A stretch of DNA of 64,000 bases from Psammoneis japonica (lineage: Eukaryota): positions 1-64,000 of the forward strand of contig QPGO01000196.1 of assembly GCA_008632985.1 (NCBI GenBank), in the 5' to 3' direction. The stretch's first letter is position 1. Each line of letters opens with the position of its first letter. The notes under the pieces were generated by a model. That model worked only from the letters and a program-made list of their open reading frames with translations. It was not told where the DNA came from and made no database searches. The translations under genes were made by a program, and so were the position numbers. Positions 1 through 64,000 of this stretch are shown here, piece by piece.

Positions 1-415
1 GCACTAGGCGCTGAAAAAGAAGATGTGACTTTGTCGTTGTGAAAATTATGAGCTAGTTTAGAGTAGAGAAAGTGGGATCGTGCAAATAGGGAATCTTGCC
101 AAATCCCTATTCATTCGCATTTGGATCGTATCAAATCGATCGTGCGTTCGCATTATGGATCGTGCGAATCAAGCCATCATGCGCTATGCACGAGTGATGT
201 CATCGTGTGGAATCACGCCACCATCGTGGGCCAGACGACGGGCTAGTGTGCTTCACACGGATGCTCTCTTAGCATCCTTCTGGAATTGCCTAAGACCTAG
301 AGCCACGCCCTCCTGTGGTCGTGCTTCCCAGGTACGCATTAACAATGCTATGTTGCCACGTACAAGAGGCTTATGCACAGTCTCGCCATGTTGTCCAGCA
401 GCGAGGCATACTGCA
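1..415 (-). mobile_element. Gypsy-A LTR, minus strand, cut by the window edge
   Basis: Reverse complement of the 432-bp LTR at 11844-12275. Ends ...gaggcatactgca at 415, followed by a C18 run at 416-433. Confidence 0.95.
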
Positions 416-729
416 CCCCCCCCCCCCCCCCCCTTGACTTCAAGCTGCATGCCACAACTCAGGTTGTGCCAAATGTCCTGGATCTCCAGGAGGCATGATG
501 GCGCTGCAGCTGGCACTCGCCTGTTGGGCCCTTGTTCTTTCTGATTTTGTCAACAGACAACCAGAGTGCCAACACTCAACATTTGCCACACCACAGCAAC
601 AAGCCTGTCACCTTGCTCTGCTGCCCCCCTCCTTGCCCACATTGGCCCATCACCTTTTTCCATCAATCGTGTGCCCGCCCACCCAGCACCACCTTTCCTC
701 CTTCTGTGGCCGCCAAAGTCTGCGCGCAA

Positions 730-1161
730 CTTGGCCATTTAACAGCCTGCTCGGAGAGTGCAACATCTGTGCCTAGAGGTTCGAGTATGTCACGTCCAAT
801 GACCACATCGTACCGTCCTAGGTCTCCATCACAGTTCAGGAAATGTCATGTCCATTCTACAGCCCGCCGACGTGGAAAATGTACCAGCGGCAGTGTCCCA
901 GGTCTTTTTGGGTGACTCTTTATGTCTCAGTCTTTTCGCATACTTAGAGGACACTAGGGTGCCACTAGCACCAGTATCTAAAAGAGCCTTTACAATCTGT
1001 CTATCCTCTTTACCGTGCCTGGTATTCAGAGAGACAAACAGCATGGGACACAAGTGCTCCGACTTAGAGTGTTTGCGCGATTGGCCTACAACATGGCTAC
1101 GTGAGTACTGTACTTGAGCGTTGAGACATTCGTCCAAGCTACTAAAGTTATGTATGTCACT
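730..1161 (-). pseudogene. Gypsy-B pol N-terminus (aspartic protease), degenerate
   Basis: Minus strand encodes VKALLDTGASGTLV, GRYDVVIGRDILEPLG and VKWP, homologous to the Gypsy-A protease (LLDSGAS, YDMIIGRDIL, IEWP). It joins the gag at 18475-19560 once the 1162-18452 insertion is removed. Confidence 0.85.
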
Positions 1162-1287
1162 TGCAGTGTGCCTCGCTACTGGACAACACGGCAAGACCGT
1201 GCATAAGCCTCTTGTACGTGGCAACATAGTATTGTTAACGCGTACCTGGGAAGCACGACCACAGGAGGGCGTGGCTCTAGGTCTTAG

Positions 1288-1959
1288 CCCCACTCGGGCA
1301 AAAAATCAAACCACTCAGTGGTTTGCAACTTGAGCAGCGTAAAACTCGCAACTGACACAATAAAGTAGTACCTACACAGATACAACCTTTTAACAGAGGC
1401 AAAAAGCCATTGTTGTCAATGCATCATGTTGTCAGCGGCCACTCGTGTGTGGAGCTCGGTCGCCGTCAAATCACCGTCATGGTCGTTGTCGGTGATTTTG
1501 TCACCCCGTAGAAACAACCGTAGGGCAGTACCAGAAAAAAATATCGAACCATTGAGCGGTTCGCTACGTAGATAAGTACCGGGAGCCCCGTAGAATTGGT
1601 GAACCATGAGGTGGTTCGGGAGGATGAGCGTAGAAATATACGTGGCAATTTGTACAAGAGGGTCGAACGCAAAATTGAACCAGAAAAATGAGGCTCACGA
1701 TGAACAAGACGGTAGCAGTACGGAGAAGTTTAAGAACACAGTAAACCACTAAAATAAAGCATGCGTGTTGTCAAACAGATGTTGCTGTATTGACTGATGT
1801 AATGTTATTGTAGATATCTCATTATCTTTTACACTTTTACCCATCGTCTGTCGGTTCGTTTTTGGCTTGCCGCGAACCACTTGATGGTTCGGGGCAGGAA
1901 TCGCGCGCATTCGTGATTTCGCGCGGCGAACCACTGCATGGTTCGCGCTGGGAGTGGGG
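1288..1959. mobile_element. Non-autonomous TIR element, piggyBac-like ends, 672 bp
   Basis: Interrupts the A1 LTR at gtc|ttag|gcaattc. TSD TTAG at 1284-1287 and 1960-1963; TIR CCCCACTC...GAGTGGGG. Five copies of a palindromic AACCAn5(T/C)GGTT motif (~1309, 1547, 1601, 1874, 1928). Confidence 0.88.
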
Positions 1960-2269
1960 TTAGGCAATTCCAGAAGGATGCTAAGAGAGCATCCGTGTGA
2001 AGCACACTAGCCCGTCGTCTGGCCCACGATGGTAGCGTGATTCCACACGATGACATCACTCGTGCATGGCGCGTGATGGCTTGATTCGCACGACCCATAA
2101 TGCGAATGCACGATCGATTTGATACGATCCAAATGCGAACGAATAGGGATTTGGCAAGATTCCCTGTTCGCACGATCCCACTTTTTCTACTCTAAACTAG
2201 CTCACAATTTTCACAACGACAAAGTCGTAACACATCTTCTTTTCAGCGCCTAGCATATACATAGGGCAC

Positions 2270-2281
2270 AGTAATATTACT
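2270..2281 (+). promoter_or_regulatory. 12-nt perfect palindrome AGTAATATTACT at the PBS position of Gypsy-A
   Basis: Starts 1 nt after the LTR end (2268), with no TGG tRNA-CCA complement. Mutated versions at 12277-12288 and 33007-33018. Function is inferred. Confidence 0.6.
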
Positions 2282-2329
2282 CCCGCATGTTGTGCGAGGT
2301 AACGAAATCTACAGAAACGAAACTACGAA

Positions 2330-3406
2330 ATGTTGGTAGGACCGACAAATCTCAAAACGACCATGAAGAAGCGGATTAAGCCGCCGATTCCGTTCGCACG
2401 GCCGGAGAAGAAAGAGCTACAGCAGGGCGAGTACCAGACGTTCAAACTATGTAACAACCCTACTGATCCGGATAGTCCAACGCACGAGATGGGCATCCCG
2501 TGCCTTTCTACGGCTACATGCGAGACACTCCTAATCTTTCTACGCAACGTGGATCGCGTGCACGAAGGACAAAACATGACGACCGGGCCAGCGAAATTTG
2601 CCCTTATGCGTGACCTACTACAGGGCGATGCTCTGACGTCATTCAATGATGCCGCTGACAAGCAGGCATCCCAAACCAATGCTGCATACGCAGCATGCAT
2701 CGCGAAGCTAAAGGAAAGTATCTTCCCACATAGGGCGGCACTATTGCAGAAGCGTTGTCTGAGGCGCTTCATGTGCAAGCCCGCAGAGGTTTCTACTCGT
2801 GACTACGTCGCGAGGGCCATTGAAATTAACGGCTATATCTCTCAGTTTCCACCCGTGACGGAGGATGGAGAAGCACCGGCACCATTGCCTAATGACGAAC
2901 TATGCGATGTGTTCGAGTACGGTGTGCCAAACGCATGGCAGAAGTTCATGACGCTACAGAATTTTGACCCGTTGGCGCATACTGTCACCGAATTTGTACA
3001 GTTCTGCGAGCGCATCGAGCAGGTCGAGCTTACCGAAGGTAACCTGGACCAACATGCTGAGGTTCCACGTAATCGGGGACGTAGAACGGACAATCCTGAG
3101 TCGTTGATCACGACCCAATGGAACACCCAGAAGTCATGTATGCTACACGGGACTAACTGTGGACATCATACGGAGGATTGCCGTCAGCTCAAGCACCACG
3201 TGAAACGTGTCAAGAATGGACATTCCAATAACGGAGGCAGCAAGCCTAATACAAAACCTCGGAATGAGGAAGACATTAATACTCTCATCGGATCGAAGGT
3301 CGAGGAGTTCTTTGCCAACGCTCAGAAAAAGCACAAGGCACGCGAGGAGGAGCTTAATCACTTCCGCGACCTCAACTTAAGTGATTCCGAAGATTCGGAC
3401 ACCTGA
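2330..3406 (+). CDS. gag: Gypsy-A Gag (A1)
   Basis: 358-aa ORF directly after the 5' LTR, with a C-terminal CxxHx4GHx4C knuckle. Near-identical to 12337-13413 and 40269-41195. Confidence 0.9.
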   Translation: MLVGPTNLKTTMKKRIKPPIPFARPEKKELQQGEYQTFKLCNNPTDPDSPTHEMGIPCLSTATCETLLIFLRNVDRVHEGQNMTTGPAKFALMRDLLQGDALTSFNDAADKQASQTNAAYAACIAKLKESIFPHRAALLQKRCLRRFMCKPAEVSTRDYVARAIEINGYISQFPPVTEDGEAPAPLPNDELCDVFEYGVPNAWQKFMTLQNFDPLAHTVTEFVQFCERIEQVELTEGNLDQHAEVPRNRGRRTDNPESLITTQWNTQKSCMLHGTNCGHHTEDCRQLKHHVKRVKNGHSNNGGSKPNTKPRNEEDINTLIGSKVEEFFANAQKKHKAREEELNHFRDLNLSDSEDSDT

Positions 3407-3516
3407 GAAGGGGGCCGACATGACACAGGTAGTTTTAATGCATTAGATGAATGTACAAATGAACAACTGAATTACCATCGTACACGTGTTGTAGGCCAAT
3501 CCCGCAAACGAGTTAA

Positions 3517-4048
3517 CGTATTCGCACAACGAGCTGATGGATGGCAAGACGATTTGACATTCTGAATTTTTTTGTACTGGAAACTTCGTGTGCGCTACAC
3601 AAGCATCGCTAAAAATCGGCGACATGACGGCGGTGCGTTGTCGTAATGATGGCGACGACATCGACGTGTCCTGGAGTCTTTGAGCATTATAGACATTTAG
3701 ATTATTAAATTTACGAACATATAAAGTCATGAAATAGACCAGGAGCAGCCTTCGTTCAATCGCAAAACGTCACACCAATGCTGAGCTCTGTTTTTTGACT
3801 GTCATTTGATGCATTCAATTATCGAACGATTATGAGCTCGTCCGGGTAGCTTTCTTTACGTATTGATGTTCTTAAGAGCATTGTTGATAACGCCATTAAG
3901 TGCACATTTTAAAGTTGTTCTGTAAGACAGTCAGAAAAATGTCATCATCATCGTCGGCGTCGACGGCAATTTGTCGCGCAAATCACAAAAAAAGCACGAC
4001 AGTCGTCTGTCCGACATTGCGCTACTGTGCGCTGGTTGTGCGAATGCC
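3517..4048. mobile_element. Non-autonomous TTAA-targeting TIR element (Kolobok- or piggyBac-type), 532 bp
   Basis: Empty site cgagTTAAaaagac is seen in A2 and A3. TSD TTAA at 3513-3516 and 4049-4052; imperfect 18-bp TIR (cgtattcgcacaacgagc vs ggcattcgcacaaccagc). Confidence 0.88.
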
Positions 4049-4222
4049 TTAAAAAGACTCATCTCACTCCAATCTTGTTTATAGCTATGAATGCTAAACA
4101 TGGCAAGGGCAAGACTCAAACCATTAAGGCACTGCTAGATAGTGGCGCCAGCAGTGCCCTACTCGACAGTCGACACTGTAAGCATCTGCGAAGCCATTCA
4201 ACGGCTGAGACAAACTGGACTA

Positions 4223-4764
4223 GGAAGTTGGTGACAAAAGTTCGAACTTTTTGGGTTCGATTTTTTTTAGGCCAAAAAATTCCCAACTCTAGATTCCAGA
4301 GCGTTTGCCCTCAATCCTCATGCACTGGTGCAATTGTTTATAGCAACTCCGGCGGTCATTCATCGAATAATGGTTGAGAAATCATTGGTTGAAAAGGGCG
4401 ATTTTTGGGGGGGTTACAAAAGTCCGAACTTTTTTCTACGTATTTTCTGTACTGCTTCTACGTGAGAGTTTTGGTTCACTCGATCGCGCGACTTCTGGCG
4501 ATTTCGACTATCACGAAATAGAACTGTTTGATGCCAGATACGACCGAGAAGACATGTCTCAGGGTCAAAAAATACGTCAAACAAACACTGACACACAGTG
4601 TGACACATAAAGCCTTAATGTAATGAACATCTGGTAGTCATAGCTACCATAATGGCAAGAACAACGGACAATCAGGGTGCCTCCACGTAGCCACCGTATT
4701 GTTTCTACGTGGAAATAAAAAGTTCGAACTTTTGTAAAAGTTCGGACTTTTGTAACCAACTTCC
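4223..4764. mobile_element. Non-autonomous TA-targeting TIR element (MITE), 542 bp
   Basis: Empty site ggacTAcggt is seen in A2 and A3. TSD TA at 4221-4222 and 4765-4766; ~29-bp TIR ggaagttggt(g/t)acaaaagt(t/c)cgaactttt. Internal repeats of the palindrome AAAAGTTCGAACTTTT. Confidence 0.9.
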
Positions 4765-5577
4765 TACGGTAGCAGGCTCGTTCAGTACGTCTAACGACTG
4801 TACCGTTAAATTTCGGTTACCAGAATTATCCGAAACTGCAGAACTTAAACATGCCGTCCACGTACACAACGGAAAGTTGGGCAAGTACGACATGATTATT
4901 GGACGTGACATTCTGGAGACACAAGGCATTGACATTGTCTTCTCTAAGCAGATGATAGAGTGGCCATTAGTCAATGGAGAAGCACCAATGAGGCACGTAG
5001 ATGCTACGGTAAAAACCTCCTTCTATCTTCAAGATCCAGAAGCCTTATCTTCGGAAACCGACCGGATTTCATGTATTTTAGACGCTAAGTACGCGCCGGC
5101 CTGCCTCGAGGACATAACACGAGAGGCAATAGGACTTTCTACAGTTCAACAAAACGACCTTTTGGCACTATTAAATGCCACGAGTCCTTATTTGATGGGA
5201 CATTAGGAGAATGGAAGGGAGAACCCTACCATGTCCAACTCAAGGAGGGTGTAGAACCATACCACGCTCGTCCGTATAAAGTACCTCGTGCGTACGAAGC
5301 TACGCTACGTAAAGAAGTAGAACGCCTAGTACGTATCGGTGTTCTCAAACACGTTAACCGATCCCAATGGGCAGCTCCATCATTTGTCACACCGAAGAAA
5401 GACTTAACGGTACGCTTTATTAATGATTTGGGAGAGCTGAATAAACGGATCAAGCGATTGCCTTATCCGATTCCTCATATCCAAGATATGCTACTTAAGC
5501 TCGAAGGCTTTATGTGGGCTACATCGCTGGATTTAAACATGGGCCACCATCATATCCGATTGGATGCTGACAGCAAG

Positions 5578-8500
5578 TGCACTATGCTCGAAGAACGAGT
5601 GTAAACGAAAGTAGAACGAAGTTCAAAAAGTGAAAATTATGAGATTAAATTTTGCTCTGTGATTTTTGGTTTCTCCGAACGAGTTCTCAATGGCCTAAAG
5701 CTTCTGTACTGCTTCTACAGACAAAAGGCCTTTCGGAGAATATATTCGTGACAACAGATTGTCCGGATACGATTGCTATTGACACGTAAGATGTCAACAT
5801 CGTCAATCGATCGTATTTGCAATTCTCAACATCCGATCAACTCTGTGTGATCGTTCTGTCCTTTGTACGCATCCACGACTGTGGTGCGATTGACATATAA
5901 ATAATAAATAATCATAAATATGTGCATGACAGTCGCATGCTGCATTCGCCTCCCTAATTGCACATTAGAGTCATTTGTTAAGTGGATTATTTGACGGACA
6001 TTGACAGTGTCAACAATGTCTCCACGTTCACTGTATTGTGCCATTGGCAATGACTGTTGTTGTTATAGGCCATCATACACAGGGCCATTTCATTTTCCAA
6101 ATGTCTTTCGAGAGCATCATGGTTTGTCTCATGTTCATTTGGACACACGGACCAATTGTCCTGCTGTTCTTTCATGGTGTCGATTGTACATAGCATCTTG
6201 CCCAGCACTCGATGTACGCACTTAATTGGCGTTCACTTACTTACTTGTGGATTTCGTGTAGTTTGGCCGGCTTACTTTATATGCCATGTTGCTCTGCTGC
6301 ACTACCACGTTTCATAAGTAATAATTAACGATGGTCAAGGATATGACCATTTCGTCTTGATGATCAATCCTGTGATGGTTGTGAATTCCATTATGGATTT
6401 TTTGTACTTCAATCATCTATCAGTTGGGTTTTAATCGTTATTTGGACGTTTCTTTTGACATACCGGTGTTATTTTGTCATTCCGAAGGCACTGCTTTCGT
6501 GCACTAAGTGGATAAATGTCCATTTTTCTTTTCTTTTTCTAGATCTTTGGCACATCTCGTGTGTCGACATGATGCACATTTTAATGTCTTGCCTCGTACA
6601 TTGTACAATACAACCGCACGGGTGTTGTGAGATTGTCTTTTGCCAGTGTAAAGTGGACACATATAATGTGCACCAATCTGTCACTGTTTTTTCCTAAATC
6701 GTCCTTTAAAAAGGCGATTTTATCCTTTATGATATGAGCATTTTTCGATCTCGCTCGCCTCCACGAAAAGTGTTCGTATGATATGTCGCGTCCGACAATT
6801 TGGAGGGAAATGTCTTTATCCCGTTTTAACGGTAGGACATTGTCGTAGGATTCAATTTTCTATAGTAAGTCGGCTGATCGCGTCTATCGCGACGATGTTC
6901 GCCTTGCCCTCGCTGTATTTTAATTCGGGACTGAAGTTTTCTATTGTAAGTCGTCAACGTATGACTTTGTCCGTTGTGTCTTATGATCCGTATATATATA
7001 AATCTGTTGGCCAAACAGTATATTTCGGAATTTTTTTAATAAGTGTTTTCACTATGGACAGAAGTTCTTTTTTCCGTTGTAACGTATAATGTTGAAATAC
7101 GTGTATGACAACAATATAGTTTTTGATTTGATACGCTCCATATTTTCGGAGACTTTTCGTTCCGTACTTGTGCTTTTGCCGTTTGACCTTTATTGAGGTG
7201 AATCTGGCTAGTATTGTACAGGAGATCGTTGAGACTACATGTCTCGACAGTAGCAACGTATAACGACGAGATGTCGTAGTGTTCTTTACGTTTTTCTCAT
7301 GTTGCGATGGCTTGAATCGCCTCCATTTTCTTTGTAATCGAATGCATGTCGTTACGTATGGAAGTCTTGATAGTTTATTTCAAGTTGAATAGTGAAGGAC
7401 TTTTGTTGTTAACCTTCTAAGCGACTGTTCTAGTCGTTTGAATGCCGCACTAAGCTGTCACTTGTACAGGTGATATTTTGAAGTCACCTTTTGTCAGGTA
7501 TAAACGATCATATACAGTCGTTCTGACTTCTGACAACTTCAAACCTGTTATGAGTTCACTCATGTGTTGTTTAAAAATGTCTGGGGCTCTATAGATTCTC
7601 ATTGGAAGTCTACAGCACTCATTTTCTCCCTACGGCATGATTTTTGTGTGAGCACGACGTGTGCTTTTTTTATTTGACATGGTGGCATTTCATATTTGAA
7701 TCAAATAGATTACATATATGAAACGTTCTTGCTTCAATGGTATTTCCTGAATATTGGGTAAAGAATGCACCACGTGTATGAACCTTTTACTAAGCTTCTG
7801 AGTGTCGGATACGGTCAAACTCGACCTGTTTTCTTTAGACAATGAGTCTCAGAGCGACTGACTCAGAGTAATTTCATTTTTAAGGCTTCAATCTTTCATA
7901 ATAGGTCAAATTCCTTTTGATTGGACGCCTCCAAAGACTATGACAGGAGAAGGTTCTCACGCGTCGTGGAATCGCGTCAGATTTTCCACGATGAGATCCA
8001 CTGGTTCTTCCCATGCATTCGTCTGAGGAACTTTTCAAAAAGATTTCAACCTCTTAAGAAGAAGATTGAGTTGGTTGTGTTCATTTGGGTTAGATGCATC
8101 GCCGTAGTTGTCACTTGATTAGGATCGATGGCGTGATAATGTGAGTCGAGGACCATTGGTTCCGTTATTAACTCTATTCACGGCGTCACATTTTTCAATG
8201 TGATCGGTTTTCAGCTTGAAAACATCGGCATCGAAGAGTGTATGAACATTCTTCATAGGGTAATTGCTTCTTCCCATTTGATTTCTTCAATTACCTAGTC
8301 TAATGTGATTACAAGACTGGACATTAAGTCGCGTCCCATGATCATGTTACTCGACCTTGAAGAAGATTTCGTGTTATCGACATATACTGTTTGAATGTCA
8401 GTGCGTCTTAAATTTGCATGGTGAGAACTGAATTCGGTTTCTACTGTCAGTCGTAAAGAGCTCACCCTTGGTTTCCCAAGTTTTTTGGTGGCGGATATTT

Positions 8501-10262
8501 TGGTTCTCAACTTTCGCACGAATTTGCGCAAAATTATGGTTGACGATGTTCCATTGTCGATAGGAACACGTAGATGCTTTTTTCTCTCCTTTCCCAAGGA
8601 AGTATTCATATAAATGATGACTCCTGGACTAGCATGAATTATTTCTGCCTTTTTTCTAGGCTTCCTAATATCCAGTAAAGCAAATAATTCGTGAATAGAC
8701 CCAAGTTGTTCTTCGGATTCACTCTGGATCATCCGATCAAATTGGCACTTTTCTTCACTGAGGGTATCAGAATCTGTTTCTTTGCCCTTATGCTCTTTTT
8801 CTTTGTTCGAGGAACTCGCTTTGAGTATTTTTTGAACCGCCTGATCAACCATGACGTTCAACTCTTTTTTGCGAGCGGCATTTTCGTTATCGCGACGCGA
8901 CCGCGTGCGATTGCCATTTGAACGGCGCATTTTTGGGTCTCTTTCAGAGTCACCCTTGCACTCTTTTGCTAGTTCATTTTCAGAATAGCTCCAATCCGTG
9001 ATGCAGGTATTCTTTTTTCAAAGATTAGACCTGGCATTCACCTTGGATTGTTCAGGTACCGTATGGGAGACCATTTTTGGAACCAAATTTGGAACCATTT
9101 TGGTTTTGGAATCAACAGCGCTATCAGAGCCTGATTTGATATGTTTTTTTGTCATAGACGTCCTCGCCGACCTCTAGACGACTCAAACCTCAATCAGCTC
9201 GTCAAGGGTATGATCCAATAATCCAAAATTTTGGACAGTAGGCTGATGCTGCCATCCTTGCGGTGCGAGTGATAGCTGACAGCTCACGGCTCGGTTTCCC
9301 GCTAGATTCAACTTAGAATCGATTGAAGGGTCGTATAGACGCTCTTCATTGACCTCTTGGGTCGAATAGGCACTCTCTTGCTGCTGAGAGCCTTGGTTTC
9401 TTCAGATCATCTCGAAAATAATAATTCCGATTCTGAAGTGCAATTCCTGGAAAGACATGAGATAAGAGACTCTTGAGGTACTTTCCAACGGTTCCTTCTT
9501 GCTCTTTGGACTGGAGGCTCGTTGATTCGGTCTCAAAAAACTCTCCAATAGTCTCTCCTTGCATGATAGACGTATTTCTCGGATCTGATCGACTCGGAAC
9601 TTGCATTCTCTGCAACCATGACTTGGTGTAGATTTTTTTGATAATGCGGTGTACTTGTAGAGTCCTTGATCCTTGGATGCTTGGAATGGACCGTGTTAGA
9701 ACGAATCTTGTCATTTGCTAGACGAAAAACAGTGTTCCATCTTGAGGCACTGCTCGGATTGAGCTTCTTCCACTCGGAAATCGATTCTAGCAGAACTGAT
9801 GCGATTCGTCCCTGTTTATAGAAGAATTTACAAAGGCACATTAGTTAAAATTTTCATTTTCCGTGCTTTTTACCTTCTGTGGTGTGTATACACAATGCAC
9901 TATGCTCCAAGAACGAGTGTAAACGAAAGTAGAACAAAGTTCAAAAAGTGAAAATTATGAGATTAAATTTTGCTCTGTGATTTTTGGTTTCTCCGAACGA
10001 GTTCTCAATGGCCTAAAGCTTCTGTACTGCTTCTACAGACAAAAGGCCTTTCGGAGAATATATTCGTGACAACAGATTGTCCGGATACGATTGCTATTGA
10101 CACGTAAGATGTCAACATCGTCAATCGATCGTATTTGCAATTCTCGACATCCGATCAACTCTGTGTGATCGTTCTGTCCTTTGTACGCATCCACGACTGT
10201 GGTACGATTGACATATAAATAATAAATAATCATAAATATGTATATAACAGTCGCATACTGCA
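5578..10262 (-). mobile_element. Gypsy-C non-autonomous copy (C1) with decayed internal region
   Basis: Two 367-bp LTRs (5578-5944, 9896-10262, TGCA...TGCA) with about 8 differences. TSD CAAG at 5574-5577 and 10263-10266. PPT gggaggcgaa on the minus strand at 5945-5954. The interior is a heavily frameshifted gag-pol (e.g. 8295-8930 spans the gag end and protease). Confidence 0.93.
9883..9894 (-). promoter_or_regulatory. 12-nt perfect palindrome TGTGTATACACA at the PBS position of Gypsy-C
   Basis: Lies 1 nt inside the 5' LTR boundary (9896). Mutated versions at 19953-19964 and 24821-24832. Function is inferred. Confidence 0.6.
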
Positions 10263-10266
10263 CAAG

Positions 10267-11843
10267 AAGCTCTGCACGCTCATCTTCCCGTGGGGCAAGT
10301 ATGAGATGCAGGCATTGCCCATGGGGTTATGTAATTCGCCAGACATTTTCCAAGAATGCATGTCAGGCTTATTTGAAGATCTATCGTTCGTTCGAACACA
10401 CTTAGATGACCTTCTCGTCGTGACGAAAGGCACCTATGAAGATCACCTCAACAAACTTGAAGAAGTCTTGTTGAGGGTCCAGAAAGCAGGACTAAAAGTT
10501 AACGCAACTAAATCTCACTTCTGTCAAACCCAATTAGAACACTTGGGTTATCTGGTCAACAGAGACGGAATACGACCAATACCTAATAAAGTCGACACCA
10601 TTAAGCGAATCGCGACCCCAACCAATAAACGCGACCTACGCTCATTTGTTGGTATGGTGAACTACTACAGTGACACGTGGATTAGACGTTCTGAAGTCTT
10701 GGCTCCGCCAACACGACTCGTAAGCGAGACTGTTAAGTGGGAGTGGACGTCCGTTGAAGACGAGGCATTCGAAACCGTTAAACGGGTGACATCGGATGAT
10801 GTTTTATTGTCACATCCTGATTTTAATAAACCCTTTGAGATACATGCCGATGCCTCTAAATATCAATTGGGAGCAGCTATATCCCAAGATAATAAACCTA
10901 TCGCCTTTTACAGCAGAAAGCTCAATAGTGCGCAATTAAATTATACAACAACGGAGAGAGAATTACTCGCCATTGTGGAGACATTGAAAGAATTTCGAAC
11001 GATTCTCCTTGGTCATCGTATAATTACACATGCTGATCATAAAAATCTTACGTACAAAGCATTCAATGCCGAGCGCGTTATGCGCTGGCGGTTAACATGC
11101 AAAGAATACGGTCCCGAACTACGCTGTGTTAAGGGCACCCATAACCTAGTCGCTGACGCTCTTAGTCGCCTTCGGCTAGCACCCAGCTTGCCTTCCGAGG
11201 CCAATCCGGATGTAAAAGACACTCCATTGAGTCGTCCTTTGCATGAAGCTTTTAATGCAGACGCGCAAGACGACGTATCTCTGCCCATTAGCTTCAAGCG
11301 CATTCAAAAAGAACAACAAAAGGACAAGCGTCTACTCTCACGAGCTAAGGACTCGTCCGACTACTCCATTCGCGCGTATTGTGGGGGAGGGTCATCACGA
11401 CAGTTAATCTGTCATAAGGACAAAATCGCAGTACCACAGTCATTGCAGATCCCGCTAACTGAATGGTGCCACGAGACACTGTGTCATCCAGGTGAGACAC
11501 GTACAGAAATATCTATTGCCCAGCACTTCTACTGGCCTAGCATGAGGTCTACGGTGCATTCTACGTGCGTTAAGTGCGATCGATGTCAGAAGACAAAACA
11601 CCGAACACAGCGTTATGGGAAGCTGCCAGAAAAGGTCGCAGAGATAATTCCATGGGAGACTCTATGCATGGATGTGATAGGGCCATATAAAATTCAAAGA
11701 CGCGGAAAGGACACTTTGCAATTATGGGCAGTCACAATGATTGACCCAGCAACCGGGTGGTTCGAGATTGAAGAAGTGTCTACGAAACGCGCAGACGTCG
11801 TAGCAAACGTCGTGGAACAAACGTGGCTATGCAGACATCCGTG
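10267..11843 (+). pseudogene. pol: Gypsy-A A1 pol, part 2 (RT, RNase H, integrase N-terminus)
   Basis: HLDDLLV (YxDD with Y->H), DASKYQLGA, ERELLAIVE, HETLCHPG...CVKCDRC. Cut at 11843 by copy A2. Confidence 0.92.
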
Positions 11844-12336
11844 TGCAGTGTGCCTCGCTACTGGACAACACGGTGAGACCGTGCATAAGCCTCTTGTACG
11901 TGGCAACGTAGTGTTGTTAACACGTACCTGGGAAGCACGACCACAGGAGGGCGTGGCTCTAGGTCTTAGGCAATTCCAGAAGGATGCTAAGAGAGCATCC
12001 GTGTGAAGCACACTAGCCCGTCGTCTGGCCCACGATGGTAGCGTGATTCCACACGATGACATCACTCGTGCATGGCGCGTGATGGCTTGATTCGCACGAT
12101 CCATAATGCGAACGCACGATCGATTTAATGCGATCCAAATGCGAACGAATAGGGATTTGGCAAGATTCCCCATTTGCACGATCCCATTTTCTCTACTCTA
12201 AACTAGCTCATAATTTTCACAACGACAAAGTCGTAACACATCTTCTTTTTCAGCGCCTAGCACATGCATAGGGCACAGTAACATTACTCCCGCATATTGT
12301 GCGAGGTAACGAAATCTACAGAAACGAAACTACGAA

Positions 12337-13413
12337 ATGTTGGTAGGACCGACGAATCTCAAAACGACCATGAAGAAGCGGATTAAGCTGCCGATTCCGT
12401 TCGCACGGCCAGAGAAGAAAGAGCTGCAGCAGGGTGAGCACCAGACGTTCAAGCTACGTAACAACCCTGCTGATCCGGATAGTCCAACGCACGAGATGGG
12501 CATCCCGCACCTTTCTACGGCTACATGCGAGACACTCCTAATCTTTCTACGCAACGTGGATCGCGTGCACGAAGGACAAAACATCACGACCGGGCCAGCG
12601 AAATTTGCCCTTATGCGTGACTTACTACAGGGCCATGCTCTGACGTCATTTAACAATGCCGCTGACAAGCAGGCGTCCCAAACCAACGCTACGTACGCAG
12701 CATGCGTCGCAAAGCTAAAAGAAAGTATCTTCCCAAACAGGGCGGTACTACTGCAGAAGCGTTATCTGCGGCGCTTCATGCGCAAGCCCGCAGAGGTTTC
12801 TACTCGTGACTACGTCGCGAGGGCTGTTGAAATTAACGGCTATATCTCTCAGTTTCCACCCGTGACGGAGGATGGAGAAACACCGGCACCATTACCTAAT
12901 GACGAACTATGCGATATGTTCGAGTACGGTGTGCCGAACGCATGGCAGAAGTTCATGACGCTACAGAATTTTGACCCGTTGGCGCATACTGTCGCCGAAT
13001 TTGTACAGTTCTGCGAGCGCATCGAGCAGGTCGAGCTTACCGAAGGTAACCAGGACCAACACACCAAGGTTCCACGTAAGCGGGGACGTAGAATGGACAA
13101 TCCTGAGTCGTTGATCACGACCCAGCGGAACACCCAGAAGTCATGTATGCTACACGGGACTAACTGTGGACATGATACGGAAGATTGCCGTCAGCTCAAG
13201 CACCACGTGAAACGTGTCAAGACTGGACATTCCAATGACGGAGGCGGCAAGCCTAATACAAAACCTCGGAATGAGGAAGACACTAATACTCTCATCGGAT
13301 CGAAGGTCGAGGAGCACTTTGCCAACGCTCAGAAAAAGCGCAAGGCCCGCAAGGAGGAGCTTAATCACTTCCGCGACCTCAACTTAAGTGATTCCGAAGA
13401 TTCGGACGCCTGA
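12337..13413 (+). CDS. gag: Gypsy-A Gag (A2)
   Basis: 358-aa ORF ending in TGA, in frame with pol. Confidence 0.9.
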   Translation: MLVGPTNLKTTMKKRIKLPIPFARPEKKELQQGEHQTFKLRNNPADPDSPTHEMGIPHLSTATCETLLIFLRNVDRVHEGQNITTGPAKFALMRDLLQGHALTSFNNAADKQASQTNATYAACVAKLKESIFPNRAVLLQKRYLRRFMRKPAEVSTRDYVARAVEINGYISQFPPVTEDGETPAPLPNDELCDMFEYGVPNAWQKFMTLQNFDPLAHTVAEFVQFCERIEQVELTEGNQDQHTKVPRKRGRRMDNPESLITTQRNTQKSCMLHGTNCGHDTEDCRQLKHHVKRVKTGHSNDGGGKPNTKPRNEEDTNTLIGSKVEEHFANAQKKRKARKEELNHFRDLNLSDSEDSDA

Positions 13414-16400
13414 GAAGGGGGCCGACACGATGCAGGTAGTTTTAATGCATTAGATGAATGTATAAATGAACAACTGAATTACCATCGTACACGTGTTGTA
13501 GGCCAATCCCGTAAACGAGTTAAAAAGACTCATCTTACTCCAATCTTGTTTGTGGCTATGAATGCTAAACATGGCAAGGGCAAGACTCAAACTGTTAAGG
13601 CACTACTAGATAGTGGCGCTAGCAGCACTCTACTCGACAGTCGATACTGTAAACGTCTGCGAAGCCATTCAACGGCTGAGACAAACTGGACTACGGTGGC
13701 AGGCTCGTTTGGTACGTCTAACGACTGTACCGTTAAATTTTGGTTACCAGAATTATCCGAAACTGCAGAACTTAAGCATGCCGTCCACGTACACAACGGA
13801 AAGTTGGGCAAGTACGATATGATTATTGGACGTGACATTCTGGAGACACAAGGCATTGACATTGTCTTCTCTAAACAGATGATAGAGTGGCCATTAGTCA
13901 ATGGAGAAGTGCCAATGAGGCACGTAGATGCTACGGTGGAAACCTCCTTCTATCTTCAAGATCCAGAAGCCTTGTCTTCAGAAACCGACCGGATTTCGCG
14001 TATTTTAGACGCTAAGTACGCGCCGGCCTGCCTCGAGGACATAACGCGAGTGGCAACAGGACTTTCTACAGTTCCATAAAACGACCTTTTGGCACTATTG
14101 AAACGCCACGAGTCCTTATTTGATGGGACATTAGGAGAATGGAAGGGAGAACCCTACCATATCCAACTCAAGGAGGGTGTAGAACCATGCCACGCTCGTC
14201 CGTATAAAGTACCTCGTGCGTACGAAGCTACGCTACGTAAGGAAGTAGAGCGCCCAGTGCGTATCGGTGTTCTCAAACGCGTTAACCGATCCCAATGGGC
14301 AGCTCCATCATTTATCATACCGAAGAAAGATTTAACGGTACGCTTTATTAACGATTTCAGAGAGCTGAATAAACGGATTAAGCGATTGCCTTATCCGATT
14401 CCTCATATCCAAGATATGCTACTTAAGCTTGAAGGCTTTATGTGGGCTACATCGCTGGATTTAAACATGGGCTATTATCACATCTGATTGGATACTGATA
14501 GCAAGAAGCTCTGCACGCTCATCTTCCCGTGGGGCAAGCATGAGATGCAGGTATTGCCCATGGGATTATGTAATTCGCCAGACATTTTCCAAGAACGCAT
14601 GTCAGGCTTATTTGAAGATCTATCGTTCGTTCGAACGTACTTAGATGACCTTCTCGTCGTGACGAAAGGCACCTATGAAGATCACCTCAACAAACTTGAA
14701 GAAGTTTTATTGAGGGTCCAGAAAGCAGGACTAAAAGTTAACGCAACTAAATCTCACTTCTGTCAAACCCAATTAGAACACTTGGGTTATTTGGCTCCGC
14801 CAACACGACTCGTAAGCGAGACTGTTAAGTGGGAGTGGACGTCCGTTGAAGACGAGGCGTTCGAAACCGTTAAATGGGTAATATCGGATGATGTTTTATT
14901 ATCACATCCTGATTTTAATAAACCCTTTGAGATACATGCCGATGCCTCTAAACATCAATTGGGAGCAGTTGCATTCCAAGATAATAAACCTATCGCCTTT
15001 TACAGCAGAAAGCTTAATAGTGCGCAATTAAATTATACAACAACGGAGAGAGAATTACTCGCCATTGTGGAGACGTTGAAAGAATTTCGAACGATTCTCC
15101 TTGGTCATCGTATAATCATATGTGCTGATCATAAAAATCTTACGTACAAAGCACTCAATACCGAGCGCGTTATGCGCTGGCGGTTAACATGCGAAGAATA
15201 CGGTCCCGAATTACGCTATGTTAAGGGTACCCATAACCTAGTCGCTGACGCTCTTAGTCACCTTCGACTAGCACCCAGCTTGCCTTCCGAGGCCAATCCG
15301 GATGTAAAAGACACTCCATCGAGTCGTCCTTTGCATGAAGCCTTTAATGCAGACGCTCAAGATGAGCTATCTCTGCCTGTTAGCTTCAAGCGCATTCAAA
15401 AAGCACAACAAAAGGACAAGCGCCTACTCTCAAGAGCTAAGGACTCGTCCGACTACTCCATTCGCGCGTGTCGTGGGGGAGGGTCATCACGACAGTTAAT
15501 CTGTCATAAGGACAAAATCGTAGTACCACAGTCATTGCAGGTTCCGCTAACTGAATGGCACCACGAGACACTGTGTCATCCAGGTGAGACACGTACGGAA
15601 ATATCTATTGCCCAGCACTTCTATTGGCCTAGTATGAGGTCTACGGTGCATTCTACGTGCGTTAAGTGCGATCGATGCCAGAAGACAAAACGCCGAACGC
15701 AGCGTTATGGGAAGCTACCAGAAAAGGTCGCAGAGATAATTCCATGGGAAACTCCATGCATAGATGTGACAGGGCCATATAAAATTCAAAGACGCGGAAA
15801 GGACACCTTGCAATTGTGGGCAGTCACAATGATTGACCCAGCAACCGGGTGGTTCGAGATTAAAGAAGTGTCTATGAAACGCGCAGACGTCGTAGCAAAC
15901 GTCGTGGAACAAACATGGCCATGCAGACATCCGTGGCCAACCCAGGTGGTTTATGACCGTGGGACAGAATTTATGGCAGAATTTAGCCAGATGATTAAAA
16001 ATGACTATGGGATTTTGAAGAAACCCATAAGTAAACGGAATCCACAGGCAAATGCCATAGTGGAACGTGTGCACCAGACACTTGGTAACATGGTACGTTC
16101 CTTTTCAGTACAGGATATGGAACTGGACGAAGATGACCCATGGAGTGGCATCCTCTCCGCAGTAGCCTTCGCTATTAGAGCTACGGCACACACGACCACG
16201 CGTGCAAGTCCCATGCAATTGGTCTTCGGACGCGATGCGGTTTTATCTATTGCCCATCGTGCTAAGTGGAAGTACATAGAAACCAGAAAGCAGAAGCTCA
16301 TCCACTTAAACAACAAGCGTGAAAATCAGAAACGCAAGGAGCATCAATATACCGTAGGGCAGTTGGTGCTTATCAAACAGGAACAATCCTCTAAATACGG

Positions 16401-16596
16401 TTCTGACAGCTATGCAGGACCCGCCAGAGTTGTCCGTGTATATGACAACGGCACGTTGCGTATCCAGAACGGAGCGCTGATAGATGCGTATAATCTACGG
16501 CAGATTGTACCCTATCACCAGCAAGACATTCTGTCACTTAACGGCCCTGATCATGGGGGAGTGTGCAGTATGCCTCGCTACTGGACAACACGGTGA
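13414..16596 (+). pseudogene. pol: Gypsy-A A2 pol (PR-RT-RH-IN)
   Basis: Same frame as gag. Nonsense stops at 14077-14079 and 14485-14487; in-frame 147-bp (49-aa) deletion at ~14790 relative to A1 and A3. Motifs LLDSGAS, YLDD, YDRGTEF, NAIVERVHQ. Confidence 0.93.
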
Positions 16597-16999
16597 GACC
16601 GTGCATAAGCCTCTTGTACGTGGCAACGTAGTATTGTTAACACGTACCTGGGAAGCACGACCACAGGAGGGCGTGGCTCTAGGTCTTAGGCAATTCCAGA
16701 AGGATGCTAAGAGAGCATCCGTGTGAAGCACACTAGCCCGTCGTCTGGCCCACGATGGTAGCGTGATTCCACACAATGACATCACTCGTGCATGGCGCGT
16801 GATGGCTTGATTCGCACGATCCATAATGCGAACGCACGATCGATTTAATACGATCCAAATGCGAACGAATAGGGATTTGGCAAGATTCCCTATTCGCACG
16901 ATCCCATTTTCTCTACTCTAAACTAGCTCATAATTTTCACAACGACAAAGTCGTAACACATCTTCTTTTTCAGCGCCTAGTACATACATAGGGCACGTG

Positions 17000-18021
17000 G
17001 CCAACCCAGGTGGTTTATGACCGTGGGACAGAATTTATGGCAGAATTTAGCCAGATGATTAAAAATGACTGTGGGATTTTGAAGAAACCCACAAGTAAGC
17101 GGAATCCACAGGCGAATGCCACAGTGGAACGTGTGCACCAGACACTTGGTAACATGGTACGTTCCTTTTCAGTACAGGATATGGAACTGGACGAAGATGA
17201 CCCATGGAGTGGCATCCTCTCCGCAGTAGCCTTCGCTATTAGAGCTACGGCACATACGACCACGCGTGCAAGTCCCATGCAATTGGTCTTCGGACGCGAT
17301 GCGGTTTTATCCATTGCCCATCGTGCTAAGTGGAAGTACATAGAAACCAGAAAACAGAAGCTTATCCACTTAAATAACAAGCATGAAAATCAGAAACGCA
17401 AGGAGTGCCAATGTGCCGTAGGGCAATTGGCACTTATCAAACAGGAACAATCCTCTAAATACGGTTCTGACAGCTGTGCAGGACCCGCCAGAGTTGTCCG
17501 TGTATATGACAACGGCACGTTGCGTATCCAGAACGGAGCGCTGATAGACACATGCAGACGCGTTCCAGCCCTAGGTGGGACTCCGTGTGACATTGGGCCC
17601 GTAGAATTCTACGTGCGAGCTCCGTAGTACGAGAATTTAATTAATGGATATATTTATCTTCAACATCAAATAAACGGCCAAGTTTGTGGTACAATTATGC
17701 CTCTCACCACTCGACGTTTTTGCAAATGCACCTGCCCTACGCGATTCTTAAGACATTGTAGAATCGCGCTGTAACAAAAAATGTCAAAAGTTGTTGGACG
17801 GATCGCTCAATAAGTGTACCGTAAAATGACACAAAATATCAAAAAAATCACGTAGAAATCTACGTGCGCGACATACGACGTGATTCAAAAAACTATCGAT
17901 GTCACAGTTCAGTAGCACGAGGTCCCACCTAGACCTGGAACGCGTCTACAATCTACGGCAGATTGTACCCTATCACCAGCAAGACATCCTGTCACTTAAC
18001 GGCCCTGATCATGGGGGAGTG
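17000..18021 (+). pseudogene. pol: Gypsy-A A1 pol, part 3 (integrase core and C-terminus), split by a TIR element
   Basis: YDRGTEF...NATVERVHQ...AGPARVV; continues the sequence cut at 11843. Confidence 0.9.
17557..17946. mobile_element. Non-autonomous TIR element with inferred TATA TSD, 390 bp
   Basis: 31-bp imperfect TIR starting gacgcgttccag..ctaggtgggac. The empty site in A3 is cacgTATAatc; flanks here read TGCA (17553-17556) and TACA (17947-17950). Confidence 0.85.
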
Positions 18022-18474
18022 TGCAGCATGCCTCGCTGCTGGACAACACGGCGAGACCGTGCATAAGCCTCTTGTACGTGGCAACGTAGTGTTGTTAACG
18101 CGTACCTGGGAAGCATGACCACAGGAGGGCGTGGCTCTAGGTCTTAGGCAATTCCAGAAGGATGCTAAGAGAGCATCCGTGTGAAGCACACTAGCCCGTC
18201 GTCTGGCCCACGATGGTAGCGTGATTCCACACGATGACATCACTCGTGCACAGCGCGTGATGGCTTGATTCGCACGACCCATAATGCGAACGCACGATCG
18301 ATTTGATACGATCCAAATGCGAATGAACAGGGATTTGGCAAGATTCCCTATTCGCACGATCCCACTTTTTCTACTCTAAACTAGCTCATAATTTTCACAA
18401 TGACAAAGTCGTAACACATCTTCTTTTCAGCGCCTAGCACATACATAGGGCACACTACCATGTCGGCCGACTCC

Positions 18475-19560
18475 TCAGATACGCTTTGCTTTCATGTCAT
18501 CGGTGTCAGCATCTGAATCCTCAGACAGGGATAAAGTTTCGAAGGTGTTGAGCTCTTCGTCGATCTTCGCGTCCTCCTGGGCCTTACATTTTAACGCAGT
18601 ATCGACGGCCTTATCAACGATGATGTTGATTTCCTCTTTACGTGCGTCATCGTTACACTTGCGCGTTTCCTTGTAGTCTTTCTTATAACGGCCATCTGAC
18701 GTCGTCTTAAGCCTCTTGATCTGACGCTGCAATTCCCAGCAGCCATCAGTGCTGTGGCTACATACGCCGTGCAGCATACACACGCCACCGCGCTTTCCGT
18801 TGGACATCACGGTTCGCTTTCCCGCGGCCAACATCAATTCACGGGATTGAGCGCGCTTACGACTCCGCCTTTTCCGCAGCATCGAGTCGGATGTGGACGT
18901 CATCGGATCGTCAGAGGCAGCAGTCTTCTCAGACGCTTCTGCTTCCTTGACGCATTCACAAAACGTGACGAGTTCGGCAATGGTGTGAGCCAAGGGGTTC
19001 CATCCCTGGATTTTCATCTCTTGTTGCCAGACACGAGGAACACCAAACTCTATCAGATCAATCAACTCATCATCTGACAGAGGTTGTGGTGCTGGTCCAC
19101 CATCTTCCAGAGGTGGAAATTTTGGAATGTACGCGTTCATTTCCACAACGCGAGCAACATACTCACGAATTTTGGCTGTCAACGGCTTTCGCATGAAATG
19201 CCTTAAGTAGCGCTTCTGAGCCAGTACAGCCCTTTCTGGAAAAATGCTTTTAACAACGGCAGCTACACAACGTGTAAAAGTCACCAGCGTTTCCGCGTGC
19301 TGTGTGGCCGCTGCATTTTCAAAGGCAGTAAGGGCTTCGCCTTCCAACAGCCTTCGCATAAGTAGGAACTTTCCGGGTCCTGTCGTAATGCCTTGACCGA
19401 GACATATACGGTCAAAATCCTTTAAGAAAAGGAGTAACTCCTCAGGCGACTGCGATGAGAAGTAGGCAACATTTAGTTCATACGTAGGACTGTCCGGATC
19501 ATTCGGATTCATACGGAGCTTATAGGTTTGCTTCTCATTCTCCTTAAGCTCACATTTCCA
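18475..19560 (-). CDS. gag: Gypsy-B Gag, N-terminus cut by a Gypsy-C LTR
   Basis: Clear homolog of Gypsy-A Gag (TYKLRMNPNDPDSPTYE, TTGPGKFLLMRRLLEGEAL, CMLHGVCSHSTDGC). Confidence 0.88.
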   Translation of the reverse strand, partial: WKCELKENEKQTYKLRMNPNDPDSPTYELNVAYFSSQSPEELLLFLKDFDRICLGQGITTGPGKFLLMRRLLEGEALTAFENAAATQHAETLVTFTRCVAAVVKSIFPERAVLAQKRYLRHFMRKPLTAKIREYVARVVEMNAYIPKFPPLEDGGPAPQPLSDDELIDLIEFGVPRVWQQEMKIQGWNPLAHTIAELVTFCECVKEAEASEKTAASDDPMTSTSDSMLRKRRSRKRAQSRELMLAAGKRTVMSNGKRGGVCMLHGVCSHSTDGCWELQRQIKRLKTTSDGRYKKDYKETRKCNDDARKEEINIIVDKAVDTALKCKAQEDAKIDEELNTFETLSLSEDSDADTDDMKAKRI

Positions 19561-19561
19561 T

Positions 19562-22500
19562 TGCAACACATGCTGTGATGTACATTTTGTGTGTGTGTGG
19601 TGTGTACACACATGCTTAAATGTTATTTTATGTTCAATCGTACGTCAATCGTGGGTTCGTATGAAGGACAGATCAGTCACACAGAATTGATCGGATGTCG
19701 GAAATCGCAAAACCGATCGCTTGACGATGTTGACATCTTGTGTGTCAATGGCAATCGTATCCAGACAATCTGTTGTCTCACGAATACATTCTCCGAAAGG
19801 CCTTTGGTCTGTAGGAGCAGTACAGAAGCTTTAGGCCATTGAGAACTCGTTCGGAGAATCCCAAAATGATTGAGTAAAATCTAATCTCATAATTTTCACT
19901 TTTTGTACTTTATTCTACTTTCGTTTGTGCTCGTTCTTCGAGCATAGTGCATTGTGCACACACACCACAGAAGGTAAAAGAAACAAAAATGAAGCTTTTG
20001 CCCCATGTTGCCAACTCCAAGTCTTTCTTAAGGCAGGAGAAAATTGTTCCTCAACCGTTGGATTTGATCTCCGAGCCAAACACGCTCAAACCGAGCCAAT
20101 GCCTCAAGATGGAGCAGTGCACTGTGCTCGAAGAACTGGCATAAACGAAAGTAGAATCAAGTATGAAAAGTGAAAATTATGAGAATTATTTCTATCCAAT
20201 CATTTTGGATTTCTCCGAACAAGTTCTCAATGGCCTAAAGCGTTTGTGCTGTTTCTACAGACAAGAGGCCTTACGGAGAATAAGATCGTGACAACAGATT
20301 GTCCGGATACGATTGACATTGACACACAAGATGTCAACATCATCGTATGATCGTATTTGCCATTTTCGACATCCGATCAATTCTGTGTGATTGATCTGTC
20401 CTTCGTACGAACCCACGATTGACGTACAAATTTATTTAATATCTTTATATATACATATATAATGTACATAACAACGCATGTTGCGTTCGCCTCCCTAATT
20501 GCACATTAGAGTCAGTCGTTAAACGGCATAATTCGACGAATTTAGACAGTGTCAAGAACGTCACCGCGTTTGATCTGTACTGTGCTGTTAGCATGTACCG
20601 TTGTTATTACATACGGTCCAACATAGGGCTGTTCTAGTTTCTGCGAGTCTTTCTCGAGCAGTGTCTTTTCTCCTGTGCTGCACGTGTGAGGAGTACGTTG
20701 AGCATTCTCTCGAGTGTTGTTTTTATTTATAATTTTGTGTTTTCGCTGCTGGATGAATTTCCAGTCTGCAACATGTTGGACGTTAAATATCATGTCTCTG
20801 TTAAAGACTAATTGTCCAGGTGTGTGGCTTGCGTAGTAGCATGACACGTAGAACGTACTGCAAATGCCACTGCTGATAATATTCCAGCGAAGGGATCCTC
20901 AGTATCCAGAGGTGCATGTTGCAAATCAAGTGTGTGGATCATGTTTCCCAGTGCTTGATGTGCGCGTTCAATAATTGCGTTTGCTTGTGGATTTCGTGTA
21001 GTTATGGGCTTGACTTTAATGCCATAATCATCTTGCACCATGTTCTTAAATTGGTGTCCGATGAACTCACTTCCACGATCATAAGTGATTGACGATGGCC
21101 AAGGATGTCTACTTAACCATGTCCGTTCTAACAGTCCAGCTATGGTTGTGGATTCCTTGTTTGGAATTTCCACAACTTCAAACCATCCGGTTGCTGGATC
21201 AATCCAGGACCAGGGGTTTCTTCTTTCCCTTACGACGTATTTTGTATGGTCCAATAAGATCCATGCACAGTTGTTCCCATGGCACTGATTCTGCGCACTT
21301 AGGAGGTAAATGTCCGTATTTCTTGTGTTTCTTTTTGAATTTTTGGCACGTCTCACATCTCGACACGTATTTTCGTATGTCTTCACGTAAGGTAGACCAC
21401 CATGAGTGTTGTGAGATTGTTTCTTCTGTTCGATTTATGCCAGGGTGAAGAAGGTGCGTATGATGCCAATCTATCACTGCCTTTTGTAACGTCTTTGGAA
21501 AGACGATTTTATCCTTATGACATGTGAGCAACCGGTCTCGCTCACCTCCACGAAAAGTCTTCGTATGAAATGTCTTGTTAGACAATTTGGAGAGAATGTC
21601 TTTATCCCGTTTTTGTTCAGTGTCAAGAACTTTGTAGTTTAACGGAAAGACATTGTCGTTGGATTTTGGTGGGACCTTCTCAGCTAACTCTTCTGTGCTG
21701 AGGTTTTCCATAGGTTCTTTTTTTTTCACAGTAAGTCGGCTGATCGCATCTGCGACAACATTTGCCTTGCCCTCGAGGTACATTATTTCGGGACTGTATT
21801 CTTCTGTTGTTAGACGCCAACGCATGACTCTGTCCGTTGTGAAATTTTTGTGTGTGAGATTTTTGTGGTCCATACATATATTTATCTGTTGGCCAAACAG
21901 CACATTTCGGAACTCTTTTAACATCTCCACTGTGGACAACAGTTCTTTTTCCATTGTAGTGTAACGCATCTGAGCTCCATTCAGCTTGCGGCTGTAGAAG
22001 GCAATTGGTTGGTTGTTCTGTGTGATAACCGCCCCCAATTGAGAATTACTCGCATCAGCATGTATCTCAAAGGGCACATTAAAATTCGGGTATGACAATA
22101 GTGTGTCTTTAGAGATGATGCGCTTCATATTTTCGAAGGCTTTTTGTTCTGTTTCGGTCCATTGCCACTTTACTCGGTCTGAAGTAAGTTTGGCTAAAGG
22201 AGCTAGAACATGAGATCGTCAAGGCCACATGTCTCGATAGCAGTTGATCATGCCGATGAATCGTTGCAATTCCTTACGAGTTTTAGGAGCTGCGATCGCG
22301 TGAATCGCTTCTACCTTCTTTGGAATGGGACTGATGCCATTGCGGGTGATATGAAAGCCTAGATAGTCTACTTCGGGTTTAGCAAAAAAGGACTTTTCGG
22401 CATTGACCTTCAATCCGGCTTGTTCAAGGCGTAAAAACACCGTCTCAAGCTTCTTGAGGTGGTCTTGAAAATCACCTTTTGTTGGGCACAGTGTGTCGTC

Positions 22501-25500
22501 AATGTGAGTCCTGATGAACTCCAGACCTGCCATGAGCTCACTCATGTGCTCTTGGAACACATCTGGAGCTCCACAGATTCCCACAGGGAGTCTACAGCAC
22601 TCATGTTTGCCCCAAGGCATGACAATCGTGCACAAACGACGTGCATGCGGTGTTAATTCGATGTGACATTATCCCACATTTAAATCAAGGGATGTCGCAT
22701 GCATGAAATCTTCGAGTTTCTGTAGCACATCCTGAATGTTGGGCAGAGGAAACGGTGCACGTATTGACCTCTTATTCAGCTCACGAAAGTCGGATAAAAA
22801 CCAAACTCGACCATTTTTCTATGGTTGAATGAAGGTTGGAGCTGCCCATTCAGAACAATTTATTTTTCTTAAGACTTTTAATTTACATAGTCTTTCAACC
22901 TCCTTTCGAGCAGTCGCCTCCAAGGCTTGTGGCACGGGAAATGGTTTGGCATGATGCGGACTCGCGTCCGATTTCAACTTTAAATCCACCGTTTTCCCGG
23001 TCCATTTGCCCAGAGAACCATCGAAAAGGTTTTCAAATCTTTTTAAGAGGAAGTTTAATTGCTTCTGCTCTTCTGGGGTTAGATGAGTTGCTGCTGCTGT
23101 CACATTGTTGGGGTTGGCAGCGTGACAATCTGAGTCAAGGATCCGATTGACCCTGTCATTAAGACTGGTCACAGCATGAGATTCCTCAATATGATCGGCA
23201 ATCAACTTAAAAACATCGGCATCAAAGAGTGTGTCAACATTCTTCATAGGTGTAGTTGCATCCTCCCATTTGATCTCTTCATTCGAGAAGTCTAATGCTG
23301 TCCCAAGACTTGACATTAAGTCGCGTCCCATGATCACATCATAATGACTCGAAGAAGAAGGGGCATTGTCAACATGTGCTGTTGTTTCAATCATCTTGTG
23401 TTTGTCAAATTCGGGTAAATTGGATTTTGCACCGACTGTCAGTCGTAAAGTGCCCTCCTTTGGTTTCCCAGATTTTGGTGGCGGATGTTTTTGTTCTGAG
23501 TTTCCGTGTGAATTTGTGCAAAATTATGGTTGACGATGTTCAATGCGTAGAGGCTTATTTTTCGTTTTACCTGATGAGGCATTCATATAAGCGACAACTG
23601 CTGGACTAGCATGAATTGCTTTGGCCCTTTTTCCGGGCTTCCTAACATCCAGCAATGCGTAAGACTCCTCTTGCGGTGCAAGTCATTCGTCAGAATCGCT
23701 GCGCGTCATTTTTTCAAATTGATAGTTCTCCTCGTCAAGGGCATCAGAGTCGTAATTTTTGCTCTTGTGCTTTTTTTCCTTGTTTGAGGAACTCGCCTTG
23801 AGTACATTTTGAACTGCCTGGACTGCCATGGCATTCAACTCTTCTTTGCGAGTGGCATTTTCGTTATCGCGACGCCACGTGCGATTGCCATTTGTGTCCA
23901 CGGCGTTCTTTCACTAGTTTCTTAATTGACCAGCATTTGTCCGTGTTGTGAGTGGATTTTTCTCATAAAATGCACCACTTCTCGGACTGGGAATTTTCGG
24001 CACCATGTTGGTGACCATTTTTGGAACCACGTTTGGAACCATTCTTGGCTTTTGATCCAGTGTTGCCACTGGGATCAGCCTTGACATTGACACTGTCAAA
24101 CATGTCATCTGCAACATCTAGGCGCTCCAGAAACTCAACCAACTCGTTGTAGGTATGTTTCAAAATTTCGAAACCCTGGACGGTCGACTGACGCTGCCAC
24201 TTTCGAGGTGCAAAGTTAAAGAGGATGTCCTTGAGCTCATCCTCCTCGATCTTCTGATCCTCTCCAAAGGGAGGATAGAACTTGAGGTCTTCGTTGACTT
24301 CCTGGACCCAAGCGGCGATTTCGCGTACTTTCATGGAGTCCGGCTTCTTGAGATCGTGACGCAAATAACGTTTCTGAATCTGGAGTGCGTTCTTGGGAAA
24401 CACATGTCAAGTTAGGTGCTGCAGGCATTTCTCGAAGCTTCCTTCTTCAGATTCGTCTTCAACATTCGTCGATCCATTCTCGAAGGCATGTAGAGCATCT
24501 CCTTGCAACAGCATGCGCATGAGACGAAACTCATCTGCTTGCTTCTTGATGTTCTGGCCCACTGGAAGTTGATCGTAGCTCTTGAGAAATTCGATGTACT
24601 TGGGAATGCCCTGCTTCTTTTAGCACTCAACATTGACAGTGTAGGTACGACTATCCTTCTTCTCGGGATGAAAACACTGCTCCATCTTGAGGTGCTGACT
24701 CGGTTTGAGCGTCTTCGGCTCGGAATTCGATTCCAGGAACGATTTTCTCTTGCCTTAACGAAGTCTTGGCGTTAGTTGCATGAGGTGAAAGCTTCATCTT
24801 CGACTTGTTACCTTCTGTGTTGTGTGTGCACAATGCACTATGCTCGAAGAACGAGTATAAACGAAAGTAGAATCAAGTATGAAAAGTGAAAATTATGAGA
24901 ATTATTTCTATCCAATCATTTTGGATTTCTCCGAACGAGTTCTCAATGGCCTAAAGCGTTTGCACTGTTTCTACAGACAAGAGGCCTTACGGAGAATAAG
25001 ATCGTGACAACAGATTGTCCGGATACGATTGACATTGACACACAAGATGTCAACATCATCGTACGATCGTATTTGCCATTTTCGACATCCGATCAATTCT
25101 GTGTGATTGATCTGTCCTTCGTACGAACCCACGATTGATGTACGATTGAAGTATAAATTTATTTAATATCTTTATATATACATATATAATGTACATAACA
25201 ACGCATGTTGCAGCAGTGTTTTCATCCAGATAAGAAGGACAGTCGTACCTGCACCATCAACATCGAGCATTACAAGAAGCAAGGCATTCCGAAGTACCTC
25301 GAATTTTTGAAGCACTACAAACAACTCTTGGTGGGCCAGAACATCAAGAAACAAGCCGACAAGTTCCGTCTTGTGCACATGCTACTACAAGGAGACGCTC
25401 TACGTGCATTCGACAATGGCGCTACGAATCTTGAAGATGAAACGAGCGAAGGAGCCTTCAAAAAATGCCTGCAATACCTTGCCGGCATGTCTTTCCAAAG

Positions 25501-27928
25501 AATGCTCTCCAGATTCAAAAGCGCTATCTACGTCATGATCTCAGGAAACCAGAGACCATGACAATCCAAGAAATCACCGCTTGGGTTCAAGAAGTCAACG
25601 AAGACCTCGAGCATTGTCCTCCCTTTGCAGAAGATCAGAAGCTCGAGGACGACGAGCTCAAGGACGTTCTCTACAACCTTGTGCCGTGCAAATGGCAGTG
25701 CCAGTCGACTCTTCAGGGTTTCGAGATTTTAAAGCACACCTACGATGAGTCAGTGGAGTTCTTGGAGCGATTGGGAGGTCGCTGAGGACATCTTTGACTC
25801 CATCAATGTCAAGGCTGATGCCGGTGGCAAGCCTGGATCAAAAGCCAAAGACGGATCCAATCATGGTTCCAAAAATGGTCGCCAATCTGGTGCCAAACGA
25901 GATGATCCTGAAAATGGTGTAACCACTGCAAAAAGGACACTCACAACATGCACAAATGCTGGGTCATTAAAAAACTCGCCAAGGAACACGATGGAGATTA
26001 TGAATGCGATCCAAAACGGCATCGTTCGAATGGCAATCGCACGTGGTCATGTTGCGATAATGGAAATGCCACTCGCAGGGAGGAACTGAATGCCATGATC
26101 GATGAGGCGGTTCAAAAAATGTTCAAGTCGAGTTACCCGAACAATGATGCGAAGCACAAGGGTAAGGATTATGACTCAGACACCCTTAGTGAGGAAAACT
26201 GTCAATTTGAAAAATTGACGCACAGTGATTCTGAAAAATGACTCGCTCCACTAGAGGAGTTGTGTGTTGCTGGATGTTGGCAAGCCAAAGAAAAAGGCTA
26301 AAGTAATTCATGCTAGTCCAGCAGACATTGCCCATGTGAATGTATCCTTGGGCAAGGCAAAAAATAAGCCTCTATGCGTTCTCCTTGATGGCGGAACATT
26401 GTTGACCATAATTTTGTGCAAATTCACGCGGAAACTCAGAACCAAAGAATCTGCCACCAAAATTTGGGAAACCAAGGGAGGACTCTTCACGACTGATAGT
26501 CAGTGTAAAATCCAGTTCACCTTGCCTGAATTTGACAAACACAAGATGATAGAAACATCAGCACATGTTGACAATGCCCCTTCTTCTTCGAGTTGTTATG
26601 ATGTGATCATGGGATGCAACTTGACATTCAGTCTTGAGATTACATTGGACTTTTTGAATGAAGAAATCAAATGGGAAGAAGCAACTGCACCTGTGAAGAA
26701 CATTGACAGTACACACTCTTCGATGCTGATGTTTTCAAGTTGATTGGCAATCACATTGAGGAATCGCATGCTGTGATTGGTCTTAAAGACAGGGTCAATC
26801 AGATCCTTGACTCAAATTGTCATGCTGCTGACCTCAATGATGTAACTGCAGCAGCAACTCATCTTACTCCAGAGGAGCAGAAGCAGCTGAACTTTCTCCT
26901 AAAAAGATTTGAAAACCTTTTTGATGGTTCTCTGGGCAAATGGACCAGGAAACCAGTGGTTCTCAAGTTGAAATCGGACGTGAGTCCGTATCACGCGAAA
27001 CCATTTCCCGCACCACAAGCCTTGGAGGCGACTGCTCGAAAGGAAGTTGAAAGACTGTGCAAGCTAAAGGTCTTAAGAAAAATAAATTGTTCCAAATGGG
27101 CAGCTCCAACCTTTGTTCAACCAAAGAAAAATGGTCGAGTTTGGTTCCTGTCAGACTTTTGTGTGCTAAATAAGATGTTAACATGTGCTCCGTTTCCTCC
27201 ACCACTCCAATGTTCAAGACACGCTACAGAAGCTCGAGGGTTTCATGTGTGCCACTTTGCTTGATTTGAGTGTGGGATGCTGTCACATCGAATTAACTCC
27301 ACATGCACATTGCTTGTGCACGATCGTCATGCCTTGTGGCAAATGTGAGTGCTGCAGACTACCTGTGGGAATCTGTGGAGCTCCAGATATTTTTCAAGAG
27401 CACATGAGTGAACTCATGGCAGGTCTGGAGTTCGTCAGGACTCATGTTGACGACATGTTATGTCTTACAAAAGGAGACTTTCAAGACCACCTCAAAAAGC
27501 TTGAAAGGGTGTTCATGCATCTTGAACAAGCCGGATTGAAAGTCAACACCGAAAAGTCCTTCTTCGCTAAACCCAAAGTAGACTATCTAGGCTTCCATGT
27601 CACTCGTAATGGCATCAGTCCCACACCAAAAAAGTAGAAGCGATTCACGCGATCACAACTCCCAAAACCCATAAGGAATTGCGACGCTTTGTTGGCATGA
27701 TCAACTGCTATATCGAGACATGTGGCCTCGATGATCTCACGTTATAGCTCCTTTAGCCAAACTCACCTCATCCAAGGTAAAGTGGCAATGGACTGAAACG
27801 GAACAAAAAGCCTTCGAAAATATGAAGCGCATCATCTCCAAAGATGTGTTGCCATCACATCCGAATTTTAAAATACCCTTTGAGACACACACTGATGTGA
27901 GTAATTCTCAATTGGGGGGGCGGTTATT
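19562..27928 (+). mobile_element. Gypsy-C copy C2 (5' LTR, gag, PR, RT, start of RNase H), 3'-truncated and interrupted by C3
   Basis: LTR 19562-19951. Gag starts at ATG 19989 and resumes at 25217 (MEQ|CFHPDKK), ending 26241. Protease LLDGG, RT HVDDMLC. Homology stops at ~27928. Confidence 0.88.
20118..25212 (-). mobile_element. Gypsy-C copy C3, full length, frameshifted
   Basis: LTRs at 20118-20485 and 24834-25212; TSD GCAG at 20114-20117 and 25213-25216. Gag ~23683-24797; pol fragments include HIDD, HADASNSQLGAV, HLLHPG..CETC, YDRGSEF and YVGPY. Confidence 0.93.
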
Positions 27929-28411
27929 AGGCCAACCCTAACCGAGCGAAAAAAGAAAATGAAAAAGACGAAATAGCTTGAAAAGCTCAAACTTGGTTCG
28001 ATTCCCATCATTTGCCCATTTTTAGGTTTAGCGCAATTAACTTTTTCAAAATCTGTTTTTTGCCAAATCGAAGCGTAAGTGTACACTTTACATGTGTTTT
28101 TGGGTGTACACTTACCTTTCGATTTTCGAAATGATCAAAAATGAAGGACTTAATTGTGCTAAATGTGATTTTCGGCTGGTGTCCCATTCTACGTGAAAAA
28201 TGCTCGTGATCACTCACTTTTTCATTTTTTGGAGCTCGTGTGTTTGGTCTTCTTCAACTCAACTGACGTCCAAACATGCCTCATTTCTACAGACACAAAA
28301 CAGTTAATTTGATTGAGCGCGCCAAAAAAATGTGTCCTCTCGACTTGCCATCCATCTCATCCACCAGCCCTCTCGATCGATGCACACTTTCAATCAAATT
28401 TCCAGTGCATC

Positions 28412-31400
28412 ATGGGCAACAAGAGGAAGAAGCAAAATGGAGTTGGCCATCGACACAAGTCAGGGACTGGCAACAGCAAAAACAAAAAGCCTCATCGTGA
28501 ACTTGAAACACACTCCACGGTTTCTGCCCATGTCATTGCTGAAGCTGAAGGAGCTGCAGCCACTCCCTCCAACCCAAACAACCCGAACTCTGCTGCCTCC
28601 GTCACTCCCTCCGTTACTCCCACTGACCTGTCTGCTTTCAACCTGAACCCCTCCACAGAACACCTCACTCATTGTCCAGGGTTGTCCTTGCCAAGACTGC
28701 CAGGCCCCTCCCAAATGCACACTGCAGGAGCGGCCTCCACTCCCTCCAACCCTAACTCTGACAATGCCACCATCACTCCCTCCGTTGCTCCCACCAACCT
28801 GGCTGCTTTCAACCCGAACACCTCCACAGAACACCCCACTCATTGTCCAGGGTCGTCCTTGCCAAAACCACCAGGCCCTTCCCAAATGCACACTGCAGGA
28901 GTGGCCGAGACTCCCTCCAACCTCACCTCTGACAATGCCACCCTTGCTCCCTCTGTCGCTTTGGTCAACCGAACTGCTGTCAACCTCACCACCTCCAAAG
29001 GTTGCCCCACTTTTAATCCTCATGCATTCGAAGCAACCCACAAAGATCCCCAACAGGCACTTTATTGTGCAGCGGTCAAAGTGAGAGAAGGAGTGTTGTC
29101 TTGTGCCACCACTCAAGAACAACAAATCTGTGCCTTTATGTACGATTTGCATTTTCCCGAGTTAGCCCCATTTGTTCAGGCTTGTAATTTGACATTGCCG
29201 AAAACAAATTCTGCAGCCTTGCAAATGATCAAGCAGTTGGGAAAAATGTGGGCACGTGCCAACAACACCAGCAATGGTCAACACCTCGCCGATGACAAAA
29301 AATCGTTTGTCCGTGCTCTGGCAACTGGAATCTCCGGTTCACCAGAAAAATCTGCTGAAGAGGAAAAGTTGTCTTCCCATGACTACACCAAGGCACTTGG
29401 TCTGAATCGGAGCACTGTTTATCACTGAATGAAGAAGGGAAAGATTGCAAGAGAGGCCTTGATTTCAAACACTGACGATGTCATGTGGTCTTCAGTGCAA
29501 CCCCGTCGGCGTCCTCACAAAGTTTCCCCTGAGATCCGGAAGGCATTTGTGCACTGGTTGTCAAATCATCCCAACACAGTGCAGTCTCCCAACACACGAG
29601 ACATGATTCTCATTAAAGTTGAAGATGGAAACAAGAAAGGAGTGAACAAATGGTTGCTCAATGTGTCCACACGTGAGCTCCACAACAACATGTTGAAGCC
29701 TGTGTCTGTTGGTGGATTCAAACATGCACGTGATGCCAATGGCAAGACCCTCATTGGTGAAACAATGTTTCGATTTTTGATTCCCAAGCAGTGTCGAAAA
29801 ATGAATGCAAGTGAATGCAGCATGTGTCAATGCAGCGATTGCACCAATGCCAATTTTCTACAAGATGCATTGAACAGGTTTCAAAGGAAGCTTTTAAAAG
29901 AGATGGAGGTGGAGCAAAATCGGTTGAAGCTTGCAAGTGAGGATCCTGAGAACTCGGAGAACTATGACAGTGCCCTTGGCAAATTGGAGGAAACAATGCG
30001 TGTCTGTCAAGAGGAAGCGTTTGGCCCCAACAGCCATCACCTTCATCCTAAAGCCCGAGATGCAGTTGCAACCATCATTTGTGGCAATGTCAATGGTCAG
30101 GATCATCCTCATTGGAAATGCGTTTTGGGTGAATGCGAGCATTGCCCATCCCATCCAACTCCATTGTTGGAACAGAATGAAAGTCCCAGTGCGCCCCAAG
30201 TTTTGTGTCAATGTTGCTTGACTGTAAAAAGTTGTTCCAAGCATGGTGTGTACATGGAAGCATGTCCTGTTTGTGAGGCAGATCCAGATGGGAACAAGGA
30301 TGCAAAGGTGAAACGAAGGACCTTGTTGACAAGGTTCCGCAAACCAGTCATCGGTGCCTTTATAAAAGAGCACTGCATTCCAAGTTTAAAGAAGCTCCAC
30401 TGCCACCTTCCCCACGTGGTCATTCTTGGGAAAAATCATTGCATGTAAATGCATCACAAAGCATTTGAGTCAACACCCAACAGCCAGTTCACGTCTCATG
30501 ACTGCTCCGAGCGTCAGAAGGCAGAGTTCAACAACCAAGTTCAGGGTGACCATCATGGCAACAACCAAACATTGTCAATCGAAGGAAGAGTTTGCGATGC
30601 AATGGTTGACAACAAGCTTCAGAAAACACATCATGCGCATCTCTCTGACTCTTCCAAGCAAGATGCCACCACCACCAATGCTCACTTGGAAAAGTTTGTC
30701 ACCTGGTTAAAAAACCGTAACCTGTGTAAGGCATGGCTTGTGATTTGGGATCACACTGATGGTTGTGCCAAACAATGCCGATGTGCTTTGGCACTGCACT
30801 TGTTGTCTGTCTTTGCGCACAAATACAACATTGTGTTTGACCATGCCATTGGAGCACCTGGACATGGCAAAGGAGAGGTTGATGGCATTGGAGCCTACAT
30901 TAAATCACTCACACATCGAGAAATGCAGTCCACAACTGTTGCAGGAGTCAATGACAAGGATGGGAAAATTAGACCTGAAGCTTTGGTCATGGATGACAAC
31001 AGTGTTGTAGCTGCACACAGTTGTGCAAAGGAATGTTACAAAATGGTCACAAAGAACAAGAATGCTTTCGGCACAGTTGGTGACAGAAAACATGCCAAGA
31101 GGGAATCCCTTCGAAAGTTAACACAAAGGGTGTGTCATCTGGAGGAAGCTGACGAAGTTCTTGGCTCTTCAATCAAAGTCAAGTTGATTGGATTGGTGCA
31201 AGTGCACACGCACCATTGTGGCATTGGAGCGTTGCACCATTTCCGATTTGAACCTCTTTTCCCCATTGGTTGGGTTGCGATGCGAAGAATTCCTTGTGCT
31301 TGTGAAGCCTGCCTGGATCAGCTGAAACGGCCTTGGGTTAAAAATGTCGAGCCAACAGAGCAGCCACGATGTGCAGGTGGCAACCGAGCTTGCAAACTGT

Positions 31401-32074
31401 GGCCCATCTTTGAGGGACTGAACGATTGGCAAGTGTGTCAGGTGATTCAAACAGACAAGAGTGACGCCGACGAGGTGCAGTTGGTTCACAAATCTGTGTT
31501 GGACTTCCTGACTGAGGAAATGGCCAAGGAAATTGTTCCAAACAGCTGTGCCGCATTGTCTTGTGAATCTGAGGAGGGATTCTATCTGCTGCAATGGGAT
31601 GAACTCCCCCACAAAGCACAGGAGGACAAGGTGTGGAAAGAGTTTGACCCACCCATGACTGTTAAGGCCAGTGAATGGGTTTGCAAGGGAATGCATCTTA
31701 ACCCTGTTCCACGGGCCAGAGGATGGCACACTCCCGGTGATGCTGAGGAATGTAAGACAAGAGTGTTGCTCAAGCAATTGCAGTTGCCAACATTGAGCTT
31801 AATGAACCATCAGCCAATCTGGAACTGCCAAGCACGTGCAACAGGAATGAGGCTTCACTTCTTCATCCACGTCATTTGAGTGATGACGAGCATGAAGGAA
31901 TTCTGGATGCCATCCGACAGCGGGAGGCAATGGATTGTTTTGAGGACTGTTTGGACGAGGTGGAGGAACAAGACATCGAAACTGGTGAGTGGGGGGGAGA
32001 GAATGACGACAGACACTGTGGAGGATGATGAGAGCACGGCAGGGGACAGTGACAGTGACAATTCGGATGAATAA
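28412..32074 (+). pseudogene. DDD transposase, Sola2-like, ~1200 aa
   Basis: ORFs 28313-29428, 29429-30448 and 30449-31879 are in one frame, separated by single stops. Cys-rich middle region, then HDCSE...LSDSSKQD...TDGCAKQCR...APGHGKGEVDGIGAYIK, matching the D-x-SE / DG-x3-QY / GHGKG-x2-DG pattern I associate with Sola2. A frameshifted acidic tail ends at 32074. Confidence 0.7.
28550..29010 (+). repeat. ~171-bp (57-aa) coding tandem repeat, about 2.6 copies
   Basis: Repeated TPSNP...TPSV.PT.L.AFN...STEH.THCPG.SLP..PGPSQMHTAG in the transposase N-terminus. Confidence 0.85.
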
Positions 32075-32199
32075 AATGGCAATGGGAAAAGGAACAAACA
32101 CTGTGATTGTCATTTTACATTGTGCAACTAGATTAATCATCCAACACAAAAGCTTTACTTTTTGCATGCAACTTCTGCTGCACCGCCCAGGAAGTTCGA

Positions 32200-32573
32200 A
32201 CTGGTGCACCATGAACACTTGTTGCAGATGCTTTTTCGCCATGTATTTCACCTCATGTTCCTTGTTCCCAAGACACCAATTGAAACACTTAATGTCCTTT
32301 GCTGGCAATGCAAAAGGGTGGTTGGAATCAAAGATCCATCCACGGTGCAAGGCAATGCAGTGGTTGTTCACAAGACGGCACAAAGTTATGAAGTCATCAT
32401 TGCAGGTTGTCATGTCAAATTCACCACCTGCTGCAAGGGAAATCGTTCGATCCACACTGCCGTAAAACTTCATGTTTGAGTTCTTAGGCGGGAATTTTCC
32501 CTTCAAACCACCGTTCAACAGGTTCTTTGCAAACAACATTCACTTGTTGTTAGTGTCAGCATAGTTGGTAGAT
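32200..32573 (-). pseudogene. C-terminal part of the cargo gene (papain/C39-like His-Asp region)
   Basis: NNHCIALHRGWIFDSN. Reads in frame from the 44931 side across the AGAT TSD (..HIQTS|TNYADTNNK*MLFAK..). The 3' end is approximate. Confidence 0.6.
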
Positions 32574-33066
32574 TGCAGCATGCCTCACTACTGGACAACA
32601 CGGCGAGACCGTGCATAAGCCTCTTGTACGTGGCAACGTAGTGTTGTTAACACGTACCTGGGAAGCACGACCACAGGAGAGCGTGGCTCTAGGTCTTAGG
32701 CAATTCCAGAAGGATGCTAAGAGAGCATCCGTGTGAAGCACACTAGCCCGTCGTCTGGCCCACGATGGTAGCGTGATTCCACACGATGACATCACTCGTG
32801 CATGGCGCGTGATGGCTTGATTCGCACGATCCATAATGCGAACGCACGATCGATTTAATACGATCCAAATGCGAACGAATAGGGATTTGGCAAGATTCCC
32901 TATTCGCACGATCCCATTTTCTCTACTCTAAACTAGCTCATAATTTTCACAACGACAAAGTCGTAACACATCTTCTTTTTCAGCGCCTAGCACATACATA
33001 GGGCACAGCAATGTTACTCCCGCATATTGTGCGAGGTAACGAAATCTACAGAAACGAAACTACGAA

Positions 33067-33303
33067 ATGTTGGTAGGACCGACAAATCTTAAAACGACCA
33101 TGAAGAAGCGGATTAAGCCGCCGATTCCGTTCGCACGGCCGGAGAAGAAAGAGCTACAGCAGGGCGAGTACCAGACGTTCAAGCTACGTAACAACCCCAC
33201 TGATCCGGATAGTCCAACGCATGAGATGGGCATTCCGTACCTTTCTACGGCTACATGCGAGACACTCCTAATCTTTCTACGCAACGTGGATCGCGTGCAC
33301 GAA
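33067..33303 (+). pseudogene. gag: Gypsy-A A3 gag N-terminus
   Basis: First 79 codons of gag, cut by the copia LTR at 33304. Confidence 0.9.
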
Positions 33304-33579
33304 TGACAGGATTTGAACAGGATTTAGGTGCGCACGAAATGTCGCGCGCTGTTTAGTTTACCGTGCACAGTTTTGTGTGCTTTAGTTCCGCGCGTTCGCG
33401 CACGATGTAGTTTGCTTTTGAGCCACAAGGCTCACAAGAATAACAACAGTGGCCCGATTATACCGACTTACATGTCTTTCGGCTCCTGCAACGGTCTCTG
33501 AGCGGAGACTCATCTGCTATTTAGACAGCAGTAAGGAGTTGTTGTTTGAATTCTTGCCATTTGCCTTCAATTTCTGTCA

Positions 33580-33596
33580 GATTAACAGTCTTGCTC
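33580..33596 (+). promoter_or_regulatory. Putative copia PBS complementary to the tRNA-Asn(GUU) anticodon arm
   Basis: gattaacagtcttgc directly follows the LTR; its reverse complement is gcaaga-CTGTTAA-tc. The same sequence is at 52927-52943. Confidence 0.6.
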
Positions 33597-33641
33597 ATTG
33601 TCAACCCATTGAGCAACCGCCATCGTCGTCGTTGATTTACC

Positions 33642-33967
33642 NNNNNNNNNNNNNNNNNNNNNNNNNNNNNNNNNNNNNNNNNNNNNNNNNNNNNNNNNNN
33701 NNNNNNNNNNNNNNNNNNNNNNNNNNNNNNNNNNNNNNNNNNNNNNNNNNNNNNNNNNNNNNNNNNNNNNNNNNNNNNNNNNNNNNNNNNNNNNNNNNNN
33801 NNNNNNNNNNNNNNNNNNNNNNNNNNNNNNNNNNNNNNNNNNNNNNNNNNNNNNNNNNNNNNNNNNNNNNNNNNNNNNNNNNNNNNNNNNNNNNNNNNNN
33901 NNNNNNNNNNNNNNNNNNNNNNNNNNNNNNNNNNNNNNNNNNNNNNNNNNNNNNNNNNNNNNNNNNN
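33642..33967. other. Assembly gap (N run) in the copia 5' UTR
   Basis: Run of n. The corresponding sequence is present in copy 2 (~52990-53315). Confidence 0.99.
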
Positions 33968-34518
33968 CGGACTACGGTTTTGCTGCCACTCTACAAGCAC
34001 ACCGAGTCCATTGTACCTGATCTACCCCGGACTGCTGGTGCTCTACAGTTCTGCTAGGTCCACGAGGACGACTGTGAGAGCAAGTAGCCGTGATTACAGC
34101 CTACGTTGGGGCGAGGGTGCTTTCCCGCGTTTGTTCGTTCGTCCACAGCGCCTAACGCCTACGTCAACTGGCCAGCCTGATCGGGAAATCCAACCGATAT
34201 AAAATAAGAACGGTTCGGGGGTCTTGTCCACCTCTAGTCAGCTTACCTGCAGGGGTTTACAACCCGCTACTCCACTCGTAAGCAACCCAAAGCGCCACTG
34301 GCTGCGGGTTCGGACGTGCCGGCACAACTCTACGGACCGGATAGGAAGTTTAGCACTTAACAATGAACGGGATAGCAAAGCCCGGCGACTTCTGATTTTA
34401 AGATAGATCAAGATTTCAAGTCAAGTCTGTTTCAAGTCAAGTCTATTCTCACCCAAGCTTCAAGCCTGCCTTCGCTTCCCAACAAGAATTGCTTGTCCTG
34501 ACACCACTTTTGTCTACC

Positions 34519-37500
34519 ATGGTTCTCACTCGTCAGCAACAAACCGATGGTTTCGAGCACGTTGTTGGAACCGTGCTTGCCCAAGGTGCTGGGACTCGTG
34601 TCAAGAACTGTTCACGTTCATACCGTCCCAAATCGACTCGCTTGAGTACGACAACGGCACTAATGTGATCCCTTTGCCCCGTGGTTATAAGAACATGTTA
34701 GCAGCTCTAGTTAGTCTGTACATTGTCAAAGCACACAAAGGTCTTGACGTTGCCAATGACTCCTCTTTGTTCACGCATGACGAGTTCCTTGCCTACCGCC
34801 TCAGCCCCGACTACATGTCTTCTGTGTCCATCGGCAGCTCACCCCTTGCACCTCCGCATGTCACCAACCCGACCAAGGCACGCAACCCGGTGCGGGACTT
34901 CAAGCGAGGCATCAAGCGTGATCCCACCGCTTTCACGGCTCTCAAATCCGACAAGCAGTGGCACACTTGGCACACCTCACTTGTGGCACAAGCCCGTGCC
35001 CAAGACGTCGAGTGCATTCTAGACTCGTCGTACAAACCGACCAGCCCCAAAGACAAACTGCTCTTTGCTGAACAGCAAAAGTGCATGTTCGCCGTCTTCG
35101 AACGCACCCTTCTCACCGACAAGGGCAAGGCTCTCATCCACGAAAATGTGGGGTCTTCTGATGCACAGACCGTCTACCGTGCCTTGTCTGAGTACGCGCT
35201 CGCCTCCACCCGCGCATCTATTGAGTCCTCCACCCTGCTAATGTACCTTACCACCGCACGTCTTGGTGATGGCACTTGGAAAGTTCCGACCCACGGGTTC
35301 ATCCTTCATTGGCAAGATCAGTTGCGCAAGTACGAGGCACTCATCCCGGCCAGTGACCACTTCTCTGAAGGACAGAAGCGCGTCATGCTCGAGAATGCCG
35401 TGCACCCTGTCGAGGAACTCCGTGCTGTCAAGAACCAAGCTGATCAGCATCGTACGCAGAGTGGCAAGAGCCTCACATACGATCAATACTGTGGCTTACT
35501 CCTCTCCGCGGCAGCCCAATACGACAGTACGTTTCAACCCAAGACGACACCTCGAGCTCCCCGCCGCGCCATATACGCACACGACGTCTACTCCGAGGAA
35601 CCGTCCGACGATGTGTTCTACGACATTGACAGTGACATTGACATCCTTCAGGCCAATGCTGCCTACACCCGTGGTCCCAGCCTCACGGGTGACCAATGGA
35701 AACGTCTCCCTCCCGACCACCAACGGATTTGGGATTTGTTGCCCCATTCCTCCAAGGCGATCATCCTTGAGCATTCTCGTCCGCCTCCCCGTAACCCGCG
35801 AAACAGCAACTACCATGAGTCCGTTACGGCCAACCTTCACGACCAACGCCTTGGGAGTGACGGTGATGTCAACTTGTCCAACACGACTCCTGCTGACTCT
35901 GGTGACTCCGCTCCAAATGTGGATGGCACTTCGGATAATCCCATCCTGGCGCACCTCACCAAGCGCAAGCCACTGCCACCCGGTGATCTGCACCGTCTGT
36001 TGTCTCCTAACCAAGCCCCCAACGCTAGTCCACCGGGGCCATCCGCCGCTCCCTCTACCCCGCCAGCTTCTGCCGATGACATAGAACTTAACGGCCGCAC
36101 TTACCGCCGCGTTAACAACCACAATGTCATTTACTCTGCCTCTGCTCATCGCTCCACACGCACTGGCGCTCTAGTCAATCGTGGGGCCAACGGCGGCATT
36201 GCTGGCGACGACGTTCGCGTCATTGCACGCACCTCTAGCCAAGTCGACGTTCAGGGCATTGACGATCATCAATTGGTGGACATCCCTGTTGTCACCGCTG
36301 GTGCCGTCATTGAGACCCAGCGTGGTCCCGTCATCGCCATCCTCCATCAGTGCGCATGCACGGGCAAGGGCAAGACCATCCATTCCTGCGGCCAGCTCGA
36401 ATGGTACAAACAGGATGTCAACGATCGCTCTGTCAAGGTGCCCAATGGCTTGCAACGCATTGCCACTCCTGATGGCTATGTCATCCCCATTGACATCAAG
36501 GCCGGCCTGCCTTGTGTTGCCATGCGACCTTACACTGACGCCGAATGGGACACCCTGCCCCATGTCATCCTCACCGGTGATGACACATGGGATCCTTCCG
36601 TCCTCGATCACTCTGTCACTGATGACGACCAGTGGTACGACGCGATCTCTGACCTACAGGACGATCCCACTGCCAACCTGTTTGACGAATGCGGCAACTA
36701 CCGTCATCGTGTTGTTGTCAACGAGACCATCATGTCCGCTTCCTTGTCTGCAGATCACGCGTCCGCCCTCGATGATCACCTCATTCCGAACAACGACGTG
36801 TTCTACGAATGTCATCTACACGCGATTGACCCCAAGGACGACGACGTCCCGCCCCCGGAGCGCACTGTACAGCCCAAGGACCCGCCCTTCGAGTCTCTTC
36901 GGCCTTACTTTGGCTTCCTACCTACCGATGCGGTCCGTCGTACTTTTGACTGCACCACGCAGTATGCCCGCATGCCCGCCGGTGCACACCTTAGGAAGGC
37001 CTACAAATCACCCAACCCCGCCCTTAATGTGCACCGCCGCAACGAGCCTATCGCCAGTGACACCGTTTGTGCCGACACCCCGGCCGTCGACTCTGGTTGC
37101 ACCAGTGCCCAACTGTTTGTTGGCACCGAGTCTACCGTCACTGACGTCTACGGCACCAAGACGGACAAAGAGTTTGTCAACACACTCGAGGATCAGATCC
37201 GTGAGCGTGGTGCCCCATCCAAACTCATTAGCGACCGTGCTCAAGTTGAGATCAGCAACAAAGTGCTCGGGATCCTACGGGCCCTCTTCATCTCCAGCTG
37301 GCAAAGTGAGCCTCACCAGCAACACCAAAACTTTGCCGAGCGTCGATGCCAGACCGTGAAGTGCATGGCAAACACTGTCATGGATCGTTTTGGTTCGCCC
37401 GCCCACACATGGCTGCTGGCGCTCATGCATGTGTGCTTCATACTCAACCATGCAGCATCCCCACGTCTCCACTGGCGCACGCCCCTCGAGACTCTCACTG

Positions 37501-40151
37501 GCTCCACCCCGGACATCAGCCCATTGCTTCGCTTTCACTGGTGGGAACCCGTGTACTTCCACCTCGATGACTCCGATTGGCCGTCCGAATCCCGTGAGTT
37601 GCGTGGACGCTTCGTTGGCATTGCTGAGCACGTCGGCCACCAGATGACCTTCAAGATTCTCTCTGACGAGACTCAGAAGATCCTCCACCGGTCCAACATC
37701 CGCTCTGCTGCCACCGATCCTGCCGTTCGAAACCTGCGTCTTGATCCTCCTGATGGGGAGCCACCTGAACCCATCATCAAATCTCGCCATGACGACAACC
37801 CCGTCGATTCTCCTGATGGGGAGATCAGGACACCCAAGATGCCAGTTTTCGATCCGCAAGACATCATTGGACGTACCTTCCTCATGCAGCCACAAGAGGA
37901 CGGACAACGCCACAGAGCTCGCATCGTCAAGGCCGTCGAAGACCACGAATGGAAAGTGAACGGCAATCCCGAGCTCACTAAGTTCGTCTGCTCTGTCAAC
38001 AACGACGAATACGAGGAAGTCCTTGCCTGCAATGACATCATGAATCACATTGAGCAAGAAGACGAAGACACTGCTATTTGGAAATTTCGACGCATCGTGT
38101 CACACGAAGGACCTCTGAAGCCTCACGACCCAACCTGGAAAGGCTCAAGCTACAACATCATGCTTGAATGGGAAAGTGGGGAGATCACGTCTGAGCCTCT
38201 TGCCATCATCGCCAAGGATGACCCCGTCACCTGCGCCATCTATGCACGAGAGAACGGACTCCTCGACACGGATGGCTGGAAGTGGTTCCGCACCATCGCG
38301 AGGCACCAAAAGAAGCTATTTCGCATGGCCAACCAAGCCAAGCTTTGCTCCTTCCGCACTGCACCTCGCTACAAGTACGGATGCGAAGTTCCCCGGAACT
38401 ACAAACACGCCATGTCACTGGACAAACGCAACGGCAACCGCAAATGGGGAGACGCAACTAATCTCGAGTTGGACCAACTCGACGAATACGAAGTCTTCCA
38501 TGACTGCGGGCCCTTCGAGTCTTCCACTCCTCCTGCGGGACACAAGAAGATCCGAGTGCACCCAGTGTACGACGTGAAACATGACGGTCGCCACAAGGCA
38601 CGACTCGTAGCCGACGGGCACCTCACGGACGTACCTGTCGACAGTGTCTACTCCGGAGTAGTCTCCCTCCGTGGCCTTCGGCTGATGATTTTCCTGGCCG
38701 AACTCAACGAGTTGGAGACATGGGCCACCGACATTGGCAATGCCTACCTTGAAGCCACCACCAAGGAGAAGCTTTACATTGTAGCCGGACCCAAATTTGG
38801 CAAACTCGAAGGACACATCCTTGTCATCCACAAGGCCCTGTGTGGACTGCGCAGCTCCGGTCTCCACTGGCACGAGCGCTTCGCCGACTGCCTACGAGCT
38901 GAAGGCTTCTTCCCCTGCCGCGCCGAACCCGACATTTGGATGCGCAGGAACGGCGACCACTATGAACACATTGCAGTTTATGTGGATGACCTCGCCATTG
39001 CCATGAAGGACCCTCAATCTTTCGTCGACACTCTCACGGAAAAGTGCAAGTTCAAGCTCAAGGGTGCGGGACCCATTGAGTTCCATCTGGGTTGCGACTT
39101 TTCCCGGGATCCCGACTTAACCTTGTGCCTGTCCCCGCGCAAGTACATTGAGCGCATGGTCGACAGCTACGCCCGACTGTTTGGGGAGAAACCTGCCACT
39201 AATGCCCTGTCACCTCTGGAGAAGGGTGACCACCCCGAACTGGACACTTCCAAACTACTGGGACCCGATGGCATTCACAAGTTCCAGTCTCTTGTTGGTT
39301 CACTCCAATGGGCAGTGTCTCTTGGTCGAATTGACATTACCACGGCCGTCATGTCACTCTCTAGCTTCCGAGCTGCGCCCCGTCAAGGCCACTTGGATCA
39401 TGCCAAACGCGTCTGTGGGCACCTCTCCAAGATGCGACACGGTGCTCTCCGCGTTCGCACAGAAGAGCCCGACTATTTGGATCTCCCTGCTCCGGCCTAT
39501 GAATGGATGCATTCCGTGTACGGCGAAGCAGAAGAGATGATCCCGAAGGATGCTCCACCGCCCCTTGGCAAGTTCGTCACTACCACCCACTACGTCGATG
39601 CAAACTTGTACCATTGCATGCTCACCGGACGCTCTGTCATGGGAATGCTCCACTTCCTCAACAAATTCCCGGCTGATTGGTTCTCTAAGAAGCAAGCCAC
39701 CGTGGAGACTGCGACCTGCGGGTCTGAATTTGTTGCCGCAAGGACTTGTGTCGAGCAGATTATTGGCCTGAGCATCACCCTGCGCTACCTTGGCGTCCCG
39801 ATCCGTAATGTTAGTTACATGTTTGGTGACAACAAGTCGGTTGTAGACAGTGCCACCATCCCGCACTCCAAGTTACACAAGCGACACACCGCACTGTCGT
39901 TCCACCGTGTGCGTGAGGCAATTGCCTCTGGTTACCTTGAGTTCCACTTCATCGAAGGCTCCCGCAACCCTGCTGACATCCTCAGCAAGCATTGGGGTCA
40001 CTCCCAAATCTGGGACCTTCTCCGCCCCCTCATGTTCTGGAACTTCATTTCATCCGAAGTCGAATCTGTTTCTGTGACTCCTCAAGCAAACTGGGGAGTG
40101 ACAGGATTTGAACAGGATTTAGGTGCGCGCGAAATGTCGCGCGCTGTTTAG
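34519..40151 (+). pseudogene. Copia-A1 Gag-Pol polyprotein (gag-PR-IN-RT-RH)
   Basis: ATG at 34519; a 37-bp deletion at ~34595 shifts the frame, followed by the 1828-aa ORF. Protease LVNRGANG (D->N vs copy 2), IN ISDRAQ and QNFAERR, RT HKARLVADG and YVDDL, RH DNKSV and NPADILSK. The stop lies inside the 3' LTR. Confidence 0.93.
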
Positions 40152-40164
40152 TTTACCGAGCACA

Positions 40165-41195
40165 TTAAGCCGCCGATTCCGTTCGCACGGCCAGAGAAGA
40201 AAGAGCTGCAGCAGGGTGAGCACCAGACGTTCAAGCTACGTAACAACCCTGCTGATCCGGATAGTCCAATGCACGAGATGGGCATCCCGCACCTTTCTAC
40301 GGCTACATGCGAGACACTCCTAATCTTTCTACGCAACGTGGATCGCGTGCACGAAGGACAAAACATCACGACCGGGCCAGCGAAATTTGCCCTTATGCGT
40401 GACCTGCTACAGGGCGATGCTCTGACGTCATTTAACAATGCCGCTGACAAGCAGGCATCCCAAACCAACGCTACGTACGCAGCATGCGTCGCGAAGCTAA
40501 AGGAAAGTATCTTCCCACATGGGGTGGTACTGTTGCAGAAGCGTCATCTGAGGCGCTTCATGCGCAAGCCCACAGAGGTTGCTACTCGTGACTACGTCGC
40601 AAGGGCTGTTGAAATTAATGGCTATATCTCTCAGTTTCCACCCGTGACGGAGGATGGAGAAACACCGGCACCATTGCCTGATGACGAACTATGCGATATG
40701 TTCGAGTACGGTGTGCCGAATGCATGGCAGAAGTTCATGACGCTACAGAATTTTGACCCGTTGGCGCATGCTATCGCTGAATTTGTACAGTTCTGCGAGC
40801 GCATCGAGCAGGTCGAGCTCACCGAAGGTAACCAGGACCAACACACTAAGGTTCCACGTAAGCGGGGACGTAGAACGGACAATCCTGAGTCATTGATCAC
40901 GACCCAACGGAACACCCAGAAGTCATGCACGCTACACGGGACTAACTGTGGACATCATACGGAAGATTGCCGTCAGCTCAAGCACCACGTGAAACGTGTC
41001 AAGACTGGACATTCCAATAACGGAGGCGGCAAGCCTAATGCAAAACCTCGGAATGAGGAAGATATTAATGCTCTCATCGGATCGAAGGTCGAGGAGTTCT
41101 TTGCCAACGCTCAGAAAAAGCGCAAGGCCCGCGAGGAGGAGCTTAATCACTTCCGCGACCTCAACTTAAGTGATTCCGAAGATTCGGATGCCTGA
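40165..41195 (+). pseudogene. gag: Gypsy-A A3 gag, remainder
   Basis: Restarts at ttaagccgccg, about 190 bp upstream of the copia insertion point, and ends at TGA 41195. Confidence 0.9.
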
Positions 41196-44100
41196 GAAGG
41201 GGGCCGACACGAAACAGGTAGTTTTAAAATACATTAGATGAATGTATAAATGAACAACTGAATTACCATCATACACGTGTTGTAGGCCAATCCCGCAAAC
41301 GAGTTAAAAAGACTCATCTTACTCCAATCTTGTTCACAGCTATGAACACTAAACATGGCAAGGGCAAGACTCAAACTATTAAGGCACTACTGGATAGTGG
41401 CGCCAGCAGCACTCTACTCGATAGTCGATACTGTAAACGTCTGCGAAGCCATTCAACGGCTGAGACAAACTGGACTACGGTAGCAGGCTCGTTTAGTACG
41501 TCTAACGACTGCACCGTTAAATTTTGGTTACCAGAATTATCCGAAACTGCAGAACTTAAGCATACCGTCCACGTACACAACGGAAAGTTGGGCAAGTACG
41601 ATATGATTATTGGACGTGACATTCTGGAGACACAAGGCATTGACATTGTCTTCTCTAAACAGATGATAGAGTGGCCATTGGTCAATGGAGAAGTACCCAT
41701 GAGGCACGTAGATGCTACGGTGGAAACCTCCTTCTATCTTCAAGATCCAGAAGCCTTATCTTCGGAAACCGACCGGATCTCTCGTATTTTAGATGCTAAG
41801 TACGCGCCGGCCTGCCTCGAGGACATAAAGCGAGTGGCAATGGGACTTTCTATAGTTCAACAAAACGACCTTTTGGCACTATTGAAATGCCATGAGTCCT
41901 TATTTGATGGGACATTAGGAGAATGGAAGGGAGAACCCTACCATATCCAACTCAAGGAGGGTGTAGAACCACACCACGCTCGTCCGTATAAAGTACCTCG
42001 TGCGTACGAAGCTACGCTACGTAAAGAAGTAGAACGCCTAGTGCGCATCGGTGTTCTTAAACGCGTTAACCGATCCCAATGGGCAGCTCCATCATTTATC
42101 ATACCGAAGAAAGATTTAACGGTACGCTTTATTAATGATTTCAGAGAGCTGAATAAACGGATCAAGCGATTGCCTTACCCGATTCCTAATATCCAAGATA
42201 TGCTACTTAAGCTCGAAGGCTTTATGTGGGCTACATCCCTGGATTTAAATATGGGCTATTATCACATCCGATTGGATACTGACAGTAAGAAGCTCTGCAC
42301 GCTCATCTTCCCGTGGGGTAAGTATGAGATGCAGGTGTTGCCCATGGGATTATGTAATTCGCCAGACATTTTCCAAGAACGCATGTCAGGCTTATTTGAA
42401 GATCTATCGTTCGTTCGAACGTACTTAGATGACCTTCTCGTCGTGACGAAAGGCACCTATGAAGATCACCTCAACAAACTTGAAGAAGTTTTATTGAGGG
42501 TCCAGAAAGCAGGACTAAAAGTTAATGCAACTAAATCTCACTTCTGTCAAACCCAATTAGAATACTTGGGTCATCTAGTCAACAGAGACGGAATACGACC
42601 AATACCTAATAAAGTCGACGCCATTAAGCGAATCGCGACCCCAACCAATAAACGCGACCTACGTTCATTAATTGGTATGGTGAACTACTACCGCGACACG
42701 TGGATTAGACGTTCTGAAGTCTTGGCTCCGCTAACACGACTCGTAAGCGAGACTGTTAAGTGGGAGTGGACGTCCGTTGAAGACGAGGCGTTCGAAACCA
42801 TTAAACGGGTGATATCGGATGATGTGTTATTATCACATCCTGATTTTAATAAACCCTTTGAGATACATACGGATGCCTCTAAATATCAATTGGGAGCAGT
42901 TACACCCCAAGATAATAAACCTATCGCCTTTTACAGCAGAAAGCTTAATAGTGCGCAATTAAATTATACAACAACGGAAAGAGAATTACTCGCCATTGTA
43001 GAGACGTTGAAAGAATTTCGAACGATTCTCCTTGGTCATCGTATAATTATATATACTGATCATAAAAATCTTACGTACAAAGTATTCAATACCGAGCGCG
43101 TTATGCGCTGGCGGTTAATATGCGAAGAATACGGTCCCGAATTACGCTATGTTAAGGGTACCCATAACCTAGTCGCTGACGCTCTTAGTCACCTTCGACT
43201 AGCACCCAGCTTGCCTTCCGAGGCCAATCCAGATGTAAAAGACACTCCATCGAGTCGTCCTTTGCATGAAGCCTTTAATGCAGACGCTCAAGATGAGCTA
43301 TCTCTGCCTATTAGCTTCAAGCGCATTCAAAAAGCATAACAAAAGGACAAGCGCCTACTCTCAAGAGCTAAGGACTCGTCCGACTACTCCAATTGCGCGT
43401 ATCGTGGGGGAGGGTCATCACGACAGTTAATCTGTCATAAGGACAAAATCGCAGTACCACAGTCATTGCAGGTTCCGCTAACTGAATGGCACCACGAGAC
43501 ACTGTGTCATCCAGGTGAGACACGTACGGAAATATCTATTGCCCAGCACTTCTATTGGCCTAGTATGAGGTCTACGGTGCATTCTACGTGCGTTAAGTGC
43601 GATCGATGCCAGAAGACAAAACGCCGAACACAGCGTTATGGGAAGCTACCAGAAAAGGTCGCAGAGATAATTCCATGGGAGACTCTATGCACAGATGTGA
43701 TAGGGCCATATAAAATTCAAAGACGCGGAAAGGACACTTTGCAATTATGGGCAGTCACAATGATTGACCCAGCAACCGGGTGGTTCGAGATTAAAGAAGT
43801 GTCTACGAAACGCGCAGACGTCGTAGCAAACGTCGTAGAACAAACTTGGCTATGCAGATATCCGTGGCCAACCCAGGTGGTTTATGACCGTGGGACAGAA
43901 TTTATGGCAGAATTTAGCCAAATGATTAAAAATGACTATGGGATTTTGAAGAAACCCATAAGTAAACGGAATCCACAGGCGAATGCCATAGTGGAACGTG
44001 TACACCAGACACTTGGTAACATGGTACGTTCCTTTTCAGTACAGGATATGGAACTGGACGAAGATGACCCATGGAGTGGCATCCTCTCCGCAGTAGCCTT

Positions 44101-44455
44101 CGCTGTTAGAGCTACGGTACATACGACCACGCGTGCAAGTCCCATGCAATTGGTCTTCGGACGCGATGCGGTTTTATCTATTGCCCATCGTGCTAAGTGG
44201 AAGTACATAAAAACCAGAAAGCAGAAGCTTATCCACTTAAACAACAAGCGTGAAAATCAGAAACGCAAGGATTATCAATATACCGTAGGGCAATTGGCAC
44301 TTATCAAACAGGAACAATCCTCTAAATACGGTTCTGACAGCTATGCAGGACCCGCCAGAGTTGTCCGTATATATGACAACGGCACGTTGCGTATCCAGAA
44401 CGGAGCGCTGATAGACACGTATAATCTATGGCAGATTGTACCCTATCACCATTAA
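41196..44455 (+). pseudogene. pol: Gypsy-A A3 pol (PR-RT-RH-IN)
   Basis: ORFs 41330-43339 and 43466-44455. A 2-bp insertion near 41228 and a CAA->TAA stop at 43337. Motifs LLDSGAS, YLDD, TDASK, HHCC and DDE. Confidence 0.94.
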
Positions 44456-44930
44456 GACATTCTGTCACTTAACGGCCCTGATCATGGGGGAGTGTGCAGT
44501 ATGCCTCACTACTGGACAACACGGCGAGACCGTGCATGAGCCTCTTGTACGTGGCAACGTAGCATTGTTAACACGTACCTGGGAAGCACGACCACAGGAG
44601 AGCGTGGCTCTAGGTCTTAGGCAATTCCAGAAGGATGCTAAGAGAGCATCCGTGTGAAGCACACTAGCCCGTCATCTGGCCCACGATGGTAGCGTGATTC
44701 CACACGATGACATCACTCGTGCATGGCGCGTGATGGCTTGATTCGCACGATCCATAATGCGAACGCACGATCGATTTAATACGATCCAAATGCGAACGAA
44801 TAGGGATTTGGCAAGATTCCCTATTCGCACGATCCCATTTTCTCTACTCTAAACTAGCTCATAATTTTCACAACGACAAAGTCGTAACACATCTTCTTTT
44901 TCAGCGCCTGGTGCATACATGGGGCAAGAT

Positions 44931-47900
44931 GTTTGAATGTGAGAAGCAATGTAGTCTCTCATTTCCATGTTGCCAGCATAATCAAGAACACTGGCCAGGG
45001 AGGAAAAAACGCAAGTGTCATTTTGTCCTTGCAGGAATTTCACGGGTGGACCGCTCGTCAGCAAGTCACTGTTCGATGGCATCAACACGTTTCCTTCCGG
45101 CAAGGAGCAATGACCATCCGATGGCTTCAATTCTTTCAAATCTTTCCACACATCTGGAAACCGAAACTTAAAATTGCACTCAGCCCAATCCAGGGTTACG
45201 TGCATAGGACGGTTCCCCTCCAAGCCGTGGCCAATGAAATCAGCTCCCCACCCAACCGGTGGAAGTTTTTGAATCTCCGCTTCAGTCAATCTCTTCAGTT
45301 TGGCAATCTGTGGTGGGTTGCAAATCGATTCCACCTTGTTCTTAATCTCATCCCTGCATTTTCAATTGAGTTGCTGGGGAACGTTTGGTTTGTGTTTGGC
45401 ACTTAAAATGAGGCCTGCACACGTGTTCATGGGATGGCCGTTCATTTCATTGTATCGCACGTCAAACCATGGTTCCCACAACATGACGCCCTTGTTTTTC
45501 CCTTCAAAGCAACCAAACAAGTGAGGAACGGCTCCTTCGGAATCGCCAGGACGCTGACGCCTGCTGTTCCATTTACTTGGATCAATCCAAATGAGTTTTT
45601 TAACCTGCAACATCACTTGAGCGTCTTCATACTCACGCTCGAGTCGATCCCTTTCTTGTTGGTGTCGCTGCTCTTTGGTCAACCGACGCCATGAAGTGTC
45701 TCCTTTTGGCCTTGGTTTCGGGACAGAGCTACGAAGGCCAATGAGATCCTCATCCTTATGCACTCCAGTGATGTCTTTCAAAAGCTGATGCGAACGTCTG
45801 CAACAAGCCTCCCCCACTATCTCCTGCTTCTCTTCTGCAGCCGGGGCTTTGTCCCTCTTCTCTTTTGCAGCCGGGGCTTTCTCCCTCTTCTCTTTTGCAG
45901 CCTTGGCTTTCTCCCTCTTCTCTTTAGCAGCCTTGGCTTTCTCCCTCTTCTCTTCTGCAGCCGCAGAAACTTCTTCCTTGCATTCATCGTCCTCCTCGTC
46001 CTCAGTTTCCTCTGGATCTTGCTCCTCCTGGATTTCGTCTTGCACACCGTCATCTTCCTCCTCTTCCTCCTCTTCCTCAGGCGATTGATCCATGGCCCCA
46101 TCTTCCTCCTCTTCCTCCTCTTCCTCAGGCGATTGATCCATGGCCCCATCTTCCTCCTCCTGGTTTTTGTCTCGCAGTTGCAACCATGCAGTGCCAGCCT
46201 CGGCCTTTTGCAGGTCATCCGTCGCTTCAATGCCCTCCTTTCCCTCTTCCTTTTCCTCCTCCTCCAGCTCTTCCTTCATCCTTGCATCACAGGCACTAGC
46301 GTAATCCATGTGATGATGGCAACGAATCCTTCTGCAAAACTTGTACCATGCAAGTCCTGGAGCTGCCTTGCACCAATCAGCAAGGTGAGCAAGCGGCTCT
46401 TTGTGGCAGTCCTTCCTGCTTGGTCCAGTGGGGAAGTGAACTTCAAAGATGTGTTTGTCTTTGGTGATGGCCTCCACTAACTCGGAGTATCGTTGCGGCT
46501 TGAAAGGCTTGCACCACTTGTCCGGCGGACACTGACCGCCTCTGCATTCACCATCAGAGGTAATCCGCAATACATGGTTGTACCACCAACCTACAATGAT
46601 GTCAAACAATGCCTCGGATGGCAGTGTGTCATCGGGGTTGTATGGCCCAAATGAGAAAACCCTCCGGCAGCCATTCATGCAACTTATGAGCACTTTGCAT
46701 TGTACGTTGGTGGGAAGTTTGGGAATGTAGGGATCTTCCTCCATGTCATCATCTGACTGTTCAAGCTTCTCCCTTTTGTAACACTCGTTGTGAAAAACAC
46801 AATCGTCATTGTGATCCACATTGGTCTTCTTCAACTTCTTATAGCTGATGCATGGTTTTCGACATAGCTTTTTGTCCACCTGCTTCCTCTGAGCGATTTC
46901 GTTTTGAACAGAGCAATGGTTGCAGATTGAACCCCAGTGCTGTTTTGCAGATAGAACGGGATGTCTTGTTTCACAGTAGAACTTGACGTGCAACCCCTTC
47001 AAAGCCAACATTTCAAAATGGTTCTTCACCCCCTTTGGAGACTTAATTCACCACCAACTTTGACGCACGACCTCGCCAAAAGGCAGCCACGCATGCATCT
47101 TTAAATCTTTGGTCAACTTTTCATCATCGCATGTTTCTAGGTTTTGAATGTTGACCAACGATGCCTTGTGGAATCGGTGCTTGGCATTGCACGAATGATC
47201 AGCAATGCATCCTCCTTCAACAAGTGGTTGCTCCCAAAAGTCTTCATGTTGTGGATCTCTGTTGCAATGTTCTGATGCTCTGTGGTGGAATGAGGCAATG
47301 CCAAAACAATTGCAGAGCTCATTGGAGTAATCGTCTCCTTTGCACACAGGGCAACAGTGTTGTCTCCATCATTCTCCATGAGATGATCCCAGTCCCAGTG
47401 CTTGCAGACGTCCGCCAGGTTGGAACGATCACTCATGGTGTCCGTGATGTCCTCAAAACCCATCACTCCCATGTAATAAGATTTCAATGTCTTCTGACAA
47501 TGAAGATGTGCATCCATCTTCTTGACAACACCACAGCAAATGGCTTGGGCAAGTCCAATCAAAAAAGGACAAACACACCTCAACTCGACAGTACGATTGA
47601 TTGGCTCTCATCGACCGTCATGACCTCCACAACCTGAGACTCTGTCACACGGACGTAATCAACAAGCAGGCCAATGTTTGTCTTGACACGGCACATCAAA
47701 ACAGCAGCAACATTTTGCTTGTCCTTCACGGCGTCCCTCATCGACATTCCTGATGGCACCACAACCAACATCAAGAGGTGCTGGTTCTTGTCCTTGATGT
47801 ATTGGTTTAGTTGCGGTCAATTCTTGGAGTTAAATTTTTCACAAAACCAATCAACAACAGTGTTGCAGAACATGTTCCGTGTTTTGGCACTGTTGAACCC

Positions 47901-48233
47901 ATCAAAACCATTCTTGTGATGAAGAACATGAAAGAGAGGGCTCGTCTTCTTGGTTCCACGATCTTCTGTGGTCAAGATGCTCAAATCTACAAGACCTTGA
48001 GGGCATGCAAGGGGATCAACTACATCTTGGAGAGGCACAGTGTACCAAGTTTTGGCTTTACCCTGCAGTGGGTAATGTTCCGCGAGTGCCTCGACGTGAC
48101 GCTGGATGCAAAGGGAAACCTTCAATGTGCTGGAAGAGTCATCGTTTGCTTGAGGGGAACTGCCACCAACGGGACGCTGCTGGGAGGCTACTTTGGCCAA
48201 CATGTCCATGGCGATGTTGCACTGCTTTTGCAC
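44931..48233 (-). pseudogene. Cargo gene: GNAT-like domain, acidic and Lys/Ala repeats, catalytic-Cys region of a papain/C39-like peptidase
   Basis: Chain of minus-strand ORFs broken by stops and frameshifts. LLVDYVRV...FLIGLAQAI...HLHC...LKSYYMGVMGF (~47460-47720) resembles GNAT motifs A and B. FLQGQNDTCVFSSLASVL (~44990-45045) resembles Q-x4-C-x3-S-x-A. Confidence 0.55.
45825..46160 (-). repeat. Coding repeats: 30-bp unit x~5 (KAKAAKEKRE) and 48-bp unit x2 (EEEEDGAMDQSPEEEE)
   Basis: Visible in the DNA and in ORF 45362-47029. Confidence 0.9.
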
Positions 48234-48488
48234 TCCTGTTTGTATGACAAATGCACTCCAGAGAGGGGGCCAACAACGTCAGTTACCATGAAAGTGATGC
48301 GGATGAACAGAGGCAGCCTTTAAGGCAGTTCCAGATGCTGAAAAATGTCAAACAGTAAGCTGCACTCCCGCTTGTACAACAAATGCACTCCAGAGAGGGG
48401 GCCAACGTCAGTTACCACGAAAGTGATACAGATGAACAGAGGCAGCCTCTAAGGCAGTTCCAGATGCTGAAAATTACAAACAGCAAGC
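48229..48488. repeat. ~131-bp tandem duplication upstream of the cargo gene
   Basis: acaaatgcactccagagagggggccaac...aaggcagttccagatgctgaaaa occurs twice. Confidence 0.9.
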
Positions 48489-48977
48489 GTCACAGTGAAA
48501 AAAACCAAGACAAGTTTGTTCCAGCAACTGCTGTCACTTGGAGAATGTTCGGGCAAATACTTGAGTTTTGTAGAAATTCCGAAGGCCCTGGTGCAAAACA
48601 ACCATAAAACGAGACGTGAGAAGCAACCAGAAAAATACACTACGCGCACTGTGACGCGTAAAAAAAACACGATAAATCAACTTGCCGAATTCGAAACGAG
48701 AGAATACGCAGAGAATTCGCAGAGATGGTGTTATCCGCAATAACAGCAACTCTTTAGAGCCGCAATCGTATTGCGATAACAATGACATAACTTTGAAATG
48801 AAAGGAACAGACGGTTCCATACAACCATAAGGGTAAAGAGGGGGGTTGTGGAGTGGTGACAGCGGTGTGCTGTGTTATGGCTGGTGTGTGTTGGGTGGAC
48901 GGCACGTGTTTGTAGAAGTCAGTATTTTGTTCTACGCATCGCCAGAAAAACATTAAATGCCAACTGACACGATTCTT

Positions 48978-49162
48978 TGAATAAATGCTACCATGATAGC
49001 TAAGAATTGGGTGCAAGACAAGACAGAGTGTTGAACAGCATCAACAGGTTCTAGAATTGTGAGATGTTACGCTACCGGGGGCCACTAAATAAGCAACAGT
49101 GGACCAATCACCAATAGTGCATAAACTGCCTGTATTCATGACAGCATATCAGCATTTATTCA
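48978..49162 (-). mobile_element. Copia-B 3' LTR (185 bp)
   Basis: Bounded by a 12-bp inverted repeat (TGAATAAATGCT/AGCATTTATTCA), with a minus-strand PPT gaggggac adjacent. No partner LTR in the window. Confidence 0.7.
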
Positions 49163-49313
49163 GTCCCCTCGAACTGACACTAGCTCCGCTCGGGCCAGAT
49201 CGACAGACAAATGCAACCTGATGCTGCCCTGTTCCAGGGTAGTGTTTTCATTTTGGGGATGGGAAAAGCCGCACCTACGCGGCAAACCCATTCGGTTTGT
49301 CCCCTTTTGGGAC

Positions 49314-52300
49314 TCACCATAGGATGTGACTTATGATTTCCTGGAGCTTTGGTCCAGGCAACAACTTAGTTAGTACGTCTGCTAAATTCGTGCATCCATC
49401 TTCCCATGCAATGCGCACTGTTCCAGCGGCTTGTGCCTCACAAGTCCTGTGATAGGCAATTGCATTGTGCTTCTTCTTTGAAGTAGACTCTGGTTTAGTT
49501 GAGTTCTTGAAAACAGCCTCATTGTCGCAGAGAACGTTAGTGGCCCCATCCATGGGGATTCCGAGCATCCGAAGCTTGTAACGCAAGGCTTCAATTTGCT
49601 CCACTGCGGTCTTCATTGCCACGAACTCTGACCCAAAAGTAGAGGACTCTATGGTGTTCTGCCGCTTAGAGCAATGCAAGATGGGCGCTCGTTGGATGAA
49701 CATCAGGATCCCAGCATGGGACCTGCGTGTCACACGGCATCCGGCGTGATCAGCATCGACAAAGCAAGTGGTGGTCACGCTATTCCCGCGTGCCTCCGGC
49801 ACATTCGGCGGCATTGGTTCAGCCATGCCAGGGTGCACATTCGGCGGCATTGGTTCAGCCATGCCAGGGCAACATTCTTCCCAATCGCACTTGGTAAAAC
49901 AACTCTCATCAAAGACAGGCTCAGTGTCGTCGAACACTAGTGCAGACTTAGAGTGAGCCTTCAATCATGCAAAGATGTGGAGCACCTCGTCCAGGTGTCC
50001 AACTCGTGGTGCTGCTAAGTAGGAGGACACGAGCGAGGCAGCGACAAAAATGTCCACTCGCCCTAGTTCAACTACCCATCGTAGCACACCAATGAGGCCT
50101 TGGTAGCAGTTGGCCGTTTTGGCATTCAACTCGGGTGAACCGTCCAGTTCAGGCCTGTGTCCCGAGTTCAAGGGCATCGACGCCTTCATCGGAAGGCGCC
50201 TGTCAGTTTTCTTAAGCTCTAATTCAACATCAGCTAATGCTCTTTTGACACAAAGGTCAGAGGACATAGCCCAGCGTGTCTTACCGTCCGAGTCAGACAG
50301 CTGGCACTTTCTGATCTGGGCGCCTAAGTGCTCTTCCGGCTCGCAGACACTTCCATCCTTGAGCATGTACCTAGAGCTCATATAATCCATGACCTTCTGA
50401 GGTTCATGGGAGACGCACAGCAAGTCTTCCACGTAGACAAGTACATGTTCCCAGCACTTGAAGCCATCCGGCTTAACCGCAGCTCACATCCAGACATCCG
50501 GGTCAGCCTTACAAGACTCAAACCCAGCATCACGCAAAGTGGCTGCCATGTGTTCCCTAAATCTTGCACCTGAAGACTTGAGACCATACAAGGCTCGGAC
50601 AATAATCACTGGCCTTCCCTCATTATGCTTCCCAAATTCCAGGCCAGCAGCAGTGTAACACTTCTCCTTAGTGTGTGCGTTCAAGCAGGCATTCTGAACG
50701 TCAGCACTCAGGACCTCCAGGTCATTCAGAGCTGATATAGTGAATGCTATCCTAATGCTGTCATGCGATGCCATGCTGGAATAAGTCGATTCCTTGGGTG
50801 GATCGGTTTGATGGCCTCCGGCCATGAACCTCGCTTTACATTGGAGGTGCTCTTGATGTCAAAGATCATGTGACAATCAATGTGTTTGTACCCGACCGGT
50901 GCAGTGTCGTCATCGCGGAATTCGAACGCAGGCATGACGTTGCGCATCTCCTTCTCGATAGCCTTGAACCAGAAGTCAGTCCCTGTTCTGTCATCTATCT
51001 CCACAGCTTCCTCAACAGATTTCGGGAGTTCAATTCCGAACTTATGCGTGCGTTTCCAGTAACGCGACTTGACTTTCTTCAGGATCCTTGACCTGCGACG
51101 CAAGACGTCTCGGACCCACCAGTTAAAAGCTGGTTCACTAGCTACCTTGTTCGCTGCAGCGTACTCAGCAACCTCGACTGGATTGGATTCCTTCAAATCC
51201 TTGAGGGGAACCCAGGATATAGTCCCATCCTTCCATTCGACTTGTAGGTCCCAGCCTACGGTCGTCCTCCTAGGAGCACGCCTGCCAGTCTTAGTCGTCA
51301 TGTATCCGTCATCAGCCGTTATGGCACAGGCATCACGTCGGTGATCGACTGTCTCTTTCATAATCTGGTGGGCATTCCCTTCAGAGTCTATCTGAGCGAA
51401 TAGGTTCTCTGCAATTACGTCAGCAGTGTGGGAATCAGTGGATCCATCAGGAAACTCCACATCACATGTCCTCGAGTCTAGGACAGGGTTGTTATTCCCA
51501 GTGCCAATGGGAACCCCGTCGCTATCCCGTTTGCATGCAATGACCCTAGCATGAGTCAGCTCGCCTCCACGTGGTAACATGACTTGAGCTGTGAGGCATT
51601 CATCTAGCCCCTCCGGGGCACACTCATCAGCTTCCGGTTTGGAAGCGCCGGGTTCCACGGGTTCAACGGCATCATCCCATTCGTCCATGAAGTCATCAGG
51701 GAGTTCAGGGAAGTCAGCATTGGCACCCTGTTCCGGGATGTTAAGCCGTTTGATCAAAGCCTGATTGACTGATGCAAGATCTGTTTGGATCGCCCCGGAG
51801 TTTTAAGGTCATCCTCCGGCATGGCCCATGCATCTTTCTGAATGATGGGTCTGCCTGATTCGGGCAGGATAATAAATGCCATATCATCAGTGCAGTTGTC
51901 AGCCACTCTGAGCCAATGGCCGATGCACTTCTTCTCGTGTGGGAACTCCACCACAGGCATGTAGTAACAGACAGGTTGATGCCAATCAAAGAGAGAGAGG
52001 GACGAAATATCAGGTGTTGAACCTGTCACCTCTTCTTCTGGGACTCGTCCTCCCATGTCCGACATGCCATTCGCAATCATGCATCGGATGTCACATGTCC
52101 ATTTGGCACTATAGGACCAAAGTCGCCAGTGAGCACCAGTCCGGCACAGAGTCACGCGGACTCTCTTCTTCAACTCATGAATGGATGCCTCGGCTAGGTT
52201 CTGCCAGGGGCTGAATGGGGTGGACACCTCCTGGTGTATCCTGTATTCCTTGCAAATCTCCTTGGTCTGGCCATCCGCCATTTCCAGCGCGCCATCCGAC

Positions 52301-52651
52301 ACAAGGACTTGTGGTGCACCAACGTCATGTGTGAATGACATGACGGTGTTTGGGTGGTCCTGTTTCCTCTTCCAAGGATAGAACCTGTCATGCCCTCTTC
52401 CTTTGGCAAACACACTTCCTCCTATCTCGCCATGCATTGATTTAACCTTCAAAAACATCTGGTCAGAGTAGAAGCGTCCCTTGACAGCAGGGAACTTAAG
52501 CCGCGGGGCTTTCTTCCAGACTTTCCGTTCGGATGGTGTGTAGACATTACAGACCCCTGCCTGGGTCGTCACTCTAAGGGTGTTCTTAGCGGCCGTCAGG
52601 CCAATGTTCCACCTTTTAGAGAGCATCTCGGGTGTGACAGTCGATGCATGA
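49314..52651 (-). pseudogene. Copia-B pol (IN-RT-RH), fragmented
   Basis: LVSDGA, PWQNLAE, RALYGLKSSGA, KADPDVWM, FVDADHAG, SSTFGSEF, CDNEAV, NLADVLTK. A 36-bp tandem duplication at ~49799-49870. Confidence 0.92.
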
Positions 52652-55600
52652 TGACAGGATTTGAACAGGATTTGGATGCGCGCGAAGCATCGCGCGCTGT
52701 TTAGTTTACCGTGCACAGTTTTGTGTGCTTTAGTTCCGCGCGTTCACGCGCGATGTAGTTTGCTTTCGAGCCACAAGGCTCACAAGAATAATAACAGTAG
52801 CCCGATTATACCGACTTACACGTCTTTCGGCTCCTGTAACGGTCTCTGAGCGGAGACTCATCTGCTATTTAGACAGCAGTAAGGAGTTATTGTTTGAATT
52901 CTTGCCATTTGCCTTCATTTTCTTCAGATTAACAGTCTTGCTCATTGTCAACCCATTGAGCAACCGCCATCGTCGTCGTTGATTTACCAACGACGCTATT
53001 TCAATTCTACGTGGACCTCCGTATATATTCTACATACATCGGCAAGTCTACGCGCATTCAATACCAGGGCATCGGCAGGAAGTTAACGTCACCGTCAAGT
53101 CTCCTTACCGCTGGATATCTGGATTGATTATACTACCTTTGATCGCTGAAGACATACATTCAACGGTCATATCCAAGTCTATCCTTGATCCTCATCCCTT
53201 GATATACCTATTCATCGGTTAACGGTCAAGAACCCTACATATTCAAGGATCTTCGTCGCTGAAGACATATATATATATACATATCTTCACGGCCAAGAAC
53301 CTGTACCCACTCTTCGGACTACGGTTTTGCTACCACTCTACAAGCACACCGAGTCCATTGTACCTGATCTACCCCGGACTACTGGTGCTCTACAGTTCTA
53401 CTAGGTCCACGAGGACGACTGTGAGAGCAAGTAGCCGTGATTACAGCCTACGTTGGGGCGAGGGTGCTTTCCCGCGTTTGTTCGTTCGTCCACAGCGCCT
53501 AACGCCTACGTCAACTGGCCAGCCTGATCGGGAAATCCAACCAAATATAAAATAAGAACGGTTCGGGGGTCTTGTCCACCTCTAGTCAGCTTACCTGCAG
53601 GGGTTTACAACCCGCTACTCCGCTCGTGAGCAACCCAAAGCGCCACTAGCTGCGGGTTCGGACGTGCCGGCACAACTCTACGGACCGGATAGGAAGTTTA
53701 GCACTTAACAACGAACGGGATAACAAAGCCCGGCGACTTCTGATTTTAAGATAGTTCAAGATTTCAAGTCAAGTCTATTTCAAGTCAAGTCTATTCTCAC
53801 CCAAGTTTCGAGTCTACCTTCTCTTCCCAACCAGAATTGATTGTCCTGACACCACTTTTGTCTACCATGGTTCTCACTCGTCAGCAACAAACCGATGGTT
53901 TCGAGCACGTTGTTGGAACCGTGCTTGCCCAAGGTGCTGGGAGTCCTCTTCGTTTGGCTTTGGCCCAAGACGGCACGGACTCGTATCAGGAACTATTCAC
54001 GTTCATACCGTCCCAAATCGACTCGCTTGAGTACGACAACGGCACTAATATAATCCCTTTGCCCCGTGGTTATAAGAACATGTTAGCAGCACTAGTCAGT
54101 CTGTACATTGTCAAAGCACACAAAGGTCTTGACGTTGCCAACGACTCCTCTTTGTTCACGCATGACGAGTTCCTTGCCTACCGCCTCAGCCCCGACTACA
54201 TGTCTTCTGTGTCCATCGGCAGCTCACCCCTTGCACCTCCACATGTCACCAACCCGACCAAGGCACGCGACCCGGTGCGGGACTTCAAGCGAGGCATCAA
54301 GCGTGATCCCACCGCTTTCACGGCTCTCAAATCCGACAAGCAGTGGCACACTTGGCACACCTCACTTGTGGCACAAGCCCGTGCCCAAGACGTCGAGTGC
54401 ATTCTAGACTCGTCGTACAAACCGACCAGCCCCGAAGACAAACTGCTCTTTGCTGAACAGCAAAAGTACATGTTCGCCGTCTTCGAACGCATCCTTCTCA
54501 CCGACAAGGGCAAGGCTCTCATTCGCGAAAATGTGGGGTCTTCTGACGCACAGACCGTCTACCGCTCCTTGTCTGAGTACGCGCTTGCCTCCACCCGCGC
54601 ATCTATCGAGTCCTCCACCCTGCTCACGTACCTGACCACCGCGCGTCTTGGTGATGGCACTTGGAAAGGTCCGACCCACGGGTTCATCCTTCATTGGCAA
54701 GACCAGTTGCGCAAGTACGAGGCACTCATCCCGGCCAGTGACCACTTCTCTGAAGGACAGAAGCGCGTCATGCTCGAGAATGCCGTGCACCCTGTCGAGG
54801 AACTCCGTGCTGTCAAGAACCAAGCTGATCAGCATCGTACGCAGAGTGGCAAGAGCCTCACATACGATCAATACTGTGGCTTGCTCCTCTCCGCGGCAGC
54901 TCAGTACGACAGCACGTTTCAACCCAAGACGACACCTCGAGCTCCCCGACGCGCCATATACGCACATGACGTCTACTCCGAGGAACCGTCCGACGATGTG
55001 TTCTACGACATTGACAGCGACGTTGACGTCCTTCAGGCCAATGCTGCCTGCACCCGCGGTCCCAGCCTCACCGGTGTCCAATGGAGACGTCTCCCTCCCG
55101 ACCACCAACGGCTCTGGGATTCGTTGCCCGATTCCTCCAAGGCGATCATCCTTGAGCATTCTCGTCCACCTCCCCGCAACCCGCGAGCCAGCAACTACCA
55201 TGAGTCTGTTACGGCCAACCTTCACGACCAACGCCTTGGGAGTGACGGTGATGTCAACTTGTCCAACACGACTCCTGCTGACTATGGTGACTCCGCTGCA
55301 CATGTGGACGCCATTTCGGATAATCCTATCCTGGCGCACCTCACCAAGCGCAAGCCACTGCCACCCGGTGATCTGCAACGTCTGTTGTCTCCTAACCAAG
55401 CCCCCAATGCCAGTCGACCGGGGCCATCCGCCGCTTCCTCTACCCCGCCAGCTTCTGCAGATGACATAGAACTTAACGGCCGCACTTACCGCCGCGTTAA
55501 CAACCACAATGTCATTTACTCTGCCTCTGCTCATCGCTCCACACGCACTGGCGCTCTAGTCGATCGTGGGGCCAACGGCGGCATTGCTGGCGACGACGTC

Positions 55601-58600
55601 CGCGTCATCGCACGCACCTCTCGCCAAGTCGACGTTCAGGGCATTGACGATCATCAATTGGTGGACATCCCCATTGTCACCGCTGGTGCCGTCATTGAGA
55701 CCCAGCGTGGTCCCGTCATCGCCATCCTCCATCAGTACGCATACACGGGAAAGGGCAAGACCATCCATTCCTGCGGCCAGCTCGAATGGTACAAACAGGA
55801 TGTCAACGATCGCTCTGTCAAGGTGCCCAACGGCTTGCAACGTATTGCCACTCCTGATGGCTATGTCATCCCCATTGACATCAAGGCTGGCCTGCCTTAT
55901 GTTGCCATGCGACCTTACACTGACGCCGAATGGGACACCCTGCCCCACGTCATCCTCACCGGTGATGACACATGGGACCCTTCCGTCCTCGATCACTCTG
56001 TCACTGACGATGACCAGTGGTACGACGCGATCTCTGACCTACAGGACGATCCCACTGCCAACCTATTTGACGAATACGGCAACTACCGTCACCGTGTCGT
56101 TGTCAACGAGACCATCTTGTCCGCTTCCTTGTCTGCCGATCACGCGTCCGCCCTCGATGATCACCTCATTCCGAACGACGACGTGTTCTACGAGTGTCAT
56201 CTGCATGCGATTGACCCCAAGGGCGATGACGTTCCACCTCCGGAGCGCACTGTACAGCCCAAGGACCCCCCCTTCGAGTCTCTTCGGCCTTACTTTGGCT
56301 TCCTACCTACCGATACGGTCCGTCGTACTTTTGACTGCACCACGCAGTACGCCCGCATGCCCGCCGGTACACACCTTCGCAAGGCCTTCAAATCACCCAA
56401 CCCCGCCCTTAATGTGCACCGCCGCAACGAGCCTATCGCCACTGACACCGTTTATGCCGACACCCCGGCCGTCGACTCTGGTTGCACCAGCGCCCAACTG
56501 TTTGTTGGCACCGAGTCTACCGTCACTGACGTCTACGGCACTAAGACGGACAAAGAGTTTGTCAACACACTCGAGGATCAGATCCGTGAACGTGGTGCCC
56601 CATCCAAACTCATTAGCGACCGTGCTCAAGTTGAGATCAGCAACAAAGTGCTCGGGATCCTACGCGCCCTCTTCATCTCCAGCTGGCAAAGTGAGCCTCA
56701 CCAGCAACACCAAAACTTTGCCGAGCGTCGATACCAGACCGTGAAGCGCATGGCGAACACTGTCATGGACCGTTTCGGTTCGCCCGCCCACACATGGCTG
56801 CTGGCGCTCATGTACGTGTGCTTCATACTCAACCATACAGCGTCCCCACGTCTCCACTGGCGCACGCCCCTCGAGACTCTCACTGGATCCACCCCGGACA
56901 TCAGCCCATTGCTTCGCTTTCACTGGTGGGAACCAGTGTACTTCCACCTCGATGACTCCGATTGGCCGTCCGAATCTCGTGAGTTGCGTGGACGCTTCGT
57001 TGGCATTGCTGAGCACGTCGGCCACCAGATGACCTTCAAGATTCTATCTGACGAGACTCAGAAGATCCTCTACCGGTCCAACGTTCGCTCCGCCACCCCG
57101 ATCCTGCCGTTCGAAACCTGCGTCTTGATCCTCCTGATGGGGAGCCACCTGACCCATCATCAAATCTCGCCATGACGACAACCCCGTCGATTCTCCTGAT
57201 GGGGAGATCAGGACACCCAAGATGCCAGTTTTCGATCCGCAAGACATCATTGGACGTACCTTCCTCATGCAGCCACAAGAGGACGGACAACGCCACAGAG
57301 CTCGTATCGTCAAGGCCGTCGAAGACCACGAATGGAAAGTGAACGGCAATCCCGAGCTCACTAAGTTCGTCTGCTCTGTCAACAATGACGAATACGAGGA
57401 AGTCCTTGCCTACAATGACATCATGAATCACATTGAGCAAGAAGACGAAGACACCACTATTTGGAAATTTCGACGCATCGTGTCACACGAAGGCCTCTGA
57501 AGCCTCACGACCCAACCTGGAAAGGCTCAAGCTACAACATCATGCTTGAATGGGAAAGTGGGGAGATCACGTCCGAGCCTCTTGCCATCATCGCCAAGGA
57601 CGACCCCGTCACCTGTGCCATCTATGCACGAGAGAACGGACTCCTCGACACGGATGGATGGAAGCGGTTCCGCACCATCGCGAGGCGCCAAAAGAAGCTA
57701 TTTCGCATGGCCAACCAAGCCAAGCTTCGCTCCTTCCGCACTGCACCTCGCTACAAGTACGGATACGAAGTTCCCCGGAACTACAAACACGCCATGTCAC
57801 TAGACGAACGCAACGGCAACCGCAAGTGGGGAGACGCAACTAATCTCGAGATGGACCAACTCGACGAATACGAAGTCTTCCATGACTGCGGGCCCTTCAA
57901 GTCTTCCACTCCTCCTGCGGGACACAAGAAGATCCGAGTGCACCTGGTGTACGACGTGAAACACGACGGTCGCCACAAGGCACGACTCGTAGCCGACGGG
58001 CACCTCACGGACGTACCTTCGATAGTGTCTACTCCGGAGTAGTCTCCCTCGTGGCCTTCGGCTGATGATTTTCCTGGCCGAACTCAACGAGCTGGAGACA
58101 TGGGCCACCGACATTGGCAATGCCTACCTTGAAGCCACCACCAAGGAGAAGCTTTACATTGTAGCTGGACCCGAATTTGGCAAACTCGAAGGACACATCC
58201 TTGTCATCCACAAGGCACTGTATGGACTCCGCAGCTCCGGTCTCCGCTGGCACGAGCGCTTCGCCGACTGCCTGCGAGCTGAAGGCTTCTTCCCCTGCCG
58301 CGCCGAACCCGACATTTGGATGCGCAGGAACGGCGACCACTATGAACACATTGCCGTTTATGTGGATGACCTCGCCATTGCCATGAAGGACCCTCAATCT
58401 TTCGTCGACACTCTCACGGAAAAGTACAAGTTCAAGCTCAAGGGTACGGGACCCATTGAGTTCCATCTGGGTTGCGACTTTTCCCGGGACCCCGACGGCA
58501 CCTTGTGCCTGTCTCCGCGCAAGTACATCGAGCGCATGGTCGACAGCTACACCCGACTGTTTGGGGAGAAACCTACCACCAACGCCCTGTCACCTCTAGA

Positions 58601-59753
58601 GAAGGGTGACCACCCCGAACTGGACACTTCCGAACTGCTGGGACCCGATGGCATTCACAAGTTCCAGTCTCTTGTTGGTTCACTCCAATGGGCAGTGTCC
58701 CTTGGTCGAATTGACATTACCACGGCCGTCATGTCACTCTCTAGCTTCCGAGCTGCGCCCCGTCAAGGCCACTTGGATCGTGCCAAACGCGTCTGTGGGT
58801 ACCTCTCCAAGATGCGACACGGTGCTCTCCGCGTTCGCACGGAAGAGCCCGACTATTCGGATCTCCCTGCTCCGGCCTACGAATGGATGCATTCCGTGTA
58901 TGGTGAAGCAGAAGAGATGATCCCGAAGGACGCTCCACCGCCCCTTGGCAAGTTCGTCACTACCACCCACTACGTCGATGCAAACTTGTACCATTGCATG
59001 CTCACCGGACGCTCTGTCATGGGAATGCTCCACTTCCTCAACAAATTCCCGGCTGATTGGTTCTCCAAGAAACAAGCCACCGTGGAGACTGCAACCTACG
59101 GATCTGAATTTGTTGCCGCAAGGAATTGTGTTGAGCAGATTATCGACCTGCGCATCACCCTGCGCTACCTTGGCGTCCCGATCCGTAATGTCAGTTACAT
59201 GTTCGGTGACAACAAGTCGGTTGTAGACAGTGCCACCATCCCGCACTCCAAGTTACACAAGCGACACACCGCACTTCGTTCCACCGTGTGCGTGAGGCAA
59301 TTGCCTCTGGTTACCTTGAGTTCCACTTCATCGAAGGCTCCCGCAACCCTGCTGACATTCTCAGCAAGCATTGGGGTTACTCCCAAATCTGGGACCTTCT
59401 CCGACCCCTCATGTTCTGGAACTTCATTCCATCCGAAGTCGAATCTGTTTCTGTGGCTCCTCAAGCAAACTGGGGAGTGACAGGATTTGAACAGGATTTG
59501 GATGCGCGCGAAGCATCGCGCGCTGTTTAGTTTACCGTGCACAGTTTTGTGTGCTTTAGTTCCGCGCGTTCACGCGCGATGTAGTTTGCTTTCGAGCCAC
59601 AAGGCTCACAAGAATAATAACAGTAGCCCGATTACACCGACTTACACGTCTTTCGGCTCCTGTAACGGTCTCTGAGCGGAGACTCATCTGCTATTTAGAC
59701 AGCAGTAAGGAGTCATTGTTTGAATTCTTGCCATTTGCCTTCATTTTCTATCA
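52652..59753 (+). mobile_element. Copia-A copy 2, full length, nested in Copia-B
   Basis: Near-identical LTRs at 52652-52926 and 59478-59753. Flanks catga/gatga (4 of 5 TSD bases match). The host frame rejoins as LSTSS-H-ASTVTPE. Confidence 0.95.
53867..59530 (+). pseudogene. Copia-A2 Gag-Pol polyprotein with several 1-2-bp frameshifts
   Basis: Open from ATG 53867 to ~57095 (LVDRGANG protease, integrase), then fragments 57222-57500, 57461-58042, 58065-59480 and 59288-59530. Confidence 0.93.
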
Positions 59754-59758
59754 GATGA

Positions 59759-61545
59759 CTCGAGGTCGACAGTGCATGCACCCGTTTCCGCTCGGCACAA
59801 TCCGGGTGGACATCTGGGTCATGCCGGTCGTGTAGCCCGTCTCCCTCAATGTCGTTGTGGGAGACATTCACCTGAGCAACCAGGCGGTGATACAGAGAAT
59901 CGTCATCATTAGTGTCCATAATGACATTCTCGTCGTGATAGGACGTTTGATATGAATGAATTGAAGCGATGCACCTGGTCGCATTCATCATCGTAGCCTG
60001 TCCGTCAGACTGTACTGATCCTTGGCGTGCACTAGCACATGCATGCGCTTCCTCCTTTTGCGCCATGGCATCAGTAGAAGGCTCCCATTTCAGGGGTGAT
60101 GTGAGTTCCAGCTGGGGAAGGTTCTCCAGATCCTCCTTTGCTGGCTTGTGTGAGTCAAAGACTGAAGCAACACCTTGCATGCATGATGGCATCCTGATCT
60201 TCAAGTCAGGGAAAGCAATGGATAGAGTGTGTGCCATTGGGATCAAACTGGCAAGGGGTGTCGTGGACAGTCAGTCCATTCGCTCGCAGTTGGTTGGGAC
60301 ACAGTAGAGTGTTGGTCATCCTGTCCCCGAAAAACATAGCCTCATGGACTAACAGTGGGTGTGGTTGTCCATTAGTTGGATCAACCCACACGGCAGCAGC
60401 CGTGCAAATAGGAACATTTTTCATTGGTGCATGCTCTTCAGAGTAAGGGTGTACCACCACAGTTCTGTCGACATCAGAGTGAATTACAAAATTGGATCCA
60501 ACAGCCCACGTGTCAGCGTGCGAGTCCAAATCATTGGTTGCTTCACCATCTGAATGTCCAGCAGATGATAAAGAGATGTGTGTGTCCTTTGAGAATCGCC
60601 TGGATAAATGTATGGTGCCAGCAGGTTTAGCAACAGTCGGTTCTATACCTTTTAGTGCTGGCGCAACTATTCATTCCTCTTTCTGAGGTTTCTTGTGGGC
60701 GCTACATCCGAACTGGGTGCCTGCATTGGCGGCAGGTTTATCCGACTCTTTGGAGTCCTTTTGTTCATCAGCAGGTTTAGGTTCAGGCTCGGCAATAGCC
60801 ACCTTCTTAACAGTGCACGTTTTGGCATCGACCGACTCAGCCTCCGAGGACGCAGCTGCAGCTTTGTGTTTCTTCTCGGCTTTCTTGGCATCGCGGAGCT
60901 TCTTAACTTGCTCTTGCTCAGGACCGTCAAGAGCGTTCCACTCTTCAATGGGATAATGGCCTGCCCTGATCCTGGGCTTGTCCTTTTTAGGTTGGTGCTT
61001 GCCGCCAGGGTTTCCGCACCGGTTGTTGCGGCATTGGACGGACGCGATTCCACGAGTGTCAGCATTGCAGTTCTTAGCATTCTCTACCAGAGTCTTCATA
61101 TGCTGCTGGCATGCTTCGAAATCCGCTAGCTTCGTCGGGTCTCCATCCACTACACTCTTACCAGTTTCCAACCTAGGGTCGGAGATACCCTTGAGAAAGT
61201 CAGAGACCTTCTTGGTCTCGGCTACCGGTTCATCAAGCTCAGACAAGTCGTTGTGAGCCTTCTGATGGTGTTGAATGCACTGGTCGAAAGTAAATCTACC
61301 CCGTCCGGTGTACTTTGCGGTGGCAATCTGTGCATGAGCATGGTTCTTTTGGGTGGTGGCGGCAGCCGATCCTTCAGCCTGCCTCTTGAGAGCAAAGAAA
61401 GCAGTACGACCATCACAATTGCGATTGGAAGGTTTGACAAAAGCCCATCCGGGCCCCCCATCACCAACTTCTTCAAGAGATCATACAGGCATTGCCTGTC
61501 CTGCGCATGCTGAGCTCCTGCAAGTCGAGCAGTGGCAACAAGGTC
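59759..61545 (-). pseudogene. Copia-B gag and protease region, 5'-truncated
   Basis: DSHADT protease motif, TLLCPNQLRANG, gag VAETKKVSDFLKGISDPRLETGK. No 5' LTR follows; the right boundary is approximate. Confidence 0.85.
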
Positions 61546-61721
61546 TTTGTCAATAGACCTTTCTTCATTTCAAGTTTGACAGACAGACTGAACGTCAAGC
61601 GCATTTCGCTCGATTATTTCTCTGCAGCAATCATCAATCATCGCAGCGACAGCATTCACCATGTTGTTCTTATCACATAAGATGCCACACACGGATGCAC
61701 AAGCAAGAACAGCCACTCAGA

Positions 61722-62502
61722 ATGGGAATCAAAGAGCTGCTGAAGCAGGTCCCTGGAGGACACGACAAAAAAGCAAAATTCTCGTCCTTCACCAACCTCA
61801 GCAACCGGCAGACCCCGGTTCTTTTTTTGGACACCGGCACACTTGCATTTGTTTGCGCCGTTCGGCATCGTGAGCAATTTTGTGCTGGGAATTTTACTCC
61901 TTCCCTACAGGAATTTCATAAGTCGGTGTTTTTTTGCACTCTATACTTGGGTGGGATATCAAGCTGGTTTTCGATGGGGTTCCGCAGAAAGAGAAGGAAG
62001 CAGAGCATGCACGTCGGCACTCTGGGGAGAATGGGAGTACAGCGCCCAGAATTTCAGCTCTGTTCATTGCAATGTGTGCCAAAGTATGCGAACGCGGCTA
62101 CATTCCTTTTGTGGTCGCACCCGTGGAAGCTGACATGCAAGCCGGTCGGGAAACTTAGTCAGCGGTTGTATGATGTGCCATGACTCGGATCATGTTGGGT
62201 ACGGCGCAAGGAAGATTCTCATTGTAGACAGCTGGGGAAAGGAAGACCTCAGGTTAATTGATGTGGACACACTGCTCACAGATGATGTGGCAACCAACTA
62301 TCCACTTTATGCCGTGATCAAGCGACATGACGTAATTGTCGTGCACCGGTGGGCCGCCGTGATGGGCTGTGACGTGACGGAGAATGGGAGTGGAATCCGT
62401 GGCGTTGGACCTGATGGTGGATGTGAAAGCTTAACAACAGAGGATTTTGTGGCTGCTTTGTTGAATTGCTTGGTGGGCAATGCGGCATGTCAAGCAGGAT
62501 AA
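61722..62502 (+). pseudogene. XPG/FEN1/EXO1-family 5' nuclease, disrupted
   Basis: MGIKELL, LVFDG, FVVAPVEADMQ, DSD, MGCD and GIRGVGP occur in the correct order over frameshifted ORFs. Confidence 0.85.
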
Positions 62503-62584
62503 GGTCTATGCTATCACAAAGCCGTTGCAATGTGGACTCAGTGTCATCATTGGGGCGTCGGGCGACCCACTCCCAAACCAGCTG

Positions 62585-63215
62585 CTATCTCTGGGGGTGT
62601 GGAAATAAAAGTAACATCATTGGAAAGCTCTCATTCTGTAGATGGTGTTCTAGCTATTGATTGTGTCATAATTTTAAATCTTTCTAAAGCAACGCCTACT
62701 CAAGCAAAAGTCACTGGGATTCTGGCGCGCAAGTGCGGGGTCGGCAGGACATGTGGACGAGAATTCGGATCTGTTAGGGGCATGGAAATAAAAATAACAT
62801 CATCATAAAGCTCTCGTTCCGTAGATGATGTTATTGCCATTGATTGTGTTATAATTCCAGTTTTTGCTAAAGCAACGCCCACTCAAGCAAAACGCACTGG
62901 CATTTTGTGGCGCGCAAGTGCGGGGTCGGTAGGACATGTGGACGAGAATTCGGATCTGTTGGGGGTGTGGAAATAAAAATAACATCATTAGAAAGCTCTT
63001 GTTCTCCAGATGATGTCATTGCCATAGCTTGTGCCATAACTCCAAGTTCTTCTAAAGCAACGCCTGCTTGAGCAAAACGCACCAGGATTTTGGCGCGCAA
63101 CTGCGGGATCGTCGTGACATCTGGATGCCGATTCGGATCTGCTGGGGTCACAGAAATAAATGTCACAACATTGCAAAGCTTTCATTCTATAAATAATGTT
63201 TAATCCATTGTAGTT
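62585..63215. repeat. ~184-bp tandem repeat, about 3.5 diverged copies
   Basis: The anchor gaaataaa recurs at ~62602, 62785, 62970 and 63153. ctaaagcaacgcc and ggcgcgcaa..gcggg.tcg recur at the same spacing. Confidence 0.88.
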
Positions 63216-63239
63216 TACATCAAGCGCATCTGAATGGTG

Positions 63240-63295
63240 ACGGCTCGGGCGAGGAAGGCTCGGGCGTGGAAAGCTCAGGCGACAAAAGCTGAGTA
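63240..63295. repeat. ~16-bp minisatellite (aggctcgggcgNgga-like) x3-4
   Basis: cggctcgggcgaggaaggctcgggcgtggaaagctcaggcgacaaaagctgag. Confidence 0.6.
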
Positions 63296-64000
63296 AGAAC
63301 AATGCTAAAATAACACTGAGAACATTGCAGTGAATCTAGTTCACCCTTCAAATGCATAGAAGCGGTTCACATAAAAGCCATTCCAACTGTTTTTGTTGAG
63401 ATCCAAGTCAAGGTATCGTGCACAATGGACATGACGCGGTTACAGCATCCAGCACGCCGAACAATGAGGATGAGACGCGACATTGGTCACGCTCAACTGC
63501 AAGGATACGTGAAGAAACAATTCAAATGTGCCATGATAGACTGTAATTGTTGTGTAAAAGTCATTCCTGGTGATTTTGTTGAGTTCCATGCGGAGCTATC
63601 GTGAACAATCGTCTCGACGCGGTTCTGGCACGCCCCCGACCACAACGAGGGTGCGACGCGAGATTAATCACGCTCAACTGTAAGCCCAAATAAACAAATG
63701 ATTCAAATACACGACAATGTTCCACAATTGTCATGTACAAGCCATTCCAGGTGATTTTTGTTGAGTCCAAAGTCGAGCTTCAAGCTGCAGGCATCATGCA
63801 CCATCGACATGCGGTTCCCACTTCCCGCTGCGTGGTCGCTGAGGACAAGTCACCATCCACAACTCAATCCACATCACTCATAAAAGAAACAATGCTTCGA
63901 ACAATAGAGTGTCAACACCTTGCTCTACAACATGACACCACACAAACGACTGTGAGCAAGACAATGGCAGAGGCAACAACCCCAAAAACATCAAAACACG

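Follow-up and report, generated by a model that had tools for sequence, protein, structure and literature searches.

A TpA-directed A:T to G:C process on integrated retrotransposons and other mobile DNA in a 64,000-nucleotide window

TpA-restricted A:T to G:C hypermutation has been shown experimentally for integrated NCLDV and virophage DNA of Bigelowiella natans, in a 2026 preprint that is so far the sole report of this kind among the sources consulted (Mettrop et al., bioRxiv 10.64898/2026.01.13.699255). Its accessible text assigns 230 of the 231 mutations that arose de novo in two integrated viral regions to A>G or T>C, all of these at TpA, at a rate of roughly 6e-7 per site per generation. 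The agent proposed there is an ADAT2-like DNA adenine deaminase. Coding sequences depleted in TpA showed an excess of reverse transcriptase and DDE domains, and the main text makes no mention of LTR retrotransposons (bioRxiv 10.64898/2026.01.13.699255). Context-specific transitions also disable mobile repeats in fungal RIP, which converts CpA to TpA, increases both TpA and AT content and introduces stop codons. RIP is heavy and strand-coordinated in each round.

The window analysed here, a stretch of 64,000 nucleotides, is occupied by nested LTR retrotransposons of the Gypsy and Copia types, by small TIR elements and by old relics (Table 1), and no host gene or single-copy DNA was recognised in it by Pfam scans. 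TA has an observed/expected (o/e) ratio of 0.60 over the whole window, 0.8-0.98 in young elements versus 0.17-0.23 in relics, with intermediate values in C2 (0.44-0.64) and its inverted relative (0.37-0.45). Across 63 one-kb windows, TA is anticorrelated with TG+CA (r=-0.76) and TA loss tracks CG loss (r=0.74). The decay of CpG to TpG/CpA that a sequence-only reading of this DNA had seen beside the TA loss is present across these one-kb windows and in the substitution spectrum; TCG is not preferred. Clustered TpA depletion with CpA/TpG enrichment, the long-term signature of the B. natans process, is therefore found here.

Table 1. Coordinates of the mobile elements, relics and partial copies in the window.
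Feature	Position	Strand	Details
Gypsy-A LTR copy, reverse orientation	1..424	-	94-95% identity to other LTRs; used in 7-LTR polarisation
Gypsy-A1, LTR retrotransposon split by nested insertions	1162..18454	+	self-BLAST
Gypsy-A1, own pieces	1162-1287, 1960-3516, 4049-4222, 4764-5577, 10263-11843, 16996-17551, 17947-18454	+	
C1, second Gypsy family, nested in A1	5578..10262	-	LTRs 5578-5944, 9896-10262
Gypsy-A2, full-length, inserted into A1	11844..16996	+	LTRs 11844-12276, 16564-16996
Gypsy-A2 pol ORF	14488-16596	+	RT, RNase H, integrase domains (Pfam)
Small TIR element inside Gypsy-A1	17557-17946	.	TSD duplicates TGCA 17553-17556, TACA 17947-17950
C2, Gypsy element	20115..25211	-	LTRs 20115-20484, 24831-25211; RT motif THIDD
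Older inverted C2 relative	25209..27927	+	79.5% identity to C2; RVT_1 match; THVDD at 27443
TA-poor relic	28313..31876	+	1188-codon frame with 2 stops (TGA, TAA)
Gypsy-A LTR and start of internal part	32574..33308	+	variant pattern like A1, whereas 40164-40360 like A2
Copia-A1	33303..40164	+	more mutated copy; N gap 33642-33967 inside 5' LTR
Gypsy-A3, internal part and 3' LTR	40164..44926	+	BLAST
Second TA-poor, CG-poor stretch	45365..48000	.	561-codon open frame on minus strand
Degenerate Copia-like relic	49317..52743	-	RVT_2 7.5e-10; weak rve, Pol_BBD matches
Copia-A2, less mutated	52651..59756	+	LTRs 52652-52929, 59478-59756

The most extreme depletion lies in 28400-32500, which had been described as nearly TA-free: 47 TA were counted versus 275 expected, together with 96 CG versus 236 and 831 TG+CA versus 513. 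The relic within this region (37 TA versus 236 expected) has 1146 protein relatives, the best with E=6e-84, and no Pfam family was found in the relic or in the seven relatives scanned. At 15 columns that are Tyr in 17 relatives, the relic carries Cys (8), His (4), Tyr (1), Leu (1) or Phe (1), while its conserved Trp (6/6), His (6/6), Cys (15/15) and Gln (6/6) columns are intact. The second TA-poor stretch has 29 TA versus 100 expected (TA o/e 0.23, CG o/e 0.50), and searches for Pfam matches, atlas hits or homologues of it yielded none. The Copia-like relic shares 26-27% protein identity with Copia-A.

The three Gypsy-A copies were aligned and polarised by column majority. Of the resulting 341 substitutions, 312 are transitions. 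The largest class is TA>TG/CA, with 121 events at 684 sites (0.059 for each site and copy); CG>TG/CA amounts to 67 events at 697 sites (0.032). A>G outside TpA occurred at 23 of 729 sites after A (0.0105), 22 of 670 after C (0.0109) and 10 of 680 after G (0.0049); the TpA rate is 5-12 times these values and exceeds CpG decay about 1.8-fold. TpA transitions no commoner than others after normalisation had been named as one result that would count against the reading; the odds ratio is 7.0 (Fisher, TA versus non-TA, p=2e-35). The preference is strong, but not exclusive as in the B. natans preprint, since TpA accounts for 121 of 176 A>G/T>C events and 55 fall outside it. There are also 49 apparent TG/CA>TA events, some of which are re-polarised by the outgroup, and Gypsy-A3 contains genuine CAA>TAA changes that run counter to the main direction. 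Among the singletons, Gypsy-A1 carries the highest load (56 TA>TG/CA and 31 CpG-decay), followed by Gypsy-A2 (35 and 16) and Gypsy-A3 (30 and 20), the last being, as aligned, 32574-33308 joined to 40361-44926. Judged by its variant pattern, the first of these segments is probably a copy distinct from Gypsy-A3, so that the first 735 bases of the joined sequence would belong to another element.

That the change runs from TA to TG/CA, the reverse of RIP, had been the central claim, and all outgroup comparisons support it. With 40 proteins as outgroup for the Gypsy pol, 29 nonsynonymous TA-type sites have a conserved outgroup residue, which matches the TA state at 24, the TG/CA state at 2 and neither at 3. 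For Copia, the outgroup has the TA state at 14 sites, the TG/CA state at none and neither at 2, with 7 unclear, and the outgroup-polarised Tyr columns of the relic read Cys or His in 12 of 15. Polarisation of seven LTRs gave 14 TA>TG/CA versus 4 reverse changes, and 14 CG>TG/CA versus 3. The change thus leads towards GC and away from TA, as in B. natans. One Gypsy-A codon reads TAC, TGC and CAC in A1, A2 and A3 (5260, 14188 and 41972), as had been noticed, and 32574..33308 contains two further three-state TA sites (33198-33199 and 33238-33239). Conserved Tyr residues are lost, as proposed, including the Tyr of the reverse transcriptase YxDD motif, which has become HxDD in three gypsy copies (THLDD at 10399 in A1, THIDD at 22506 on the minus strand in C2 and THVDD at 27443); TYLDD is intact in Gypsy-A2 and in A3 (at 42422), as is SYVDD at 6961 in C1. 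The pol stop codon at 16522 is TAA in A3 and CAA in A1 and A2, again as first read.

The Copia pair (95.7% identity across 6.2 kb) shows that TpA and CpG loss go together: TA was lost at 39 sites in A1 versus 14 in A2, and CG at 52 versus 20, the same copy being the heavier hit in both. Where at least 15 Tyr to Cys/His changes had been announced for Copia-A1, 19 such codons were counted, against one in the opposite direction, and the four quoted pairs of Copia peptides were all located. Despite its heavier load, Copia-A1 retains an open frame of 1914 codons (34407-40151).

LTR pairs, the 7-LTR polarisation and a target site duplication show, as stated earlier, that DNA is altered once the element has inserted. 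In total, 53 differences were counted in six LTR pairs, namely 25 TA-type, 11 adjacent-TA hits, 14 CG-type, one other transition and two transversions. The A3 pair may not be a true pair, as the first 735 bases probably come from another copy; the five other pairs hold 44 differences (21 TA-type, 7 adjacent-TA, 13 CG-type, one transition and two transversions). The individual counts are 16 for Gypsy-A1 (6 TA-type, 4 adjacent-hit, 6 CG-type), 8 for Gypsy-A2 (6 TA-type, 2 CG-type), 2 for Copia-A2 (both TA-type) and 8 for C1 (97.8% identical LTRs), where about eight differences with five of TA-type had been read and five TA-type, two CG-type and one transversion were counted. The small TIR element in Gypsy-A1 is flanked by TGCA and TACA, taken beforehand as a changed TATA duplication; the empty site is TATA in A2 and A3, and therefore both duplicates in A1 were altered after the insertion.

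Both strands are hit in Gypsy-A, with 86 A>G versus 90 T>C overall and 23/24, 13/13 and 15/10 in the three copies. The hits are not strand-coordinated in Gypsy-A (runs test, z = 0.45, 0.80 and -0.43), nor are TA hits clustered within 20 bp. Single, uncoordinated hits argue against processive editing along long single-stranded stretches. Copia-A1 is an exception, with 30 TA>TG versus 9 TA>CA (p=0.001) where context predicts 1.26:1, a bias not expected from a DNA process that treats both strands alike. The rate at TA also depends on the neighbouring bases: an A at -2 brings it to 0.099 and a T at +1 to 0.096, against about 0.03 where the base is least favoured. The highest value belongs to ATAC (0.172), and ATAY is favoured overall.

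Gypsy-A2 was compared with contigs that a different pipeline had rebuilt from the reads of a public run, X1; such contigs drop rare variants, and the run may be identical with the data behind the assembly itself. Of 187 variable places, 139 are A>G or T>C, and 19 TA>TG/CA changes are found among the 40 places listed. At 19 sites where all or two of the window copies have kept TA, TG/CA makes up 80-99% of the summed depth of the run contigs. Much of the signal may thus stem from source elements that had been mutated already, and not from changes made at the present positions.

Taken together, we consider it probable that a host process resembling that of B. natans converts TpA to TG/CA in integrated mobile DNA after insertion, with adenine deamination as its likeliest chemistry. 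Single hits to either strand would turn the A:T pairs of TpA steps into G:C, site for site at least as fast as methyl-CpG decays, the agent being a TadA/ADAT-like deaminase that changes DNA adenine into hypoxanthine. The natural substrate of TadA/ADAT, U33-A34 of tRNA, already has the 5'-U, and TadA prefers the context TAC. However, the order of preference at +1, T>C>G>A, fits this context only in part and speaks against adenine deamination. TA-containing codons would erode from Tyr to Cys/His, from Ile-ATA to Thr, from Val-GTA to Ala and from Leu-CTA to Pro. As TA to TG/CA never yields a stop codon, long frames persist in old relics. We infer that the process is enzymatic, that adenine and not thymine is attacked, that silenced or foreign DNA is its aim and that it serves in defence.

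TpA is its own reverse complement, and therefore A>G after T and T>C before A are one event; every spectrum, context and LTR count is as compatible with a modified thymine as with a deaminated adenine. A TET/JBP-type oxygenase could form 5-hydroxymethyluracil (5hmU) or a derivative at TpA of silenced repeats, which would mispair with G and lead to T>C, although we regard this as unlikely. According to older nearest-neighbour work, thymine in dinoflagellates gives way to 5hmU chiefly at TpA and TpC. In Amphidinium carterae, the 5hmU produced by a TET/JBP homologue is concentrated in repeats and coincides in part with 5mC, and its inhibition activates transposons; however, its peaks have a TG-rich GTTGTTGTTG motif and not TA (bioRxiv 10.1101/2023.11.30.569493). 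The literature consulted on 5hmU documents no case of a T>C spectrum driven by it.

A context bias acting throughout the genome, whether or not GC-biased gene conversion contributes to it, would show up in transposons simply because they are neutral. The low TA ratio of the whole window fits this, and targeting and general bias look alike where a non-transposon control is not recognised. It appears rather improbable in view of the gap between young elements and relics, of related elements from metagenomes (n=20) with TA o/e 0.59-1.0, and of a TpA rate above that of methyl-CpG decay; GC-biased conversion would promote all W>S changes and prefer CG to TG, but CG is decaying here. In B. natans, rates in viral inserts and in the remaining genome differ about 1000-fold, as the accessible text of the preprint reports (bioRxiv 10.64898/2026.01.13.699255).

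The coupling of TA and CG loss, across the window as well as between copies, would also be expected if T:G mismatches from 5mC deamination recruited non-canonical mismatch repair and a Pol-eta-like polymerase that misinserts opposite T at WA. The WA motif of Pol-eta is linked to A>G, and the sequence-only reading had named this polymerase as a candidate. This proposal is weakened, as WA predicts hits at both TA and AA, yet the AA rate hardly differs from that of CA and is far below that of TA. Together with the absence of clustering within 20 bp, this makes such repair a poor candidate. In addition, the B. natans regions mutate almost solely at A:T, without C>T, in the accessible part of the preprint (bioRxiv 10.64898/2026.01.13.699255).

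If retrotransposon transcripts underwent ADAR-like A-to-I editing and the edits became fixed when these transcripts were reverse-transcribed and inserted again, this would explain the sense-strand bias of Copia-A1 and the many TG/CA states common to most family copies in the run contigs, as if edited or mutated templates had been copied. The 5'-U preference of ADAR, stated in the accessible text of the B. natans preprint, would match as well (bioRxiv 10.64898/2026.01.13.699255). Such editing is nevertheless very unlikely, because LTR pairs and the duplicated target site were altered after insertion, TIR elements and a non-LTR relic were hit as well, and Gypsy-A is strand-symmetric and uncoordinated. 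ADAR favours G at +1, which is disfavoured here (0.035). Finally, pairwise differences alone give no direction, but RIP-like C>T at CpA polarised the wrong way round, or an error of assembly or base calling, can hardly account for the data, as the outgroup tests contradict it, relics are TA-poor and not TA-rich, a saturating C>T model misfits (623 of 672 TG/CA sites have stayed the same throughout the three Gypsy-A copies) and the A>G/T>C excess recurs in the contigs of another pipeline.

A further-reaching reading, which we put forward only tentatively, is that the window records a second, independent TpA-specific DNA-editing genome defence, acting on LTR retrotransposons and TIR elements in a clock-like manner and coupled to silent, CpG-methylated chromatin. 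If so, mutated source elements would stay open, as no stops are made, and amplify, which would explain why most run copies have TG/CA at the 19 sites. If, in addition, the host is not Bigelowiella, the system would be spread over eukaryote lineages, and its enzyme, a DNA adenine deaminase or a thymine-modifying oxygenase, would add a new class to the natural editors of A:T to G:C. Any candidate enzyme must reproduce the ATAY preference. Ages derived from LTR divergence will be inflated by TpA hypermutation, and because Tyr, Ile, Val and Leu codons are lost without stops, gene finders will be prone to call long false genes in old relics.

With RIP, the window shares the disabling of mobile repeats by context-specific transitions that leave a dinucleotide signature; RIP itself was rejected, as the direction is reversed, the relics are TA-poor with long frames, the change makes no stops, and the hits are sparse, unclustered and not strand-coordinated (runs tests, z from -0.43 to 0.80). 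ADAR hyper-editing and APOBEC3 likewise leave deaminase-type transitions in retroelements, but their targets are RNA, or cDNA that has yet to integrate, and their marks come in clustered, strand-specific runs, whereas the changes in the window are uncoordinated and follow integration; Copia-A1 alone is biased. Deamination of 5-methylcytosine at CpG co-occurs and has the same TG/CA products, but cannot touch TpA. Dinoflagellate 5hmU is a non-cytosine base modification on transposons for which no mutational effect is reported in the accessible text (bioRxiv 10.1101/2023.11.30.569493). The B. natans process and the window have in common TA>TG and TA>CA on both strands, action on integrated foreign DNA, and TpA depletion with a gain of CpA and TpG. 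As far as the preprint's accessible text goes, the process in B. natans is observed de novo, near-exclusive for TpA, episodic between lines and directed at single-copy viral inserts, whereas in the window it is deduced from the divergence of copies, affects LTR retrotransposons and TIR elements, and is accompanied by strong CpG decay and some other transitions (bioRxiv 10.64898/2026.01.13.699255). The extended ATAY context is a feature of the window in this comparison. The window therefore seems to be a further instance of TpA hypermutation as known from B. natans, which adds retrotransposons and small DNA transposons to its substrates.

Nested mobile elements fill the 64 kb, as seen by self-BLAST, ORF listing and Pfam scans (see the table below). 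Three near-full Gypsy-A copies with pairwise identities of 95.0-96.3% are accompanied by extra Gypsy-A LTRs, and the two Copia-A copies are 95.7% identical across 6.2 kb. The four small insertions with terminal inverted repeats (TIRs) have the short target duplications TTAG, TTAA, CTA and TATA. No host gene was recognised in the window with Pfam, and tRNA and Rfam scans found neither tRNAs nor Rfam RNAs. Protein collections contain no close copy of the elements, the best protein identities being 60% for Gypsy, 72% for Copia and 40% for the relic, a long frame in one of the two strongly TA-poor stretches, and a metagenome scan found no relative above 69% identity. The Copia polyprotein has about 1900 residues, in which Pfam detects RVT_2 alone, and 1189 relatives, most of them 1850-1930 residues long and encoded on 6-7 kb metagenome contigs. 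The same 197 Gypsy-A bases border Copia-A1 on both sides (33112-33308 and 40164-40360, 94% identity), beside an N gap (33642-33967). The left flank has the variants of Gypsy-A1 and the right flank those of Gypsy-A2, and it is likely either that they come from distinct Gypsy copies or that the assembly joined them there; 32574-33308 and 40164-44926 are probably parts of different Gypsy-A copies. The diverged tandem duplications consist of units of about 130-185 bp, which are 71-89% identical.

Mobile elements, long frames and tandem duplications in the window
Feature	Position	Strand	Remark
Gypsy-A1	1162-18454	+	broken
Gypsy-A2	11844-16996	+	nested in Gypsy-A1
Gypsy-A3	40164-44926	+	
C1	5578-10262	-	second Gypsy family
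C2	20115-25211	-	second Gypsy family
Relative of C2			older, inverted
Copia-A1	33303-40164	+	polyprotein 34407-40151
Copia-A2	52651-59756	+	polyprotein 53750-59480
Degenerate Copia		-	
TIR insertion	1288-1959		within Gypsy-A1
TIR insertion	3517-4048		within Gypsy-A1
TIR insertion	4223-4763		within Gypsy-A1
TIR insertion	17557-17946		within Gypsy-A1
Relic	28313-31876	+	1188 codons, spans the full length of its protein family (~1100-1200 residues)
Open frame	45365-47047	-	561 codons, in TA-poor DNA
Tandem duplication	28545-29011		
Tandem duplication	48229-48488		
Tandem duplication	62592-63200		
Tandem duplication	63372-63779		

In these elements TpA is changed to TpG or CpA at a frequency well above chance. 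The alignment of the three Gypsy-A copies, with polarity assigned by column majority, contains 341 substitutions, 312 of which are transitions. A>G/T>C after T, i.e. at TpA, accounts for 121 events at 684 sites (0.059 per site per copy), compared to rates of 0.0105, 0.0109 and 0.0049 after A, C and G, respectively (odds ratio of TA versus non-TA contexts 7.0, p=2e-35). The specificity is not absolute, as 55 A>G events occurred outside TpA. CpG decay to TG or CA comprises 67 events at 697 sites (0.032). It had been claimed in the sequence-only reading that transposons are hypermutated at TpA and that CpG decay co-occurs; both claims hold after normalisation, and all of its specific examples were located in the window as described. 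The CpG decay is not of the TCG-specific type of the Pucciniomycotina, because TCG (0.024) is not raised over ACG (0.043), GCG (0.035) and CCG (0.024). A psoralen-like TpA signature, as far as its published outline goes, is rejected by the scarcity of transversions (29/341).

The long-term result is visible in the dinucleotide ratios, which for the whole window are 0.60 for TA, 1.25 for both TG and CA, and 0.92 for CG. In 2-kb windows TA observed/expected is lowest at 28-32 kb (0.17-0.19) and at 46-48 kb (0.23), where CG is 0.40-0.50 and TG/CA 1.3-1.7; the youngest Gypsy-A DNA has 0.8-0.98. Across 63 one-kb windows TA depletion tracks CG depletion (r=0.74), and the correlations of TA and of CG with TG+CA are -0.76 and -0.80, respectively. 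The TA ratio of 20 related metagenome Gypsy loci is ordinary (0.59-1.0), and therefore the TA depletion belongs to the host and not to the element lineage.

Both strands of Gypsy-A are affected equally (A>G 86, T>C 90), the strand labels along each copy alternate at chance (runs z = 0.45, 0.80 and -0.43), and the TA hits are spaced no more tightly than random draws from TA sites. The rate at TA is 0.099 with A at position -2 and 0.034-0.054 with other bases, while at position +1 it is 0.096 for T, 0.061 for C, 0.035 for G and 0.029 for A; the hottest contexts are ATAC (0.172), CTAT (0.121) and ATAT (0.119). Each TA can be hit once at most, because neither of its products, TG or CA, is itself a target. 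On the sense strand of Copia-A1, 30 TA>TG changes were counted versus 9 TA>CA (p=0.001; 33968-40164 against 53315-59543). This exceeds the ratio of 1.26:1 predicted from the Gypsy-derived context rates, and the Gypsy-A copies are symmetric; the bias may reflect a transcription-linked or a pre-insertion component. Sense-strand TG also tends to exceed CA in older elements. As TpA is palindromic, a modification of thymine (5hmU) instead of a change of adenine would fit the same events. Repeats of a dinoflagellate are marked with 5hmU, but the motif outlined in that preprint is TG-rich (bioRxiv 10.1101/2023.11.30.569493).

Pairwise differences do not give the direction of change, and therefore proteins of distant relatives were taken as outgroups. 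For Gypsy pol (40 proteins, 53-60% identity), 29 nonsynonymous TA-type sites had a conserved outgroup column, which agreed with the TA-coded residue at 24 sites, with the TG/CA-coded residue at two and with neither at three. For Copia (30 proteins), the outgroup had the TA state at 14 sites, the TG/CA state at none and neither at two, with seven unclear, while 10 CpG sites agreed with the CG state, none with the opposite and 10 were unclear. The Copia copy with the greater CpG loss (52 vs 20) is also the copy with the greater TpA loss (39 vs 14). At 15 columns in which 17 relatives of the relic have kept Tyr, the relic encodes Cys eight times, His four times, and Tyr, Leu and Phe once each. 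Its conserved Trp (6/6), His (6/6), Cys (15/15) and Gln (6/6) residues are intact, and Arg was lost in CpG-type changes to His (four), Cys (one) and Gln (one). These comparisons bear out the proposed direction, the reverse of fungal RIP. By majority polarisation 49 Gypsy-A events apparently run from TG/CA to TA, and two real CAA>TAA changes are present in A3. A mis-polarised RIP, i.e. a saturating C>T model, cannot fit, since 623 of 672 TG/CA sites are invariant across the three Gypsy-A copies.

When an element inserts, its two LTRs do not yet differ. The six LTR pairs now have 53 differences, namely 25 TA-type changes, 11 adjacent-TA double hits, 14 CG-type changes, one other transition and two transversions; without the doubtful A3 pair (32574-33308 and 40164-44926), 44 differences are distributed as 21, 7, 13, 1 and 2. 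Polarisation of seven Gypsy-A LTRs gave 14 TA>TG/CA changes versus four in reverse, and 14 CG>TG/CA versus three. At the TIR element 17557-17946, the empty site is TATA in A2 and A3, and the two target-site duplications now read TGCA and TACA, as had been noticed before; in addition, one TIR pair among the four insertions has a GTA versus GCA mismatch, again of the TA>CA type. Judged from these sequence differences, the process works on chromosomal DNA after insertion, as originally proposed, and includes the footprint of a DNA transposon besides retroelements.

A single public sequencing run, X1, was found, which contains a fraction of 0.41 of the words sampled from 26000-33500; no RNA run was among those listed as containing such words. 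From X1, which is possibly the assembly's own data, 5000 contigs were aligned to A2 (12277-16996). The summed word depth over A2 reached thousands to tens of thousands, which is not a copy number and points to a repeated family. Among 187 variable places, A>G (72) and T>C (67) outnumbered C>T (19), G>A (20) and others (9). The 40 places listed include 10 CpG losses of A2 itself and 19 that are TA in A2 and TG/CA in 80-99% of the X1 depth. TA is retained at 15 of the 19 by all three window copies and at four by two of three; at the eight nonsynonymous sites the outgroup backs the TA-coded residue six times, is ambiguous once and backs the other state once. Therefore, most family members in X1 already have the derived TG/CA, either because source elements kept amplifying after they had been mutated or because of recurrent hits at extreme hot spots. 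As a substitute for the suggested raw-read check, the contigs reproduce the A>G/T>C excess (139/187) and exclude an assembler artefact, though not a chemistry artefact. The idea that X1 is another strain, based on absent A2-private variants, was dropped because contigs lose rare variants.

TA>TG/CA turns no sense codon into a stop, which explains why Copia-A1, although the more mutated copy, has an open frame of 1914 codons and why the relic retains three in-frame ORFs. Public data contain 1146 relatives of the relic family. No Pfam family was found in the relic ORF and seven relatives, and the atlas offered look-alikes in unnamed eukaryote clusters (Arthropoda, Mollusca) together with a DUF7869 lead at 0.89; the relic is probably a protein of an undescribed mobile element. 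TA loss also strips TAA and TAG and thus generates long chance ORFs. Searches with the 561-codon frame gave neither a homologue nor a match in Pfam or the atlas, and it is probably such a chance frame; in TA-depleted DNA these are a pitfall for gene callers.

Taken together, the data support a mutator that acts on TpA in mobile elements at the DNA level, and a putative enzyme directed to mobile DNA would account for it. A process of this kind has very recently been described in Bigelowiella natans (Mettrop et al., bioRxiv 10.64898/2026.01.13.699255). In full-text searches this was the sole report of TpA>TpG/CpA hypermutation, and a search on Bigelowiella transposons and methylation gave no match concerning Bigelowiella. 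According to the main text of that preprint, 231 of 302 nuclear point mutations in mutation-accumulation lines lay in integrated NCLDV and virophage DNA; 230 of these were A>G/T>C, every one at TpA. The rate was about 6e-7 per site per generation, roughly 1000-fold over the rest of the genome, in some lines only. TpA-depleted coding sequences were enriched in reverse-transcriptase and DDE domains, and an ADAT2-like DNA adenine deaminase was proposed. LTR retrotransposons and CpG decay lie outside that main text. As far as it is described there, the B. natans case resembles the window in direction, context, action on both strands and long-term signature. In contrast, Pol-eta-type WA mutagenesis, a candidate of the sequence-only reading, does not agree with the window, where AA is not raised (0.0105 compared to 0.0109 after C). 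ADAR/APOBEC editing differs in that the changes in the window arise after insertion, without strand runs and with G disfavoured at +1, and, compared to RIP, the window runs in the reverse direction, without stops and without tracts.

Follow-up and report, generated by a model that had tools for sequence, protein, structure and literature searches.

The primer of minus-strand DNA synthesis in an LTR retrotransposon needs complementarity to the site that adjoins U5. This raises the question of which RNA serves as the primer in gypsy elements whose 5' LTR is followed by a perfect 12-nt palindrome, as is the case at the first LTR border of the window, i.e. the whole 64,000-nt stretch of DNA analysed here. 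The accepted classes of primer-binding site (PBS), as given in the accessible text of a survey of LTR elements, are the tRNA 3' end, half a tRNA, and self-priming by the transcript's own 5' end (PMC6317226). The initial annotation had reported palindromes instead of a tRNA PBS in two gypsy families, Gypsy-A and Gypsy-C, and had regarded them as a candidate new priming mechanism.

Self-comparison revealed that the window is a nest of LTR retrotransposons. It contains three full elements of the Gypsy-A family, which has LTRs of 432 nt (TGCAG...ATAGGGCA); all three lie on the forward strand. The outer Gypsy-A element occupies 1162-18452 and has the target site duplication (TSD) CACT. Its 5' LTR is separated by an insertion at 1288-1959 into the first 126 nt (1162-1287) and the 3' part (1960-2268), the latter ending with ...ATAGGGCA, and Gypsy-C1 is also nested in this element. 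A tandem LTR-int-LTR-int-LTR array at 1162-18452 was considered and rejected, since one Gypsy-A copy is inserted in the integrase region of the other with the TSD CGTG. This inner Gypsy-A element (11844-16995; TSD at 11840-11843 and 16996-16999) has its 5' LTR at 11844-12275, its 3' LTR at 16564-16995 and the polypurine tract (PPT) CATGGGGGAGTG at 16552-16563, directly before the 3' LTR. The third Gypsy-A element is located at 32574-44926 (TSD AGAT), with its 5' LTR at 32574-33005. Gypsy-C1 (5578-10262, reverse strand; TSD CTTG at 5574-5577 and 10263-10266) has 367-nt LTRs (TGCAG...ATAGTGCA). Its 5' LTR, ending with ...ATAGTGCA, is at 9896-10262, its 3' LTR at 5578-5944 and its PPT AGGGAGGCGAA at 5945-5955, all on the reverse strand. 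Gypsy-C2 (20118-25211, reverse strand; 5' LTR at 24834-25211) and Gypsy-C3, a truncated copy on the forward strand whose LTR end is at 19951, are older and more diverged than Gypsy-C1. The four 4-bp TSDs (CACT, CGTG, AGAT and CTTG) define the LTR ends, which read TGCAG...GCA in the window, and the PPT reads GGGGGAG. Pfam domains of the Gypsy-A ORFs are arranged in the gypsy-type order of RVP/Asp_protease, RVT_1, RT_RNaseH, Integrase_H2C2 and rve; RNase H and integrase domains were detected in Gypsy-C2.

After each 5' LTR in the window comes one pyrimidine and then the palindrome site. The 3' LTRs are bordered by TSDs and not by a palindrome; thus, the LTR ends one base before the palindrome. 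The C residues that follow the LTRs ending at 16995 and 18452 were considered as retained spacers, but they belong to the TSDs CGTG and CACT. In the outer Gypsy-A element the LTR ends at 2268, the spacer is C at 2269 and the perfect palindrome AGTAATATTACT occupies 2270-2281 of the forward strand. In Gypsy-C1 the spacer is T at 9895 and the perfect palindrome TGTGTATACACA runs from 9894 to 9883 on the reverse strand. The sequences and coordinates that the initial annotation had given for these two palindromes, 1 nt past the 5' LTR, were reproduced, and so was the lack of TGG, which is absent from the first 20 nt past the Gypsy-A and Gypsy-C LTRs; within 0-5 nt past the terminal CA, none of the six window copies has TGG. 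The inner Gypsy-A site, AGTAACATTACT (12277-12288, forward strand; spacer C at 12276), has a single C/A mismatch at its centre, and the site of the third Gypsy-A element, AGCAATGTTACT (33007-33018, forward strand; spacer C at 33006), is decayed. Gypsy-C2 (24832-24821, reverse strand; spacer T at 24833) and Gypsy-C3 (19953-19964, forward strand; spacer T at 19952) share the sequence TGTGCACACACA, which is no 12-nt palindrome and is self-complementary in 8 nt only, TGTGCACA. Both are old copies, although they may represent a shorter functional form of the palindrome. The differences between copies had been described as changes from TA to TG/CA. All of them are indeed TA versus CA/TG, but the reverse direction, that is CpG decay, is as likely, and relatives hold both AGTAACGTTACT and AGTAATATTACT as perfect palindromes.

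The window as a whole has no general excess of perfect 12-nt palindromes: there are 15, while 15.6 are expected and shuffled sequences have 14.6 +/- 3.8. The chance of a perfect 12-mer palindrome at one fixed position is 1/4096, and two of the 15 are located at the position 1 nt past an LTR. Another palindrome near the Gypsy-C3 LTR (19600-19611) was judged to be a chance match, as it is aligned within the TG/CA-rich part of U3. For the palindromes at the LTR borders, chance is removed as an explanation by the following comparative data.

With the Gypsy-A polyprotein as query, 241 longer relatives were found, of which 120 were listed. Among those listed, the best matches are metagenome proteins with 50-55% identity, and the relatives with an organism name are from the diatom Fistulifera solaris and an MMETSP transcriptome (40-41% identity). 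The relatives have the same Pfam domains as Gypsy-A; no chromodomain family is present among the Pfam matches of the window ORFs or the domains of the 120 relatives listed. Using an alignment of 30 relatives, we fetched a first set of 78 metagenome-contig loci. A second set, fetched later as a test, consisted of 6 IMG/VR contigs and 28 contigs binned in bacterial metagenome-assembled genomes (MAGs). Of the 78 loci in the first set, 59 have a junction palindrome, and the remaining 19 are contigs that start within the polyprotein (first matched residue at least 79) and do not include the leader. In the second set, 16 of the 34 contigs contain the junction, all 16 with the palindrome, and pol or gag fragments without a leader make up the other 18. 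Taken together, the 112 contigs contain 75 junctions, and all 75 have a perfect palindrome 0-1 nt past the terminal CA; because junctions were recognised by the palindrome and its CA context, the statement that there are no exceptions depends on the tblastn coordinates of the loci without a match. The palindrome is a 12-mer at offset 1 in 68 junctions, a 12-mer at offset 0 in five and a 10-mer in two, one of these being L054. TGG is present within 0-5 nt of CA in none of the 75 junction loci. Even the most distant elements (L081, L082, L083 and L084; 35-39% identity) have the junction palindrome. The presence of palindromes in the two gypsy families of the window, as stated in the initial annotation, is therefore true of both, but it is part of a wider, clade-wide trait.

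The position of the palindrome relative to the LTR could be seen in the relatives as well. Many contigs of the first set are about 5.0-5.9 kb long with terminal k-mer overlaps and are LTR-collapsed, circularly permuted assemblies of whole elements, and several others contain real LTR pairs. In L025, L029, L051 and L061 the spacer and the palindrome follow the 5' LTR copy, and unrelated flank follows the 3' copy; the contig of L007 ends with its 3' LTR copy. The first-set loci contain 163 perfect 12-nt palindromes in 389,714 nt versus about 95 expected. This excess is about the number of junction sites, and it sits after a conserved U5 end, (A/G)TAG(T/G)GCA. The PPT and the LTR start are conventional and conserved, with the pattern CATGGGGG(A/C)GA(G/A)|TGCA(A/G)TATGC, and the border of the PPT in relatives reads CATGGGGGAGAG|TGCA. 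A second palindrome at the PPT was considered, but it occurs in a few loci only (L005, L018) and is not conserved.

What is conserved at this site is self-complementarity, and the sequence varies. An alignment of 59 junctions, consisting of 53 distinct ones from the first set and the six window copies, was used for covariation. Across the six mirror pairs, 94.4% of the cells are paired, compared with 59.1 +/- 2.1% in shuffles, and pairing goes down to 35-55% when the register is slid by 1-3 columns. There are 122 compensatory cells versus 38 +/- 8 in shuffles, and none of 500 shuffles reached 122. Changes on both sides were found in all six pairs. Because kinship can inflate such counts, the sites were mapped onto a tree of the RT/RNase H region (101 rows), which was made with a quick method and has SH-aLRT support only. 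On this tree the perfect offset-1 12-mer is present in 66 rows as 23 distinct palindromes, with at least 30 changes of state. The minimum numbers of changes for the six pairs are 8, 9, 2, 11, 12 and 12 (at least 54), each a double-sided change from one Watson-Crick pair to another, and the palindrome switches even between the sister taxa L003/L004, L024/L064 and L051/L052. The proposal that related families be compared for palindromy kept under changing sequence is thus answered in the affirmative. Not all positions are equally free: pair 3-10 is T-A nearly throughout and pair 1-12 is T-A or A-T only. The mean GC content of the palindromes is 18% (44% for whole loci), and 14 of the 68 lack any G or C. 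The spacer is a pyrimidine in 68 of 68 (T in 40, C in 28), and the base next to the 3' side of the palindrome is C in 45 of 68.

Which RNA can pair with such a site? No complement of at least 7 nt to the palindrome was found in the window LTRs, except for (TG)n matches in Gypsy-C2 and Gypsy-C3. Within 120 nt on either side, the best match was 0-7 nt long, and random windows drawn from these loci gave matches that were distributed alike; whole loci gave scattered 8-9-mers only, with no consistent partner of at least 8 nt. The element's own 5' end, raised in the initial annotation as a possible partner that would speak against a new mechanism, therefore gave no complement at any of these scales. 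Scans of the window for tRNAs and Rfam families found nothing, and no polyadenylated contigs able to show transcript ends were found. The lack of another partner in the LTR and the leader rules out the arrangement of Tf1 as well as the second box of the fungal GalEa elements, which are considered below. The Tf1 PBS is 11 nt long and RNase H makes its cut in an RNA duplex; the palindromic site is about as short. In the accessible portions of two articles, the PBS of Tf1/sushi elements is described as pairing with the first bases of the same transcript (PMC5445492, PMC6317226), and a number of gypsy and copia lineages have been predicted to be self-priming (PMC6317226). On the reading favoured below, Tf1/sushi elements resemble the present ones in being tRNA-independent, in having a short PBS that adjoins the 5' LTR, and in a primer that is derived from the element's own RNA and needs a cut in an RNA:RNA duplex. 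However, their PBS is not palindromic and finds its partner in the same transcript, whereas here nothing but another copy of the site offers a partner, and pairing is expected to be between two RNAs. Tf1/sushi elements (chromoviruses) have a chromodomain at the integrase C-terminus, and none was seen among the Pfam matches of the window ORFs or the domains of the listed relatives. Folding of the transcript's 5' end back onto the site would also leave the palindromy without a reason, and we regard such priming as very improbable. For a tRNA (3' end, half or internal part) or another host RNA, the general rule speaks in favour, because tRNA priming is the norm for LTR elements, and the sites share with tRNA and half-tRNA PBSs the place 0-1 nt past the U5 end, together with the same PPT, LTR ends and TSD, as far as these are described in the accessible text (PMC6317226). 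The sites differ from a tRNA PBS in having no TGG and no fixed sequence and in being self-complementary. A fixed host RNA cannot account for compensatory changes on both halves of a site, and together with TGG in 0 of 75 loci this argues on logical grounds against a host tRNA: the sequence has changed at least 30 times on the tree, always symmetrically, and, reasoning from tRNA structure, a perfect 12-nt palindrome has no fit in a cloverleaf arm. A host-encoded primer is scarcely credible for these elements.

The remaining explanations concern what the self-complementarity is for, and folding predictions bear on them. The isolated 12-mers have a predicted monomer fold of 0 to -2.1 kcal/mol, and dimers of the perfect palindromes are predicted at -6 to -20 kcal/mol, the all-AU palindromes giving weak duplexes (-6 to -7 kcal/mol). 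Predicted homodimers of 64 distinct 82-nt leader segments contain all 12 pairs in 49 cases and none in 13. Because the centre of such a palindrome would stay unpaired if it folded on itself, the covariation of the central pairs fits a duplex of two RNAs and not a hairpin. The snap-back alternative, in which the RNA would be cut 3' of the palindrome, fold on itself and copy its own U5-R from the 3' end in cis, has the correct orientation, and hairpin self-priming has been discussed as an old mode for LTR elements (PMC3601003, accessible text). Here, however, a hairpin would consist of at most a 4-bp stem with a 4-nt loop, within the weak monomer energies above, and the two central pairs, which are unable to form in it, switch 12 times each with compensation. 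We therefore consider snap-back priming quite unlikely, and somewhat less likely than the possibility that the palindrome is only a signal for dimer initiation or packaging, like the retroviral dimer-initiation site (DIS), with something else providing the primer. The retroviral DIS is a short palindrome in a hairpin loop, additional to and separate from the tRNA PBS. Like the present site, it is a self-complementary leader sequence that pairs two genomic RNAs, and such joining of genomes is established in retroviruses according to the accessible part of PMC5445492. A loop around the palindrome could be closed by a weak candidate 3-bp stem (GUG/CAC or GG/CC; columns 5-7 with 24-26), which is 75% paired and has UA in 28 rows and GC in 14 at its pair 6-25. 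The stem is only 3 bp long, though, and its covariation tracks two large clades. A hairpin just 3' of the palindrome is predicted often, with neither sequence nor position conserved. A DIS coexists with a tRNA PBS and sits in a loop further downstream, whereas the present palindrome occupies the PBS place itself: the LTR ends 1 nt before it, minus-strand synthesis has to start there, and no other primer site is present (TGG in 0 of 75). A role in dimerisation without priming is therefore unlikely, although it is the first of the alternatives in probability. A function at the DNA level, as a symmetric protein-binding site or a cruciform next to the 5' LTR, would be in keeping with the AT-rich sites and with the palindromes typical for dimeric DNA-binding proteins. 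However, 23 sequences with strictly mirrored changes would require as many protein specificities; mirrored change is a signature of base pairing, and the fixed place at the U5 border suits the reverse-transcription cycle. This explanation is improbable, more so than snap-back priming.

We therefore favour, with slightly more confidence than doubt, the reading that the palindrome is the PBS, that it joins two genomic RNAs by base pairing, and that cleavage at its 3' border yields the minus-strand primer. Annealing of two genomic RNAs and cleavage 3' of the palindrome had been suggested in the initial annotation, next to a mere dimer-initiation signal. It appears a little better than evenly probable, too, that the clade concerned comprises diatom-type Ty3/gypsy retrotransposons that do not use tRNA. 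The LTR border places the start of minus-strand DNA at the spacer, so that the 3' end of the primer sits on the palindrome. The site has no complement but itself, so a second genomic RNA most likely provides the primer as a sense copy of this site; a host RNA cannot track at least 30 symmetric changes, and no sequence but the site's own matches in every case. A match to its own sense copy requires a site to be palindromic, and palindromy is the very feature that is conserved. We infer the dimer, the cut and the priming from the position, length and self-complementarity of the site, the lack of another partner, and the conventional PPT and LTR ends.

The following cycle may be proposed. A 12-bp PBS:PBS duplex would join two co-packaged RNAs. 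One of them would then be cut where the duplex ends on its 3' side, by the RNase H of the element or some other nuclease, as in Tf1; cleavage of an RNA:RNA duplex by the element's RNase H is assumed here by analogy. At the duplex boundary there is always a pyrimidine spacer, and only 3 of the 68 offset-1 palindromes extend beyond 12 bp (to 14). The new 3' OH would be extended on the partner RNA, across its spacer pyrimidine and on through U5 and R, and the RNA upstream of the palindrome would be degraded once it is in an RNA/DNA hybrid, leaving a primer of about 12 nt. Plus-strand strong-stop DNA would copy this primer of about 12 nt, and the PBS would thereby be remade. Because a cut 3' of the PBS destroys that RNA as a full-length template, two RNAs per particle would be needed. 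Weighing against the scheme are this requirement, the weak duplexes of the very AU-rich palindromes, the 13 leader segments whose predicted homodimer does not contain the 12 pairs, and the two Gypsy-C copies in the window that are no 12-nt palindromes. Copying of the primer by the plus strand would be antiparallel, and any change in one half-site would thereby yield a heteroduplex with the mirror change. Single changes would thus readily become new perfect palindromes, which fits the high and symmetric turnover. It is possible, though we would put it at somewhat below an even chance, that dimerisation and the initiation of reverse transcription are one event in these elements, i.e. a bimolecular and host-independent priming in which mutations are mirrored between the site halves, explaining the fast symmetric turnover. 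To our knowledge, bimolecular host-independent priming has not been described for any retroelement.

A precedent for the site itself exists, so its description as a new-mechanism candidate has to be qualified. Donnart et al. (2017) reported a "conserved hairpin site" in fungal GalEa elements of the Ty1/copia type, with a palindrome right after the 5' LTR (PMC5445492). According to the accessible part of this paper, U5 contained no complement, and none of the known models was found to be suitable. The GalEa palindrome is 9 bp long (10 with the last A of the LTR) and nearly fixed, two forms being found in 85% of families, and 12-41 bp downstream there is an inverse-complementary second box, which forms a hairpin with a conserved A/A mismatch (PMC5445492). 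As far as can be judged from that part of the paper, the GalEa elements and the elements described here have in common the lack of a tRNA-type PBS and a palindrome at the PBS place directly past the 5' LTR. They differ in that the former are copia elements, in which integrase precedes RT, with a 9-bp, nearly fixed palindrome and a downstream second box, and the latter are gypsy elements with a 12-nt palindrome that varies freely with compensation and has no second box within 120 nt above the control level. The signal in the present clade, with gypsy elements in diatom-type hosts rather than fungi, is cleaner: the 12-nt palindrome stands alone, lacks a second box and has switched dozens of times with compensation. 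In the open-access literature, no description was found of a palindromic or self-complementary PBS, nor of diatom LTR elements with a PBS/PPT bearing one. The main text of Maumus 2009, where diatom gypsy groups were named, has no discussion of the PBS for GyDi; its supplementary structural table may bear on priority.

The palindrome case may be placed with non-tRNA (self) priming, with a real chance that it forms a separate mode, and the evidence from sequence comparison points to a fourth priming mode in which the second genome copy would act as the primer. The GalEa palindrome has been unexplained since 2017, judging from the accessible text (PMC5445492), and a second, unrelated lineage makes the question directly testable. 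If the proposal is true, these elements would replicate independently of host tRNAs and their priming would be coupled to the co-packaging of two RNAs. It would also bear on the idea of self-priming as ancestral in LTR elements, which is put forward in the accessible text of PMC3601003. Where annotation tools for LTR elements depend on a PBS of the tRNA type, members of this abundant clade will be overlooked or wrongly scored.

Several further observations were made on the LTRs and leaders. The LTR ends carry a 10-nt inverted repeat, TGCA(A/G)TATGC ... GCATAGTGCA, which is present clade-wide despite protein identities of 35-60% (e.g. 68-77 and 482-491 in L025) and presumably represents the integrase recognition ends. 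In most loci, such as L007, L012, L035, L081 and L084, a conserved initiator-like motif, (G)CTCA(C/T)AATT, precedes the LTR end by about 50-75 nt. Its window counterparts are at 12195-12210 in the Gypsy-A LTR and at 9960-9975 (reverse strand) in the Gypsy-C1 LTR. Among 69 distinct upstream segments, ACAATT is present in 38 and ATAATT in 29. The motif has no complementarity to the palindrome. If it is the transcript start, R and U5 together would be only about 60 nt. Within 60 nt downstream of the palindrome, a 5' splice-site-like sequence, GT(A/G)AGT, was found in 12 of 72 distinct leaders, compared with 1.7% of random 60-nt windows; the loci include L013, L016, L025, L028, L030, L037, L039, L049 and L063, among others. 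This sequence may be a leader splice donor. The counterparts in the window are weaker (GGTAA), namely GAGGTAAC at 2297-2302 and AAGGTAAA at 9868-9873 on the reverse strand.

Diatom-type gypsy sequences in the second set (L079-L112) are filed as IMG/VR viral genomes or in MAGs labelled as cyanobacteria, Bacteroidota, Proteobacteria, Actinomycetes and others; their placement in viral and bacterial sets is due to contamination or mis-binning. Many of the 5.0-5.9 kb contigs appear circular, their terminal overlaps being the assembly k-mer (55-127 nt).

The window also contains a Ty1/copia family (33296-40164 and 52652-59756) with RVT_2, a 1828-aa ORF at 34665-40151 and LTRs of about 280 nt. Its 5' LTR is followed (at about 52930) by ...CAGATTAACAGTCTTGC, which has neither TGG nor a palindrome and may be a half-tRNA-type PBS. 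As for copy number, contigs of three DNA runs from one sample were compared with the window; 7421 contigs of run X1 map to 1800-10400, and both gypsy families are thus very high-copy in that sample. The contigs differ from the window copy mostly by transitions; among the differences listed, A>G (214 cases) and T>C (201) are commoner than G>A (83) and C>T (103). This excess is in keeping with C-to-T decay in the copies of the window and with the CG/TG/CA/TA variants seen in the middle of the Gypsy-A site.
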